Shown here: positions 1-64,000 of the stretch, piece after piece
Layout of the letters: the number at the start of each line of letters is the position of its first letter
Position numbering within the stretch: the first letter of the stretch is position 1
Assembly (NCBI GenBank): GCA_963820435.1
Contig: CAWGAC010000018.1
Span: forward strand, 257,544-321,543
DNA length: 64,000 bases
Source: an uncultured Spirochaetota bacterium
Lineage (GTDB): Bacteria; Spirochaetota; Spirochaetia; SZUA-6; Fen-1364
Reading direction: 5' to 3'
Translations under genes and position numbers: made by a program
The notes under the pieces: model-generated
What the model was told of the DNA's origin: nothing
Database searches by the model: none
The model's input: the letters and a program-made list of their open reading frames with translations, nothing else

Positions 1-1
1 T

Positions 2-808
2 CGCCTGCGCAGGCTGCCGAAGCCGGTCATCCATGAAAAGGTCCAGGCGGCGCTCAAGCTGGTGCACCTGGAAGGTCACGAAAACAAGTTTCCCACCCAG
101 ATGTCGGGCGGCGAGCAGCAGCGGGTCGCGATTGCCCGGTGCATCGTGCTGGAGCCGCGGCTGCTCATGCTGGACGAGCCATTGTCCAACCTGGATGCCA
201 AGCTCCGCACCGAAATGCGAAACGAGCTCCACACCCTGCACAGGCGTCTGGGAGTGACGACCATCTACGTCACCCACGATCAGCAGGAGGCGCTCGCCCT
301 TTCGGACAGGATCGTTGTCATGCGCCTGGGCCATATCCAGCAGATCGGCGCGCCCGGGCAGGTGTACGCGGACCCGGCGAACCTGTTCGTGGCGGATTTC
401 ATGGGATTCAAGAACATCTGGGACGCCGCGCTCGGGTCCCTGCGTGAGAACGGGGACACACTGGACGCCGAGCTCACGGTGAGGGGCCTGAGGCTCAAGG
501 CGCGCCTGCGCTACCCTCAGGGTGACCCGCGTCGGGACGCGCTCGTTGCCGCGTTCAAGGCAGGCACGGCCGTGAAGACCGCGATCCGTCCTGAGGACAT
601 CAGGGTGGGCAGGGACGAAAGAGGCGCTCCCGTGCGTTCACGGGTCACCCTCGTGGAGTACCAGGGGCAGACCAGCTACGTGAGCGCGCTCATGGAAAAT
701 GAGACGCCGGTGGAGCTGCGGCCGTCGACGCCGGTGCGAATCGGAGAGACGCTCGAGCTGAACATCGCGCCGGAGAAAGTGTTCGTCTTCGCGGCGGGCG
801 AGGGGTAG
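2..808 (+). CDS. ABC importer ATP-binding subunit (PotA/FbpC/MalK-like), 5' end cut off by the window edge
   Basis: The frame is open from nt 2. It carries the ABC signature MSGGEQQRVAIAR, Walker B LLMLDEPLSNLD, H-loop YVTHDQ and a C-terminal TOBE-like domain. Two permease genes follow directly. Confidence 0.9.
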   Translation, partial: RLRRLPKPVIHEKVQAALKLVHLEGHENKFPTQMSGGEQQRVAIARCIVLEPRLLMLDEPLSNLDAKLRTEMRNELHTLHRRLGVTTIYVTHDQQEALALSDRIVVMRLGHIQQIGAPGQVYADPANLFVADFMGFKNIWDAALGSLRENGDTLDAELTVRGLRLKARLRYPQGDPRRDALVAAFKAGTAVKTAIRPEDIRVGRDERGAPVRSRVTLVEYQGQTSYVSALMENETPVELRPSTPVRIGETLELNIAPEKVFVFAAGEG

Positions 809-811
809 GCC

Positions 812-1669
812 ATGCAGAAAGGCTTGAAAGGGGGCGGCATTCTTCTTCTCCTGCCCGCGATCGTGTTCGTCATCCTCCTGTTCGTCTATCCGTTCCTCTA
901 CGGCCTGTATCTCAGCTTCACCAGCCCCGAGGGGGCTCCGACTCTGGCCAACTACGCGCGCTTCTTCACCGACTGGTGGGAGGCCCGGACAATCTGGGTG
1001 ACGCTCTGGATCGCGCTGCCGGCCACCCTCATCAACGTGATCCTCGCGATCCCCTTCGCCTACCACATGCGCCACGGAATGCGCGGAGAAAAGCTCATCA
1101 CCTTCTTCCTGATCATTCCCCTCACGCTGGGGACCGTGCTCGTGTCTGAAGGAATGCTCAGCTACATGGGACCGAACGGGTGGCTCAACCAGCTTCTTCG
1201 CGCGGTCGGCATCACGCAAGGGCCTGTTCGGTTCACGCACAACTACTGGGGAGTGCTGATCTCCCTGGTGATCCAGGGCTTCCCGTTCGCCTTCCTCATG
1301 ATCCTCGGGTACGTGTCGGGCATCAATCCGGACCTGGAAAAGGCCAGCCAGATGCTGGGCGCGTCCCGCGCGCAGACCTTCGTGCGTGTGCTGTTTCCGC
1401 TCATGGTGCCCGGCATCGCCATCTGTTTCTGCCTGAACTTCGTCATGGCGTTCTCCGTGTTTCCGTCCGCCGTGCTCCTGGGAGAGCCGTCCGGCCCCAC
1501 GCGCGTCATCGCGTACGCGGCCTACCAGTGGGCGCTGGAAAAATTCGACTTCAATATCGCTTCCGCCATCTCGATGGTCATGGCGGCAATAGAGCTGTTC
1601 GTCATCTCCGCGGTCCTGGTCTGGCGGAACAGGATCTACCGGGGCGCGTCAATGGTAGGGAAGGGATAA
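812..1669 (+). CDS. ABC transporter permease (binding-protein-dependent inner-membrane component)
   Basis: 285 aa and multi-spanning, with EAA loop LEKASQMLGASRAQTFVRVLFPLMVPG. It starts 3 nt after the ATPase stop. Confidence 0.9.
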   Translation: MQKGLKGGGILLLLPAIVFVILLFVYPFLYGLYLSFTSPEGAPTLANYARFFTDWWEARTIWVTLWIALPATLINVILAIPFAYHMRHGMRGEKLITFFLIIPLTLGTVLVSEGMLSYMGPNGWLNQLLRAVGITQGPVRFTHNYWGVLISLVIQGFPFAFLMILGYVSGINPDLEKASQMLGASRAQTFVRVLFPLMVPGIAICFCLNFVMAFSVFPSAVLLGEPSGPTRVIAYAAYQWALEKFDFNIASAISMVMAAIELFVISAVLVWRNRIYRGASMVGKG

Positions 1670-1720
1670 CCGCATGCAGCAGAAGGGGCTCACACTGGGC
1701 CGGCTGTTTTCTTTCTCGGC

Positions 1721-2491
1721 ATGATCGTCTACGTGGGAAACGTCCTGGGCATACTCTTCACCGTCATGCTCAACTCGGCCTCGAAGGGCTGGTACTCCGG
1801 TGTCGTTCCGCACTACCTGACCTTGGAATGGTACGGCTACGTGGCGGCCGAGCACGACATCCCGCATCTGCTCTTCATCACCTTTCTGGTGGCCCTTTCC
1901 GTCGTGGCCATTTCCATCGTGATCGCCTTCCCCGCCGCTTATGCCCTCAGCCGCCGCGACTTCAAGGGAAAGGGAGCGCTCCTTTCGGTCTTTCTGCTGC
2001 CAATGATCGTGCCTCCCATGACCTATGGCATTCCACTCGCCGTGGTGCTGTACAAGTTCCACCTGGCGGCGCGCGTCACGGGTGTGATCCTGGCGAACCT
2101 CGTTCCCATCGTTCCTTTCATGATCCTCGTCATGATGCCCTTCATCGAGCAGGTGGGGGTCAATCTCGAATCCGCCGCGCAGATGCTCGGCGCGCGGCGG
2201 CTGACCGTTTTTCGCAAGGTCCTCATTCCCCTCACCCTGCCCGGGATCCTGACCGCCGGCATCCTCTCCGTGGTGAAGACGATATCGATGTTCGAGCTGA
2301 CGTATCTCGTGGCGGGCGGAAGGTCGCAGACGATCGTTGTCGCCCTGTATGCCGACGCATATGCGGCGGGCGCGCGGCCGCCCCAGGCGGTGGATGCGCT
2401 TGCCGTGATCTACTTCCTCACTGCCATGGCGTGCCTCGTGGTGGCCCTGAGATTCGTCAGCCCCACGCAGATGGTCTTCAAGATCAAGTAG
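1721..2491 (+). CDS. ABC transporter permease, second subunit (true start probably 1675 with an indel near 1710)
   Basis: The EAA loop is LESAAQMLGARRLTVFRKVLIPLTLPG. There is no SD before 1721. An ATG at 1675 (MQQKGLTLGRLFSF..) reads into a stop overlapping 1721 in another frame, which suggests a 1-nt indel. Confidence 0.85.
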   Translation: MIVYVGNVLGILFTVMLNSASKGWYSGVVPHYLTLEWYGYVAAEHDIPHLLFITFLVALSVVAISIVIAFPAAYALSRRDFKGKGALLSVFLLPMIVPPMTYGIPLAVVLYKFHLAARVTGVILANLVPIVPFMILVMMPFIEQVGVNLESAAQMLGARRLTVFRKVLIPLTLPGILTAGILSVVKTISMFELTYLVAGGRSQTIVVALYADAYAAGARPPQAVDALAVIYFLTAMACLVVALRFVSPTQMVFKIK

Positions 2492-2496
2492 GAGGC

Positions 2497-2919
2497 ATGA
2501 TGAGCGCGGACATGGGAGACATTACGGGAACAAAGGCGCGGCCGTGGGTCTTGCACACTCCCGGTGGCGTATCGGGGTTCAGAGCGTACAGGGACCCCAT
2601 GCGGGATCCGCCGGCAATCGTGGTGAAGGCGGGGGGAACCGAGCTCAGCTATCACCTGCGCTGCCTGAACGATCTGGATGAAATGTTGAAAGCCCATGGT
2701 GACTGGATGCCGCTGGGAATCGCGGAAGAACAGGCGCCGGCCGCCGAAGGCACGGTCGAAGCCTGGGCCCGCTCACCGAAGAACCCCGTCAAAGGCTGGT
2801 ATGGCCTGAAAAAAGGGCTGCGGGGCCGGTTCGCCGCGTACATACCGCCCATCATGGCGGCGCTCAACCTGGCGGAGATCGAGGACGACCCGAAGAAACC
2901 CCGCATGCGGGCAGTATGA
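2497..2919 (+). CDS. small conserved hypothetical protein (140 aa, soluble)
   Basis: SD aggagg lies just upstream and the start is 6 nt after the permease stop. This is only the last 140 codons of the spurious 579-aa ORF 1180..2919. The sequence MSADMGDITGTKARPWVLHTPGG...GWYGLKKGLRGRFAAYIPPIMAAL resembles small hypotheticals I recall from proteobacteria, but I cannot name the family with certainty. Confidence 0.6.
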   Translation: MMSADMGDITGTKARPWVLHTPGGVSGFRAYRDPMRDPPAIVVKAGGTELSYHLRCLNDLDEMLKAHGDWMPLGIAEEQAPAAEGTVEAWARSPKNPVKGWYGLKKGLRGRFAAYIPPIMAALNLAEIEDDPKKPRMRAV

Positions 2920-3050
2920 AGGCACTGCCGCGCGGGACGGTCATTTCTCGTAGATATTCAGTATCATAAACTATTTATTTTGTGTATATTACGCACCATA
3001 AGGCATCGGGGCTCCGCGCACCTGCGAAGGAGCCGGGCCCGGGGGGAATA

Positions 3051-3515
3051 ATGACCAAAGACGCCGCGGGATACGGAGAGTTTTTCAACGCGCAGAACGA
3101 GATCAACTCACTGGCCATTCACATGCTGGAGGGAATGCTGGGTGAAGAAGGCATCACCCCGCCGCAGTTCTTTACTCTCAGAACCCTGAAAGACCAGGGA
3201 CAGATGTGCAAAATGTCCGATCTCGCGGCAATGAGATTGCTGACACCCGCGGGGGCGACGGGGATCGTCGATAAGCTGATCCACCTCGAGCTGGTGGAGC
3301 GGAAATTCGATGAGAGTGACAGGCGGGTCGTCCTGCTGGCGCTCACCGACCGCGGAGCCGCGACGCTCTCCGGAATGGAACGCAAGATGGAGGCAATGAT
3401 GAGACGGTTTTTCGACGGCATTTCCGCCGGCGACCGGGCGACGTTCCTGCGCATCATCAGGAAATTCAAGGGCTTCCTGAAGGAAGAATTAGGCGCCCAC
3501 AAGGGGAAGTCATGA
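3051..3515 (+). CDS. MarR-family transcriptional regulator
   Basis: The winged-helix pattern is ..LTPAGATGIVDKLIHLELVERKFDESDRRVVLLALTDRGA.. An AT-rich stretch at 2950-3000 upstream is a likely promoter/operator. The stop overlaps the next start (ATGA at 3512-3515). Confidence 0.85.
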   Translation: MTKDAAGYGEFFNAQNEINSLAIHMLEGMLGEEGITPPQFFTLRTLKDQGQMCKMSDLAAMRLLTPAGATGIVDKLIHLELVERKFDESDRRVVLLALTDRGAATLSGMERKMEAMMRRFFDGISAGDRATFLRIIRKFKGFLKEELGAHKGKS

Positions 3516-4994
3516 GAGCGCAACGAATGCCACTGAGTACAGTGGCGGCACGAATGCCACTGAGTACAGTGGCGGCACTATCGGTCATCGTGCTTGCCAC
3601 GGCTCTTTTCCCGCTGGTCCCGGCCTCGGCGCAGGAGTCCACGGTCACGCTTTCCCTCGCCCAGAGTGTTGATGCCGCGCTCGCGCAGGGGGCCGACAGC
3701 ATTGTTCTGCAGAGGAACCTCGATATCGGCAGGGAGCAGTACCGGCTCAGCGTCTCCCAGAACTCCTTCACTCTCCGAGGGTCCCTTGGAGAGAGCGCGA
3801 CGTACGGCTTCGGCAATTCCGGACTGCTCGCCGGCAGCTCTCTCCCGTCGGGTTTCGCCCAGACTCCCCAGGCCGGTCTCTCGCTCGCCGCGCCGCTGAC
3901 AAGCGTCGCACTCAGCGTATCCCCGTACGTCGCGGAGAGCCCTCTGGCCGCCGCCCTTCCCTCCTTTTCATCGTTCCTGCCGTCCGGTCCCACGAGCAAT
4001 GTCGGCCTCAGCCTGAGCCAGACCTTGTGGAGCGGCTACCCGGGAGGCACGGCCCGCGCCGCGATGGAAAAGAGCCTCCTTGCCCTGCGCGGAAGGGAGC
4101 TTTCCTCCGCGTCCGGGCAGGTTGAACATCGTCTCTACGCTGACCCAGACCTACTTCGTGATGCTCGGGTCCCAGCGGAACCTGTCCGTGAAAAAGCAGA
4201 TTCTCGCGCAGCAGGAGGCCCTGAAGGCGCAGATAAGCGCGATCCATGAGCTCAGGCAGGCAAGCGATGTGGACCTGAGAAGCGCGCAGATCAATGCGGA
4301 GAGCGCGGCGATCGACGTGCGGAGCGCGGAGAATGACCTTCGCATCGCCCGGATCAGGCTGGCGCAGCTTATCGGCTGGCCGCGTGACAGGGAGTTTGCC
4401 GTTGCCGAAGAGGACGTGCGGAACATTCCGGCAGGAAGCGTGGAGGAGGCCGTGGCGGAGGCGCTGAAGCGGAGAACGGAAATCCGGCAGATCGAGCTTA
4501 ACCGACAGTCCGCCGCAGTGGATCGCGCGCTCATTGAGGGGCAGACGTCACCCACGGTCAGCGTGAGCGGGGGCATAAGCCTCATCCTCGGCTGGCAGGG
4601 AGACACCGCGGGCCAGGGCAGCGCCGGTGTGACGATCGGGCTTCCTATTCTCGATGCCGGGGCCTCCGCTCACCAGCGGGAAGCCAATCGAATCCAGGAC
4701 CAGATCTACGGCGTCCAGGAGGCGCAGCTGCGCGCCGGCATCGCGACCGATGTCGAGCAGGCATACGCGCTTATGCAGATCAACCTGGAAAGGCTCGAGG
4801 TCGCGAAGCTCACCGCGGAAAAGTTCGACCTCAAATTCAAGCTCAAGAAGACCGAAGCGCAATACGGGGCGGCGACGAACCAGGACCTGCTGGACGCATC
4901 CGTCGATACCGCCAACGCGCAGTCCGCCCTGGCCGGAGCGCAGAGGGACGCCCAGCTTGCCGTCCTGCAGCTGAGCAACGCCATTGGATATTAG
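3512..4994 (+). CDS. TolC-family outer-membrane efflux protein, frame broken once near 4112
   Basis: The N-terminal half is in the frame of ORF 3512..4249 (..LSLSQTLWSGYPGGTARAAMEKSLLALRG..). The rest is in the frame of ORF 4080..4994 (LNIVSTLTQTYFVMLGSQRNLSVKKQIL...). It has TolC-like coiled-coil repeats and the shift lies in ccggg. Confidence 0.85.
3524..3577 (+). repeat. perfect 2 x 27-bp tandem duplication inside the TolC-like signal peptide
   Basis: cgaatgccactgagtacagtggcggca occurs at 3524-3550 and again at 3551-3577. It is in frame and duplicates (R)MPLSTVAA. Confidence 0.95.
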
Positions 4995-5004
4995 GAGAAA
5001 CGCG

Positions 5005-6271
5005 ATGAAAAGACTTTCGAGGCTGGTGTGCACAGGCATAGGTCTCTCTGCTCTGGCGCTCATTCTGGCCGCGACGGGCTGCGCGCCGAAACAAAAATCG
5101 GCCGACCCTTCCGGCGGCGCCGCCCGCACCGCGCGCGGGCCCGGCGTGGCGGAGATCGCGGTCCAGGCAGTGCCGGTAGTGGTCGCTCCGCTGGTGGTGG
5201 AGCGCCAGACATCCGGCACGGTAAAACCCGTCATGCAGAGCCAGGTCGTCGGACAGGTGGGCGGCGTCGTGGCAAGCGTATTGAGGAAAGCCGGTGACCG
5301 GGTTGACAAGGGAGACGTCGTCATTCAGCTCGATGACGCCCAGTACCGGCTTTCCGTGAAGACCGCCCAGGCCTCCCTGGATGCGGCGAATATCAATCTT
5401 GCCACCGGACAGGACACGACGGCGCAGGCGAGCCCCAAGCTGGACCTGCAGGTCCGCGCGGCGGAATCCGCGGTGTCGGTGGCGCAGCGGAATTATGACG
5501 CTCGCAAGGCCCTGTTCGACCTGGGAGGCGCCACTGGCTCCGACCTGGACAGTGCGAAGAGCGATCTGGACATGGCGCAGGCAAACCTCGAGGCTGCCCG
5601 GACGGCTCTGGATCAGAATCAGAAGGCACCGACCCAGAATATCGCGCAGCTGAAGCTTGCCGTGGAGCAGGCGGACTTCGCGCTCCAGCAGGCCCAGCTC
5701 AACCTTCAGCACGCTTCCATCAAGGCCCCCTACGCGGGACGACTCGTCACGGTGAATGTCATGACCGGCGAGTTTGTCTCTCCGAACGCGCCGGCCTTCG
5801 TCATCGCCAGCCAGGATCGCGAAGTGGATTTCAACGTGCCCCCCGCGGACGCGGCGAGCCTGCCCGTGGGAGCGCCCGGTGACCTTTACCCTGAACGGAA
5901 CGCGTCACTCGCTGAGGGTGAGCCAGGCGCCCGAAGTGCCCGTCAATGGAGTGGTCCCCCTGGTGGCAGCGGTCCCCGGCTCCCTTCCGATCCCCTTTGG
6001 GGCCATCGGCACCCTGAGCTATTCAATGACCCTTGCCCGGGGAGCCCAGGTCCCGACCGGCGCCCTCCAGACGAACGAAAACCAGAACTTCGTGTACGTA
6101 GTCGAAGGGGGAAAGGCATTCGGGCGGAATATCACGGTCCTGGCGGAAAGCGGGAGCACCGCTGCCGTGACAGGGGTGAGCGCGGGCAGCCTGGTCGTGG
6201 TGAATCCGCCGCCGGGGCTCCTGGACGGGTCCACCGTGAAAACCCTGCCTCTTGCCGAAGGAACCAAATGA
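5005..6271 (+). CDS. RND efflux periplasmic adaptor (HlyD/MFP family) lipoprotein, frame broken once near 5880
   Basis: SD aggag, lipobox LAATGC, and a biotinyl-like hairpin and coiled coil in the frame of ORF 4984. The C-terminal beta-barrel part (VTFTLNGTRHSLRV...VVVNPPPGLLDGSTV) is in the frame of ORF 5774..6271. The stop overlaps the RND start. Confidence 0.85.
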
Positions 6272-9200
6272 AAACCACGCGTGACTTCCAGGCCCGGATA
6301 TTCAACAGGATCAATCCCGCGGTCCGTTTTTCCGTGACCCGCTACGTGTTCGCCATCGGCGTGTTCGTCGCCATTTTCGCCTTCGGCGCGATATCGCTCT
6401 TCAACATAGGGGTCGACCAGTTTCCCTCAATCAACTTCCCCTTCGTCGTGGTCACGACCGCCTACCCGGGAGCCTCGCCGAGCGTCATCGATCAGCAGGT
6501 CACGCAGGTGATCGAGAACGCCGTCTCCACTCTGAGTGGAATCACGGACTTGAACTCCACGAGCTCCACGGGGGCAAGCCAGGTGACCATCAGCTTCGAC
6601 CAGTCCACCGACCAGGCGAGCGACGTGAACCAGGTTGCGTCCCTTGTGTCAGCGGCGGCCCGAAGGCTTCCGCAGGGGGTGAATGCGCCCATCGTGCAGA
6701 CGTTCAACCCCAGCGCCATCCCCGTTGTGCAGTTCGGAGTATCGGGAGCGGGGGCGAGCCTCGGGGAGGTCAGCACCTACGTGACCGACGAGCTCACGCC
6801 TCAGCTCGAACGGGTATCCGGCGTGGCCAATATCCAGGTGGACGGAGGGCCGTCACGCCAGTTCCAGGTCCTGCTGAATCCGGACCGGCTGCAGTATTTC
6901 GATCTGGCCCCGCAGATCGTCGTCGGCGCCATCTCGGCATCCGCCATCAACCAACCGATCGGGACCATCAACAGCCACAACAACGCCCTTACGTTTGCAA
7001 CGGAAAACGTTCCCGCGGACACGGAGAAGATAGCGAATACGCTCGTGGACCCTGCCCGGGGCATCCGGGTGAGCGATATCGCGACCGTGCGGGACCTGCC
7101 CGTCTCGACGAACTACGCGCGCGTGAATGGGAAACCCGTCGTTCTGGTTTCCATCCAGAAAACCGCGACCTCCAACACGGTCGCTGTCGTGCGGAACGTG
7201 CGAAGCCTTTTGAATGAAACGAAGCTTCCGGCGGGATATGAAATCAACTACAGCAACGACACGACCGCGCCCATCCAGGCGTCCCTCAACTCGACCTATC
7301 GTGAGATCCTCCTGACCGCGATCGTCGTGGCCCTGATCGTTCTGCTTTTCCTCGGCAGGCTCAACACGGCCTTTTCGGTGATCCTTGCCGTCCCCATCGC
7401 CCTGTCGGCTGCGCCGGTGCTTTTCAATCTCGCCGGCTTCACCCTCAATCTCGTCTCGATGCTCGCCATGATCGTGGCCATCGGGATCGTGGTCGACGAC
7501 TCGATCGTCGTGGCGGAGAATGTCGAACGCTACCGCGTCATGGGATTCGACCAGAAGGAATCAGTGCTCAAGGGAGCGAGCGAGATCTTCAGCGCCGTCG
7601 TGGCCGCCACCCTTTCTCTGCTTTCGGTCCTAATCCCCGTGAGCTTCATCGGTGGAATCATCGGGGATTTCATCAGGCAATTCGCCCTGGGTCTCGCCGC
7701 CGCGGTCGCGTTTTCACTCCTGGAAGCGGTCCTCTTTCTCACCGTGCGTCTCGCGTACACGCCGGAATCGAACCGGACGCTCGACTGGCGCGATTTCGCG
7801 CACAGCTTCGGGAAGCTGGGAGATTCCATGCGCTGGGGCCTTGCCGCGTGGAGAAAAGCCGGGGGCATCATCGTCGCACTCGCCGCAATCATCATTCTCC
7901 TCGCCACCCGCCGCTTCACTGTCCTGCCCGCAATGCTCCTCTATCCCTTCATCCTGGGCGTCCTGCATTACCTGGGGCGGCTCCTCCTGAGCTTCTTTCA
8001 GGCCCTGACCACGACGCTGCACGCCGGGACGGAGGCGGTGCTGGAGTGGGTGCGCGAGGGCTACGCGAAATCCCTTGTCGGGCTCCTCGAGCGCAGTGTC
8101 CTCGTGCTGGTCGTGACCGCAGGCGCCCTTGTCGCCATCGCCGTCCTCCTGCTGCCCAGAATCACCTTCAGTTTCGCCCCCCAGAGCGACAATGGCTCGA
8201 TGACGATCAATCTCGTCATGCACACAGGCACCACCCTGCCGTCGACAAACGCCACGACGGGAAGGCTGGAGGCGTATCTCCTGGGACAGCCCGAGGTGAC
8301 GACCGTCCAGACGGTGGTCGGCAGCGTGGGCATTTTCACCGTCGGCGTGAGCCGGCCCGAGAATACCACGATGATCGTCCGGCTCGTGCCCCTGGCCCGC
8401 AGGATCGGTCTGTTCGATCTCATGGAGAAGTACCGCCGCGAAATGGGCAGCCTCCTTTTCCAGGATGACCCCTCTGCCACGCTCAGCGTAAGCGCGGGGG
8501 GAGGCCCGGCAGGACAGGGCTCCACTCTCACTCTGAGCCTCCTGTCTTCAAACCAGGATCTTCTTGCGGAGAGGAACACGAAGATCCTTCAGGTGGTGAA
8601 GGGGAATCCCTACGTGCTCGGTGCCACGTCCAGCAGCTCGAGCGTGACCATCGAGCGGGACTTCAAGCCGAGCGAATCGCAGATGGAAGGGACCGGCATC
8701 AATCCCAGCGCGGTCGCGAGCCTTCTTCAGACCTATACCTCGGGAACACAGGCGGGCAGCTCGCAGATCGGCGGACAAAGCTATCCCATAATGGTCCAGA
8801 TCGATCCCACGTATCTTGCCGACGGGCAATCCCTCATGAACCTGCCCATCTACTCGGCGGCACAGCGCGCCAAGCTGCAGGTGGGCCAGCTGGGCAGCCT
8901 CGTCATCCGACAGTCGCCCATTACGGTCACGCGCTACAACCGCCTCTACACCTCCAGCCTTTCCATCAACCTCGCGAAGAACGCCCCTCCGGCCCTCGCC
9001 CTCGAGAACACGCTGGCCGCCGAGCTCACCCGGCAGGGACTCCTGGACAGCAGCGTCACGCTGGGCTCGGGCGGATCGTTCTCACCTGCCGCGCTGGCGA
9101 GGCAGCTTGCCCGGACCGGCATCACCGCGTTCCTCCTCGCGCTGTTCCTCGCGTATCTCGTAATGGCCGCCCAGTTCAACTCATGGCGCTATCCGATCTA

Positions 9201-9636
9201 CCTTCTCCTGCCCGTACCCCTTGCCATTGTCGGCGCCCTGCTCTTCGTCGCTCTCCTGGGCGGCGGGCTGGACACGTTCGGGCTCCTCGGCATGCTCCTT
9301 CTTATCGGTCTCTCGGCGAAAAACGCGATCCTGTACCTCGACTTCGTCGTCGAGCGCCTCGGCAAGATGCCGTTGAAGGAAGCCCTGATCGATTCTGCGC
9401 GGCTGCGCTTCCGCCCGATCGTGATGACGACACTGACGGTTCTCGTGATCGCGGGCCCCCTGGTGTTCGGCCGCGGAGAAGGATCGGAGTTCGGCCAGAG
9501 GCTCGGCGTGGTGATGTTCGGCGGGATCCTGACCTCCGCGGTCCTTACCTTCTTCGTGGTCCCCGCCGCGTTTTTCCTTTTCGAGCGCAAGCGGTCGTTG
9601 ACACGCGATTCCGCGCTCACGAAGATTCAGCCATGA
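6268..9636 (+). CDS. RND (AcrB/HAE1-type) inner-membrane efflux transporter, intact
   Basis: 1122 aa starting MKTTRDFQARIFNRINPAVRFSVTRYVFAIG.. with 12-TM architecture and two large periplasmic loops. It forms the 3' part of the artificial 1550-aa ORF 4984..9636. Confidence 0.9.
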   Translation: MKTTRDFQARIFNRINPAVRFSVTRYVFAIGVFVAIFAFGAISLFNIGVDQFPSINFPFVVVTTAYPGASPSVIDQQVTQVIENAVSTLSGITDLNSTSSTGASQVTISFDQSTDQASDVNQVASLVSAAARRLPQGVNAPIVQTFNPSAIPVVQFGVSGAGASLGEVSTYVTDELTPQLERVSGVANIQVDGGPSRQFQVLLNPDRLQYFDLAPQIVVGAISASAINQPIGTINSHNNALTFATENVPADTEKIANTLVDPARGIRVSDIATVRDLPVSTNYARVNGKPVVLVSIQKTATSNTVAVVRNVRSLLNETKLPAGYEINYSNDTTAPIQASLNSTYREILLTAIVVALIVLLFLGRLNTAFSVILAVPIALSAAPVLFNLAGFTLNLVSMLAMIVAIGIVVDDSIVVAENVERYRVMGFDQKESVLKGASEIFSAVVAATLSLLSVLIPVSFIGGIIGDFIRQFALGLAAAVAFSLLEAVLFLTVRLAYTPESNRTLDWRDFAHSFGKLGDSMRWGLAAWRKAGGIIVALAAIIILLATRRFTVLPAMLLYPFILGVLHYLGRLLLSFFQALTTTLHAGTEAVLEWVREGYAKSLVGLLERSVLVLVVTAGALVAIAVLLLPRITFSFAPQSDNGSMTINLVMHTGTTLPSTNATTGRLEAYLLGQPEVTTVQTVVGSVGIFTVGVSRPENTTMIVRLVPLARRIGLFDLMEKYRREMGSLLFQDDPSATLSVSAGGGPAGQGSTLTLSLLSSNQDLLAERNTKILQVVKGNPYVLGATSSSSSVTIERDFKPSESQMEGTGINPSAVASLLQTYTSGTQAGSSQIGGQSYPIMVQIDPTYLADGQSLMNLPIYSAAQRAKLQVGQLGSLVIRQSPITVTRYNRLYTSSLSINLAKNAPPALALENTLAAELTRQGLLDSSVTLGSGGSFSPAALARQLARTGITAFLLALFLAYLVMAAQFNSWRYPIYLLLPVPLAIVGALLFVALLGGGLDTFGLLGMLLLIGLSAKNAILYLDFVVERLGKMPLKEALIDSARLRFRPIVMTTLTVLVIAGPLVFGRGEGSEFGQRLGVVMFGGILTSAVLTFFVVPAAFFLFERKRSLTRDSALTKIQP

Positions 9637-17784: not shown

Positions 17785-18474
17785 GCGTGCACCGCCTCCG
17801 CGTTGAAACGGTAGCCCATGCCGTGCACGGTCTCGATGAACACGGGGGAGGCCGGATCCTTCTCGATCTTCTTGCGCAGCCTCTGGATATAGACGGCGAC
17901 GGCGGTGATGTCGCCGTACTGGTTCCGCCAGACCTCGGCGTAGATCGTGTCCGGCGTCATGGCCTTGCCCGGGTGCGTGGCGAGGCACGCGAGGACTTCG
18001 AACTCCTTGGAGGAGAGCGGCACCTTCTCCCCTCCCTTCTTCAGCAGGTACCCGTCGATGTCCAGGGTGAAATCCCCGAACTTCACGCTGTTGGGACTGG
18101 ACTTCAGGTCCGTGGAGCGGCGCAGCATGGCGCGCACCCGGGCCGCCAGCACCTTGGGGGAGAACGGCTTCGTGACGAACTCGTCCGCGCCGATCCCCAG
18201 GCCGAGAATCATGTCCTCGTCCGCGTCACGGGCGGAAACGATCATGACCGGGCACGGCGCTGTTCTTGCGGAGCCGCTGGAGGAACTCGAATCCGTCGAT
18301 CCCCGGGAGGTTGATGTCGAGGACGACCAGGTCATACCGCTCCCGCCCGAACTGCGCCAGACCCTCCTCCCCCGTCTCGCAGATGTGGGCGTCCATGCCC
18401 TCCTTCTGCAGATAGAGGCGGATCAGGTCCGCCATCTCCTTCACGTCTTCAATAATCAGTATTTTCGCCTGCAC
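17781..18474 (-). CDS. OmpR/PhoB-family response regulator, frame broken once near 18245
   Basis: The REC domain is KILIIEDVKEMADLI..DLVVLDINLPGIDGFEF. After the break it continues VMIVSARDADEDMILGLGIGADEFVTKPF. The winged helix is ..VYIQRLRKKIE..ETVHGMGYRF. Confidence 0.9.
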
Positions 18475-18509
18475 GCATCTTCCCCCTGGCGTCGCCTCCC
18501 CTGCCGGAA

Positions 18510-19112
18510 TCAGCCGCCCAGTTCCTGCCGACTCTGCAGAACCTTGATGAAAGCGTCAAGCTGTCTCTGCCGTCTCTGCAAGGGCGTCATCTGCGTTCCG
18601 CTGTTTTCACCGCCCCCCTGGAACTGCCGGTTTTGCCCGCTCCCCTCGCCCCCGCTTCCTGCCGCGTTCGCCGCGGCCTGCTGCCGATAGCGCTGGATGA
18701 GATCCTGCATTGCCTTGCGGAACTGCTCGTACTCCGCTTTCTGGGCCGCGGTCAGGATGCCGTCCACGTCCGCCCGCACCTGCGTCGCCTTGGAGGGCGT
18801 CGGGAGGGGGCTCTCCCTCAACGCGGTGAGAATCGGCAGGAGCTTCGCGATCTGGTCTTTGGTGAGAAAGAGCGCGGGATCCCGGGTGAACTGAAGCTGC
18901 TGCCTTTGCCCCCCCGCGGCCGCGCTCCGCCCGCCGTACATTCCCTGCGTTGCTTCCGGAGGGAGATAAAGTGAGAGCTGGCCTATAAGGCTCGGAACGT
19001 TGAATCCCTGGACGGCATTCGTTCCCCCCTGTGAGGACGACTGCGCCCAGGCGCCGAGGCCCCCGGCCAGAAGTCCCGCAAGAGCAATGAAGACTATCCT
19101 TCGTTTTGTCAT
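18510..19112 (-). CDS. periplasmic LTXXQ-motif protein (Spy/CpxP/ZraP-like)
   Basis: It has a signal peptide (MTKRRIVFIALAGLLAGGLGAWAQ) and two LTXXQ motifs (FLTKDQIAKL and ILTAAQKAEY) in a helical, Gln-rich protein. It lies directly upstream of the two-component system. Confidence 0.65.
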   Translation of the reverse strand: MTKRRIVFIALAGLLAGGLGAWAQSSSQGGTNAVQGFNVPSLIGQLSLYLPPEATQGMYGGRSAAAGGQRQQLQFTRDPALFLTKDQIAKLLPILTALRESPLPTPSKATQVRADVDGILTAAQKAEYEQFRKAMQDLIQRYRQQAAANAAGSGGEGSGQNRQFQGGGENSGTQMTPLQRRQRQLDAFIKVLQSRQELGG

Positions 19113-19125
19113 TTATCGGTGCCTC

Positions 19126-21120
19126 CTACTCGAAATGCAAAGCCTGAATGGGATCCATGCGCGACGCCTTACGCGCGGGATAGATCCCGAAAAACAGCCC
19201 TACCGCGATCGAGAAGCCGATCGCCAGTCCCACGGTTCCCACGGTGAGAGACACCGTCATGTTGCCGAACTCGCTGATGAGGTTTGCCGCAAGGGCGCCC
19301 ATCGCCCATCCGAGGAGACCGCCCAGCCCGGAGAGGATCATGGCCTCGATGAGGAATTGCGCCATGATGTCCCGCCGGCGCGCGCCGAGGGCTTTTCGGA
19401 TGCCGATTTCCCGGGTCCTCTCAGTGACGGACACGAGCATGATGTTCATGATGCCGATCCCGCCGACAAGGAGACTGATGCCGGCAATGCTGCCGAGCAT
19501 CAGCGTCATGATCGCCGAGACCCCCTGCACGGTCTGCAGCACGTCCTGCTGGCTCACGATGGAGAAATCGTCCGCCGCCCCGTCCTGGATCTTGTGCCTG
19601 TCGTGAAGCAGGGAGGCGATGTCCGACTTGGCCGCGGCGATCTGATCCTTGTCCACGACGCTGATGCCGATGCTCCGCACGTCCTTCTGATGGCGAAACC
19701 GCGCGTACACGGCGGTGAGCGGGACGATAATCGTGTCGTCCTGGCTGAAGAACCCGCCGCCGGCGCCTTTTTTCTGCAGCACGCCGATCACGCGGAAACT
19801 CACGTTGTTGATCTTCACCGACTTGCCCACCGGGTCTTCGTCCGCGAACAGGTTGGTGACCACGTCCTGCCCGAGCACCGCGACGGTGCGGCTGGCGCGG
19901 TAGTCTTCCTGGGTGAAAAAAGCCCCCTCGTCCAGCGGCCAGTTGCGGACGTCGACATAGTCCGTGCTTGTCCCCACGATCGAGGTGTTCCAGTTGTTTT
20001 TCTTGTACGTCACCTGCTGCCGGGTCGTCGCCTCGGGCTCGACTCCCACGAGGCCCTGCACGCCCGCCCGTATGGCGTTTGCGTCGTCGATGGTGAGGGT
20101 CGAAACCGATCCGAAGCCCTGGCGCACCCCTCCGACATTCGCGCTCCCGGGCGTGACGGTGAGGAAATTGCTCCCCAGCCCCTGTATCTGCTTCTGCACG
20201 CCCGCCGTTGCCCCCTGGCCGACCGAGACCATTGCAATCACCGCGCCGACGCCGATGAGGATTCCGAGAATCGTGAGGACGGCCCGCATCTTGTTCTGCA
20301 AGAGCGATCGGGCGGCCGATCGGACGTTCTCCCACAGCTCCGCGGGGGTGAGGAAACCGTGGCGTTCCTGACCGCCGCGTGTCGCGGCCGCCCTGATCTT
20401 CTGCACGTCGATCCCGGCGCCGTTCATCCCTTTGGGTTTCGCCACCGCCTCGTCGCTTATGATGACACCGTCCTTGAATTTCACCATCCTCCGGGCGTAG
20501 GCGGCCACGCTTTCTTCGTGGGTCACCATGAGGATGGTGATCCCCGCTTTGTTCAGGCTGAGGAAAATGTCCATGATCTCGTCGCTCATCCTGCTGTCGA
20601 GATTTCCCGTTGGTTCGTCGGCAAGGATGATGGAGGGAGCATTCACGAGCGCCCGCGCGATTGCCACGCGCTGCTGCTCGCCGCCGGAGAGCTCATTGGG
20701 GCTGTGGCTGCCGCGGCGGGGCATACCGACGGCCTCCAGCAGGGCGTGTGCCGGCTTGTCCCTCCTCCGCTCTCCCGTGTAGATAAGGGGGAGCTCGATG
20801 TTGCGCTCCGCGCTCGTGCGGGAAAGAAGATTGAAGCCCTGGAATACGAATCCGATGGACCTGCTGCGCACGCCGGCGAGCTGGTCGTCCGACATGGTGG
20901 ACACATCGGTTCCGTCCAGCACGTACGTGCCCGTGGTCGGGTGATCGAGGCAGCCCAGCAGGTTGAGGAAGGTCGATTTGCCCGAGCCCGAGGGCCCCAT
21001 GACCGCCACAAACTCGCCCGGTTGCAGCGCGAACGACACGCCTTTCAGCGCGTGTACTTCCACGGTCCCCGTGTCGTACGTCTTGGTGAGGTTCTCCGTA
21101 ATGATGAGGGGGCGTCCCAT
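19126..21120 (-). CDS. macB: MacB-type ABC efflux pump (fused ATPase + FtsX-like permease), intact
   Basis: Walker A GPSGSGKST, signature LSGGEQQRVAIARA, then an MacB periplasmic domain and a 4-TM FtsX permease. 664 aa. Confidence 0.9.
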   Translation of the reverse strand: MGRPLIITENLTKTYDTGTVEVHALKGVSFALQPGEFVAVMGPSGSGKSTFLNLLGCLDHPTTGTYVLDGTDVSTMSDDQLAGVRSRSIGFVFQGFNLLSRTSAERNIELPLIYTGERRRDKPAHALLEAVGMPRRGSHSPNELSGGEQQRVAIARALVNAPSIILADEPTGNLDSRMSDEIMDIFLSLNKAGITILMVTHEESVAAYARRMVKFKDGVIISDEAVAKPKGMNGAGIDVQKIRAAATRGGQERHGFLTPAELWENVRSAARSLLQNKMRAVLTILGILIGVGAVIAMVSVGQGATAGVQKQIQGLGSNFLTVTPGSANVGGVRQGFGSVSTLTIDDANAIRAGVQGLVGVEPEATTRQQVTYKKNNWNTSIVGTSTDYVDVRNWPLDEGAFFTQEDYRASRTVAVLGQDVVTNLFADEDPVGKSVKINNVSFRVIGVLQKKGAGGGFFSQDDTIIVPLTAVYARFRHQKDVRSIGISVVDKDQIAAAKSDIASLLHDRHKIQDGAADDFSIVSQQDVLQTVQGVSAIMTLMLGSIAGISLLVGGIGIMNIMLVSVTERTREIGIRKALGARRRDIMAQFLIEAMILSGLGGLLGWAMGALAANLISEFGNMTVSLTVGTVGLAIGFSIAVGLFFGIYPARKASRMDPIQALHFE

Positions 21121-21137
21121 TCTTCCCTCTTTTCTCT

Positions 21138-22433
21138 CTACCGAAGCACCCGGAAAACCTGTCCCATGCCGCCGGGTCCGCTTTGCTGCGTCGTGCGCGT
21201 GGAAGTCTTGCGCTGCACGACGACCTCCTGGCCTTCATCCAGGCCCGCGACGATCTGGGTCCTGGTCCCGTCGGTGGCGCCGCTCTGCACGTCCCAGGAA
21301 ATCAGCTGCCCGCCGTCCATGATGGTCACCTGGGGTGAGCCGTTGTTCGACTTGATGGCCGACGCGGGCAGGGTGAGAACGTTCTTCAATGAGAGCACCG
21401 AGATTTCGGCGTCCGCGTTCATCCCCCAGAGGATCTTTCCGTCGTGGTTGGGCACTTCTATGGTCGTGCTGAACACGGACACATTGTTCACCACCTGGGC
21501 GTGCTGGTCGATCTGCGTGACCTTGCCGGCAAACTGCAGATCAGGATAGCTGGAAGGGGTCACGGCGGCCGATTGGCCGACTCTGACCTGGGACATGTCA
21601 TTCTCATTGACCTGCGCCTGAAGCCACATTGGATCGGGATTCACCACGGTGGCGACGGCCGTGCTCGGGCTCACCAGGTCCCCGACATTGACCAGGACCT
21701 CGGCCACCATGCCCGCCATGGGAGACCGGATGACCGCCGAATCGAGTATGAGCTTCGCCATCTGCATGTCGTAATCAGCCTGCGCCACGACGGCTTCCTG
21801 GGCGCTGATCACGTCTTCCTGAGACTGCGCCTTCGTGTTCTGGTAAGAGAGCTGGGACGCGTCGTAGGTGGCTTTCGCGGAAGCGAGCTGACGCTCCGCA
21901 TCGGAAAGCTGGTTCTTCGAGGCCAGCCCCTTCTCTGCAAGCGTCTTCATGTTGTCGTAGTTTTCCTGCTGGGTGGCGACGGTGACCTGCGCCTGGGTGA
22001 GGGCCGCCTGTGCCGCCGCAAGATCCATGTCCGCCGGCTTGGCCTTCAGATTGTCCAGCTTCACCTTTGCCGACTGGAGGTTCGCCACGTCGCTCTTCAG
22101 GGTCAGGTCCAGACCCGTGGATTCGATTTCCGCCAGGGGCTGCCCGGCGCGCACGCGCTGGCCTTCGACCACGTCGATCTTCACGATCTTGCGCGTCGGC
22201 ATGTTGGAATCGGGGCGTATCGTCACGATCGTGTTCGGCTGAAACTGCCCGGAGGCGGCAACGGACGCGTTGAGGTCCCCGCGCGTCACCTTGACCACGC
22301 TGATGCTCACCGGGTCTTTCGATGCCGCCGGGTCGGCCGCGGGAAAGATTTTCCCGCGGAACAGGAAGAGCCCCATCCCTGCCGCCACAACGGCCACTGC
22401 AATGATGATTCCCGCTTTCGATGCGCGCTTCAC
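21138..22433 (-). CDS. macA: MacA/HlyD-family periplasmic adaptor, intact
   Basis: N-terminal anchor, a long coiled-coil hairpin (..DLAAAQAALTQAQVTVATQQENYDN..) and beta-barrel domains. It lies 17 nt upstream of macB. Confidence 0.85.
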   Translation of the reverse strand: MKRASKAGIIIAVAVVAAGMGLFLFRGKIFPAADPAASKDPVSISVVKVTRGDLNASVAASGQFQPNTIVTIRPDSNMPTRKIVKIDVVEGQRVRAGQPLAEIESTGLDLTLKSDVANLQSAKVKLDNLKAKPADMDLAAAQAALTQAQVTVATQQENYDNMKTLAEKGLASKNQLSDAERQLASAKATYDASQLSYQNTKAQSQEDVISAQEAVVAQADYDMQMAKLILDSAVIRSPMAGMVAEVLVNVGDLVSPSTAVATVVNPDPMWLQAQVNENDMSQVRVGQSAAVTPSSYPDLQFAGKVTQIDQHAQVVNNVSVFSTTIEVPNHDGKILWGMNADAEISVLSLKNVLTLPASAIKSNNGSPQVTIMDGGQLISWDVQSGATDGTRTQIVAGLDEGQEVVVQRKTSTRTTQQSGPGGMGQVFRVLR

Positions 22434-22476
22434 GTTCTCATCTCCCTGAACCCACGTCTTGATCCTCCTTGGATCC

Positions 22477-23889
22477 CTATTCTCCCATTGTATTCTGCAG
22501 GGCGAGCACCCCGAGCTGGGCGTCGCTGCGGGCCTTCCCCTCGTTCACCCGGGCCGTGGTCAGCGCCACCGAGGCGGTGAGCACGTCGAGGTTCGAGTTG
22601 ACGCCGGAGTCGTACTGGAGGCTCGCCAGATCGTACTGGCTCTGCGCAAGGTCAAGGCTTTCCTGGGCAAGCTCCACCCTGCCGATCAGGTCACGCAGAC
22701 TGTAGAGGGCGTTTTTCACGTCCGTGGCGATGCTCGAGGCAAGCTGCTGCTGCTGCAGGGTGTACGAGTCCTTCTGCATTGCCGCCTGCCTGACTTGAGC
22801 GTCGATGGAACCCGCGTCATAGATCGGGGCTGCCACGTTCACGCCCGCGTTCCAGCTGAAGACATCCGTGCTCCGCGACCAATCGTGCGTGTAGGTGAGG
22901 CCGCTGCTCGCCTTCACAGTCGGCGTCGCCTTGCCTTTGTTGAGCGCCAGGTCGATGTCCGTCGACGCCTGGCTCAGCATGAGCTGCCGCATGTCGGAAC
23001 GCTGGGCAAGCGCGCGCGCAACGGCCGCGGCCACGTCAAGACTGGGAAGCGGGAGGTCCCCGACCTCAGCCACCTGGTACACCCTGTCCAGAGGCCATCC
23101 GGCCAGGGCGGAGAGCTTTTCGCGGTCGACCTCGAGGGTCCCCTGGGCAAGCCGCAGGTCCAGCTCCGCCTGCTTCTGGTTGACCTGGGCCTGCTTGATG
23201 TCGATCTGGCTTGCGCTGTGCGCGTCGAAGAGAGCCTGGGTTTTTATGCTCTCCTGCTGTCTCTGGGCCAGGGTGCCCTGATAGATCTCGAACTGGCGCT
23301 GCGCGGCGAGCAGCGTATAGTACGCCTGCTTCACCTGGTAGATGATGGTGTTGCGATTGGCATCTTCCGAGGATTGCGTTCCCTGAAGAGAGAGAGCGGC
23401 TTTACGGGTTGCGGCAAGATTGCTGCCGCCCGGGTAGCCGTCCCAGAGGGTCGCGCTTGCGGAAACCGAGAGAGCCGATGTCTGAGCAGGAGTGGCTTCC
23501 TCCGTGAGCGTGTGACCGGCCGTGACGTTCAGGCTTGTCGACAGCGGGGCGCTGAGGGACAATCCTGCCTGCCCCGTGTCCTGGGCAAAGGCTGACTGGC
23601 CCAAGGCCAGGAGGCGCGTATCGTAGGGCGCGCCCTGGTGGGTCGCGGAAGCGGTGCCGGTCAAGCCCAGAGAGTTCGCCGCTGCCGCCTGCGTGTATTG
23701 GGCCTGCGCGATTGCCACGGTTGCCCTGGAAATGAGGATACCCGGGCCGCTCGTGAGCGCCTGGTCGACCATCTGGGAGAGGGTGACCACGAGGGTGGGA
23801 TCCGCAGCCTGTGCATGGGCGACGAAAGAAACGAATGCGAGAACAGTGATTGCCATCCGCAGTCCCGGCGCCCCGCGCTTGATTTGCAT
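22477..23889 (-). CDS. tolC: TolC-family outer-membrane channel, intact
   Basis: The ATG at 23889 gives MQIKRGAPGLRMAITVLAFVSFVAHAQA (signal peptide). The duplicated TolC repeat structure is present. The upstream part of the 562-aa ORF is not protein-like. Confidence 0.85.
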   Translation of the reverse strand: MQIKRGAPGLRMAITVLAFVSFVAHAQAADPTLVVTLSQMVDQALTSGPGILISRATVAIAQAQYTQAAAANSLGLTGTASATHQGAPYDTRLLALGQSAFAQDTGQAGLSLSAPLSTSLNVTAGHTLTEEATPAQTSALSVSASATLWDGYPGGSNLAATRKAALSLQGTQSSEDANRNTIIYQVKQAYYTLLAAQRQFEIYQGTLAQRQQESIKTQALFDAHSASQIDIKQAQVNQKQAELDLRLAQGTLEVDREKLSALAGWPLDRVYQVAEVGDLPLPSLDVAAAVARALAQRSDMRQLMLSQASTDIDLALNKGKATPTVKASSGLTYTHDWSRSTDVFSWNAGVNVAAPIYDAGSIDAQVRQAAMQKDSYTLQQQQLASSIATDVKNALYSLRDLIGRVELAQESLDLAQSQYDLASLQYDSGVNSNLDVLTASVALTTARVNEGKARSDAQLGVLALQNTMGE

Positions 23890-23957
23890 ATGCCAAGGGT
23901 ACATGCCGGAGGCCGTCGAACGCCATAGACGCAGCGTGAACGCTCGATAAAAATCTG

Positions 23958-25346
23958 TTATCTGGAGGAAGGGTGCCGCTCCCAGGATTTCACGACAGGG
24001 TGCATGAGGGCCGGACCCGGGTCCGACGGGTCGAGCGTTCTTCCCACCTCCGCGTAGGCGGCAATCCGGCGCTCCAGCGGGAGGTCTGCCAGGGGATTGT
24101 CGGAGCGGAACAGGCCATAGCGCTCTTCGCAGTCGGCCAGCCGCTCGTGGGCAATCAGGGCCCACGTCGCGTCGATGAGGTGGGAGAATTCGGGGAGGAG
24201 GAGCTCGGGGCAGTTGAACGACTGCCGCGGGCTGTTGATGTCCACGCCGCTGATCTCCATGAACCCGTGCTGCGCGCAGAGCGCGCGCACGCGGCGCAGC
24301 TGTTCCAGCGTGTTGCGCGGAGGCATGTACGCGATGGCGCGGAAGCCCAACCGCCGGGCCTCCCCCATCAGCTCGTCCAGATACCCGTCCTCAAAACGTT
24401 CGGCCTTCTTGTCCCCGGTCGGGGAATCAGTGACGTCGCCCAGGTAGGCGTAGCAGGGGATTGCGCCGATTTCTTCCGCGAAGCGCACCGCGCGCAGGAC
24501 CGGGATGCATTCTTCGTCGTCCGGCTGGATGAAAGCCTTTTCCATGAAGGAGCTTTTCAATACGCCGAGCAGGTCGAACAGGAGCGATTCATTGGAGGGA
24601 TCAACCAGGTATTCGACGATCCGGGCGGGAGGGACGATGCCGAGGGCGGTGCGCAGGAAGGCTGCAATCGGCTCACCGCGGCCTGCCTTTTCCACGATCT
24701 TTTGCGCAACGGCAAGGAGAATATGCCGCTCGGTGATGGTCCCTCCCTCCTCGGCGCACGAGACGGCACGCACGTCTTTTTGCCAGTCCAGCCGAGGAAG
24801 GCCATAGCCGGGCAGGAGGGCGTTCAGCCGCTCCACCATGCGCCGCTCCCTCAGTTCCCGCGAGGCCTGGATGGGCCGCAGGAATGCGCGCACGGCGGGC
24901 ACGCTGCGCGCGGGCACCCCGTGCATCATCATGTACAGCACGCCCACTGAATCCGGGTTGTTGATCTTCCTCCCCTCGAGCCGCGTGCCTGCGGCGCTGA
25001 CACGCAGCTCCACGCCGGCGGTGGTGGCAATGCCGAGGATCCTCCCCGCCTCGCGCATCTCGGCGGCCCCCGCAATCGAGTCATGGTCCATGATGCCTAC
25101 GGCGGCGAGCCCCGCGGCCCTGGCGCGCTCCGCGGCCGCGGACGGGGAATAGGGACTGAAGGAGTAGATCGTGTGCACGTGGCAGTTGACTTCCCGGCCC
25201 ACTGGGTGTCCAGGCGAACCGCCGCGCGATGCGGAATCCGCCGAGTACGCGAGTACGCGTTCCGCGCGAACGCGGTACGTCGATGCGAGCTGACGCAGCG
25301 CGTCAAGACGGTCGCGCGCGGTGGGGGCATTCAAGGGATCGGACAT
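23958..25346 (-). CDS. PHP-domain phosphoesterase (start uncertain)
   Basis: The PHP motifs are VNCHVHTIYSFSPYSP..AVGIMDHDSIAG.. The annotated N-terminal ~55 codons contain a REP-like element (25246-25278), so the true start may be further downstream. Confidence 0.75.
   Translation of the reverse strand: MSDPLNAPTARDRLDALRQLASTYRVRAERVLAYSADSASRGGSPGHPVGREVNCHVHTIYSFSPYSPSAAAERARAAGLAAVGIMDHDSIAGAAEMREAGRILGIATTAGVELRVSAAGTRLEGRKINNPDSVGVLYMMMHGVPARSVPAVRAFLRPIQASRELRERRMVERLNALLPGYGLPRLDWQKDVRAVSCAEEGGTITERHILLAVAQKIVEKAGRGEPIAAFLRTALGIVPPARIVEYLVDPSNESLLFDLLGVLKSSFMEKAFIQPDDEECIPVLRAVRFAEEIGAIPCYAYLGDVTDSPTGDKKAERFEDGYLDELMGEARRLGFRAIAYMPPRNTLEQLRRVRALCAQHGFMEISGVDINSPRQSFNCPELLLPEFSHLIDATWALIAHERLADCEERYGLFRSDNPLADLPLERRIAAYAEVGRTLDPSDPGPALMHPVVKSWERHPSSR
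25246..25278. repeat. REP-like palindromic element (33-mer identical to 26465-26497)
   Basis: tacgcgagtacgcgttccgcgcgaacgcggtac, with arms GTACGCGTTC / GAACGCGGTAC forming a hairpin. Confidence 0.85.
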
Positions 25347-25439
25347 GGGCGGATTCTGCCGCGCGTGCAAGGCACTGTCAACGCGGGAGCACGGCGGGCG
25401 GATGACTCGGGCGCCGCGGTACTCCGCGGATTCGGCGTC

Positions 25440-26399
25440 TCATCCGGGAACGCGAAGGACCCGACGGAAGCGCTCATGGAGCTGCTGACCGTCGATCCCC
25501 AGAGGGCTGCTGATGATCCCCCCTGCCATGTCCGCATGGCCGCCGCCGAAGCCGATGCCCTGGAGAGCCTCCTGCACCACCCGGGAAGCGTTCCATTCCT
25601 CCCGCTCGCTGCGCACCGATACGTTGATCACGCCGTCGTTGCGCGCGCAGAGCACGACGAACTCGGCCTCTTCCAGGGTGATGAAGAAATCCCCGAGGAT
25701 GCCGAGCAGATTCTGGTTGCAGCCCTCGGGAAACCAGCAGAAGGCGACCCTGTCGCGGACCTGCACGTTGGCCAGCGCATGGCGGTAGAACTCGAGGTCC
25801 CTGGTCTGGATGGAGTTGCGAAGGATCGAGTTTTCCAGCCGTACATCCGACCGCGCGTAGAGGTCCGCGTAGGCCTGGATGTCCTCCCTGCTCACCTGCC
25901 GGGTGAGAAGGGCCGTGTCCATGTTGATGCCGATCATGAGCGCCGTGGCGACCTCTCGCGGGATCTCCACATGCTCTTCCCGGAAGTAGCCGTAGATCAA
26001 AGTGGCGCAGGCGCCCAGGCCGGGTCGGATGTCGACGAACGGCACATTGTCGGGAGTCTTCACGTCGTGATGGTCGATCACGGCGATCTCGTCCCCGGGC
26101 AGGTCCGTGACGTTCTTGCTCCCCTTGCACCCGTCCACGATCACGATGGGGTCGCGAGGGTTTATTTCAATGCCCGCGGCCTGCTCGACATCGATTCCGA
26201 GGTCACGGATCATCCGGCGCAGCGAATCCCTCAACAATTCTCCCCCGAACACGATGCGGGAAGACACTCCGGCACTCTTCAACAGCACCTGCAGCCCGAA
26301 GGCCGTGGCGACTGCATCGCAATCCGGAAAATCGTGCGTCTGCACGTAGACCGGACGCCGCGCGCCGATGACATTCAACAGCTCCCCCAGTTTTCCCAT
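25440..26399 (-). CDS. DHH/DHHA1-family phosphoesterase (NrnA-like)
   Basis: Motifs HDFPDCDAV, VIDHHD and GFGGGHADMAGG. SD ggagg lies before the ATG at 26399 (MGKLGELL..). Confidence 0.85.
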   Translation of the reverse strand: MGKLGELLNVIGARRPVYVQTHDFPDCDAVATAFGLQVLLKSAGVSSRIVFGGELLRDSLRRMIRDLGIDVEQAAGIEINPRDPIVIVDGCKGSKNVTDLPGDEIAVIDHHDVKTPDNVPFVDIRPGLGACATLIYGYFREEHVEIPREVATALMIGINMDTALLTRQVSREDIQAYADLYARSDVRLENSILRNSIQTRDLEFYRHALANVQVRDRVAFCWFPEGCNQNLLGILGDFFITLEEAEFVVLCARNDGVINVSVRSEREEWNASRVVQEALQGIGFGGGHADMAGGIISSPLGIDGQQLHERFRRVLRVPG

Positions 26400-26426
26400 C
26401 ACCTCCAGATTATATTGCCGGGGCAC

Positions 26427-26505
26427 GAATGTCACGGGGTACCGTGACCGCGAATGTCACGGGGTACGCGAGTACGCGTTCCGCGCGAACGCGGTACCGC
26501 GGCCG
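26427..26505. repeat. composite REP-like element
   Basis: gaatgtcacggggtac occurs twice. It contains the hairpin CACGG-GGTA-CCGTG and the 33-mer tacgcgagtacgcgttccgcgcgaacgcggtac. Confidence 0.85.
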
Positions 26506-26510
26506 TCGGT

Positions 26511-26539
26511 TTGACAGCCCCCTGCCGCCCGTCTACAAT
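26511..26539 (+). promoter_or_regulatory. sigma-70-type promoter candidate (TTGACA-17 nt-TACAAT)
   Basis: ttgaca at 26511-26516 and tacaat at 26534-26539, with the ATG 19 nt downstream of the -10. Confidence 0.5.
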
Positions 26540-26557
26540 CCCTACCCGGGGGCAGAC

Positions 26558-27809
26558 ATGGCCGAGACCGGGAAGAAGAAATACGGGAAGGGCGCTCTCA
26601 TCTACATCGAATCGGATGAGGAAAGCGACGATGTGTTCGTGCTCGAAACGGGTGAAGTGGAGCTGACGGGAACCCCGGGCTTGCCGCGCTTCCGGTCCCT
26701 CCTGGGACCCGGGGATATCTTCGGCTTCACCTCCTGCCTCTGCCGCCGTCCCCGCATGGAAACCGCGATTGCCCGCACGGACTGCATGTGCGCCGTGCTC
26801 GAACGCGAACGATTCATCGAATCGGTAGAGGCCAATCCCGAGGTGGCCGGCCGCATCATCTCCTACTTCGCCCAGGAGCTGCGCGCGTTCGACGAAATGG
26901 TGGTCTCCCCCTCCGAGGAGGCAAGCGTTTCCGACGACGAGACGCGCCTGTATGAGCTTGCCGAGTACTATCAGAAAAAGCGCAAGGAGGCGCATGCGCG
27001 TCATGCGCTGGGGCGTCTACCAGCGCCGATTTCCGGGCGGGTCACGCGGCGCCGAGGCCGCGGCGCATATCGCCTCGCTCACGGGCACGGTTGGCCCCCC
27101 GGCCGCGCCGGTCACGCGCGGTCTCTGCAGGGTGTTCGCCGACCGGCAGATGATCTTCTGCGAGTATGAGCCGGGAAACGAGCTGTACATCATCAAGTCG
27201 GGAAAGGTGGAGATACTGAAGATCAATCCGCCCGAGGAGATACTGCTGTCGATCCTGCGGGAGGGCGACATTTTCGGGGAGCTCTCGATCGTCTCCAGCG
27301 CCCCCCGCAGCGCTACCGCGGTGAGCGCGGGAGAGACGCTGCTTCTTCCCGTCTCCCGCGAATCGCTGCCGTCGGTTTTCGGAAAGTCCCCGGCAACGGT
27401 CGGGCGCATCCTCGCCGCCCTCAGCCAGCGGCTGTGGTTCACGTTCATCCGTCTGCGCGCGAAGGTCTATGAGAACCCGCTCACCCGGGCGTACGTGCTT
27501 CTGGAAAACAAGCTCCTGGAAGACCGGGTATCCCTTACCAGCACCAAGCCGTATACGCTGCCTCTGGGCATCGCGGACATCCTCGGCATGGCCGGCGTGC
27601 CCTCGGATCAGATGGACAGCGTAAAGGGCCTGCTCTCGGACGATCGCAACCTCGCCTTCCAGTTCCGGCAGCTCACCATCGAGAACCCCAGCGCCCTGGA
27701 AGCTAAGGCGCGATATTTCCGCACGCGGGACCATCTGGACAGTCCCGAGCTGAAAGCCGCCGTCTCCCCGAGAAAGCGCGCCGGGCAGGATCGGACTGGA
27801 CATGCATGA
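26558..27809 (+). CDS. protein with two cyclic-nucleotide-binding (cNMP/CAP-effector) domains, frame broken once near 27012
   Basis: Domain 1 is ..IYIESDEESDDVFVLETGEVELTG..GPGDIFGF.. Domain 2 is ..YEPGNELYIIKSGKVEILK..LREGDIFGELSIVSSAPRSATAV.. The shift is in ctggggcgtc (HARHALG | VYQRRFPGG). Confidence 0.8.
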
Positions 27810-27881
27810 GCTGCGTGTCCCTCCAGAGAAGATCCCGGGATAAACCCGCAAGCTCGCGGATGGACTCCTGAGATCGTCGGC

Positions 27882-27903
27882 CCTTCGAGACTACTCTCGA
27901 AGG
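27882..27903. terminator. 8-bp stem hairpin between convergent genes (CCTTCGAG-actact-CTCGAAGG)
   Basis: The inverted repeat is perfect and the GH42 stop codon sits in the loop. There is no U-tract, so terminator function is uncertain. Confidence 0.3.
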
Positions 27904-29916
27904 ACAAGGACGCCCTTGGCAAGGAGCTCCACGCTCCCGCCGACCCTCCCCCCGCCCAGCAGGTCGGTCAGGTGCCGGGCGCCGAAGTCGATTCTCACCG
28001 CCGCGTCGTTGTGATTGAGGACGAACAGAAACGATTGCCCGTCCTTGGTTCTCCGCGTTGCTTCAACGCCCGCAGGCGCGCGCATGACGGACTCGACATT
28101 TTTCTCCTCAGCCAGGACCGCAGCCAGCCGTGACAAAAACTTCTTCTCGGGCACGGTTGCCAGGTACCACGCTGAGCCCGACATCACGCGGTTTCTTGTC
28201 AGACACGGCATTCCCTTGTAGAAGTCCGCGCCGTATTCGGCCAGCACCTCGGCGCCTTCCGCGTGGAGCAGGTCGCAGAGCAGGCCGCACTCGAATGAGC
28301 CCGCCAGATTGCCCATGGCCTTTTTCATGATCATCGGAGTTCTTCTGGTCCGGCAGAAGGGCGTCGATCTCCTCCACCCAGATCCCCAGCAGCGAGCGAA
28401 GCTCCCCCGGGTAACCGCCCAGGGTCACGAGATCGTACTGGTTCACGATTCCGCTGAAGAAGGTCGTGAGGAGCGTGCCGCCGCGCTCCACGAACTCCGA
28501 CAAGCGGCGGGCGACTCCCGGCTTGAGCATGTAGAGCACCGGCGCCACCACCACCTCGTAGCGGGCAAGGTCGTGCTCTTCACCGACCATGTCCACGGAA
28601 TAGTTCTGAGACCAGAACGCCTCGTGCCACGCGCTGACCTGCGCCACGTACTTCAAGGCCACGCTGGGGCCCGAGCTCATCTCCACCGCCCACCAGTTCT
28701 CCCAATCGAAGAGCACGGCAATCCTGGATTCCACCCTGGAGTCCACAAGCGCGTCCCCAAGTCCGGCAAGCTCGCGGCCGAGCGCCGCCACTTCACGGAA
28801 CACGCGCGTGTTCTCGTGACCTGCATGGGCAATGACCGCGCCGTGGTATTTCTCACATGCCCCGCGTGATCTCTTCAGCTGGAAAAACTGCACCGTGTCG
28901 GCGCCCCGCGCCACCGCCTGCCAGCTCTGAAGCCGCATCACCCCCGGCCGCTTCAGGCTGTTGTACGGCTGCCAGTTCTGCTGGCTGGGGGTCTGTTCCA
29001 TGAGCATGAAGGGCTGCCCCGCTTTCAGCCCCCGCATGAGGTCGTGCCGCATTGCAATGTCGCTGACGGGCGTGTCCAGGCTCGGGTAGCTGTCCCAGGA
29101 GACGACGTCCATCTCCCGCGCCCACCGAAAGTAGTCCAGTGACTTGAATGTGCCCATCAGGTTTGTCGTGACGGGAACATCGGGCGTCAGCGACTTGATG
29201 GCGTCGCGCTCCGCCTTGAAACATTCCAGAATGCTCTCGGAGTTGAACCGGTAGTAGTCGAGAGTGATTCCTTGGAAAACGGTGCGAGTGGCATCCAGGT
29301 GCTCGCTCAGAAGGCTCGGGAGCACGATCTGATCCCAGTCGGTGAAGGTGTGTCCCCAGAAGCTCGTATTCCAGGCATCATTCAGCGCAGTGAGAGTGCC
29401 ATAGCGCTGTTTCAGCCACTGGCGGAATGCCCGCTCGCAGGTGTCGCAATAACAGCTTCCCCCGTACTCATTGCCCACGTGCCACGCAACAAGAGCCGGG
29501 TGCTTCCCGTAGCGCTCCGCCATCCTGCGGGCAAGAGCGGGCGCGAATCGGCGGAAGGTGGGGCTGTTCGGACAGAAGTTGTGCCTCCCGCCGAACTTCC
29601 GCCTGTACCCCTCAATTGTCGTCCGCAGCACATCCGGATAGCGAGTGGCCATCCAGGCCGGCACGGCGCCGGTGGAGGTGGCGATGCAGGCGTAGATCCC
29701 GTGCGTGGACAGAAGGTCCATGACCCTGTCCAGCCAGGAAAAATCGTATGTGGACTCGTCGGGCTGGAGTTTTGCCCACGCAAACACGGTCAGCCTTGCC
29801 ACGTCAATGCCGGCCAGCTTGAGAAGCCTCATGTCCTCCTGCCAGGTCTCTTCGGGCCATTGGTCGGGATTGTAGTCCCCGCCGTACCAGATTTTGGGCA
29901 GCTTCGTACTGATCAT
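27891..29916 (-). CDS. beta-galactosidase, glycoside hydrolase family 42, frame broken once near 28340
   Basis: The N-terminus is MISTKLPKIWYGGDYNPDQWPEETWQEDMRLLK.. It has a Zn-site pattern (CPNS..CYCDTC) and catalytic regions NEYGG and MEQTPS. The C-terminal domain continues in ORF 27891..28334. SD ggagg is present. Confidence 0.9.
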
Positions 29917-30058
29917 GAACGCTCCTCCCCGCGAGTATAACCGCGGGCTTCCTGATGGGGAATGGGAGGGCGGACGGCGGGCGGCCCGGCTTGGAATAAG
30001 ACGGTCCGCCGGGGCCCCGCGCTTGACGCGTCCCTTTTCGAGGAGTAGAGATAACTCC

Positions 30059-32677
30059 ATGAGAAGGCCAGCTTCATCGGTCGCAACCGCCGACCAGGAA
30101 CGGACCCTCCTCACGGCGTGCGCGCTTTCTCCCGAGGAATGCCTCGCGCACCTGGCCACCCGTGAAAAGGGCCTGTCGGAAGAAGAGGCCGAGGAGAAGC
30201 GCAGGCAGTTCGGGACCAACGAGGTGATCACCAAGAAGGGCGGGGCGCTCCTGCGCACCTACCACCGGTTCGCCAACCCGCTCGTCATCCAGCTCCTGAT
30301 CATCGCCGGGGTTTCCTTCATCATGGGGGATCTGCGCTCCACCATCGTGGTGGGCGGCATGGTGCTCATCAGCGTCGGGCTCTCCTCCCTCCAGGAGGAG
30401 AGATCGGGGCGCGCGGTGGAGAAGCTCCAGGCCATGGTCCGCACGACGGTGAACGTGCTGCGGGAGGGCAAGGACACGGAAATCCCGCTGGCGCAGATCG
30501 TCCCGGGAGACGTGGTCCTGCTGGACGCCGGTTCGCTCGTGCCCGCCGACCTGCGGCTGATCGTCGACCAAGGACTTCTTCGTCAGCCAGAGCGCCCTGA
30601 CGGGGGAGTCGATGCCGGTGGAGAAAAGCGCCGCCGCGGTGCCGGGCAACGGCAAATCGGCGCTCGAGCTTCCCAACGCGTGCTTCCAGGGCACCAACGT
30701 GCTCTCGGGAACCGCGCGGGGGGTGGTGGTCAACACGGGGGCCCGGACGTACTTCGGCGCCATCACCCGCAAGCTTGCCGGCCAGCGCTCGAAGACGAGC
30801 TTCGACAAGGGAATTGCGGGATTCACCTGGCTCATGATCCGTTTCATGGTGGTGATGGTGGCCGTGGTGTTCCTCATCATCGGCCTCACGAAGCACAACT
30901 GGGTGGAGGCCCTGCTCTTCGGCCTGGCCGTCGCCGTCGGGCTCACCCCCGAGATGCTCCCGATGATCGTCACGGTGAACCTGGCCAAGGGCGCCCTGGC
31001 GATGTCGAGGAAGAAGGTCATCGTCAAGCGTCTGAACTCCATCCAGAACTTCGGCGCCATCGACATCCTCTGCACCGACAAGACGGGCACCCTGACCCAG
31101 GACAGGGTCGTACTGGAAAAGTACGTGGACGTCTCCGGCAAGCAGAGCGACGAGGTGCTGCGCTACGCCTACATGAACAGCTTCTACCAGACGGGGCTGC
31201 GCAACCTCCTGGACCGGGCCGTGCTCGCGCACGGCGAGTTCGAGGTGGAGCGCCGCTGCAGGAAGGTGGACGAGATCCCGTTCGACTTCACGCGCAAGCG
31301 CATGTCGGTGGTCGTGGAATACGAAGGGCGACCACGTCCTGATCTGCAAGGGCGCCGTGGAGGACGTGTTCAAGGTCTGCGCCTCCTACCAGGTGGAAGA
31401 CGACATCCTTCCCCTGATCGACATGATCCGCCAGGACGTGCTGGAGGACTACGAGGCGCTGAGCGCGGACGGCTACCGGGTGCTCGCCATCGCCTACCGG
31501 GAGTTCCCGCGCGACAAGACGGTTTTCGCCGCCGCGGATGAGAGCGACCTGATCCTCCTGGGCTACATCGCCTTCTTCGATCCTCCCAAGGAGTCCACGG
31601 CGCAGTCCCTGAAGGCCCTGAAGGACGCGGGGGTCGCGGTGAAGATCCTCACCGGTGACAACGACCTGGTCACCCGCAAGGTCTGCAAGGACGTGGGCAT
31701 CGACGTGGAGCACCTCGTGACCGGGCCCCAGCTCCAGGGGCTCACGCCCGAGCAGCTGGTGGAGACCGCGGAGAAGGCCACCGTCCTCGCGCGCCTTTCC
31801 CCCACTCAGAAGGAGCAGGTCATCCAGGCCCTGCAGAGCAAGGGCCACGTCGTGGGGTTCATGGGGGACGGGATCAACGACGCCCCTGCCCTCAAGAAGG
31901 CGGACGTCGGGATCTCCGTGGACACCGCCGTGGACGTGGCCAAGGAGGCGGCCGACATCGTCCTGCTGGAGAAGAGCCTCCTCGTCCTGGACGACGGCAT
32001 CATCGAGGGCCGCAAGGTCTTCGGCAACATCATCAAGTACATCCGCATGGGGGCAAGCTCCAACTTCGGCAACATGTTCAGCGTCGTGGGCGGCAGCTAC
32101 TTCCTGCCCTTCCTCCCCATGCTGCCGATCCAGGTCCTCACGAACAACATGCTCTACGACATCTCCCAGATCGGGATCCCGTCCGACACGGTGGACCCGG
32201 AGTTCACCACCGTGCCGCGCAAATGGAACATCGGCAACATCAGGCGGTTCATGTACTTCATCGGGCCCATGAGCTCCATCTTCGACTATGCGACATACTT
32301 CCTCATGCTGTACTTCTTCGGGTGCATCGGGTTTACGGCGGCCGGCACGAGCCCGGACATGAAGGCGCACTACGAGGCGCTCTTCCACACGGGCTGGTTC
32401 GTGGAATCCATCCTCACCCAGACCCTCATCGTGCACGTCATCCGGACCCGAAAGATCCCCTTCATCCAGAGCCGCGCCAGCCCCGTCATGCTCTTCTTCA
32501 CCCTGCTGGTCATGGCCATCGGCGTCGCGCTCCCCTACACCCCGCTGGCGGGCTTTCTGGGCTTCGTGCCCCTGCCCGGCCATCTACTGGGCGTGGATCG
32601 CCGGATTCCTCGTGATCTACTGCGTGCTCACTCACCTGGTGAAGACCTGGTTCTTCAGGAAATTCGGAGTGGACTGA
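30059..32677 (+). CDS. mgtA: magnesium-translocating P-type ATPase MgtA, frame broken about 3 times
   Basis: Motifs TGES (SALTGESMPVEK), DKTGTLT, GDGINDAPALKKADVG and the MgtA-typical NNMLYDISQ. The shifts are near 30568, 31324 and 32578. The true C-terminus ..IYWAWIAGFLVIYCVLTHLVKTWFFRKFGVD ends at 32677. Confidence 0.9.
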
Positions 32678-32698
32678 AATGTCACCAGGAGTGACCGC

Positions 32699-33507
32699 AT
32701 GAAAAGCCTCCTGGATGCGCTTCAGGAAGGGCGGCTCATCGAGCTTCCCGAGATCGACAAGGGAAAGATCCTGAATCTCCTGGCCACCCTGATCGAGGCC
32801 ATCCCGGACTTCCGCAGCGGCGTCGATTTCGCGGGCGCCGTTGCGGCCCGGGAGACTGCGGCAAATACCGGCATCAGCTCTTGGATGGGCATGTCCCCAC
32901 GGCCGCGTCTCCGGTGAAGGAGAGCTGTTCTGCGCCATCGGCTGGAGCCCCACGGGCATCGACTACGGCGCTCCGGACGGCAAGCCCGTGCGCATCGTGG
33001 TCATGCATTACATCCCGGATTCGCAGAAGAACGTGTACCTGAGGGAGATCTCCGGCCTCGCCAAGGCGATCAAGAGCGAACCCCGCGCTGGGCGAGCTGT
33101 CCAGCCTGAAGGACCTCGGCGAAGTGAGGCACCGGCTCATCGATCTTCTGACCGCCGCCGTGGACAGCGCCCTCCCGGACGTGAAGGCGCGCATGATCCA
33201 GCTGGAGGCCAAGCAGGCCGTGTCCGCTCTTGCCGAGACGCTGCCGGCGGATGTTCTGGCGTCGCTCAACCTGATACCCCTCACCATCGTGGTCGTGCCC
33301 GGCGCAAAGCCCATCGTGCTGGCGCAGGACAAGGAAATCGTGCTGCAGATAGAGACCACACCTGAAATGGCGGCGCCGCTCGCCGCCCGCATCCCCTTTG
33401 ACAAGGCAGGATATCGCATCATCACGCGATCTGTTTCATCCTATCTGCCCGGATCGACTGCTGTATGACTGCATCGCGGTGAAGCTGGCGGGCAGCCAGA
33501 GCAAATA
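32699..33507 (+). CDS. PTS EIIA(Ntr/Fru)-type domain protein with extra C-terminal domain, frame broken 2-3 times
   Basis: The EIIA core RETAANTGIS|LGWACPHGRV..FCAIGWSP..PVRIVVMHYIP is spread over the frames of ORFs 32699, 32841 and 33124. The shifts are near 32879 and 33086. The end is either 33468 or 33507. Confidence 0.6.
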
Positions 33508-33520
33508 GAGGAGGACATCG

Positions 33521-34261
33521 ATGGCGGCACGAACGACCTACCAGGGCCTCGTGGAGAAGGTATTCTTCAAGGGTCGGAGCTCACGGGCGAGCGAGGCTTT
33601 TGCATATATCGCGGCGAACCTCTTTCTCCTCCTGGTCGTGTTCTACATCCTCCTCAATACGATTGTGTACGACTGGACGGGCGCCCTGTATACGCGGGGG
33701 TTTCATCTCAACACGGCCCTGGACAACCTGATCCCCTTTGCGCCGGCATGGGCCATCTTCTATCTGTACCTTTTCTATCCGCTCTCCGTTCTCACGATGG
33801 CCTGGTTCGCGCTCATTGAATACAAGAAAGGAATCGCCCTTGCCTTCTCCCTTGTGCTCATCAACCTGGCCGCGGACCTCGTCTACATCGTGTTTCCCGT
33901 GACCACGGATATCTACCGCGAGACGCTCCTGGCTCACCCTCTTGCCGGAAACCCCTTTGCCGCGGCGATGTACGCGCACTTTGGGAAGGACCCTTCGTTC
34001 AACTGCTTTCCCAGTCTCCATGCCGCGGTATCGGTGATCTGCTTCTACGCCTGGTACCGCTATGCGCGCGTGAAACCCAACAGGATCACGCGCGCAATCG
34101 CGATCGGGATGCTGGTCGTGGCGACGGGCGTCGTGCTCTCCACGCTTTTCGTCAAGCAGCACTACATCGCGGACGAGATTGCGGGCATCCTTCTCGCATG
34201 GGGAATCGGGAAATGGATGTTCGATCTCTTCTGGAAACCAAGGGCTCACGCCTCGGTGTAG
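33521..34261 (+). CDS. PAP2-superfamily membrane phosphatase/transferase
   Basis: About 6 TM segments, with PAP2 motifs ..CFPSLHAAVS.. and ..VKQHYIADEIAG.. Confidence 0.7.
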   Translation: MAARTTYQGLVEKVFFKGRSSRASEAFAYIAANLFLLLVVFYILLNTIVYDWTGALYTRGFHLNTALDNLIPFAPAWAIFYLYLFYPLSVLTMAWFALIEYKKGIALAFSLVLINLAADLVYIVFPVTTDIYRETLLAHPLAGNPFAAAMYAHFGKDPSFNCFPSLHAAVSVICFYAWYRYARVKPNRITRAIAIGMLVVATGVVLSTLFVKQHYIADEIAGILLAWGIGKWMFDLFWKPRAHASV

Positions 34262-34313
34262 CCGCGCCGCGGTACGGGAGTACCCGTTCGGCGGGCACGC
34301 CGGTACGCCGCGG
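34262..34313. repeat. degenerate REP-like element
   Basis: ccgcggtacgggagtacccgttcggcgggcacgccggtacgccgcgg has the same architecture as the elements at 26465 and 63572. Confidence 0.6.
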
Positions 34314-34359
34314 ATTTTCCCCTCCTGCTATAACAGTTCGTTAATAAATCTTCATCAAA

Positions 34360-34378
34360 CATTAATGCCTCATTAATG
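34360..34378. promoter_or_regulatory. two copies of the 8-bp palindrome CATTAATG, 11 bp apart, in an AT-rich patch upstream of the sigma gene
   Basis: cattaatg at 34360-34367 and 34371-34378, plus gttaataaa at 34339. The centre-to-centre spacing is one helical turn. Confidence 0.4.
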
Positions 34379-34432
34379 GAGCGCGGGCGCATCTGGGAGT
34401 AGATTCATCGCGTATACAGAAGTGAGGTGAGC

Positions 34433-35275
34433 ATGAATAACGCGCTGGCAAGAAGGGAACGCAGGCTCGCGGGGGAGGAAGACAATCTTCTTTCGCTGTA
34501 CCTCAAGGACATCAACAAGGTCTCGCTCCTCACCCGGAGCGAGGAGGAATCACTGGCCCGCGAGGCCGTCCGGGGAAACGCCCTGGCCAAGGAAAGGCTC
34601 ATTCGCGCAAATCTCCGGTTCGTGGTGAACGTCGCAAAGAAGTACCAGCATAAGGGGCTTCCGCTGGAAGACCTCATCAGCGAGGGAAACATCGGCCTCA
34701 TGCGCGCGATCGATCGCTTCGACGTGGAGAAGGGCTATCATTTCATCTCGTATGCCGTCTGGTGGGTCAAGCAGGCCATCCTGAGCGCCCTCAGCGAGAA
34801 ATCGCGGACGATTCGGCTTCCCACGAACAGGGCTCTCGAGCTGTCGAAGATCCAGCAGAACGAGGGGGAGAAGACCTCGGCCACCGGCAGCGCGGCCAGC
34901 CTGCTCAACGTCGGCCGGGAGCCTCTCTCCCTGGACGCGCCTTCCGGTCCGGATGAGGATTCCGCTCCCTTCGGTGAAACAGTGGAAGACAGGGCAGCCC
35001 CCCGGCAGGATGAGCTCGCCATTGAAAGCTGCCTGCGGGAAGAGATCAACGCGGTGCTCGGTTCTCTGGCCCGCAAGGAATCGGAAATCATCCAGTACCG
35101 GTTCGGCCTCAATGGCAGGAAGCCTCTCTCCCTCAGGGAACTGGGGGCGAGATTCAGGCTCACAAAGGAAAGAATTCGCCAGATCGAAAAGAAGGCGATC
35201 AGGCAGCTGCAGAGCTCCGCGCGGAGCGGCATGCTGCGCGCGTACATGGATGTCTCTGCCGACATGCCCGTATAA
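34433..35275 (+). CDS. RNA polymerase sigma factor, sigma-70 family (RpoD/RpoS-like, regions 1.2-4)
   Basis: Region 2 is LIRANLRFVVNVAKKYQHKGLPLEDLISEGNIGLMRAIDRFDVEKGYHFISYAVWWVKQAI. Region 4 is ..LSLRELGARFRLTKERIRQIEKKAIRQL. SD gaggtgag lies before the ATG at 34433. Confidence 0.9.
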   Translation: MNNALARRERRLAGEEDNLLSLYLKDINKVSLLTRSEEESLAREAVRGNALAKERLIRANLRFVVNVAKKYQHKGLPLEDLISEGNIGLMRAIDRFDVEKGYHFISYAVWWVKQAILSALSEKSRTIRLPTNRALELSKIQQNEGEKTSATGSAASLLNVGREPLSLDAPSGPDEDSAPFGETVEDRAAPRQDELAIESCLREEINAVLGSLARKESEIIQYRFGLNGRKPLSLRELGARFRLTKERIRQIEKKAIRQLQSSARSGMLRAYMDVSADMPV

Positions 35276-35280
35276 GGCGG

Positions 35281-36003
35281 CTAATACACCTTCACGAGCT
35301 GGGAAGCGCCGGACAGATTGTTCGTCTGGATCAAGGGGTTTCCCGCGTAGTAGAGAGTGGAGGCGCCGCTGGCGGAAAGGCTGATCTGGCTCGCGTTTAT
35401 CCACGCCTCGCTCGCCCCGCTCACTATTACCGTTGCCCGGGCGGCCGCGCACGACAGGAGATTGGCCGTGCTCGCTCCCGAGACGGTCACAGTTTCGCTG
35501 GTGGTCGTGCCGCCGATGCTCAGAGAGCTCGCTCCCGAGAGGTCGGCATTCACGGCAGTGCAGGACAGGCCCTTGATGTCCGCGAGACTTGCACCTGATA
35601 GCGTGACGTCCAGGGGCTGCGTCGATGTGAATCCGGAGTCCACCCGGGCCTCGGAGGCCCCTGACAGGTCGAGACCGACAAGGACGGGCATGTGCACTTC
35701 CGCGTTGAATGTGATGCCGTGGTAATTGTTGCCCTGCGCGAGCCCGATCAGCACCGAGCCGGCGCCGTTCCTTCTGACCTCCAGGTTGGGGAGGAGATTG
35801 TCGTCACAGGTCACTCTGACCGAATACGCCGTATCAGGCACCACGTGCACCCGGCATGCCTGGGTCGCGGCGATCGTGGAAAAGTCGGTGAAATTGTAGG
35901 TCGACGTCGTCAGGTAGCCCGATCCCTGCACGAGGGGAAAGAAATCGCACCCCGCCAGCAGCCCGACCACGGCCGCACACAGAGCGAGAAGAAGGCGCTT
36001 CAT
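35281..36003 (-). CDS. lipoprotein with head-GIN / DUF2807-type beta-helical repeats
   Basis: Lipobox GLLAGC, repeated LSGAS/VSGAS rungs and a C-terminal ..LSGASQLVKVY. It lies 5 nt from the convergent sigma gene. Confidence 0.75.
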   Translation of the reverse strand: MKRLLLALCAAVVGLLAGCDFFPLVQGSGYLTTSTYNFTDFSTIAATQACRVHVVPDTAYSVRVTCDDNLLPNLEVRRNGAGSVLIGLAQGNNYHGITFNAEVHMPVLVGLDLSGASEARVDSGFTSTQPLDVTLSGASLADIKGLSCTAVNADLSGASSLSIGGTTTSETVTVSGASTANLLSCAAARATVIVSGASEAWINASQISLSASGASTLYYAGNPLIQTNNLSGASQLVKVY

Positions 36004-36039
36004 GTCTATTGAACCCCCGGGAAGGAGAAACCCGTCACC

Positions 36040-36127
36040 GCGGCCGCTCCTGGCGGCATTTGCGGCCGCTCCTGGCGGCATTTGCGGCCGCTCCTGGCGG
36101 CATTTGCGGCCGCTCCTGGCGGCATTT
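36040..36127. repeat. 4 perfect tandem copies of a 22-bp unit (gcggccgctcctggcggcattt)
   Basis: Copies sit at 36040, 36062, 36084 and 36106. Each unit carries GCGGCCGC and a GCCGC-tcctg-GCGGC mini-hairpin. The array fills most of the 149-bp divergent intergenic region. Confidence 0.95.
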
Positions 36128-36152
36128 GCGCAATTCCAGTATGCTTTGAGTC

Positions 36153-36706
36153 ATGTCGACAATCACATCAGGCCCCCGTGCTGCCCCGGCGTCGCTGCCC
36201 CTCCGTCAGAGGCCGCTCGATATCGTGATCCTGGCGTATCTCATCTTCAACCTCGTTGCGATCACGTACCTGTTCGACCTGGAGCAGATCCTCATCCCCG
36301 ACACATCCCATTTCATCTATCCCGCATGGCCGCCCCGATTCATCGTGGATCTTTCTCACTGGTGGGGCCGGAATTTCGACCCCCTCCTCTATGCGCGGCC
36401 GCCCTGGTGGCGCGCGACGATCTGGATCGACGCGGTCCTCTTCGGGCCGTACTCCGTGTTCGCGATCTATGCTTTCATCAAGGGCAGGAACTGGATCAGG
36501 ATGCCGAGCATCATCTACGCCTCGGTCATGCTTACGAATGTCACCATTATCATGAGTGAAGAGATCTGGGGGCCGCACGCAACACCGCACCTGGCTGCGG
36601 TAGTGGGCGCCAACGCTTCCTGGGTGATCGTCCCCCTGCTTATTCTTTTCCCGGGATGCGCCGGGACCCGTTCCCCTCTTATTCTCCCCGCGCGGCCGCG
36701 GAGTAG
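36153..36706 (+). CDS. EXPERA-domain (TMEM97 / sigma-2 receptor / EBP-like, DUF2781) membrane protein; probable frame break near 36645
   Basis: ..NFDPLLYARPPWWRATIWIDAVLFGPYSVFAIYAFIKGRNWIRMPSIIYASVM.. aligns by eye with TMEM97 (..[36 protein letters not shown]..). A plausible end, ..LLILF|RMRRDPFPSYSPRAAAE-stop at 36706, needs a 1-nt shift in ttttcccggg. Confidence 0.75.
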
Positions 36707-38025
36707 CCTTCCAGGACGCGCCGGACGCTTTCACGCAGGAGATCCCGGGGGTCGGTTCCCAACCGGCTTTCACGCACGGCCGCATGGTGGAGCGGCAGGA
36801 ACTGGCTCAGGAGTGTCCCGGGAATCGCGATACGTCGCAGGTTGGCAAAGAGCCTCTCGACTGCCTCGACCACCTCAGGTTGGGTCCAATAATAACGGCT
36901 TCGATCGGAAAGGCTGTATTTCCGCGCCAGCCTTTTCTGAGACTCGCTGCCGACGTAGTAGTCCTTCCAATGCCGGGGTTCGGCAACCATGGCGCGCTCC
37001 AGCGTCTCTGACAGATCCGACTGCCGTGCATTGGCGGTCCCCTTCAACAGCTCCCCCTCGATGAGCTCCAGGCTGAAGAGGCACTCGCGCAGGGCAAAGG
37101 TGAGGGCCGGGCCTACTTTCAGAATCGCAACGCCGTCTTCAACGAGCTGTCTCAGGTGGAACACCGTCTGGTAGTCGGTGGAGTGACCCTCAAGGACGAT
37201 GCCCGGCAGCGCGCGCGCTGCTTCACAAAGCGGTGCGGCCATGGCCCTGTCGTACGCGCGCACCTCCTGGTCTCCGTATTCCACCCCCGGCTGTGTCACG
37301 ACGGCGCACACCCTCGTCCACGCATCCTGCAGGCCGCGATCATGAAAGGCCGCTTTACAAAGAGAGACGGATTCGCGCAGGTCCTCCACCCGCGTGGTGG
37401 GCAGCGGCATCGGGCCTTCCCGCTCTGCCGGCTCTGCCGCTGCCGAAATCCCTCCGGGAGCCGGGACCTCCGTGCCGATCACGTACACCGGCGGCGTGGC
37501 CCCGGGGTGCGCGCCCCGCGCCTCCTCGCGCGCGTCCTCCGCTGCCGCGGCCAGCTCGGCTTCCCGCCGCGCGACCAACCGGGGATCCAGCGCGCCGCGC
37601 TGATCGAGGGAATCTCCGCCCAGCGGCATGCTCGCATCGAGATGGATCTTCGTGAATCCCGCATGTATGCACGCCGCCACAAGGTCGCGCGCTTTCTTCA
37701 TCGCCGCCTCGGCGCGTTCGGACCTCCAGGGGTAAGGACCCAGGTGATCTCCGCCCATGATCAGCCGATCCCGAGGGAGCCCCATTTCCGCCGCAACCGC
37801 GCCGATGAAATCCCCCCAGGCCTTCGGAGTAAGGCCCGTATAGCCGCCGAACTGGTTTACCTGGTTGACGGTTGATTCGATCAGCGCGGGAAGCCCGTCC
37901 CGCAGGGCCTGGTCAAGGGCCGCCTCCACGACGACCCGGTGCGCGCTGCAGACGGAGCCGATGCCGCGCGCGGTGCCGCTTTTCTGGGACGCAACGAGCT
38001 CACGGAAGAAATCCTGCGCAGGCAA
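36679..38025 (-). CDS. GatZ/KbaZ/AgaZ-family protein (class II tagatose-bisphosphate aldolase accessory subunit / ketohexose-phosphate epimerase family), intact
   Basis: GIGSVCSAHRVVVEAAL..ESTVNQVNQFGGYTGLTP..GGDHLGP..KIHLDASM..YVIGTEVP..EGHSTDYQT..ILKVGPALTFALRE..YSLSDRSRYYW. The match to E. coli GatZ is close, from memory. Confidence 0.9.
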   Translation of the reverse strand: MPAQDFFRELVASQKSGTARGIGSVCSAHRVVVEAALDQALRDGLPALIESTVNQVNQFGGYTGLTPKAWGDFIGAVAAEMGLPRDRLIMGGDHLGPYPWRSERAEAAMKKARDLVAACIHAGFTKIHLDASMPLGGDSLDQRGALDPRLVARREAELAAAAEDAREEARGAHPGATPPVYVIGTEVPAPGGISAAAEPAEREGPMPLPTTRVEDLRESVSLCKAAFHDRGLQDAWTRVCAVVTQPGVEYGDQEVRAYDRAMAAPLCEAARALPGIVLEGHSTDYQTVFHLRQLVEDGVAILKVGPALTFALRECLFSLELIEGELLKGTANARQSDLSETLERAMVAEPRHWKDYYVGSESQKRLARKYSLSDRSRYYWTQPEVVEAVERLFANLRRIAIPGTLLSQFLPLHHAAVRESRLGTDPRDLLRESVRRVLEGYSAAARGE

Positions 38026-38026
38026 T

Positions 38027-38976
38027 TCACACCCTTTGCCGCATGAATGCCGCCACCGTGCGCGGGCTTATCCTGCCCTCCATGGGGCCGAATGCCTGCG
38101 CATTGAGGGCGCCCACCGCGGCGGCCATGCGCGCGGACTGTTCGAAGTCCCTGCCTTCGAGCTGGCCGCAGAGAAAACCCGCGTCAAAGCAGTCACCCGC
38201 GCCCGTCGGGTCCACTTCCCTGACGCGGAATGCCGGCACGTCGACGCGCCCCGCGGGCGTAAGCACCGCGCACCCCCTGCTTCCCCGTTTGAGCACGATG
38301 GCCTGCAGCGGATACCGGCCAAAGAGAGAGCGCGCACCCTCTTCCGCATCGTCGCTGCCGCTCAGCAGCGCGAGCTCTTCTCCCCGGGAAAAAGAACGGA
38401 TGCGCGGCGCAGCACCGGGCCGGCAATCTCCTCCACCGTCCGGTTGACCAGGAGCTCGAAGCGGATATTGGGATCGAAGGTGATCCGGGCCCCGTGCGCC
38501 GCGAACAGCTCCACGGCCTGAAACACGCGCTCGCGGAACGTGTCATTTGCCATGAGCGAGCATCCCATGACGTGCAGGAATTTCGCTCCCTCCACCGCGG
38601 AAGGGTCCGGCACGCCGGCCATCACGGCGGGGGTCCCGTCCCAGTGGAAGATGAACCTGCGCGAGCCGTCCTTGAAATACGTGACGAACGCCACACCGGT
38701 GGAGCGGTTGGGAAAGACCTCGATGAAGTCCGTGCGTACGCCGTCCGCGTTCAATCGCTGGAGAATACAGCGGCCGAAATCGTCCTCCCCCACTCCGCTC
38801 ACGATTGCCGCGGAATGCCCCAGGCGCGCCACGGTGTCGATGAAGATCCCGGGGGCACCGCTGGGGTACGGCCCAAGGAAAGTCCCCGTCTGCTCCAGGG
38901 TCATGCCCGGCTTCGGCCGCATCACCTCCACCAGGAGCTCCCCCATGATCCAGACGTCACTCGCCTGCGCCGCCAT
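38027..38976 (-). CDS. PfkB-family sugar(-phosphate) kinase, frame broken once near 38385
   Basis: The N-terminal part is ..IMGELLVEVM..GGAPGIF-like. After the break it reads EELALLSGSDDAEEGARSLF..VLKRGSRGCAVL.. with the anion hole/catalytic motif DPTGAGDCFDAGF. The start overlaps the stop of the upstream lipoyl-like gene. Confidence 0.85.
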
Positions 38977-39227
38977 CAGACCTGCTCTCCCTTCTCACCA
39001 AGCCACGCGATTGTCTCGCCGCAGGGGACGATCTGCTCGGGGTCGGCTTCGATCTTGAGAAGATACCCGTCGGCTTCCGCGACAACGTCGAGCTCGGAAA
39101 TGTCCGTTTCAATCCTCACGAGCACCTCTCCCTTCTTCACCTGCTCACCGACCTTCTTTTCCCAACTGAGAACCGTGCCTTCCGACATTGTCTGCCCGAC
39201 CCTGGGCATCGCGACCGGGATTGCCAT
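38976..39227 (-). CDS. stand-alone biotinyl/lipoyl-like domain protein lacking the modifiable lysine (83 aa)
   Basis: MAIPVAMPRVGQTMSEGTVLSWEKKVGEQVKKGEVLVRIETDISELDVVAEADGYLLKI.. The canonical E-T-D-K-A is E-T-D-I-S here. Confidence 0.75.
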   Translation of the reverse strand: MAIPVAMPRVGQTMSEGTVLSWEKKVGEQVKKGEVLVRIETDISELDVVAEADGYLLKIEADPEQIVPCGETIAWLGEKGEQV

Positions 39228-39343
39228 GGTACACCTCCCTGCCAATCGAGGAGCAATTCGTTTATGCCACGCTGAAGGATCTCTGTCCATCCACTCCTGC
39301 CCGCCGCGTGGCCATTCCGGCTCACACGGCGTATCTTTGCTCC

Positions 39344-39842
39344 ATGAGCATAGATTCGATCCTCGATTTCAGCCTGAAGGACACTCATGGAGTCGAAACT
39401 CCAATGCGAAAGTTCAAAGGGAAGGTCCTCCTGGTGGTCAATGTGGCGAGCAAGTGCGGGTTCACGCCGCAATATAAGAGCCTGCAGATCCTCTACGATC
39501 GATACAAGGACAAGGGGCTCGAGATCCTTGGTTTTCCCGCCAATAACTTTCTCCACCAGGAGCCGGGAAGCGATTCCGAGATCCGCGAGTTCTGCAGCAC
39601 GCATTACGGCGTCACTTTTCCCCTGTTCGCCAAGATTTCGGTGCGGGGCAGGGACATTCACCCGATGTACAAGTTTCTCACAGAGCCGGCCACCGAACCC
39701 GAAGTTCCCCGGGAAGATCGGCTGGAATTTCGCCAAGTTCCTCGTTGACCGCACGGGAGCGGTGATCGGACGGTTCGAGCCGAAAGTCGACCCGCTGGAC
39801 GGGCAGGTGACTTCCGCCATCGAGGAGGCGCTTGCCCGATAG
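39344..39842 (+). CDS. glutathione peroxidase (Cys-type), frame broken once near 39690
   Basis: VNVASKCGFTPQY, LGFPANNFLHQEPG, and after the shift PNPKFPGKIGWNFAKFLVDR. Confidence 0.9.
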
Positions 39843-39900
39843 CCGAGCGTGCCTTGTGGAACTATGGTGATTGAGCTACGGTACCCGCCGGACGGCAACC

Positions 39901-40887
39901 ATGGCGATCATCGAGGTCGATCGGCTCTCGCGGAGTTTCCGCTACTATGAGAAGCAGGAGGGACTGGGGGCATCTCTCAGGAACCTCGTCGCGCGCAGAA
40001 CGCTTGTCCGGGAGGCGGTGAAGGGAATCTCCTTTTCCATCGGTGAAGGAGAGGTGGTGGGATTCCTGGGACCGAACGGCGCCGGGAAAACCACGACCCT
40101 GAAAATGCTCGCGGGCATCATGCACCCCACCTCCGGAGCCGCACACGTCCTGGGGCACGTGCCGTGGCAGCGCAAGAAGGACCTCCGCATGCGGATCGCC
40201 ATCGTCATGGGCCAGAGAAGCCAGCTCTGGCCCGACCTGCCGGCCGTGGAATCCTTCGAGCTGAACCGCGCAATCTACGAGATCGAAAGGGCCGAATATT
40301 CCCGGGTGCTGGGCGAGCTGGTCGGGCTCTTCGACATCGGCGGCCTTCTGCCCGTCCAGGTGCGCCGGCTCTCGCTGGGTGAAAGGATGAAGCTGGAGAT
40401 CGTCGCGGCGCTCCTCCACAAACCGCGCGTGCTCTTCCTCGACGAGCCGACCATCGGCCTGGACCTTCTCTCGCAGCGCACCATACGCGACCTGGTCCGC
40501 ACCCTCAACCAGCGCTATCGCACAACGGTCATGCTCACCAGCCATTATCTCTCCGACATCGAGGACCTGTGCGCGCGCGTCATCCTCATCAACCGCGGCA
40601 CGATCGTCTATGACGGCCCTCTCACCGGGGTGAACGCCACCCTGGCAGAGCGCAAGATGGTGAAGCTTGTTTTCTCCGCGCCGGTCGCGCAGGACGTTCT
40701 CTCTCAATACGCCGGGTATCAGAGTCTGGACGGGCTGACGGCGTCCTTCGAAGTGGAGCGCAGCGAGGTGCGCGCCTTTTCCCGCAAAGTGCTCGACGAT
40801 CTGCCCGTCGTCGATCTGACCATCGAGGAAATTCCCCTCGAAGAAGGCATCGCGGCCCTGTATCGCGGCGAGCTGCCCCGTGGGTGA
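39901..40887 (+). CDS. ABC transporter ATP-binding protein (ABC-2 exporter type), intact
   Basis: Walker A GPNGAGKTTT, signature LSLGERMKLEIVAA and Walker B VLFLDEPTIGLD. Confidence 0.9.
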   Translation: MAIIEVDRLSRSFRYYEKQEGLGASLRNLVARRTLVREAVKGISFSIGEGEVVGFLGPNGAGKTTTLKMLAGIMHPTSGAAHVLGHVPWQRKKDLRMRIAIVMGQRSQLWPDLPAVESFELNRAIYEIERAEYSRVLGELVGLFDIGGLLPVQVRRLSLGERMKLEIVAALLHKPRVLFLDEPTIGLDLLSQRTIRDLVRTLNQRYRTTVMLTSHYLSDIEDLCARVILINRGTIVYDGPLTGVNATLAERKMVKLVFSAPVAQDVLSQYAGYQSLDGLTASFEVERSEVRAFSRKVLDDLPVVDLTIEEIPLEEGIAALYRGELPRG

Positions 40888-41692
40888 TGTCGCGGCCAAG
40901 TACGGCCGTTCCTTTTCGATCGGGCTGCGCGGCGCGCTCGAATACCGGCTCAATTTCGCCTTTTCCATCCTGAGCGCCGTTTCTCCCGTCGTCATCCAGA
41001 CCGCGCTCTGGACGAGCCTGTACTCTCCCGGCAGCGGCGAGACGCTTTTCGGCTTTACCTATGCGCAAATGATCGCCTATACGGTGGTGGCCAACCTCGT
41101 GTCGCGCCTGGTGCGGACGGGGTTCGAGTACGAGCTCAATACGGACATCAGGACAGGCGGGCTGGACCGCTACCTCGTCAAGCCGATAGGCTACTTCGGC
41201 TTCCGGCTGTTCGTGTTTCTCGGAACCAAATCGGCGCAGACGGGCCTCACTCTCGTGCTCCTGGCAATTGCCGCCTGGGTCCTGAACGCCGTGCTCGGTG
41301 TCCCGGTGAGCGTGACCGCCGCCCTCGCGTTCGCGGCAAGCCTGGTCGTCGCCTTTCTCCTCAACTTCCTCATCTTCTGGTGCGTCGGCATGGCGGGATT
41401 CTGGCTCACGGAAATCGGATTCCTCTTCGAGGCGGCCCGTATCGTCATCATCACGGCAAGCGGCGGCATTTTTCCGCTGGCCGTGTTCGGCCCCACCGCA
41501 CGGGCGGCGCTGGACATGCTGCCGTTTCGATTCACCATTCAATTCCCGACAGAGCTCCTGTGCGGGCGGATCCCCACGGGGCAGATTGCCGCCAATTTCG
41601 CGCTCTCATTCGTGTGGATAGGGGTCCTCACGGCGCTTGCCCGGGCGCTCTGGAGCGCAGGAATCAGGCGATTCGCGGCGGTAGGGAGCTGA
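40880..41692 (+). CDS. ABC-2 family transporter permease, intact
   Basis: 270 aa with 6 TM. A GTG start overlaps the ATPase stop. Confidence 0.75.
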   Translation: MGDVAAKYGRSFSIGLRGALEYRLNFAFSILSAVSPVVIQTALWTSLYSPGSGETLFGFTYAQMIAYTVVANLVSRLVRTGFEYELNTDIRTGGLDRYLVKPIGYFGFRLFVFLGTKSAQTGLTLVLLAIAAWVLNAVLGVPVSVTAALAFAASLVVAFLLNFLIFWCVGMAGFWLTEIGFLFEAARIVIITASGGIFPLAVFGPTARAALDMLPFRFTIQFPTELLCGRIPTGQIAANFALSFVWIGVLTALARALWSAGIRRFAAVGS

Positions 41693-41696
41693 GAGG

Positions 41697-42500
41697 ATGA
41701 TCAGGGAGATCATCAAGCACCTGAGAATCTACGCCATGCTCGTCCGGATGAACGTCATGAGCCAGATGGAGTATAGGGCCAACTTCGTGACCGGGATGTT
41801 GATGGAGCTGGGTTATCTGGTGGTAAAGATTCTCTACGTGCTCGTCGCCTTTCGCGCGGGGCGGCGGATCGCGGGCTTCTCTCCCGACGAGGTCCTTGTC
41901 TTTGTAGGCACGTTCGTCCTGGTCACTGGCTTCTACGCCGGCGTCTTCATGATGAACCTGTTCCAGCTTTCCACGCTGGTAAGAGACGGCTCATTCGACG
42001 CGCTGATGACCAAGCCGATATCTCTCCAGTTCCTGGCCACGTTCCGCCGGTCGGACATCGGCATTTTCCTCATCGACTCGGTGGCGGGCATTGTCATGGT
42101 GGCAATCGGCCTGGCGAGGATCGGGGGTTCCCTCGATGTGCCGCGCACAATGGGCTACGCCGTGTTCGTCGCCTCGGGGGCCGCGGTGGGCTATGCCTTG
42201 TACCTCATCCCGCAGTCCCTGGTCTTTCGCATCGTCAACACGTCATCCATCGCCGAGTTCACCGATTCCTTCTGGGATTTCAACAATGTCCCCATGATCG
42301 TCTACGGGAAGGTGGGCCGCGCCATCGGCGTTTTCGTCATCCCGATGTTCGTCATCACCAGCTTTCCCGCGCTCTTTGTCCTGGGAAGGATGACGGTTCC
42401 CTACATGATCTGGGGCCTGGCTGCCCCCTTCCTTTTCCTTGGCATTGCGCGGCTGTGCTGGCGCTCGGGTATCCGGCACTACACGAGCGCGGGCGGGTAG
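41697..42500 (+). CDS. ABC-2 family transporter permease (second subunit), intact
   Basis: 267 aa with 6 TM, paralogous in organisation to the preceding gene. Confidence 0.75.
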   Translation: MIREIIKHLRIYAMLVRMNVMSQMEYRANFVTGMLMELGYLVVKILYVLVAFRAGRRIAGFSPDEVLVFVGTFVLVTGFYAGVFMMNLFQLSTLVRDGSFDALMTKPISLQFLATFRRSDIGIFLIDSVAGIVMVAIGLARIGGSLDVPRTMGYAVFVASGAAVGYALYLIPQSLVFRIVNTSSIAEFTDSFWDFNNVPMIVYGKVGRAIGVFVIPMFVITSFPALFVLGRMTVPYMIWGLAAPFLFLGIARLCWRSGIRHYTSAGG

Positions 42501-42529
42501 AATCAGCGCGGTCCCAGAAGCGGGCGCCC

Positions 42530-42560
42530 GCTGCCCTGACAGGCGTCGCAGCTTAGGCAT
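42530..42560 (-). pseudogene. hicA: hicA toxin remnant (first ~10 codons only)
   Basis: The ATG overlaps the hicB end. MPKLRRLSGQ matches the HicA/YcfA N-terminal signature MPKLP.LSG. The reading frame then runs into the antisense of the ABC-2 permease stop region with no HicA-like sequence. Confidence 0.45.
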
Positions 42561-42780
42561 TCAAAGGGGCTAATTGCAGAGTCGTGAGCAGAGGTGATGT
42601 CAGCGAGATGCCCATTGATTCTGCATCCTCGCCATCAAGGTGAAGCTCCAGTGCTTCTCGAATGTTTATTAGCGCTGCATCGATTGTCGCGCCCTGCGAC
42701 ACGACGGGCAGATCAAGGCATTCCGCCACATATCCTGACTGCTCGCCTGGGAAAACCCGTATTTGAATGGCTCTCAGCAT
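42553..42780 (-). CDS. hicB: HicB-family antitoxin (short UPF0150-type)
   Basis: MLRAIQIRVFPGEQSGYVAECLDLPVVSQGATIDAALINIREALELHL.. is the typical HicB N-domain pattern. It lies in a locally lower-GC stretch. Confidence 0.7.
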   Translation of the reverse strand: MLRAIQIRVFPGEQSGYVAECLDLPVVSQGATIDAALINIREALELHLDGEDAESMGISLTSPLLTTLQLAPLNA

Positions 42781-42828
42781 CTTGCGCCTCACCAGGAAAG
42801 GTAGACCGACACTCCGCTGGGATCAAGC

Positions 42829-43384
42829 CTAAGAGGCCGGCGGTAGGAGAAAGGCTTTCCAAGTCATCACCTTTTCTCCCGCGGTTCTGTACTCCCGTGT
42901 CGGTATCGGGCTCGAGGAGGGGAGACGCGCGACGAGGACACCGCGACCCCTCAGCGTCTCCGGCCTCCACTCGATTTCTGATCCGATACCAAGATCCTTT
43001 CTCTTCTGCCCTGGGGCGAAGTGCCGGATGAACGACAAAGAAGCTCTCAGGCCATTGAGGGCAACGCGTTCGATTGATGGGTTTTCGATGATATAGTCAA
43101 TGAGAGGGTTCGGCCTCTCATTGCTGATGTCCTTGTCGAGGCTCCCCGGTCGTTCGCATGAAGCAAGCACGTCCCAGACTGCAATTCGGTAGCGTACGAG
43201 GAGAGCCAGCCTCGCCTGGTACTCCTCGGGGAAAGGTTCGCCGAGGAGCAGGCCCATGATATCCCAGAAATGGTTGTTCCCGTTGCCGTAGTACTGTCCC
43301 TTTTCGAGCGAGATTGCCGAAGGGAAGGAACCTGAGAATGAGGACGCGGGATTGAGCAGATCCGATTGGCGGCATGCCCTTCAT
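42829..43384 (-). CDS. DNA-deoxyinosine (hypoxanthine) glycosylase, UDG superfamily, frame broken once near 43337
   Basis: MKGMPPIGSAQSRVLIL|GSFPSAISLEKGQYYGNGNNHFWDIMG.. then ..VARLPSSSPIPTREY... An extra a in attctcAggttcc splits the GSFPS motif. Confidence 0.7.
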
Positions 43385-43460
43385 GAGGCAAATGGACTCC
43401 TCCGGCCGCGAACATGTCAAGGCCGAGTCAGCCGTTTGCCGTCTCGTGAGCGCCCCCGGC

Positions 43461-44544
43461 TCAGCGGTAGAGCTTTTTCAGCTTTCCAAGAATTCCCAGG
43501 TACTCCAGGCCTGTCACGGGCGCGTCCGGATTGAAGTGCACGCCGTCGGGCAGATCCATGACCTCGCGCTCTACCACGCCCAGCGCGGAGTCGAACCAGG
43601 CTGAGTCGACATCGAGGTCCGGCACGGGGCTCGTCGTGTACTTGAGCCGGTAGCGCGTGAGAAGCTTCGGGTCGTGCTCCGTTCGGGAAATGAGGCCCCA
43701 GAGGAAGAACGCCACGTTTTTGCGGAGGACGGGCGCGTCAGGGGACGCGGCCGGATCGAGAAGGAGTCCCGCCTCTTTCACGGCAGGGAGGAGCGCGCCG
43801 AACGAGGGTTTCTGGTCGGGACTGAGCGCGGCAAGGAAACGCGTCTCGGATGAGGCGCGTTCGATCATTCCCCGAAGCGTGAGCCGGGGCTCGAGCGATC
43901 CGGACTGATCGGTGACGGCGCCTGCCCCTCCGTCCCGGGCCGCCTGCATGAGGGAGAAAGCGCGGTCTCGATCCTTCCCGTACAAGGCCTGGAAGCGGGT
44001 GTTCCAGCCCGCGCAGGCCTTCATCGAGGTCCTGCGCTGCCTCTGCGTACCTGCCCGCCTTGAGGAGCTCCTCCCCGCGCTCGCACCGCAGCCGCGATTT
44101 TTCGTCAGCCCTCGCGACGCCCGCATCCATCAGGGACAGACGCGCCGCGGGATCCGGCTCGAGGGCCGCGCGCACGATCCACACCCCCTCCTCCGCGTCC
44201 GAGAGCGCGGCCGCGCTGTCCGCGGATCTCCTGGCTGCGGAAAGGTCGCGGGCCATGAGCGCCGCTTCCGCCTTGAGCGCTTCCACCCGGGCCCGCAGCC
44301 TTCGATTCAGCCCCGGCTGCGCGGCCGCGCCCTCCAGGTCCGCGCGCACCGCGGCGAGGCCTGCGGCATCGGGTGTGAGCCGGAGCTCGAGCAGCCGGGC
44401 GTCGAACATGTCCAGCGCGGCGATCTGCTCCGCGCCGGCGCTCTGCCCCACCTGGTCGGGCGGCACGGTCCGGCAGGATGCCGCCGCAAGGAGAATCGCG
44501 GCCGCGCAGGCAAGGCGCCGCGCACAACGGAGCCGCGCCGTCAT
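43461..44544 (-). CDS. putative lipoprotein, hypothetical; frame broken once near 44010
   Basis: Lipobox ILLAAASC and an Ala/Arg-rich helical N-terminal half. The C-terminal half is in ORF 43461..44126 (..DGVHFNPDAPVTGLEYLGIL.., faintly SLH-like). The start overlaps the upstream stop (ATGA). Confidence 0.55.
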
Positions 44545-47200
44545 TTCCGCCCCCTGCCCGCCGCATACGCGTAGATCTTTCCGTCGAGGCCTGCCGTGAG
44601 CACATCCAATCTCCCGTCACGATCAAGATCGACGAGCTGCGGTCGGGACACTCCCTTGAGGGGAAATCCGGGCAGGGGGCGGAAGGCGGCATCATAGCCC
44701 GCTACAAACGCTCCCGAGCCGTAGAGGAGGATCTCTTCACGGCCGTCCCCGGCCAGGTCCGCAATGAGAATGCGGGCGTCCTTCCCGTCCAGGTCGGGAA
44801 TGCTCGTCTGCCTGAGCACGGTTCCGTCCAGGCCCACCTGCCTCAGCACGCCGTCCTGCGCCAGAGTTGACCAGCACGGGACGGCCGTCAACGCTCATCG
44901 TTCCGGGCGTGGCGTAGAAGACGCCCGGCAGGGTGATGGGAAATGGCGGGACCGGCTTGCCGGACAGGTCCCACACGTGCAGCGTTCCGGCCTGCGTGAG
45001 GAACGTGACGACAAACGATTGTCCCGACGCGACAATCCGCGGCGCGCAATAGGATATTCCCGCCGCCTGCACCGGCCATCCGGGAGCTTCCGCGCCCTTG
45101 AGATCGCTCAGGTGCACCCAGGCATCGAAGCTCTTCGGGTAGAACGCGGTCCTGCCCGCCAGGAAATCAGGCGGCGCGAACAGCGGCGCTTCCAGCCGCT
45201 GAGAGAGGGCGCCCCGGGAGCCGTCGGGTCCTACGAGCACGAGCGCGGATTCGGTCTTCGAGAAAAGCGCGAGCTTCCCATCGATCATCGCGGGGGGCAT
45301 GGGGCTCACGATTCCGGTTGCGAGGGGGAACGGGGCAAGGGAAAGGAGCTTTGCGCCGAACCGCCAGATCGTTCCGCCGGGAGACACGGCCCAGATGGCG
45401 GCAAGAGTGCCGGGCCTGACCTGCTCCGGAACCAGCACCGAGTCCGGCTCGAGCTTCGCCTCGGCAATCTGGGCTCCTGTCGGGTCCGCGAGAACGAGGA
45501 CTGACCTGTCACGGATCCATGCAAGCGTCAGGGAACTGGAATCGGCGAAGCGAAAGGCCAGGACGTCCCCCGAGACGACGCCCGACGGCGCGAGCGGGAA
45601 ACCGGGAAGAAGCTTTGCGCCGCCGCCGGCCACCCGTGCCGCGGCCAGGGAGACGCGCACGTCAGCAGGCGTGGCGCGGATGGCGACGACGCCGTTCGCG
45701 TACAGCCGAAGAATGTCGGCGAGCAGGCCCGAGCCCCTGATGAAAAACGGCTCGCTCCGCGATACATCGTACCAGGCAAGGAAGCTGGAATCGGCGGGGA
45801 TCCGCTCCGCCAGGCGCGCGTACAGACTGGTTTGGGCAAGGTTGTCGCCCGTGTCCGCGGCCTTCACCACCGCCGCCAGATTCTGCGCATCCAGGGAAAC
45901 AAATATGTAGTTGTCACGGACAAGGAAGTACGGCTCGGGCACATTCACACCGAGCGCATCCAGTATCAGGCCCACATACCAGGGTAGGGAGAGCTTGTCG
46001 ATGCGCACGCCATCCAGCACGAGTGAGCTGTCCTTGCCCGCCACGATCGAGCGTGGTGAGCTTGCCGAGGGCGCGCGTGCACGCCTGGGAATCGGTGATC
46101 TTCGCGAAGAATACCGCTTCCGCCGAGCCCGGCTGCATGAAGGCGCCCACCTCCGCGCCCACCCAGGAGAAAAGAAGCTCGTCGATGCCGGCGCCGAGCA
46201 CGGTACGGGCACCGGAGTCGGCCCGTGCGTAGACGTCCTGGACGTCTTTGCCCTGGAAGGCGGCAGCCAGCCTGTAGAGATCCGCAAGCGGCGCGATGTT
46301 GGAAACGGTCAGAAGCTGGGCTGAAGAGGGAACATAACGCAGGACGCCGATCGGCGCGGGGGCGGCGGCGAGGATCTTCGACAGCTCCGGCAGGGAAACC
46401 GAAACGGGAAGCGCGACGCCGAGCTGCAGGCGCGTGTTGCTGAGCTGCACGTCCAGCATGGTCTGGCCGGGGATCTCCACCGCGTCGAGCACCTTTGCAC
46501 CAAGGGGAGTGGCGCCGAGAAGATCCGCCCCGATTCCCTGTGTGTCCACAAGGACCCGCACCGCGGTGCTGCTGCGAAGGCGGATGCGGTCCAGCAGCTC
46601 GCGGCTGGCCCTGGCCGCAAGGCCCGTATGAGAGGCGCGCCGCGCCAGGGCCTCCTTCACCGTGTCGGCGTCGATGGACACGATGACCACATTGCCGGCC
46701 AGCGCGGCATGAATGGTCGTGGCGCCGGCCGTGTAGCGATACATCGGGAGCCCGGCGTCATTAAGGAAGCTGAATCCCTTGACCCTGAGCAGCGGTCCCA
46801 CGAAGCGCGCAAGAGGCGTCAGGATGCCCCGCCATCCGATATCGAGCACGGCGAGGAATTTCCCGTCCGGGAGGAGCATGACGTCGGCGCGCACGTCGAG
46901 CAGCGTGCGCAGGACCGGAGCGCGCGTCAGCGCAAGACCGCGCGCGTCCGTGAGGACGCCGTGATAAGGCGCGAGCTCGGGGCGCGCCAGGACGACATCC
47001 GCTGCCTCGAGAGTGAGCCATTGGTCGTAGATGCCCCGAAGGGAGGGAACCTGGACATACGCGACGTAGCGGTCGGGGAGGAATGAGGTCGGGTCTTCGC
47101 GCCGCACGAGCCAGGTCACGACCAGGACCACCGCCCCGAGGACGCAGACGGCAAGGATGCCCAGTAACGCGGTGAGAACGCCCCTGAGGACTCTCTTCAA
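44541..47200 (-). CDS. large (~885 aa) N-terminally membrane-anchored protein with C-terminal FG-GAP/VCBS-like repeats; frame broken about twice
   Basis: A TTG start overlaps the htpG stop (TTGA). The anchor is LKRVLRGVLTALLGILAVCVLGAVVLVVTWLV. The C-terminus carries ..IPDLDGKDARILIADLAGDGREEILLYG.. and ..LVDLDRDGRLDVLTAG... The shifts are near 46045 and 44880. Confidence 0.55.
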
Positions 47201-49048
47201 AGGGACTTCTCGAGCGCGCGGTTCATCCGCTTCACGAAACCGGCCGAGTCCTTGAGCTCGGCGCCTTCGACGAGCAAAGCCTGGTCGAGAAGCAGCCGGC
47301 TCGATGTCGTCGATCACCGCTTCGTCCGTCACAGCGGCGAGCTTGGTGACGATGGGATGGGAGGGGTTGAGCTCCAGGATCGGCTTCACGTCGGGAAGGT
47401 CCTTGTTGCCCATCAGCTTCAGGATCTGCTGCATCTGCATCGTCGGGTCATGCTCGTCCACGACGATGCAGGACGGCGAATCGGCGAGCCGTCGCGAGGC
47501 CCTCACGTCCTTCACCTGGTCTCCCAGGGCTTTCTTCACCCTGCCGATCAGCGGCGCGAGCGCATCCGCCTTCGCCTTGTCCTCGTCCGTCTTCAGGTCG
47601 TCCGCCGTGGCGGAGCGATTCACCGCCTTGAGCTCGACCTCCATGAACGTACCGATGGACGAGGCCACGATCTCGTCGATCTCGTCGTCCATCACGAGCA
47701 CCTCGAGCCCTCGGGCCTTGTAGGTCTCCAGAAGCGGCGAGTTCCGCAAACCCGCCTCGCGGCCGCCTGTAATATAGTAGATTGCTTTCTGGTCCGCCTT
47801 CATCCTGTCCCGGTATTCAGAAAGGCTCGTCCAGCCTTCCACCGCTGTGGATTTGTAGCGCAGGAGCTCCATGAGCTGGTCCTTGTGCTCGAAGTCCTGC
47901 AGGACACCCTCCTTCAGCACCCGGCCGAACTCGTTCCAGATCGTCGTGTAGAGCTTCACGTCCTTGGTGAGCTGCGCGAGCTCTTGCAGAATTTTGCGAA
48001 CGGAAGAGGAGCGGATGTTCTCCATGATCCTGTTCTTCTGCAGAATCTCGCGGCTTACGTTGAGCGGCAGGTCCTCCGAGTCGATGATCCCCCGCACAAA
48101 TCGCAGGTACACGGGCAGCAGCTCCTTCTCGCTCTCCGTGATGAACACGCGCTTGATGTACAGCTTCACGCCCGGCTGGTAATCGTAGCGGTACAGGTCG
48201 AAGGGGGCGTGCGAGGGAATGTAGAAGAGCGTGCTGTACGCCAGCGCGCCTTCCACCGAATGATGGATCCAATGCAGGGGGTCCTTGTCGTCATGGCTGA
48301 GGGTCTTGTAGAACTCCCTGTAGTCATCCTCCTTCAGCTCCGCCTTCGGCCGCCTCCACAACGCCAGGGCCGAGTTGACCTGGGCCACCTTGTCCACTTT
48401 CCCGCCGTGCGGCCCCTCTTCCTCGTAGTGCAGGTGGATGGGGAAGGCGATGTGGTTGGAATACTTGCGGATGATCCCCTCGATCCGCCATCGATCCGCG
48501 TACTCCCTCCCCGCCTCGTTCAGGTGGAGAACTACCGTGGTGCCTGCCATGTCGCGCGCGGCCCCGGCTATCTCGTATTCTCCCTTTCCGTCGCTCGTCC
48601 ACTTCCAGGCTTTTTCGTCCCCGATTTTCCGCGTGACGACCTCCACCGTATCCGCCACCATGAAGGAGGAATAGAAGCCCACGCCGAACTGGCCGATGAG
48701 GCTGGAGCCTTTCTTCGCGTCCGCGGCCATGGCCTGAAGAAACTCGCGGGTGCCCGAACGGGCGATGGTCCCCAGGTTCTGCTCCAGGTCCTTTTCATCC
48801 ATCCCGATGCCGGTGTCCGTCACGGTGAGCGTCTTCCTGTCCTTCGTGTCGAAGGAAATGTCGATGCGCGGCATGAACGGCACTCCCTTGTACTCCTCCT
48901 GCGTGAGGGTGAGGTACTTCAGCTTGTCCAGCGCGTCGGCGGCATTGGAGACGAGCTCCCGGAGGAATATCTCGTTGTGGGAATACAGCGAATGGATGAT
49001 AAGCGCGAGAAGCTGGTTGACTTCAGCCTGGAACTGGTGTTTGGACAT
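47197..49048 (-). CDS. htpG: molecular chaperone HtpG (Hsp90), frame broken once near 47302
   Basis: MSKHQFQAEVNQLLALIIHSLYSHNEIFLRELVSNAADALDKL..GQFGVGFYS... The C-terminus ..VIDDI|SRLLLDQALLVEGAELKDSAGFVKRMNRALEKSL-stop is recovered after removing one base. Confidence 0.95.
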
Positions 49049-49263
49049 GCCGGAAAAACTACCTTTAATTCGACCGGGGGTAAAGACCGGGCCGGCCGTA
49101 CGGGCCGACCCGGTCCCGCTCAACTCTCCGGGGACGCGGGGGAAGCCGCGGGAACGTTTCCGCCCATGCTGCCCGGCTCCGCCTGTGGCGCCCCCCCTTC
49201 TCCCGCCACGGCGTGCGTCGCCCCGCGCGTCTTCCGCAGTGCCAGCTCCGGGAGAAATCCGTT

Positions 49264-50208
49264 TCACTCCCCGGAGGGTCGTCCGTCGGATTTCGGCAGT
49301 TGATTCAGGTCGTACGGCGTTGCCTGGTAGACGCAGTAGTTGAGCCAGTTGGAATAGAGCAGGTGGGCGTGGGAACGCCAGGTCACCATCGGCTCCCGGG
49401 TCGGGTCGTCACCGGGGTAATAGTTCTTCGGGACCGCGATGGGAAGGCCCTTTGCCACGTCACGATCGTATTCCGCCTTGAGGGTGAGCCTGTCGTACTC
49501 GGGGTGACCGGTGACGAACACCATTCGCCCATCGTCCGAGGTCGCCATGTAGACTCCGGCTTCTTCGGAAACGGCAAGCAGCTTCAGGCTCTTCACCGCC
49601 TCGATGTCCGCTCTCCGCACCTCGGTATGCCGCGAATGCGGCGCCATGAACACTTCGTCGAAGCCCCGCAGGATCGGCTCGTGAGGGTCGAGGACCTTGT
49701 GCGCGAACAGGCCGAACACCTTGCAGGGGACCGCGTACTTGGGAACCCGGAAGTGATGATACAGCGCCGCCTGCGCCCCCCAGCAGATGTGGAGGGTCGA
49801 CCAGACGTTGGTGCGGCTCCAATCCATCAGCCGCACCAGCTCGGGCCAGTAGTCGACGTCCTGGAACGGCAGGCTTTCCACGGGGGCACCGGTGATGACC
49901 AGCCCGTCGAAGCGCTCATGCAGCACGTCGTCCAGGGACTCGTAGAACGCGTCGAGATGCTCGGACGGCGTGTTTTTTGACTCATGCGTGCCCATGCGGA
50001 TGAAGGTGATATCTACTTGCAGGGGGCTGTTGCCCAGGAGCCGGAGGATCTGGGTCTCTGTCACGATCTTCGTCGGCATCAGGTTCAGCACGGCGATGCG
50101 CAGCGGACGAATGTCCTGATGGACGGCCCGCTCCGTGGTCATGACGAAGATGTTCTCTTCACCAAGGATCTTGCGGGCGGGCAGGTCGTTGGGGATCCTT
50201 ACGGGCAT
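49264..50208 (-). CDS. metA: homoserine O-acyltransferase MetA (MetAA/MetAS type), intact
   Basis: [52 protein letters not shown].. Confidence 0.9.
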
Positions 50209-50223
50209 GCTCTTCCTCTGCTG

Positions 50224-50252
50224 ATAGTATCGATAAAAACCGTGTGTGTGAA
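50224..50252 (-). promoter_or_regulatory. possible promoter for metA (TTCACA-17 nt-TACTAT on the minus strand)
   Basis: The plus-strand hexamers are tgtgaa at 50247-50252 and atagta at 50224-50229. The leader would be very short, with SD gaggaag. Confidence 0.3.
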
Positions 50253-50278
50253 GTGTCGCAAGCTCGCGACCGCTGAAT

Positions 50279-50314
50279 CCGCGGAATGCACAGCGTACTG
50301 TGCGGTACGCGGCG
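50279..50314. repeat. REP-like hairpin element
   Basis: ccgcggaa-GCACAG-cgta-CTGTGC-ggtacgcgg has the same stem/xGTA-loop design as the elements at 26433 and 59561. Confidence 0.6.
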
Positions 50315-50316
50315 CT

Positions 50317-51407
50317 CTAGTGGAGCATCCGTTTCTTGTTGCGGATATAGTCCGCGAAAAGGAACTCCCCGAGCTTGTCGGCCGACGCGTAATACGCCCT
50401 CCCCTTGTTGAGGCGCGTCATCTCGTCCACGAAGTCCACCAGCTCGGGGTCCTGCGCGAGCATGAAGGTCGTGATGGTGATGCCGGCCCGCCGGCAGGCC
50501 GACGCGGCCTCCAGCGTCTGGGCAAGGATCTTCGGATCGAACCCGTAGGGGTTCTTGTACACCTCCCCGTTCTCCGTGATCGCCGTGGGCTTTCCGTCGG
50601 TCACCATGAAGATCTGGCGGTTGGTCTGCCGGGTGGACTCCAGGATGGTCTGCGCCATCTCGAGGCCGGCCCGCGTGTTGGTGTGGAAGGGACCCACTTG
50701 CAGGTAAGGAATGTCCTTGATGGCGATCTCCCGCGCCTCGTCGCCGAAGGCGCCGACCCGCAGCGTGTCCTTGGGGTAGCGCGTGAGGATGAGCTCCGTG
50801 AGCGCAAGCGCCACCTGCTTTGCGGGGGTGATGCGGTCCTCGCCGTAGAGGATCATGCTGTGGCTGATGTCGATGAGGAGCATCGTGGCGCAGGAGGAGA
50901 GGTGCTCGGTCTCGTAGACCTCGAGGTCCTCCTCCGCCAGCATGATCTCTTCCACTCCGGCCCGCTTCACCGCGTTGGAGATCGTGCCCAGCGCGTCGAT
51001 CTGGGTCACCGGGTCTCCGAAGCGCCAGGCGCGCGTCTCCGTGAGCCTCTCCTCGCCGTTTCCCGTGCTGGGGACCCGGTGCTGGCCGAAGCCGGATTTC
51101 TGCAGGCCGTTGAAGATCTGGTTCAGGGAATCCTTGCGGATGACCTGCTCGCCCTTGGCCGTGAGGCGTAGCCTCCCTCCTTGAGCTTCTCGATGATCCG
51201 CTGCTCCTCCAGCTGCCGTCGGAACTCCGCCAGGTCGATGTCTGGGTCCAGCGAGCCGCGCTCCTGCAGGTACTCCATCCACTTGAACACCTTGTCGACG
51301 TCCCCGCCGGCCATGAGCAGGAGGTAGTTGAACAGGCTCATGAGGTCCTGGAAGCTCTTCAGCAGATTCTGGAGCGTCTGGTCCCACTCGGAGTATTCCC
51401 AGCGCAT
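50317..51407 (-). CDS. VWA (von Willebrand A) domain protein, frame broken once near 51175
   Basis: The N-terminus is [25 protein letters not shown]|LRLTAKGEQ.. The MIDAS motif is LLIDISHSM and the VWA core is ..IFMVTDGKPTA.. Confidence 0.85.
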
Positions 51408-52996
51408 GCGCGCCGCCTTCCTAGTTGTCGCCGCTGGTCGGCCATGTGGTCGAACATGGCCTTCAGCATGTCGCGGTAGGCGGTCTTCACGCCCTCCTCC
51501 CGCTTGGAGACCATGGAGTGCTGGTGCAGCCCCTCCAGCACGAACTCCATGCCCAGGGCGAGCCCGTCCCCGTCCTTCAGGTCCAGGTGCTTGGCCGCGA
51601 TCTCCTTCAGCCCGGTCACCTTCTCCAGGCGCTTCACGTAGTCGTCATGGGGCAGCTCGTCCGATGTCTCCACGGTGTTGCCCTTGGAGAACCACGCGAG
51701 GATGGGCTGGAAGGGGGACGGCTCCTGCCGGCCCGCGGACTGCATCCTCCTACGTCCTCCCTTTCTTCTCTTCTTCTTCTTCGGAGTCGGGTCCGGGAAC
51801 CAGCGGTGGAAGGTCTCCTTCACCGCTTCCCCGATGATCTTGCGCGCCACGATGGCGGCGCCCTGCTGCTCGCCCTCGTAGACCAGCTCCACCTTGCCCG
51901 TGATGGCGGTGACGGCCGCGTGCAGGTCGCCGATCCGCGGGTAGACCTGCTTCTCCTCCTGCACGATGGCGCGCCGCTCCATGTTGCTCATCACGTTCTC
52001 CAGCAGGGAGATGCTCATGCGCGCGGAGACGCCCGAGGCCTGGTTCACGTACTCGCTGGCGCGCGCGGCGAACGCCACCTCCTCCACCAGCTCCCGGTAC
52101 CAGTCCGGCATCACCAGCTCGATGCCGCACTCCGCGCTTCGTCCACGCCTCCTGCGCCGTGATCCGCATGGCCGCCTCCCGGTCCTGGGGATAGTGGGTG
52201 ATGATCTGGGAGTCGATCCGGTCCTTCAGCGGCGTGATGATGTTGCCCCGGTTGGTGTAGTCCTCGGGGTTCGCCGAATAGACCATGAGGATGTCCAGCT
52301 GCATGCGGATGGGGAATCCGCGGATCTGGATGTCTTTTTCTTCCATTATATTCAGCAGGCCCACCTGGATCCGCGGCGGGAGGTCGGGCAGCTCGTTGAT
52401 GGCGAAGATGCCTCGGTTGGTCCGCGGGATGATCCCGAAATGGATGACCTCCTCGTCCGCGTAGGCCAGCTTGCGCGTGGCGGCCTTGATCGGGTCGATG
52501 TCGCCGATGAGGTCCGCGATGGTGACGTCCGGCGTGGCAAGCTTCTCCCGGTAGCGGGCCTCGCGGGGCAGCCACTCGATCGGGGTCGGCGTCCCCTAGA
52601 GTGGCAATCGCCTCCCTGCCCTTCCTGCTCACGGGCGCGAAGGGGTCGTCGTTTGTCTCGGTTCCCGCGATGACGGGCATCTGCTCGTCGAGGAACCGCA
52701 CGAGACCGCGCAGAATGCGGGTCTTGGCCTGGCCGCGGAGGCCCAGAAGGATGAAGTCGTGCTTCGAGAGGATCGCGTTGACCAGGCCGGGGATGACGGT
52801 GGTATCGTAGCCGATGATGCCCGGGAAACAGCTCCTCCCGGGAGCGGAGCATGCGCACGAGGTTGGCGCGCATCTCCTCCTTCACGGTCCGCCGCTCGTA
52901 GCCGGCCGATTTCAGCTCTCCAAGGGTTTTCGGAAAATTCAACCTCCCTCCAATCTTCACTGAAAAAGGTACTGAATTCCGGAGGGAATGGGGCAA
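51359..52996 (-). CDS. AAA+ ATPase of the Mg-chelatase ChlI/BchI-like family (often auto-annotated sigma-54-interacting), frame broken about 3 times; ends approximate
   Basis: [29 protein letters not shown]|[34 protein letters not shown]..|[51 protein letters not shown]..|[23 protein letters not shown]... The shifts are near 52820, 52590 and 52140. Confidence 0.8.
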
Positions 52997-53064
52997 GAAA
53001 GCCTCTGCCCTCCTCCCCTCGCGACGCCGCGTGAAATTCTGCTATACTGCGGCGATGCAGCGGA

Positions 53065-53978
53065 TTGCGATCTGCCAGCCTTCTCCTCTTCCTGCTGCCT
53101 CTGGGGTCCCTCTTCGCCGCGGACGGCGCGCGTGCCGCCGCCGGCAAAGAGGAGGGCTTCAACCTGTCGACGGCTCTGTTCGCCGAGCTTACCGACAACT
53201 TCGAGCATCCCTATGCAACGTTCGACCTCGCAATCGGGAGCCTGCACCTGCCCATCAAAGTCACCAAGCATTTCATCCTCATTGGGGTCGTCGGTCTCCT
53301 CGTGCTGGCCAGCATGTTCTACCTGGCGCGCAAGCTCCGGGATCCCTTCAAGAAGCCCACCCGCCTGCAGAGCCTTTTCGAGACGCTCATCAGTACATGC
53401 GCGACACGGTCTACCAGCCGGTCCTGGGGGCCGAAGGCAAGAGGTTCTACCTCCTGTGCTTCTCCTTCTTCCTGTTCATTCTCTACTCGAACCTCCTGGG
53501 CATGATTCCCCCATTCGCCCCTGTGCGGCCTGCCGGAGAAAGCGAGGCGGTCTGGCTCGGCGGCGCGGTGACGGGCAACCTCGCCACCACGGCCGGCCTG
53601 GGGATCATCACGTTCTTCGTGCTGAACATCGCGGGCATGCGGAGCAAGGGAATCATCGGGTACTGGAAGGACCTCGTGCCGCACGGCACGCCGGGATGGA
53701 TGGCCCCTTTCACGCTGCTCTTCGAGGTGGTCGGCATTTTCTCCAAGACAATCGCCCTCATCATGAGGCTCTTCGCCAACATGATCGGCGGACACGTGGC
53801 GATCCTCCTCATCCTCCTCCTCATATTGAAGTTCCAGTCTCTCGCAATCGGTCCGGTGGCCGTCCTCGTGGACCTTGCCATCTCTGCGCTGGAGTTGTTC
53901 GTCGCCGTGCTGCAGGCTTACATATTCTCTTTTCTCTCGGCCATGTTCATCGGTCTTGCCATAAGAAAACACGCATAG
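53065..53978 (+). CDS. atpB: F0F1 ATP synthase subunit a, frame broken once near 53390
   Basis: The TTG-start N-terminal part ends ..SLFETLI. It then continues QYMRDTVYQPVLG..LYSNLLGMIP..IALIMRLFANMIGGH..LQAYIFSFLSAMFIG in the frame of ORF 53031..53978. A 1-nt deletion in atc[c]ag explains the shift. Confidence 0.9.
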
Positions 53979-54033
53979 TGTCCAAGCGGTTCCCTGGGGT
54001 TCCGCGGAAAGACTTCTCGGAAGGAGTACGAAT

Positions 54034-54286
<253 letters not shown>

Positions 54287-54298
54287 GAGGGGACCGGT

Positions 54299-54825
54299 AT
54301 GGCTCTCCTCCGCGTAGATCCCGGCCTCGTCATCTGGCTGTGGATCACCTTCGGCATCATCCTCCTCATCCTGCGGCTCACCGTGTGGGGCAGGATCACC
54401 GGGGCGCTGGACAAGAGGTCGCAGAAGATCGCGACGGACCTGACGTCTGCCCGGCAGGCGGGAGAGAAGGCCGCCGCCGTGCTCGCCGAGTACGACCAGA
54501 AGATCCGCGAGGGAAAGGCCGAGGCCGCGCGCATCATCGAGGAGCGCGCGCACGGAAGCCTCGCGGCTGCGGGAGGAGCATCCTCCTCCAGTCGCACGCA
54601 GGAAGCCCGCGAGCAGATGGACAGGGCGGTGCAGGAGATCGAGAGGGCACGGGAGGATGCGGAGCGGGCGCTGCGCGGCCAGGTCGTCTCCCTCTCATTC
54701 TCCATCGCGGACGCCATCCTGAAACGGGAGACGGGCACATCGGACAACAGGGTGTTCGTCGAAGAGTTTGCCGACAAGCTGATTGCCGGCGCCCCGCCGG
54801 CCCCGGCAGCGGCTCCCGCAACTGA
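54299..54825 (+). CDS. atpF: F0F1 ATP synthase subunit b (3' end unresolved)
   Basis: [48 protein letters not shown].. is a typical b-subunit anchor plus helix. As assembled there is no in-frame stop before atpH. A TGA in another frame at 54823-54825, 12 nt before the atpH ATG, is the likely true stop. Confidence 0.75.
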
Positions 54826-54836
54826 GGAACGCGCGG

Positions 54837-55374
54837 ATGACCAGCGGCATTTCCCGCAACTACGCGCGCGCGCTGTTCGATCTGGCCGTGGAAACCGGCG
54901 ACCTCCTCGCCGTGGAAGCGGACCTCGACACGGCGCGCGACCTGCTGTATACGGCGAAGGACGTGCGCACGTTCCTGGGCAACAGGCTGATCAGCCGGAC
55001 GACAAAGAAGAACCTCTTCCGGCAGGCGTTCGAGGGGAAGGTGGACTCCCGGCTGATGATCCTCCTCTACCTGCTGGCCAACCGCGGCCGCACGGAGCTC
55101 CTCGGTGAGATCGCGGAGGAGTACGAGAGGCTTTCCCGGCTGGCGCGCGGGCGTGCGGAAGGTGAAGGTCTTCTCCGCCTTCCCCCTCGGGGCGGAGGAG
55201 AAGGCGCTCATCACACGCTCTCTGGAAAAGCGGTTGACGGCCAGCGTGGAGCTGCGGACGGAGATTCGCCCGTCGCTCATCGGCGGCGTCGTCGCGGAGA
55301 GCGAAGGTCAGGAGATCGAGTTCAGCATCGAGGGACAGCTCAAGGGCCTGGCCGACAGGCTCGAAGGAAAGTAA
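54837..55374 (+). CDS. atpH: F0F1 ATP synthase subunit delta (OSCP), frame broken once near 55150
   Basis: [34 protein letters not shown]|[46 protein letters not shown].. Confidence 0.85.
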
Positions 55375-55382
55375 GGGACATT

Positions 55383-56884
55383 ATGCGCATCAACCTCGAA
55401 GAGATATCGACGCGGATCAAGGAAGAGATCCGCAACTACTCCAAGAACCTGACGGTGGACGAGGTCGGGACCGTGGTGGAGCTCGGGGACGGCATCGCGC
55501 GCATCTACGGCATGCGCGGGGCCATGGCCATGGAGATGCTGGAGTTCGAAACGGGCGTCTACGGGCTCGCGCTGAACCTGGAAGAGGACAGCGTCGGCGC
55601 GGTCATCCTCGGCAACTACCTGGACCTGCACGAAGGCGGCAAGGTCAGGAGAACGGGCCGGGTCCTGGAAGTGCCGGTCGGACACGAGCTCGATCGGCCG
55701 GGTGGTCAACCCCCTGGGCATTCCCATCGACGACAAGGGCGAGTTGAAAGCCGTGCGGACCCGGCCGGTGGAGTTCAAGGCGCCCGGCATCCGCGACCGG
55801 CAGCCCGTGAAGGAGCCCCTGCAGACGGGGGTGAAGGCCATCGACGCGATGGTCCCCATCGGCAAAGGACAGCGCGAGCTTCTGATCGGGGACCGGGGCA
55901 CCGGCAAGGAATCCCTGGCCATGGACGCCATCATCAACCAGAAAGGCAGGGACGTGATCTGCGTCTACGTGGCCATGGGGCAGAAGGCTTCCATGGTGGC
56001 GGGCATCGTGGAGGCGCTGCGCGCGCGCGGCGCCATGGAGCACACCATCATCGTGGCCGCCACGGCCGCCGAGCCCGCGGCTCTGCAATACATCGCCCCC
56101 TACGCGGGATGCGCGATGGCCGAGTACTTCATGTACGAGGAGCACAAGGACACTCTCTGCGTGTACGACGATCTTTCGCGGCAGGCCAACGCGTACCGGC
56201 AGCTTTCCCTGCTCCTGCGCAGGCCGCCCGGGCGCGAGGCGTACCCCGGGGACGTTTTCTACCTTCATTCGCGCCTGCTGGAGCGCGCCGCGCGGCTTTC
56301 CAACGAGCTGGGCGGCGGCTCTCTCACTGCGCTCCCCCTGATCGAGACCCAGGAAGGTGAGGTCTCCGCGTACATCCCCACGAACGTGATCTCGATCACC
56401 GACGGCCAGATCTACCTGCGCACGGACCTGTACAACTCGGGCATCAGGCCCGCCATCGACGTCGGCCTGTCCGTGTCCCGCGTGGGCGGCAACGCGCAGA
56501 TCAAGGCGATGAAACAGGTTGCCGGCTCGCTGCGCATCGACCTGGCCGCCTATCGGGAGCTGGAGGCCTTTTCCCAGATGGGGACAGAGCTGGACAAGGC
56601 AACGCAGAACCAGCTCGCCCGCGGGGCGCGCATGGTGGAAGTGCTCAAGCAGCAGCAGTACAGCCCGATGCCCGTGGAAGAGCAGGTCATGATCCTGTAC
56701 GCCGCCACCCGCGGGTCACATGGACGACGTGCCGGTGATGCGCGTGCGGGAGTTCGAGACGAGGTTCCTCACCTGGCTGCGCGCTGAGAAGCCGGAAATA
56801 CTGGCGGGCATCAGGAACCTCGGGACGCTTTCGGAGCCCGAGGTGCTCACCGCGGCCATGGCGGCATTCAAGAAGACGTTCTAG
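55383..56884 (+). CDS. atpA: F0F1 ATP synthase subunit alpha, frame broken twice
   Basis: ..VPVGHEL|[25 protein letters not shown] (Walker A)..[27 protein letters not shown]..|[13 protein letters not shown]... The shifts are near 55690 (an extra g, not in a homopolymer) and 56715. Confidence 0.95.
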
Positions 56885-56887
56885 GCC

Positions 56888-59506
<2,619 letters not shown>

Positions 59507-59538
59507 AGCCCCGCAAGGCGGCAGCCGTTGGAGCGCCG

Positions 59539-59577
59539 AACAGCACGGTGTACCGAAACAGCACGGGGTACCGTGCC
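59539..59577. repeat. REP-like element (two aacagcacggNgtaccg half-sites; hairpin GCACGG-GGTA-CCGTGC)
   Basis: It lies directly after atpC. The core is identical to the hairpin at 26433-26446. Confidence 0.7.
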
Positions 59578-59721
59578 AGAGGCGCGAAACGGCGAGAGTC
59601 CCCCGGTTTTGTCGTCGAACGCGTGTTCGGTGACTCACTCAAACCCCCGCGACACCCCCGGAAGAGGCCGCGCACGCCGTGCGACACCGCGCAAGAATTT
59701 TTCCGCGCGTGCACGAAAGTC

Positions 59722-59750
59722 TTGACAAGTGCGCGTCGAAGCACTATGAT
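59722..59750 (+). promoter_or_regulatory. near-consensus sigma-70 promoter (TTGACA-17 nt-TATGAT)
   Basis: ttgaca at 59722-59727 and tatgat at 59745-59750. The micro-gene begins 44 nt downstream. Confidence 0.6.
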
Positions 59751-59793
59751 CTTACACGATTTTAATTCTATGAGATGAGAGGGAGGGGTTAAC

Positions 59794-59898
59794 GTGGCTG
59801 TAAAGAAGACAGCGAAGAAGAGCGCCAAGAAGAGCGCCAAGAAGTCGGCCAAGAAGCCGGCGAAGAAAGCCGCCAAGAAGACGGCCAGGAAGAGGTAG
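59794..59898 (+). CDS. 34-aa lysine/alanine-repeat basic protein (histone H1-like AKK repeats)
   Basis: A GTG start with SD gggagggg 7 nt upstream. The product is (M)AVKKTAKKSAKKSAKKSAKKPAKKAAKKTARKR. It is bracketed by a strong promoter and a terminator and is absent from the ORF track because of its size. Confidence 0.6.
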   Translation: MAVKKTAKKSAKKSAKKSAKKPAKKAAKKTARKR

Positions 59899-59916
59899 GG
59901 GAGAGACAATCTCCCG

Positions 59917-59961
59917 CGCGGGGGAGGAGAGCGGACAATCTCTTCCCCCGCGTTCTTTTTT
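59917..59961 (+). terminator. Rho-independent terminator
   Basis: Stem cgcggggga (59917-59925) pairs with tcccccgcg (59944-59952) and is followed by ttctttttt. Confidence 0.75.
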
Positions 59962-60070
59962 CTCGCCCACAGTATTCCCCTCAGGGGAGCGGGCGGTGAT
60001 CCGCGACTTCATCGTCTTAAAAACTGCACCGAACAAGAGAGACGTATCACGCGCGAGCTTGCGCGATTCT

Positions 60071-60944
60071 TCACCTTCCCAGCAGCTTCCGACATTCAAA
60101 GAGCACACGTTCTGCACTGATGCCGTCCATGCCCGCGCCGGATGAGTGAACGACGTGCACCGTGCGCCCGCGCGGCAGCCACACCCGTGGATCGCTTGCG
60201 CCGAACAGGACAACGGTCGGACATCCGCACGCGGCAGCAAGATGCGTCACTCCCGAGTCATTTCCGAGATACAGCCGGCAGCACGCAAGAGATCCGGCGA
60301 GCGGGTGGGGTGCTCAAATCACGCCATGTGCGCGCATCTGACGGCAAGACGATGTCCGACTCCGCGGGCCCTACGATCCAGGCGACACTCTCTCCCTCAG
60401 ACTCCAGGCATCGCGCCACCTCCGTGAATCTCGCGAGAGGCCAGTTCTTCTGGGAGCTCCCGCTGCCGGGATGTACGGCGACCGTGGTCCGCGCAGGGGG
60501 CCGAGCCGGGCCCGCGGAATCGACACGGGGCACCCGCTCTTCCTCGGTGAATGCGAGCTCGGGAAACAGCGAAAGGTGATAGTCGACGATGGGGGTCGGG
60601 CTGGAGGGAAAGGGGTCCTGGCGGAGGATCGAGCGCACGCCGGCAGCCTTCAGCCGTTCCACGAGGGGTGAGGTAGCATGAGCAAACAAGAGGGCAGAGG
60701 TAACGCGGGAGAGGCGCTCCACCAGCAGGGCCGGCGTGCCCGTTTCGGCTGAAAAGAGGGGCGCACAAAGGGTGGACTCGACATCCAGGACCTCGTCGAA
60801 CATGGACGTGGCGAGTGCCGCATATGCCGGCTTGCCCAGGAGAACAATCCGCTCCCCCTCGTGAAGCCTGCGCCACGCGGCCATTGCGGGCAGCGTGGTG
60901 ATGAAGTCCCCGAGGGCACCTGCATGGTAGACCAGGCTGGTCAT
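60071..60944 (-). CDS. glycosyltransferase family 9 (LPS heptosyltransferase-like), frame broken once near 60295
   Basis: MTSLVYHAGALGDFITTLPAM..VAVHPGSGSSQKNWP.. then in another frame ..CRLYLGNDSGVTHLAAACGCPTVVLFGASDP.. Confidence 0.8.
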
Positions 60945-61008
60945 GATTTTCGTACCGTAGCACAGGATGCGCGTTTCTGGTAATAAGAAGCAAAGAGGTG
61001 ATCTCCCC

Positions 61009-62264
61009 ATGCATGCGGCAACCAACAAGAACATCCTTGTCATCAACTGTGGCAGCTCATCCCTGAAGTACGAGGTCTGGCAGATGCCCCAGCGCGTCAG
61101 CCTTGGCCGCGGCCTGGTCGAGCGGATCGGCGAGCTGAAGGGAAGGATCACCCAGAAGACGCCCAAGGGGCGACATCCTGCGGGAGGTGCAGGTCCCGCA
61201 CCACAAGGCGGCCATGGAGATGGTGTGCGAGGCGCTCACGGACCCGGACCAGGGAGCGCTCGGCGGCCTTGAGGAGATCGCGGGTGTCGGGCACCGGGTG
61301 GTGCACGGCGGCGAGCAGTACGCCGCCTCGGTCGTCATCGACGACGACGTGCTGAAGGCGGTCGAGAAGAACGTGGAGCTGGCCCCCCTGCACAACCCGC
61401 CCAACCTCATCGGCATCCGCGAGGCGCAGGCGGTGCTCCCGAACGTGAAGCAGGTGGCCGTCTTCGACACCGCGTTCCACCAGACCATGCCCCCGGCCGC
61501 CTACCTGTACGGCCTGCCCTACGAGCTGTACGAGAAGTACAAGATCCGCCGCTACGGCTTCCACGGCACCAGCCACCGCTACGTGGCCGCGCGCGCCATG
61601 GAGCTGCTCAAGCGCTTCCCCGAGAACACGAACGTCATCACCTGCCACCTCGGCAACGGCGCCTCGGTCACGGCCATCGAGCACGGCAGGTCCATCGACA
61701 CCTCCATGGGCTTCACGCCCCTGGAAGGCCTGATGATGGGCACGCGCAGCGGCGACATCGATCCCGCCATCATCGATTTCCTCGAGACGGCGCGGGTACA
61801 GCTCCACGGAGGTCAACGCGCTGCTCAACAAGAAGAGCGGGCTCCTGGGCCTCTCGGGGATCTCCAACGACCTGCGCGACCTGGAAGCGGAGGCGGCAAA
61901 GGGCAACCAGCGCGCCCTCCAGGCGCTGGAGGTGTACGCCTACCGGGTGCGGAAGTACGTCGGCGCGTACGTGGCCAACCTCGTGAAGGTCGACGCCCTG
62001 GTTTTCACCGGCGGCATCGGCCAGCACGGCGTGAAGATGCGGGAGCGGATTTGCCACCGGCTGGAGAACCTCGGTATCTTCATGGACTACGCGGCGAACA
62101 CCGCGCTGGGCTCGGGAGAGGGGGTCGTCTCCGCGCCCTACTCGCCCATCGCGATCCTCGTGGTGCCGACGAACGAGGAGCTGCAGATCGCGATCGACAC
62201 GTACGATCTCATCTTCGGCGCCGAGAAAGCTTTCCGGAGGCGCCGGAGCGACGTGTCTCTTTGA
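61009..62264 (+). CDS. ackA: acetate kinase, frame broken twice
   Basis: [16 protein letters not shown]..|[51 protein letters not shown]..|[40 protein letters not shown]. The shifts are near 61165 and 61793. Confidence 0.95.
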
Positions 62265-62280
62265 ATGGGGGGTTTCTTTC

Positions 62281-62664
62281 ATGATAGAGCTGGATTTCAC
62301 GAAGCTCGACGGGCTCGTCCCGGCGATAGCGCAGGATTGGCAGACGGGCGAGGTTCTCATGGTCGCCTTCATGAACAAGGAGTCCTGGGAGCTCACCCTG
62401 AAAACGGGGATCATGCACTACTGGAGCAGGTCCCGGAGCAAGCTCTGGAAGAAGGGTGAGAGCTCCGGCAACATCCAGGAGGTGAAGGAGCTGCGGATCG
62501 ACTGCGACGAGGACTGCGTGCTGGCCAAGGTGCGCCAGATCGGAGACGCCGCCTGCCACACCGGTTACAGGAGCTGCTTCTACCGGGTGGTCGAGGGCGG
62601 GGCGATGCGCGTGGACGGCGTGCGGGTGTTCGACCCGGCCGAAGTATACGGAGAGAAGAAATGA
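62281..62664 (+). CDS. hisI: phosphoribosyl-AMP cyclohydrolase, intact
   Basis: ..[72 protein letters not shown]. Confidence 0.9.
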
Positions 62665-63557
62665 AGGATCACGTGATCAAGCTGGGCGTGCCCAAGGGAA
62701 GCCTCGAGCGCGCCACCATCGAGCTTTTCCAGAAGGCGGGCTGGAAGATATCGCTCTCCGAGCGCTCGTATTTCCCGTCCATCGACGATCCCGAGGTGAG
62801 CTGCAACCTCGTGCGCGCGCAGGAGATGGCGCGCTACGTGGAAAACGGCGTGCTGGACGCGGGTCTCACCGGCATGGACTGGATACTGGAAAACGAGGCG
62901 GACGTGGAAATCGTCACGGACCTCATCTACTCCAAGGCAAGCACGAGCAAGGCGCGATGGGTGCTGGCCTGCCTGGCATCGTCCCCCATCGAACGCCTGG
63001 AGGACTGCGCGGGAAAGACCATCTCCACGGAGCTCGTGGGATTCACGAAGAGATACTTCGCCGAAAGAAACATCCCCGTGAAGGTCGAGTTCTCCTGGGG
63101 GGCAACGGAGGCAAAGGCGGTGGACGGCCTGGTGGACGCCATCGTGGAGGTCACGGAGACGGGCAGCACGCTGCGCGCGAACGGTCTCAAGATCGTCCAC
63201 ACCCTGCTGGAGACCAACACGAAGCTCATCGCCAACAAGACGGCCATGAAGGATCCGACCAAGAAGCGCAAGATCCAGCACATCGCCCTGCTCCTGCGCG
63301 GCGCGCTTGCCGCGGAGAACATGGTCGGGCTCAAGATGAACGTGCCGGAGGCGAGCTTCGAAGAGATCGTGAAGCTCCTCCCCAGCCTCACCTCGCCCAC
63401 GGTGTCGCGGCTGCACAACGCCGCGTGGTTCTCCGTGGAGGTCATGATCCGTGAGTCGGTGGTCCGCGAGCTGGTCCCCCTGCTGATCGAGAAGGGGGCG
63501 GACGGGATCATCGAGTATCCACTCAACAAGGTCGTCAACAGGAGCGACGCGCTGTGA
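62661..63557 (+). CDS. hisG: ATP phosphoribosyltransferase, long form, intact
   Basis: ..[21 protein letters not shown].., ..[17 protein letters not shown].., and a C-terminal regulatory domain. The start overlaps the hisI stop. Confidence 0.9.
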
Positions 63558-63571
63558 CCGCGCCGACAAAT

Positions 63572-63618
63572 GCCACGGAATACGCGAGTACGCGCGGGAC
63601 GCGGTACCGTGGCCGCGG
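63572..63618. repeat. REP-like element
   Basis: gCCACGG-aa-TACGCGAGTACGCG-cgggacgcggta-CCGTGGccgcgg. It shares the TACGCGAGTACGCG box with 25246 and 26465 and the CACGG/CCGTG arms with 26433 and 59561. Confidence 0.75.
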
Positions 63619-63624
63619 ACGCGC

Positions 63625-64000
63625 ATGAAGCAGTACCTCGAGCTGTGCCGCCACATCCTTGCGCGCGGCGCGGACAAGCCTGACCGCACGGGGACCGGCA
63701 CGCGCAGCGTCTTCGGATGGCAGATGCGCTTCGACCTGCAGGCGGGATTCCCCCTTCTCACAACGAAGAAGCTCAATACCAGGGCCATCATACATGAGCT
63801 GCTCTGGTTCCTTCGCGGGGAGACGAACGTGCGCACGCTCCAGGACGCGGGTGTCCATATCTGGGACGAGTGGGCGGACACGCAGGGCGAGCTGGGACCC
63901 GTCTACGGCCGGCAATGGCGGTCATGGCCCGCCCCGGACGGCGGCTCCATCGACCAGATCGCGCGCCTGGTGGAGAGACTGAAGGCCGAGCCATGGTCCC
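63625..64000 (+). CDS. thyA: thymidylate synthase (ThyA), 3' end beyond the window
   Basis: [68 protein letters not shown].. The frame is open to the window end, so it is absent from the ORF track. Confidence 0.95.

Follow-up and report, generated by a model that had tools for sequence, protein, structure and literature searches.

Results

Frame breaks in the window and their public counterparts

Many genes in the 64,000-nt stretch of an uncultured Spirochaetota contig analysed here (the window) fall into pieces in different reading frames, which raises the question of whether these breaks belong to the organism or only to its deposited sequence. An earlier note had claimed about 45 frame-disrupting indels, with more than 20 genes switching frame in mid-domain. 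We aligned the window at base resolution with near-identical public peat-metagenome contigs (94-100% identity), which cover positions 9.1-64 kb (~54 kb) with 1 to 10 contigs per indel site; in window 1-9 kb the breaks were placed by tblastn with relatives, and the clean status of 6268-9056 is judged only from an unbroken ORF of 1122 aa and from tblastn comparison with relatives. The source contig is labelled NCBI and ENA and has no protein accessions, in which it resembles the Microflora Danica Nanopore MAG contigs.

In the 54 kb covered, the window differs from the public contigs by 69 small indel events (53 insertions, 16 deletions) and 762 private SNPs. About 55 coding indels break the reading frame in about 29 otherwise well conserved genes (Table 1), so that the phenomenon stands with a higher count, and the mid-domain switches are present in the genes that had been listed. 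Nearly all events (69 of 72) differ from every public contig at the site.

Table 1. Affected genes and clean blocks, with coordinates in the window.
Feature	Position	Strand	Indels or content
TolC-like outer-membrane efflux gene (Pfam OEP)	3487..4991	+	one frame break ~4116-4126
RND adaptor (HlyD-like)	4985..6268	+	one frame break ~5840-5898
Clean block	6268..15828		RND pump, MFS, FecR/DUF6600; sole indel 11758
SprA-related gene	15365..15834	-	one base missing in C-run, 15829/30, near 5' end
arfB (RF-1 domain, 138 aa in public contigs)	16008..16425	-	+G 16022 (CCGG to CCGGG)
HAMP/HisKA/HATPase histidine kinase (453 aa intact elsewhere)	16422..17784	-	five: +C 16701, +C 16783, -1 17069/70, +G 17191, -1 17255/6
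Response regulator (217 aa)	17781..18435	-	+G 18252
Largest clean block (8.25 kb)	18253..26506		MacB/MacA/OEP/PHP/DHH genes; no indel, 0-3 private SNPs per kb
cNMP-binding protein (427 aa)	26558..27843	+	+C 27008, +G 27785
GH42 beta-galactosidase (674 aa)	27891..29916	-	+T 28334
mgtA P-type ATPase (871 aa)	30059..32677	+	+G 30563, +C 31329, +C 32575
PTS EIIA-like protein (268 aa)	32699..33508	+	+G 32877, +A 33075, +C 33448
EBP/EXPERA family protein (183 aa)	36153..36706	+	2-nt insertion CG, 36652-36653 (CCGG to CCCGGG)
PfkB sugar kinase (316 aa)	38027..38976	-	one T missing, 38377/8
Glutathione peroxidase, gpx (165 aa)	39344..39842	+	+G 39695
184-aa hypothetical protein	42829..43384	-	+G 43334
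360-aa hypothetical protein	43461..44544	-	+T 44002
885-aa protein	44541..47200	-	+G 44869, +G 46053
htpG (616 aa)	47197..49050	-	+C 47302, near 3' end
VWA-domain protein (363 aa)	50317..51412	-	one base missing, 51167
AAA+ (AAA_5-like) ATPase (504 aa)	51422..52940	-	extra bases 51440, 52134, 52820; break ~52580
F-type ATP synthase operon atpBEFHAGDC	53055..59506	+	20 frame-disrupting one-base indels
atpB			53071, 53390
atpE			54095 (single extra A)
atpF			54543, 54579, 54598, 54791, 54824
atpH			55148
atpA			55692, 56712
atpG			57131, 57389, 57527, 57605, 57684
atpD			58164, 58188, 58939
atpC			59247
GT9 glycosyltransferase (290/307 aa)	60071..60944	-	+G 60312
ackA acetate kinase (417 aa)	61009..62264	+	+C 61171, +A 61787

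The number of breaks had been read correctly for the TolC-like, RND adaptor, arfB, response regulator, GH42, EXPERA, PfkB, gpx, 360-aa (probably the protein called a lipoprotein before), htpG, VWA and GT9 genes, each with one, and also for the histidine kinase (five), mgtA (three), and ackA and the 885-aa protein, formerly described as FG-GAP (two each). The 184-aa gene has one break. The EIIA-like gene, credited with two or three, has three, the AAA+ ATPase, credited with three, has three or four, the cNMP protein has two in place of one, and the atp operon, said to hold at least 14, holds 20. The list of affected genes was right in what it named and lacked the SprA-related gene, where one extra C is present in 9 of 9 public contigs. 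A 13-nt insertion attributed to atpE is absent.

The breaks were located by several kinds of alignment. In tblastn with the full-length ORFs of 13 relatives, the TolC-like gene left frame 2 for frame 3 at residue ~195, the Pfam OEP match lying on the second piece, and with 40 relatives the RND adaptor, which matches Pfam HlyD_3 and HlyD_D23, moved from frame 1 to frame 2. By tblastn, mgtA (with intact homologues), the EIIA-like gene and the AAA+ ATPase likewise fell into four frame pieces, and htpG (Pfam HSP90) was split at residue 589/590; base-resolved indel positions were obtained for all four genes. For mgtA, the window's own 445-aa fragment is recorded as a called protein, P0001. The VWA gene also has a compensating -1/+1 pair (51353/51357), and three further insertions in the AAA+ ATPase (51740/51751/51768, net +3) may be real in-frame variation. 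Once the indels are removed, the pieces are stop-free and lie on consecutive Pfam profile positions, as in ackA (Acetate_kinase 2-44, 54-251 and 255-391, in three frames) and in ATP-synt_ab_C (1-71, 73-114); such profile continuity runs across the pieces of the atp operon.

All genes broken in the window are called full length on public contigs, which come from more than 20 independent assemblies with exact window proteins, and in the public short-read assemblies the affected genes are all intact. The exact MacB-like (664 aa) and HisG (298 aa) proteins of the window each occur on 21-24 independent public contigs, as does the public variant of the ABC-2 permease (267 aa). All 10 public contigs differ from the window at every indel site of the histidine kinase, and the eight atp genes are unbroken in 3-6 public contigs, their indels being private to the window against every contig compared. 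Among themselves, the public contigs show only 2 one-base gaps in ~214 kb of pairwise alignment, neither of them within a gene body. The independent assemblies represent the abundant public haplotype, and the indel-free comparison is with that haplotype and not with the exact divergent one of the window, which had no match in JGI metagenome contigs (50-mer query, indel optional).

Selection and the age of the shifts

In the affected genes, the 554 codon differences between the window and the public contigs comprise 431 synonymous (78%) and 123 non-synonymous ones, with 0 nonsense, in keeping with the earlier statement that no nonsense codons accompany the shifts. Past the first frameshift of each gene, 305 differences are synonymous and 71 non-synonymous, with 0 stops, where neutrality would give 29%, 68% and 2.3%, respectively (synonymous excess, P=5.8e-96; P of 0 stops, 1.4e-4). 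The histidine kinase has 29 synonymous and 11 non-synonymous differences and atpD has 85 and 11, and the AtpD fragment 58189-58938 carries ~75 SNPs, yet only 3 amino-acid changes. Since the synonymous excess and the lack of stops persist downstream of the first frameshift, the shifts are younger than essentially all of the divergence that selection has shaped. The earlier proposal, which favoured errors of consensus or assembly, or very recent events, over old pseudogenes, is supported by these counts and by the intact public genes. Relaxed selection after inactivation, which in old pseudogenes brings nonsense codons, eroded motifs and a dN/dS near 1, was looked for in the affected genes and not found.

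Distribution and context of the indels

The indels are clustered beyond chance (index of dispersion 2.19 in 1-kb bins, p=1.6e-6), which bears out the strongly non-uniform density described before. The clean blocks proposed at the same time hold for coding sequence, with no indel in 18253-26506 or 39696-43333, and the sole indel of the block starting at 6268 is an intergenic G-run polymorphism common to the window and one of eight public contigs. Blocks at kb scale in which the window matches the public population at 100% identity alternate with blocks that diverge from it by 1-10%, and private SNPs and indels per kb are correlated (Spearman 0.71, p=2.8e-9). Low-SNP bins (23 kb) contain 7 indels and high-SNP bins (30 kb) contain 59; the rate is ~2 per kb where the window diverges from the abundant public haplotype, whereas indels are nearly absent where it is identical (0 in 8.3 kb). 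The link to coverage or strain mixture that had been suggested is thus borne out insofar as indel density tracks departure from the abundant haplotype. Two observations count against a strict link with divergence: 39.7-43.3 kb and 62.3-63.6 kb are 1-3% divergent yet frameshift-free, and indels 33448, 33512 and 34302 sit in a block that differs from contig L174 by ~1-2 SNPs per 250 bp and has few private SNPs relative to the main public contigs. Within divergent bins the indel count still correlates with the SNP count (rho 0.57), which is unexpected under a pure on/off coverage model. The distance from indel to SNP (median 24.5 nt) is close to the 22 nt expected for random nearby positions (P=0.72).

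The earlier note placed many sites in short G/C runs, but 31 of 46 base-resolved insertions extend no homopolymer, and its three examples are in fact 27008 (+C before TGGGG), 38377 (a missing T) and 33075 (+A). At 21 of 57 base-resolved indel sites a CCGG is found no more than 6 nt away (8.1 expected, P<0.0005), the recurrent change being CCGG to CCGGG or CCCGG; clean blocks are just as dense in CCGG (7 per kb) and still contain 0 indels. The contexts of the shift sites are heterogeneous, with no slippery heptamer or long homopolymer in common. By our own informal tally, about 8 of 57 base-resolved indels are intergenic, in roughly 8% of the sequence; since this share is roughly proportional to intergenic length, coding sequence is not spared.

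Discussion

We propose that the breaks are long-read consensus errors left over in this 341,833-bp MAG contig, which belongs to an uncultured member of the Spirochaetota from peat or soil. The length of the contig and its error profile make a long-read metagenome assembly its most likely source, and the technology, which we infer, was probably Nanopore. Where the haplotype is identical to the abundant, nearly clonal population, which more than 20 short-read assemblies have also sampled, many or accurate reads would have produced a clean consensus. Where it lies 1-10% off that population, the rarer variant's reads alone would have contributed, or polishing reads would have been inapplicable, and one-base insertion or deletion errors would survive at ~2 per kb. 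Low strain-specific coverage may lie behind the block pattern, or else partial polishing or hybrid gap filling.

Frameshift-fragmented genes have been documented in long-read MAGs below ~40x (PMC9262707). The window resembles the gene fragmentation of long-read data (Nanopore/PacBio CLR) in that one-base indels leave adjacent ORFs in different frames, nonsense codons are lacking and the error rate would depend on read support. The IDEEL test gauges such fragmentation, and tools like proovframe patch it. The relatives belong to Spirochaetota MAGs from peat or soil, and many of these are Nanopore-only Flye+Medaka bins. Pump genes are also split in sister MAGs of this clade that were sequenced by Nanopore: by a rough count the RND-pump homologue is split over frames at 10 of 28 loci in Nanopore-only-type MAGs and at 3 of 47 others. 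The textbook Nanopore error, however, is a deletion in a homopolymer, whereas insertions prevail here (53:16), two thirds of them outside homopolymers, which counts against a reading as Nanopore error. Furthermore, classic long-read errors are spread evenly, whereas those of the window are confined to blocks off a co-sampled abundant haplotype. Basecalling errors associated with methylation would leave such an enrichment of CCGG and such a recurrent change, but only about a third of the sites are CCGG-linked and CCGG in clean blocks is unaffected.

A variant of the artefact reading, possible but rather unlikely in our judgement, is that the divergent blocks are no real haplotype: two populations living side by side, the abundant clonal one and a relative at roughly 90-97% identity, would have been collapsed into one consensus, and their mixed pile-ups at polishing would have given a patchwork of alleles together with indels. 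The sharp alternation of identical and divergent blocks, the failure to find the divergent haplotype in JGI contigs and the increase of indels with SNPs even within divergent bins would all agree with this, while the indels being no nearer to SNPs than random positions speaks against it. The predominance of synonymous SNPs is in line with a real haplotype, although it would be the same in a patchwork of two such haplotypes.

It is very improbable that the frameshifts are genuine and recent, in a decaying or mutator lineage that quickly inactivated dozens of genes including the F-ATPase operon. The indels do stand in the deposited sequence and cluster in the blocks that set this strain apart from the public population, and a fermentative spirochaete may have no strict need of an F-type ATPase. 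Such a lineage is nevertheless hard to reconcile with the codon differences downstream of the first shifts, with genes of 1-1.4 kb that have as many as five independent indels but no accompanying neutral substitutions, and with coding DNA that is not spared relative to intergenic DNA. The mostly non-homopolymer insertions are unlike mismatch-repair-deficient spectra, the CCGG-linked pattern recurs, 8-kb clean blocks alternate with 3 indels per kb, and 0 of 69 events are present in any of the more than 20 other assemblies. Pseudogene-rich genomes such as Mycobacterium leprae and recently host-restricted symbionts likewise have many frameshifted genes, housekeeping ones included, but with nonsense codons, dN/dS near 1, deletions and eroded motifs, whereas the window has 0 nonsense codons and bears the imprint of strong purifying selection beyond the shifts. 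That the genes are expressed despite the shifts, by programmed ribosomal frameshifting, transcriptional slippage or other recoding, has a negligible probability: its sole point is that family-typical sequence runs on across each break, and it is opposed by the want of a common slippery site, the many insertions outside runs and the occurrence of both +1 and -1 events, several per gene, and is contradicted by unshifted orthologues from the same population.

Since more than 20 independent assemblies carry all these genes intact, the breaks are almost certainly errors of sequencing or consensus. It is therefore very likely that the frameshifts exist in the deposited consensus and are absent from the DNA of the organism.

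Results

The window has a G+C content of 63%, with a very strong G+C signal at third codon positions, and a codon-usage Viterbi analysis of all six frames gave long single-frame stretches alternating with same-strand frame changes every few hundred bases, the switching being densest at 15.4-18.5 kb and 51-62 kb. A scan of genome contigs with the RND pump protein found no representative of the same species (best match 83% amino-acid identity). The scan places the organism among uncultured Spirochaetota of peat or soil, its matches being SPRUCE peat MAGs and "MFD" Nanopore bins of Microflora Danica. Neither an Rfam scan nor a tRNA scan of the window gave a hit.

Closely related references were provided by public metagenome contigs, from JGI peat metagenomes and from ENA assemblies made with megahit or SPAdes. 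A 664-aa protein identical to the MacB-like protein encoded at 19126-21120 on the minus strand of the window is found on at least 22 of these contigs, HisG (62661-63557) in identical form on at least 21, and the ABC-2 permease, in its public variant, on at least 24. Exact-protein look-ups with six guessed ORFs of the window (812-1669, 6268-9636, 49264-50208, 33521-34261, 62281-64 and P0001, its recorded mgtA fragment) gave no match. The contigs jointly span 9,057-64,000 and are nearly clonal: pairwise comparison showed 0-54 mismatches per 7-22 kb, and ~214 kb of alignment contained no more than two gaps, each of one base, of which one is intergenic and the other falls on the third base of an alternative start of hisI. 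That the public contigs were the erroneous side was rejected, since they represent more than 20 assemblies by different assemblers with full-length Pfam architectures. For 1-9 kb, more distant relatives were used as reference by tblastn. For 1-2488, the ideas of a non-standard genetic code or of in-frame stops were also rejected, since three intact, abutting ABC-transporter genes occupy this stretch in one frame.

Across 54,232 covered bases, 69 indel events distinguish the window from every covering public contig, comprising 53 extra and 16 missing bases, together with three polymorphic events and 762 private substitutions. Nearly all of the indels are of one base, and the exceptions are listed in the table. 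The earlier note had claimed about 45 frame-disrupting indels; the observation itself was confirmed, but the number was too low, as the gene-by-gene tally came to ~55 events in ~29 genes. Its figure of at least 14 breaks for the atp operon held as a minimum (20 were counted), while the cNMP gene has two breaks rather than one and the break in the SprA-related gene had been missed. The 13-nt insertion proposed for atpE is absent, the gene having a single extra A. The blocks described as clean were indeed so, with no indel in 18253-26506 or 39696-43333, and with an intergenic G-run polymorphism as the sole indel in 6268-15828. Attribution of many sites to short G/C runs was not borne out, since 31 of the 46 base-resolved insertions extend no homopolymer.

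All genes listed as broken in the earlier note are full length on the public contigs (table), and when the indels are taken out, stop-free pieces join into normal proteins. Pfam matches likewise run on across the breaks, with Acetate_kinase matched at positions 2-44, 54-251 and 255-391 and ATP-synt_ab_C at 1-71 and 73-114.

Features of the window and lengths of the intact proteins encoded on public contigs
Feature	Window position	Full length on public contigs (aa)	Observation
TolC-like gene	~4116-4126		one frame switch (tblastn, 13 relatives)
RND adaptor	~5840-5898		one frame switch (tblastn, 40 relatives)
Direct repeat, copy 1	10890-10994		MFS transporter gene 3' end and GC-rich terminator-like stem
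FecR/DUF6600 gene	13737-13914	713 or 691	66-bp tandem-repeat copy-number polymorphism, in frame
SprA-related gene	15829		break
Direct repeat, copy 2	15932-16037		between SprA-related gene and arfB
CCGG to CCGGG or CCCGG	16022, 17191, 18252, 27785, 32575, 33448, 52820		examples
CG insertion	36652-3		two bases; also a CCGG example
Tight clusters, a few	49.2 kb		non-coding DNA
Three insertions	51.74-51.77 kb		net +3
6-nt deletion	63594-8		in frame
Histidine kinase		453
Response regulator		217
RF-1/arfB		138
cNMP		427
GH42		674
P-type ATPase		871
EIIA		268
EBP		183
PfkB		316
GSHPx		165
Further proteins		184, 360, 885
HtpG		616
VWA		363
AAA+		504
AtpB		307/329
AtpE	54095	83	extra A
AtpF		174
AtpH		178
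AtpA		499
AtpG		313
AtpD		470
AtpC		88
GT9		290/307
AckA		417

The window shares two G-run length polymorphisms, at 62267 (alternative hisI start) and 11758 (intergenic), with a minority of the public contigs, namely 1 in 6 and 1 in 8 respectively, and these two may be real variation rather than error. The direct repeat of ~105 bp has 89% identity between copies, and the second copy resembles what remains of a duplicated gene end. The EBP/sigma70 neighbourhood also differs between public haplotypes (contigs L177:1-4000 and L173:4600-12175): on one contig argS and a CAP-domain gene replace the PAP2, sigma70 and DUF2807 genes of the others, and another has GH2, ankyrin and secretin genes nearby. 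An IS91-type transposase (Zn_Tnp_IS91), at which several short-read contigs stop, follows thyA-folA on public contigs (L012:12586-13137, ~2.2 kb past the 3' end of the window).

Insertions outnumbered deletions 53:16, and the inserted bases were G (22), C (13), A (7) and T (4). CCGG was found no more than 6 nt from 21 of the 57 sites, where 8.1 were expected (P<0.0005); GATC, GCGC, CGCG, GGCC and CTCGAG were not enriched near indels. The recurrent changes CCGG to CCGGG and CCGG to CCCGG are one event read from either strand. CCGG is as frequent in the clean blocks as elsewhere (7 per kb), yet none was hit there.

The indels were over-dispersed (index of dispersion 2.19 in 1-kb bins, p=1.6e-6) and their density followed that of private SNPs (Spearman 0.71, p=2.8e-9), with 7 indels in the 23 bins of three SNPs or fewer and 59 in the 30 bins with more (binomial p=7e-9). 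At the nucleotide scale, where misalignment in mixed pile-ups predicts proximity, indels were no closer to SNPs than expected by chance. The association is therefore a property of kilobase-scale segments and not of local misalignment. Some observations fit an explanation by read support (see Discussion) imperfectly: no frameshifts occur at 39.7-43.3 kb or 62.3-63.6 kb despite 1-3% divergence; the block that holds the indels at 33448, 33512 and 34302 has ~1-2 SNPs per 250 bp relative to contig L174 and few private SNPs relative to the main public contigs; and indels scale with SNPs within the divergent bins too (rho 0.57).

Relative to the nearly clonal public peat population, 9123-64000 is a mosaic (e.g. 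18500-22500 versus 58000-59000), in which some blocks have no SNPs over 3-8 kb and others are 1-10% divergent. In the atpD region there are 75 SNPs per kb, nearly all of them synonymous. Such a mosaic points either to actual recombination among populations of peat Spirochaetota or to an assembly that is chimeric or collapsed. When metagenomes were scanned for the atpD haplotype of the window with a 50-mer (indel optional), there were no hits, so an indel-free twin of the divergent haplotype was not found.

The substitutions show a clean signature of purifying selection. In 9-31 kb there were 97 synonymous and 34 non-synonymous changes relative to the public haplotypes, with 93 of 131 substitutions at codon position 3 and 92 transitions to 48 transversions; over all genes compared, codon differences were 431 synonymous, 123 non-synonymous and no nonsense. 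When codons past the first frameshift of each broken gene were read in the original frame, 305 differences were synonymous, 71 non-synonymous and none a stop, against 29%, 68% and 2.3% expected had these codons been substituted at random (P=5.8e-96; zero stops, P=1.4e-4). The AtpD piece at 58189-58938 (250 codons) is wholly out of frame and has only 3 amino-acid changes from ~75 SNPs.

Discussion

Since the signature of selection is kept downstream of the breaks, the frameshifts must postdate essentially all of the divergence, in 29 genes at once. Single genes have up to five independent shifts without accompanying neutral substitutions, and coding sequence was not spared, with ~8 of 57 base-resolved events in the ~8% of the DNA that is intergenic. 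This pattern resembles consensus error and is unlike real inactivation. It supports the earlier view that these are consensus or assembly errors tied to strain heterogeneity rather than old pseudogenes, and we consider it very likely that the indels are artefacts. The CCGG-linked component points to systematic, platform-related error, for which methylation-dependent Nanopore miscalling would be the obvious candidate.

The simplest account of the blocks is read support. Blocks identical to the abundant clonal population would have many or accurate reads and so a correct consensus, while rarer, divergent blocks would have had the variant's own reads alone, or no polishing reads, leaving errors in place. 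Candidate routes are a Flye/Medaka assembly from long reads alone, as used for the related MFD bins, with low strain-specific coverage, indel-only polishing with the dominant strain's short reads, long-read gap filling in a hybrid assembly, and a collapsed consensus of two populations.

If the mutations were instead genuine, a burst of one-base insertions would very recently have inactivated ~29 genes including the F-ATPase, which we regard as highly improbable given the selection retained downstream. Under this same improbable reading, the window would represent a naturally occurring peat spirochaete strain sampled very soon after the burst, whose insertions, possibly targeted to CCGG, would have been confined to recombined, divergent segments of the genome. 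Recoding of the shifted genes is effectively excluded. A milder form of the burst scenario would take as real only the mosaic of blocks that are 100% identical or 1-10% divergent, which would indicate large-scale recombination between peat Spirochaetota populations at a very recent date.

Frameshift-fragmented genes are well documented in Nanopore MAGs below ~40x coverage (PMC9262707). By a rough count that includes paralogues, made on GTDB representative loci (L098-L172), the RND-pump homologue was divided between reading frames at 10 of the 28 loci from MFD Nanopore MAGs but at only 3 of the 47 from other MAGs, the latter three all coming from Stordalen "fen" bins.

The finding does not represent a biological feature, and its value is as a warning on all gene calls in this window and MAG. 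All calls in ~40 kb of the 64-kb window are unreliable, with ORFs fragmented or fused, and a 445-aa fragment of mgtA from the window has already been deposited as a called protein, on a single contig of 341,833 bp in NCBI and ENA. Apparent pseudogenes, split genes, novel small ORFs and gene fusions from the window should first be checked against the intact public haplotypes, and the same caution probably applies to the rest of the MAG. Within a long-read MAG from a community of mixed strains, the density of errors can change more than 7-fold over a few kilobases and can track strain-specific segments, so that a clean stretch is uninformative about its neighbour.
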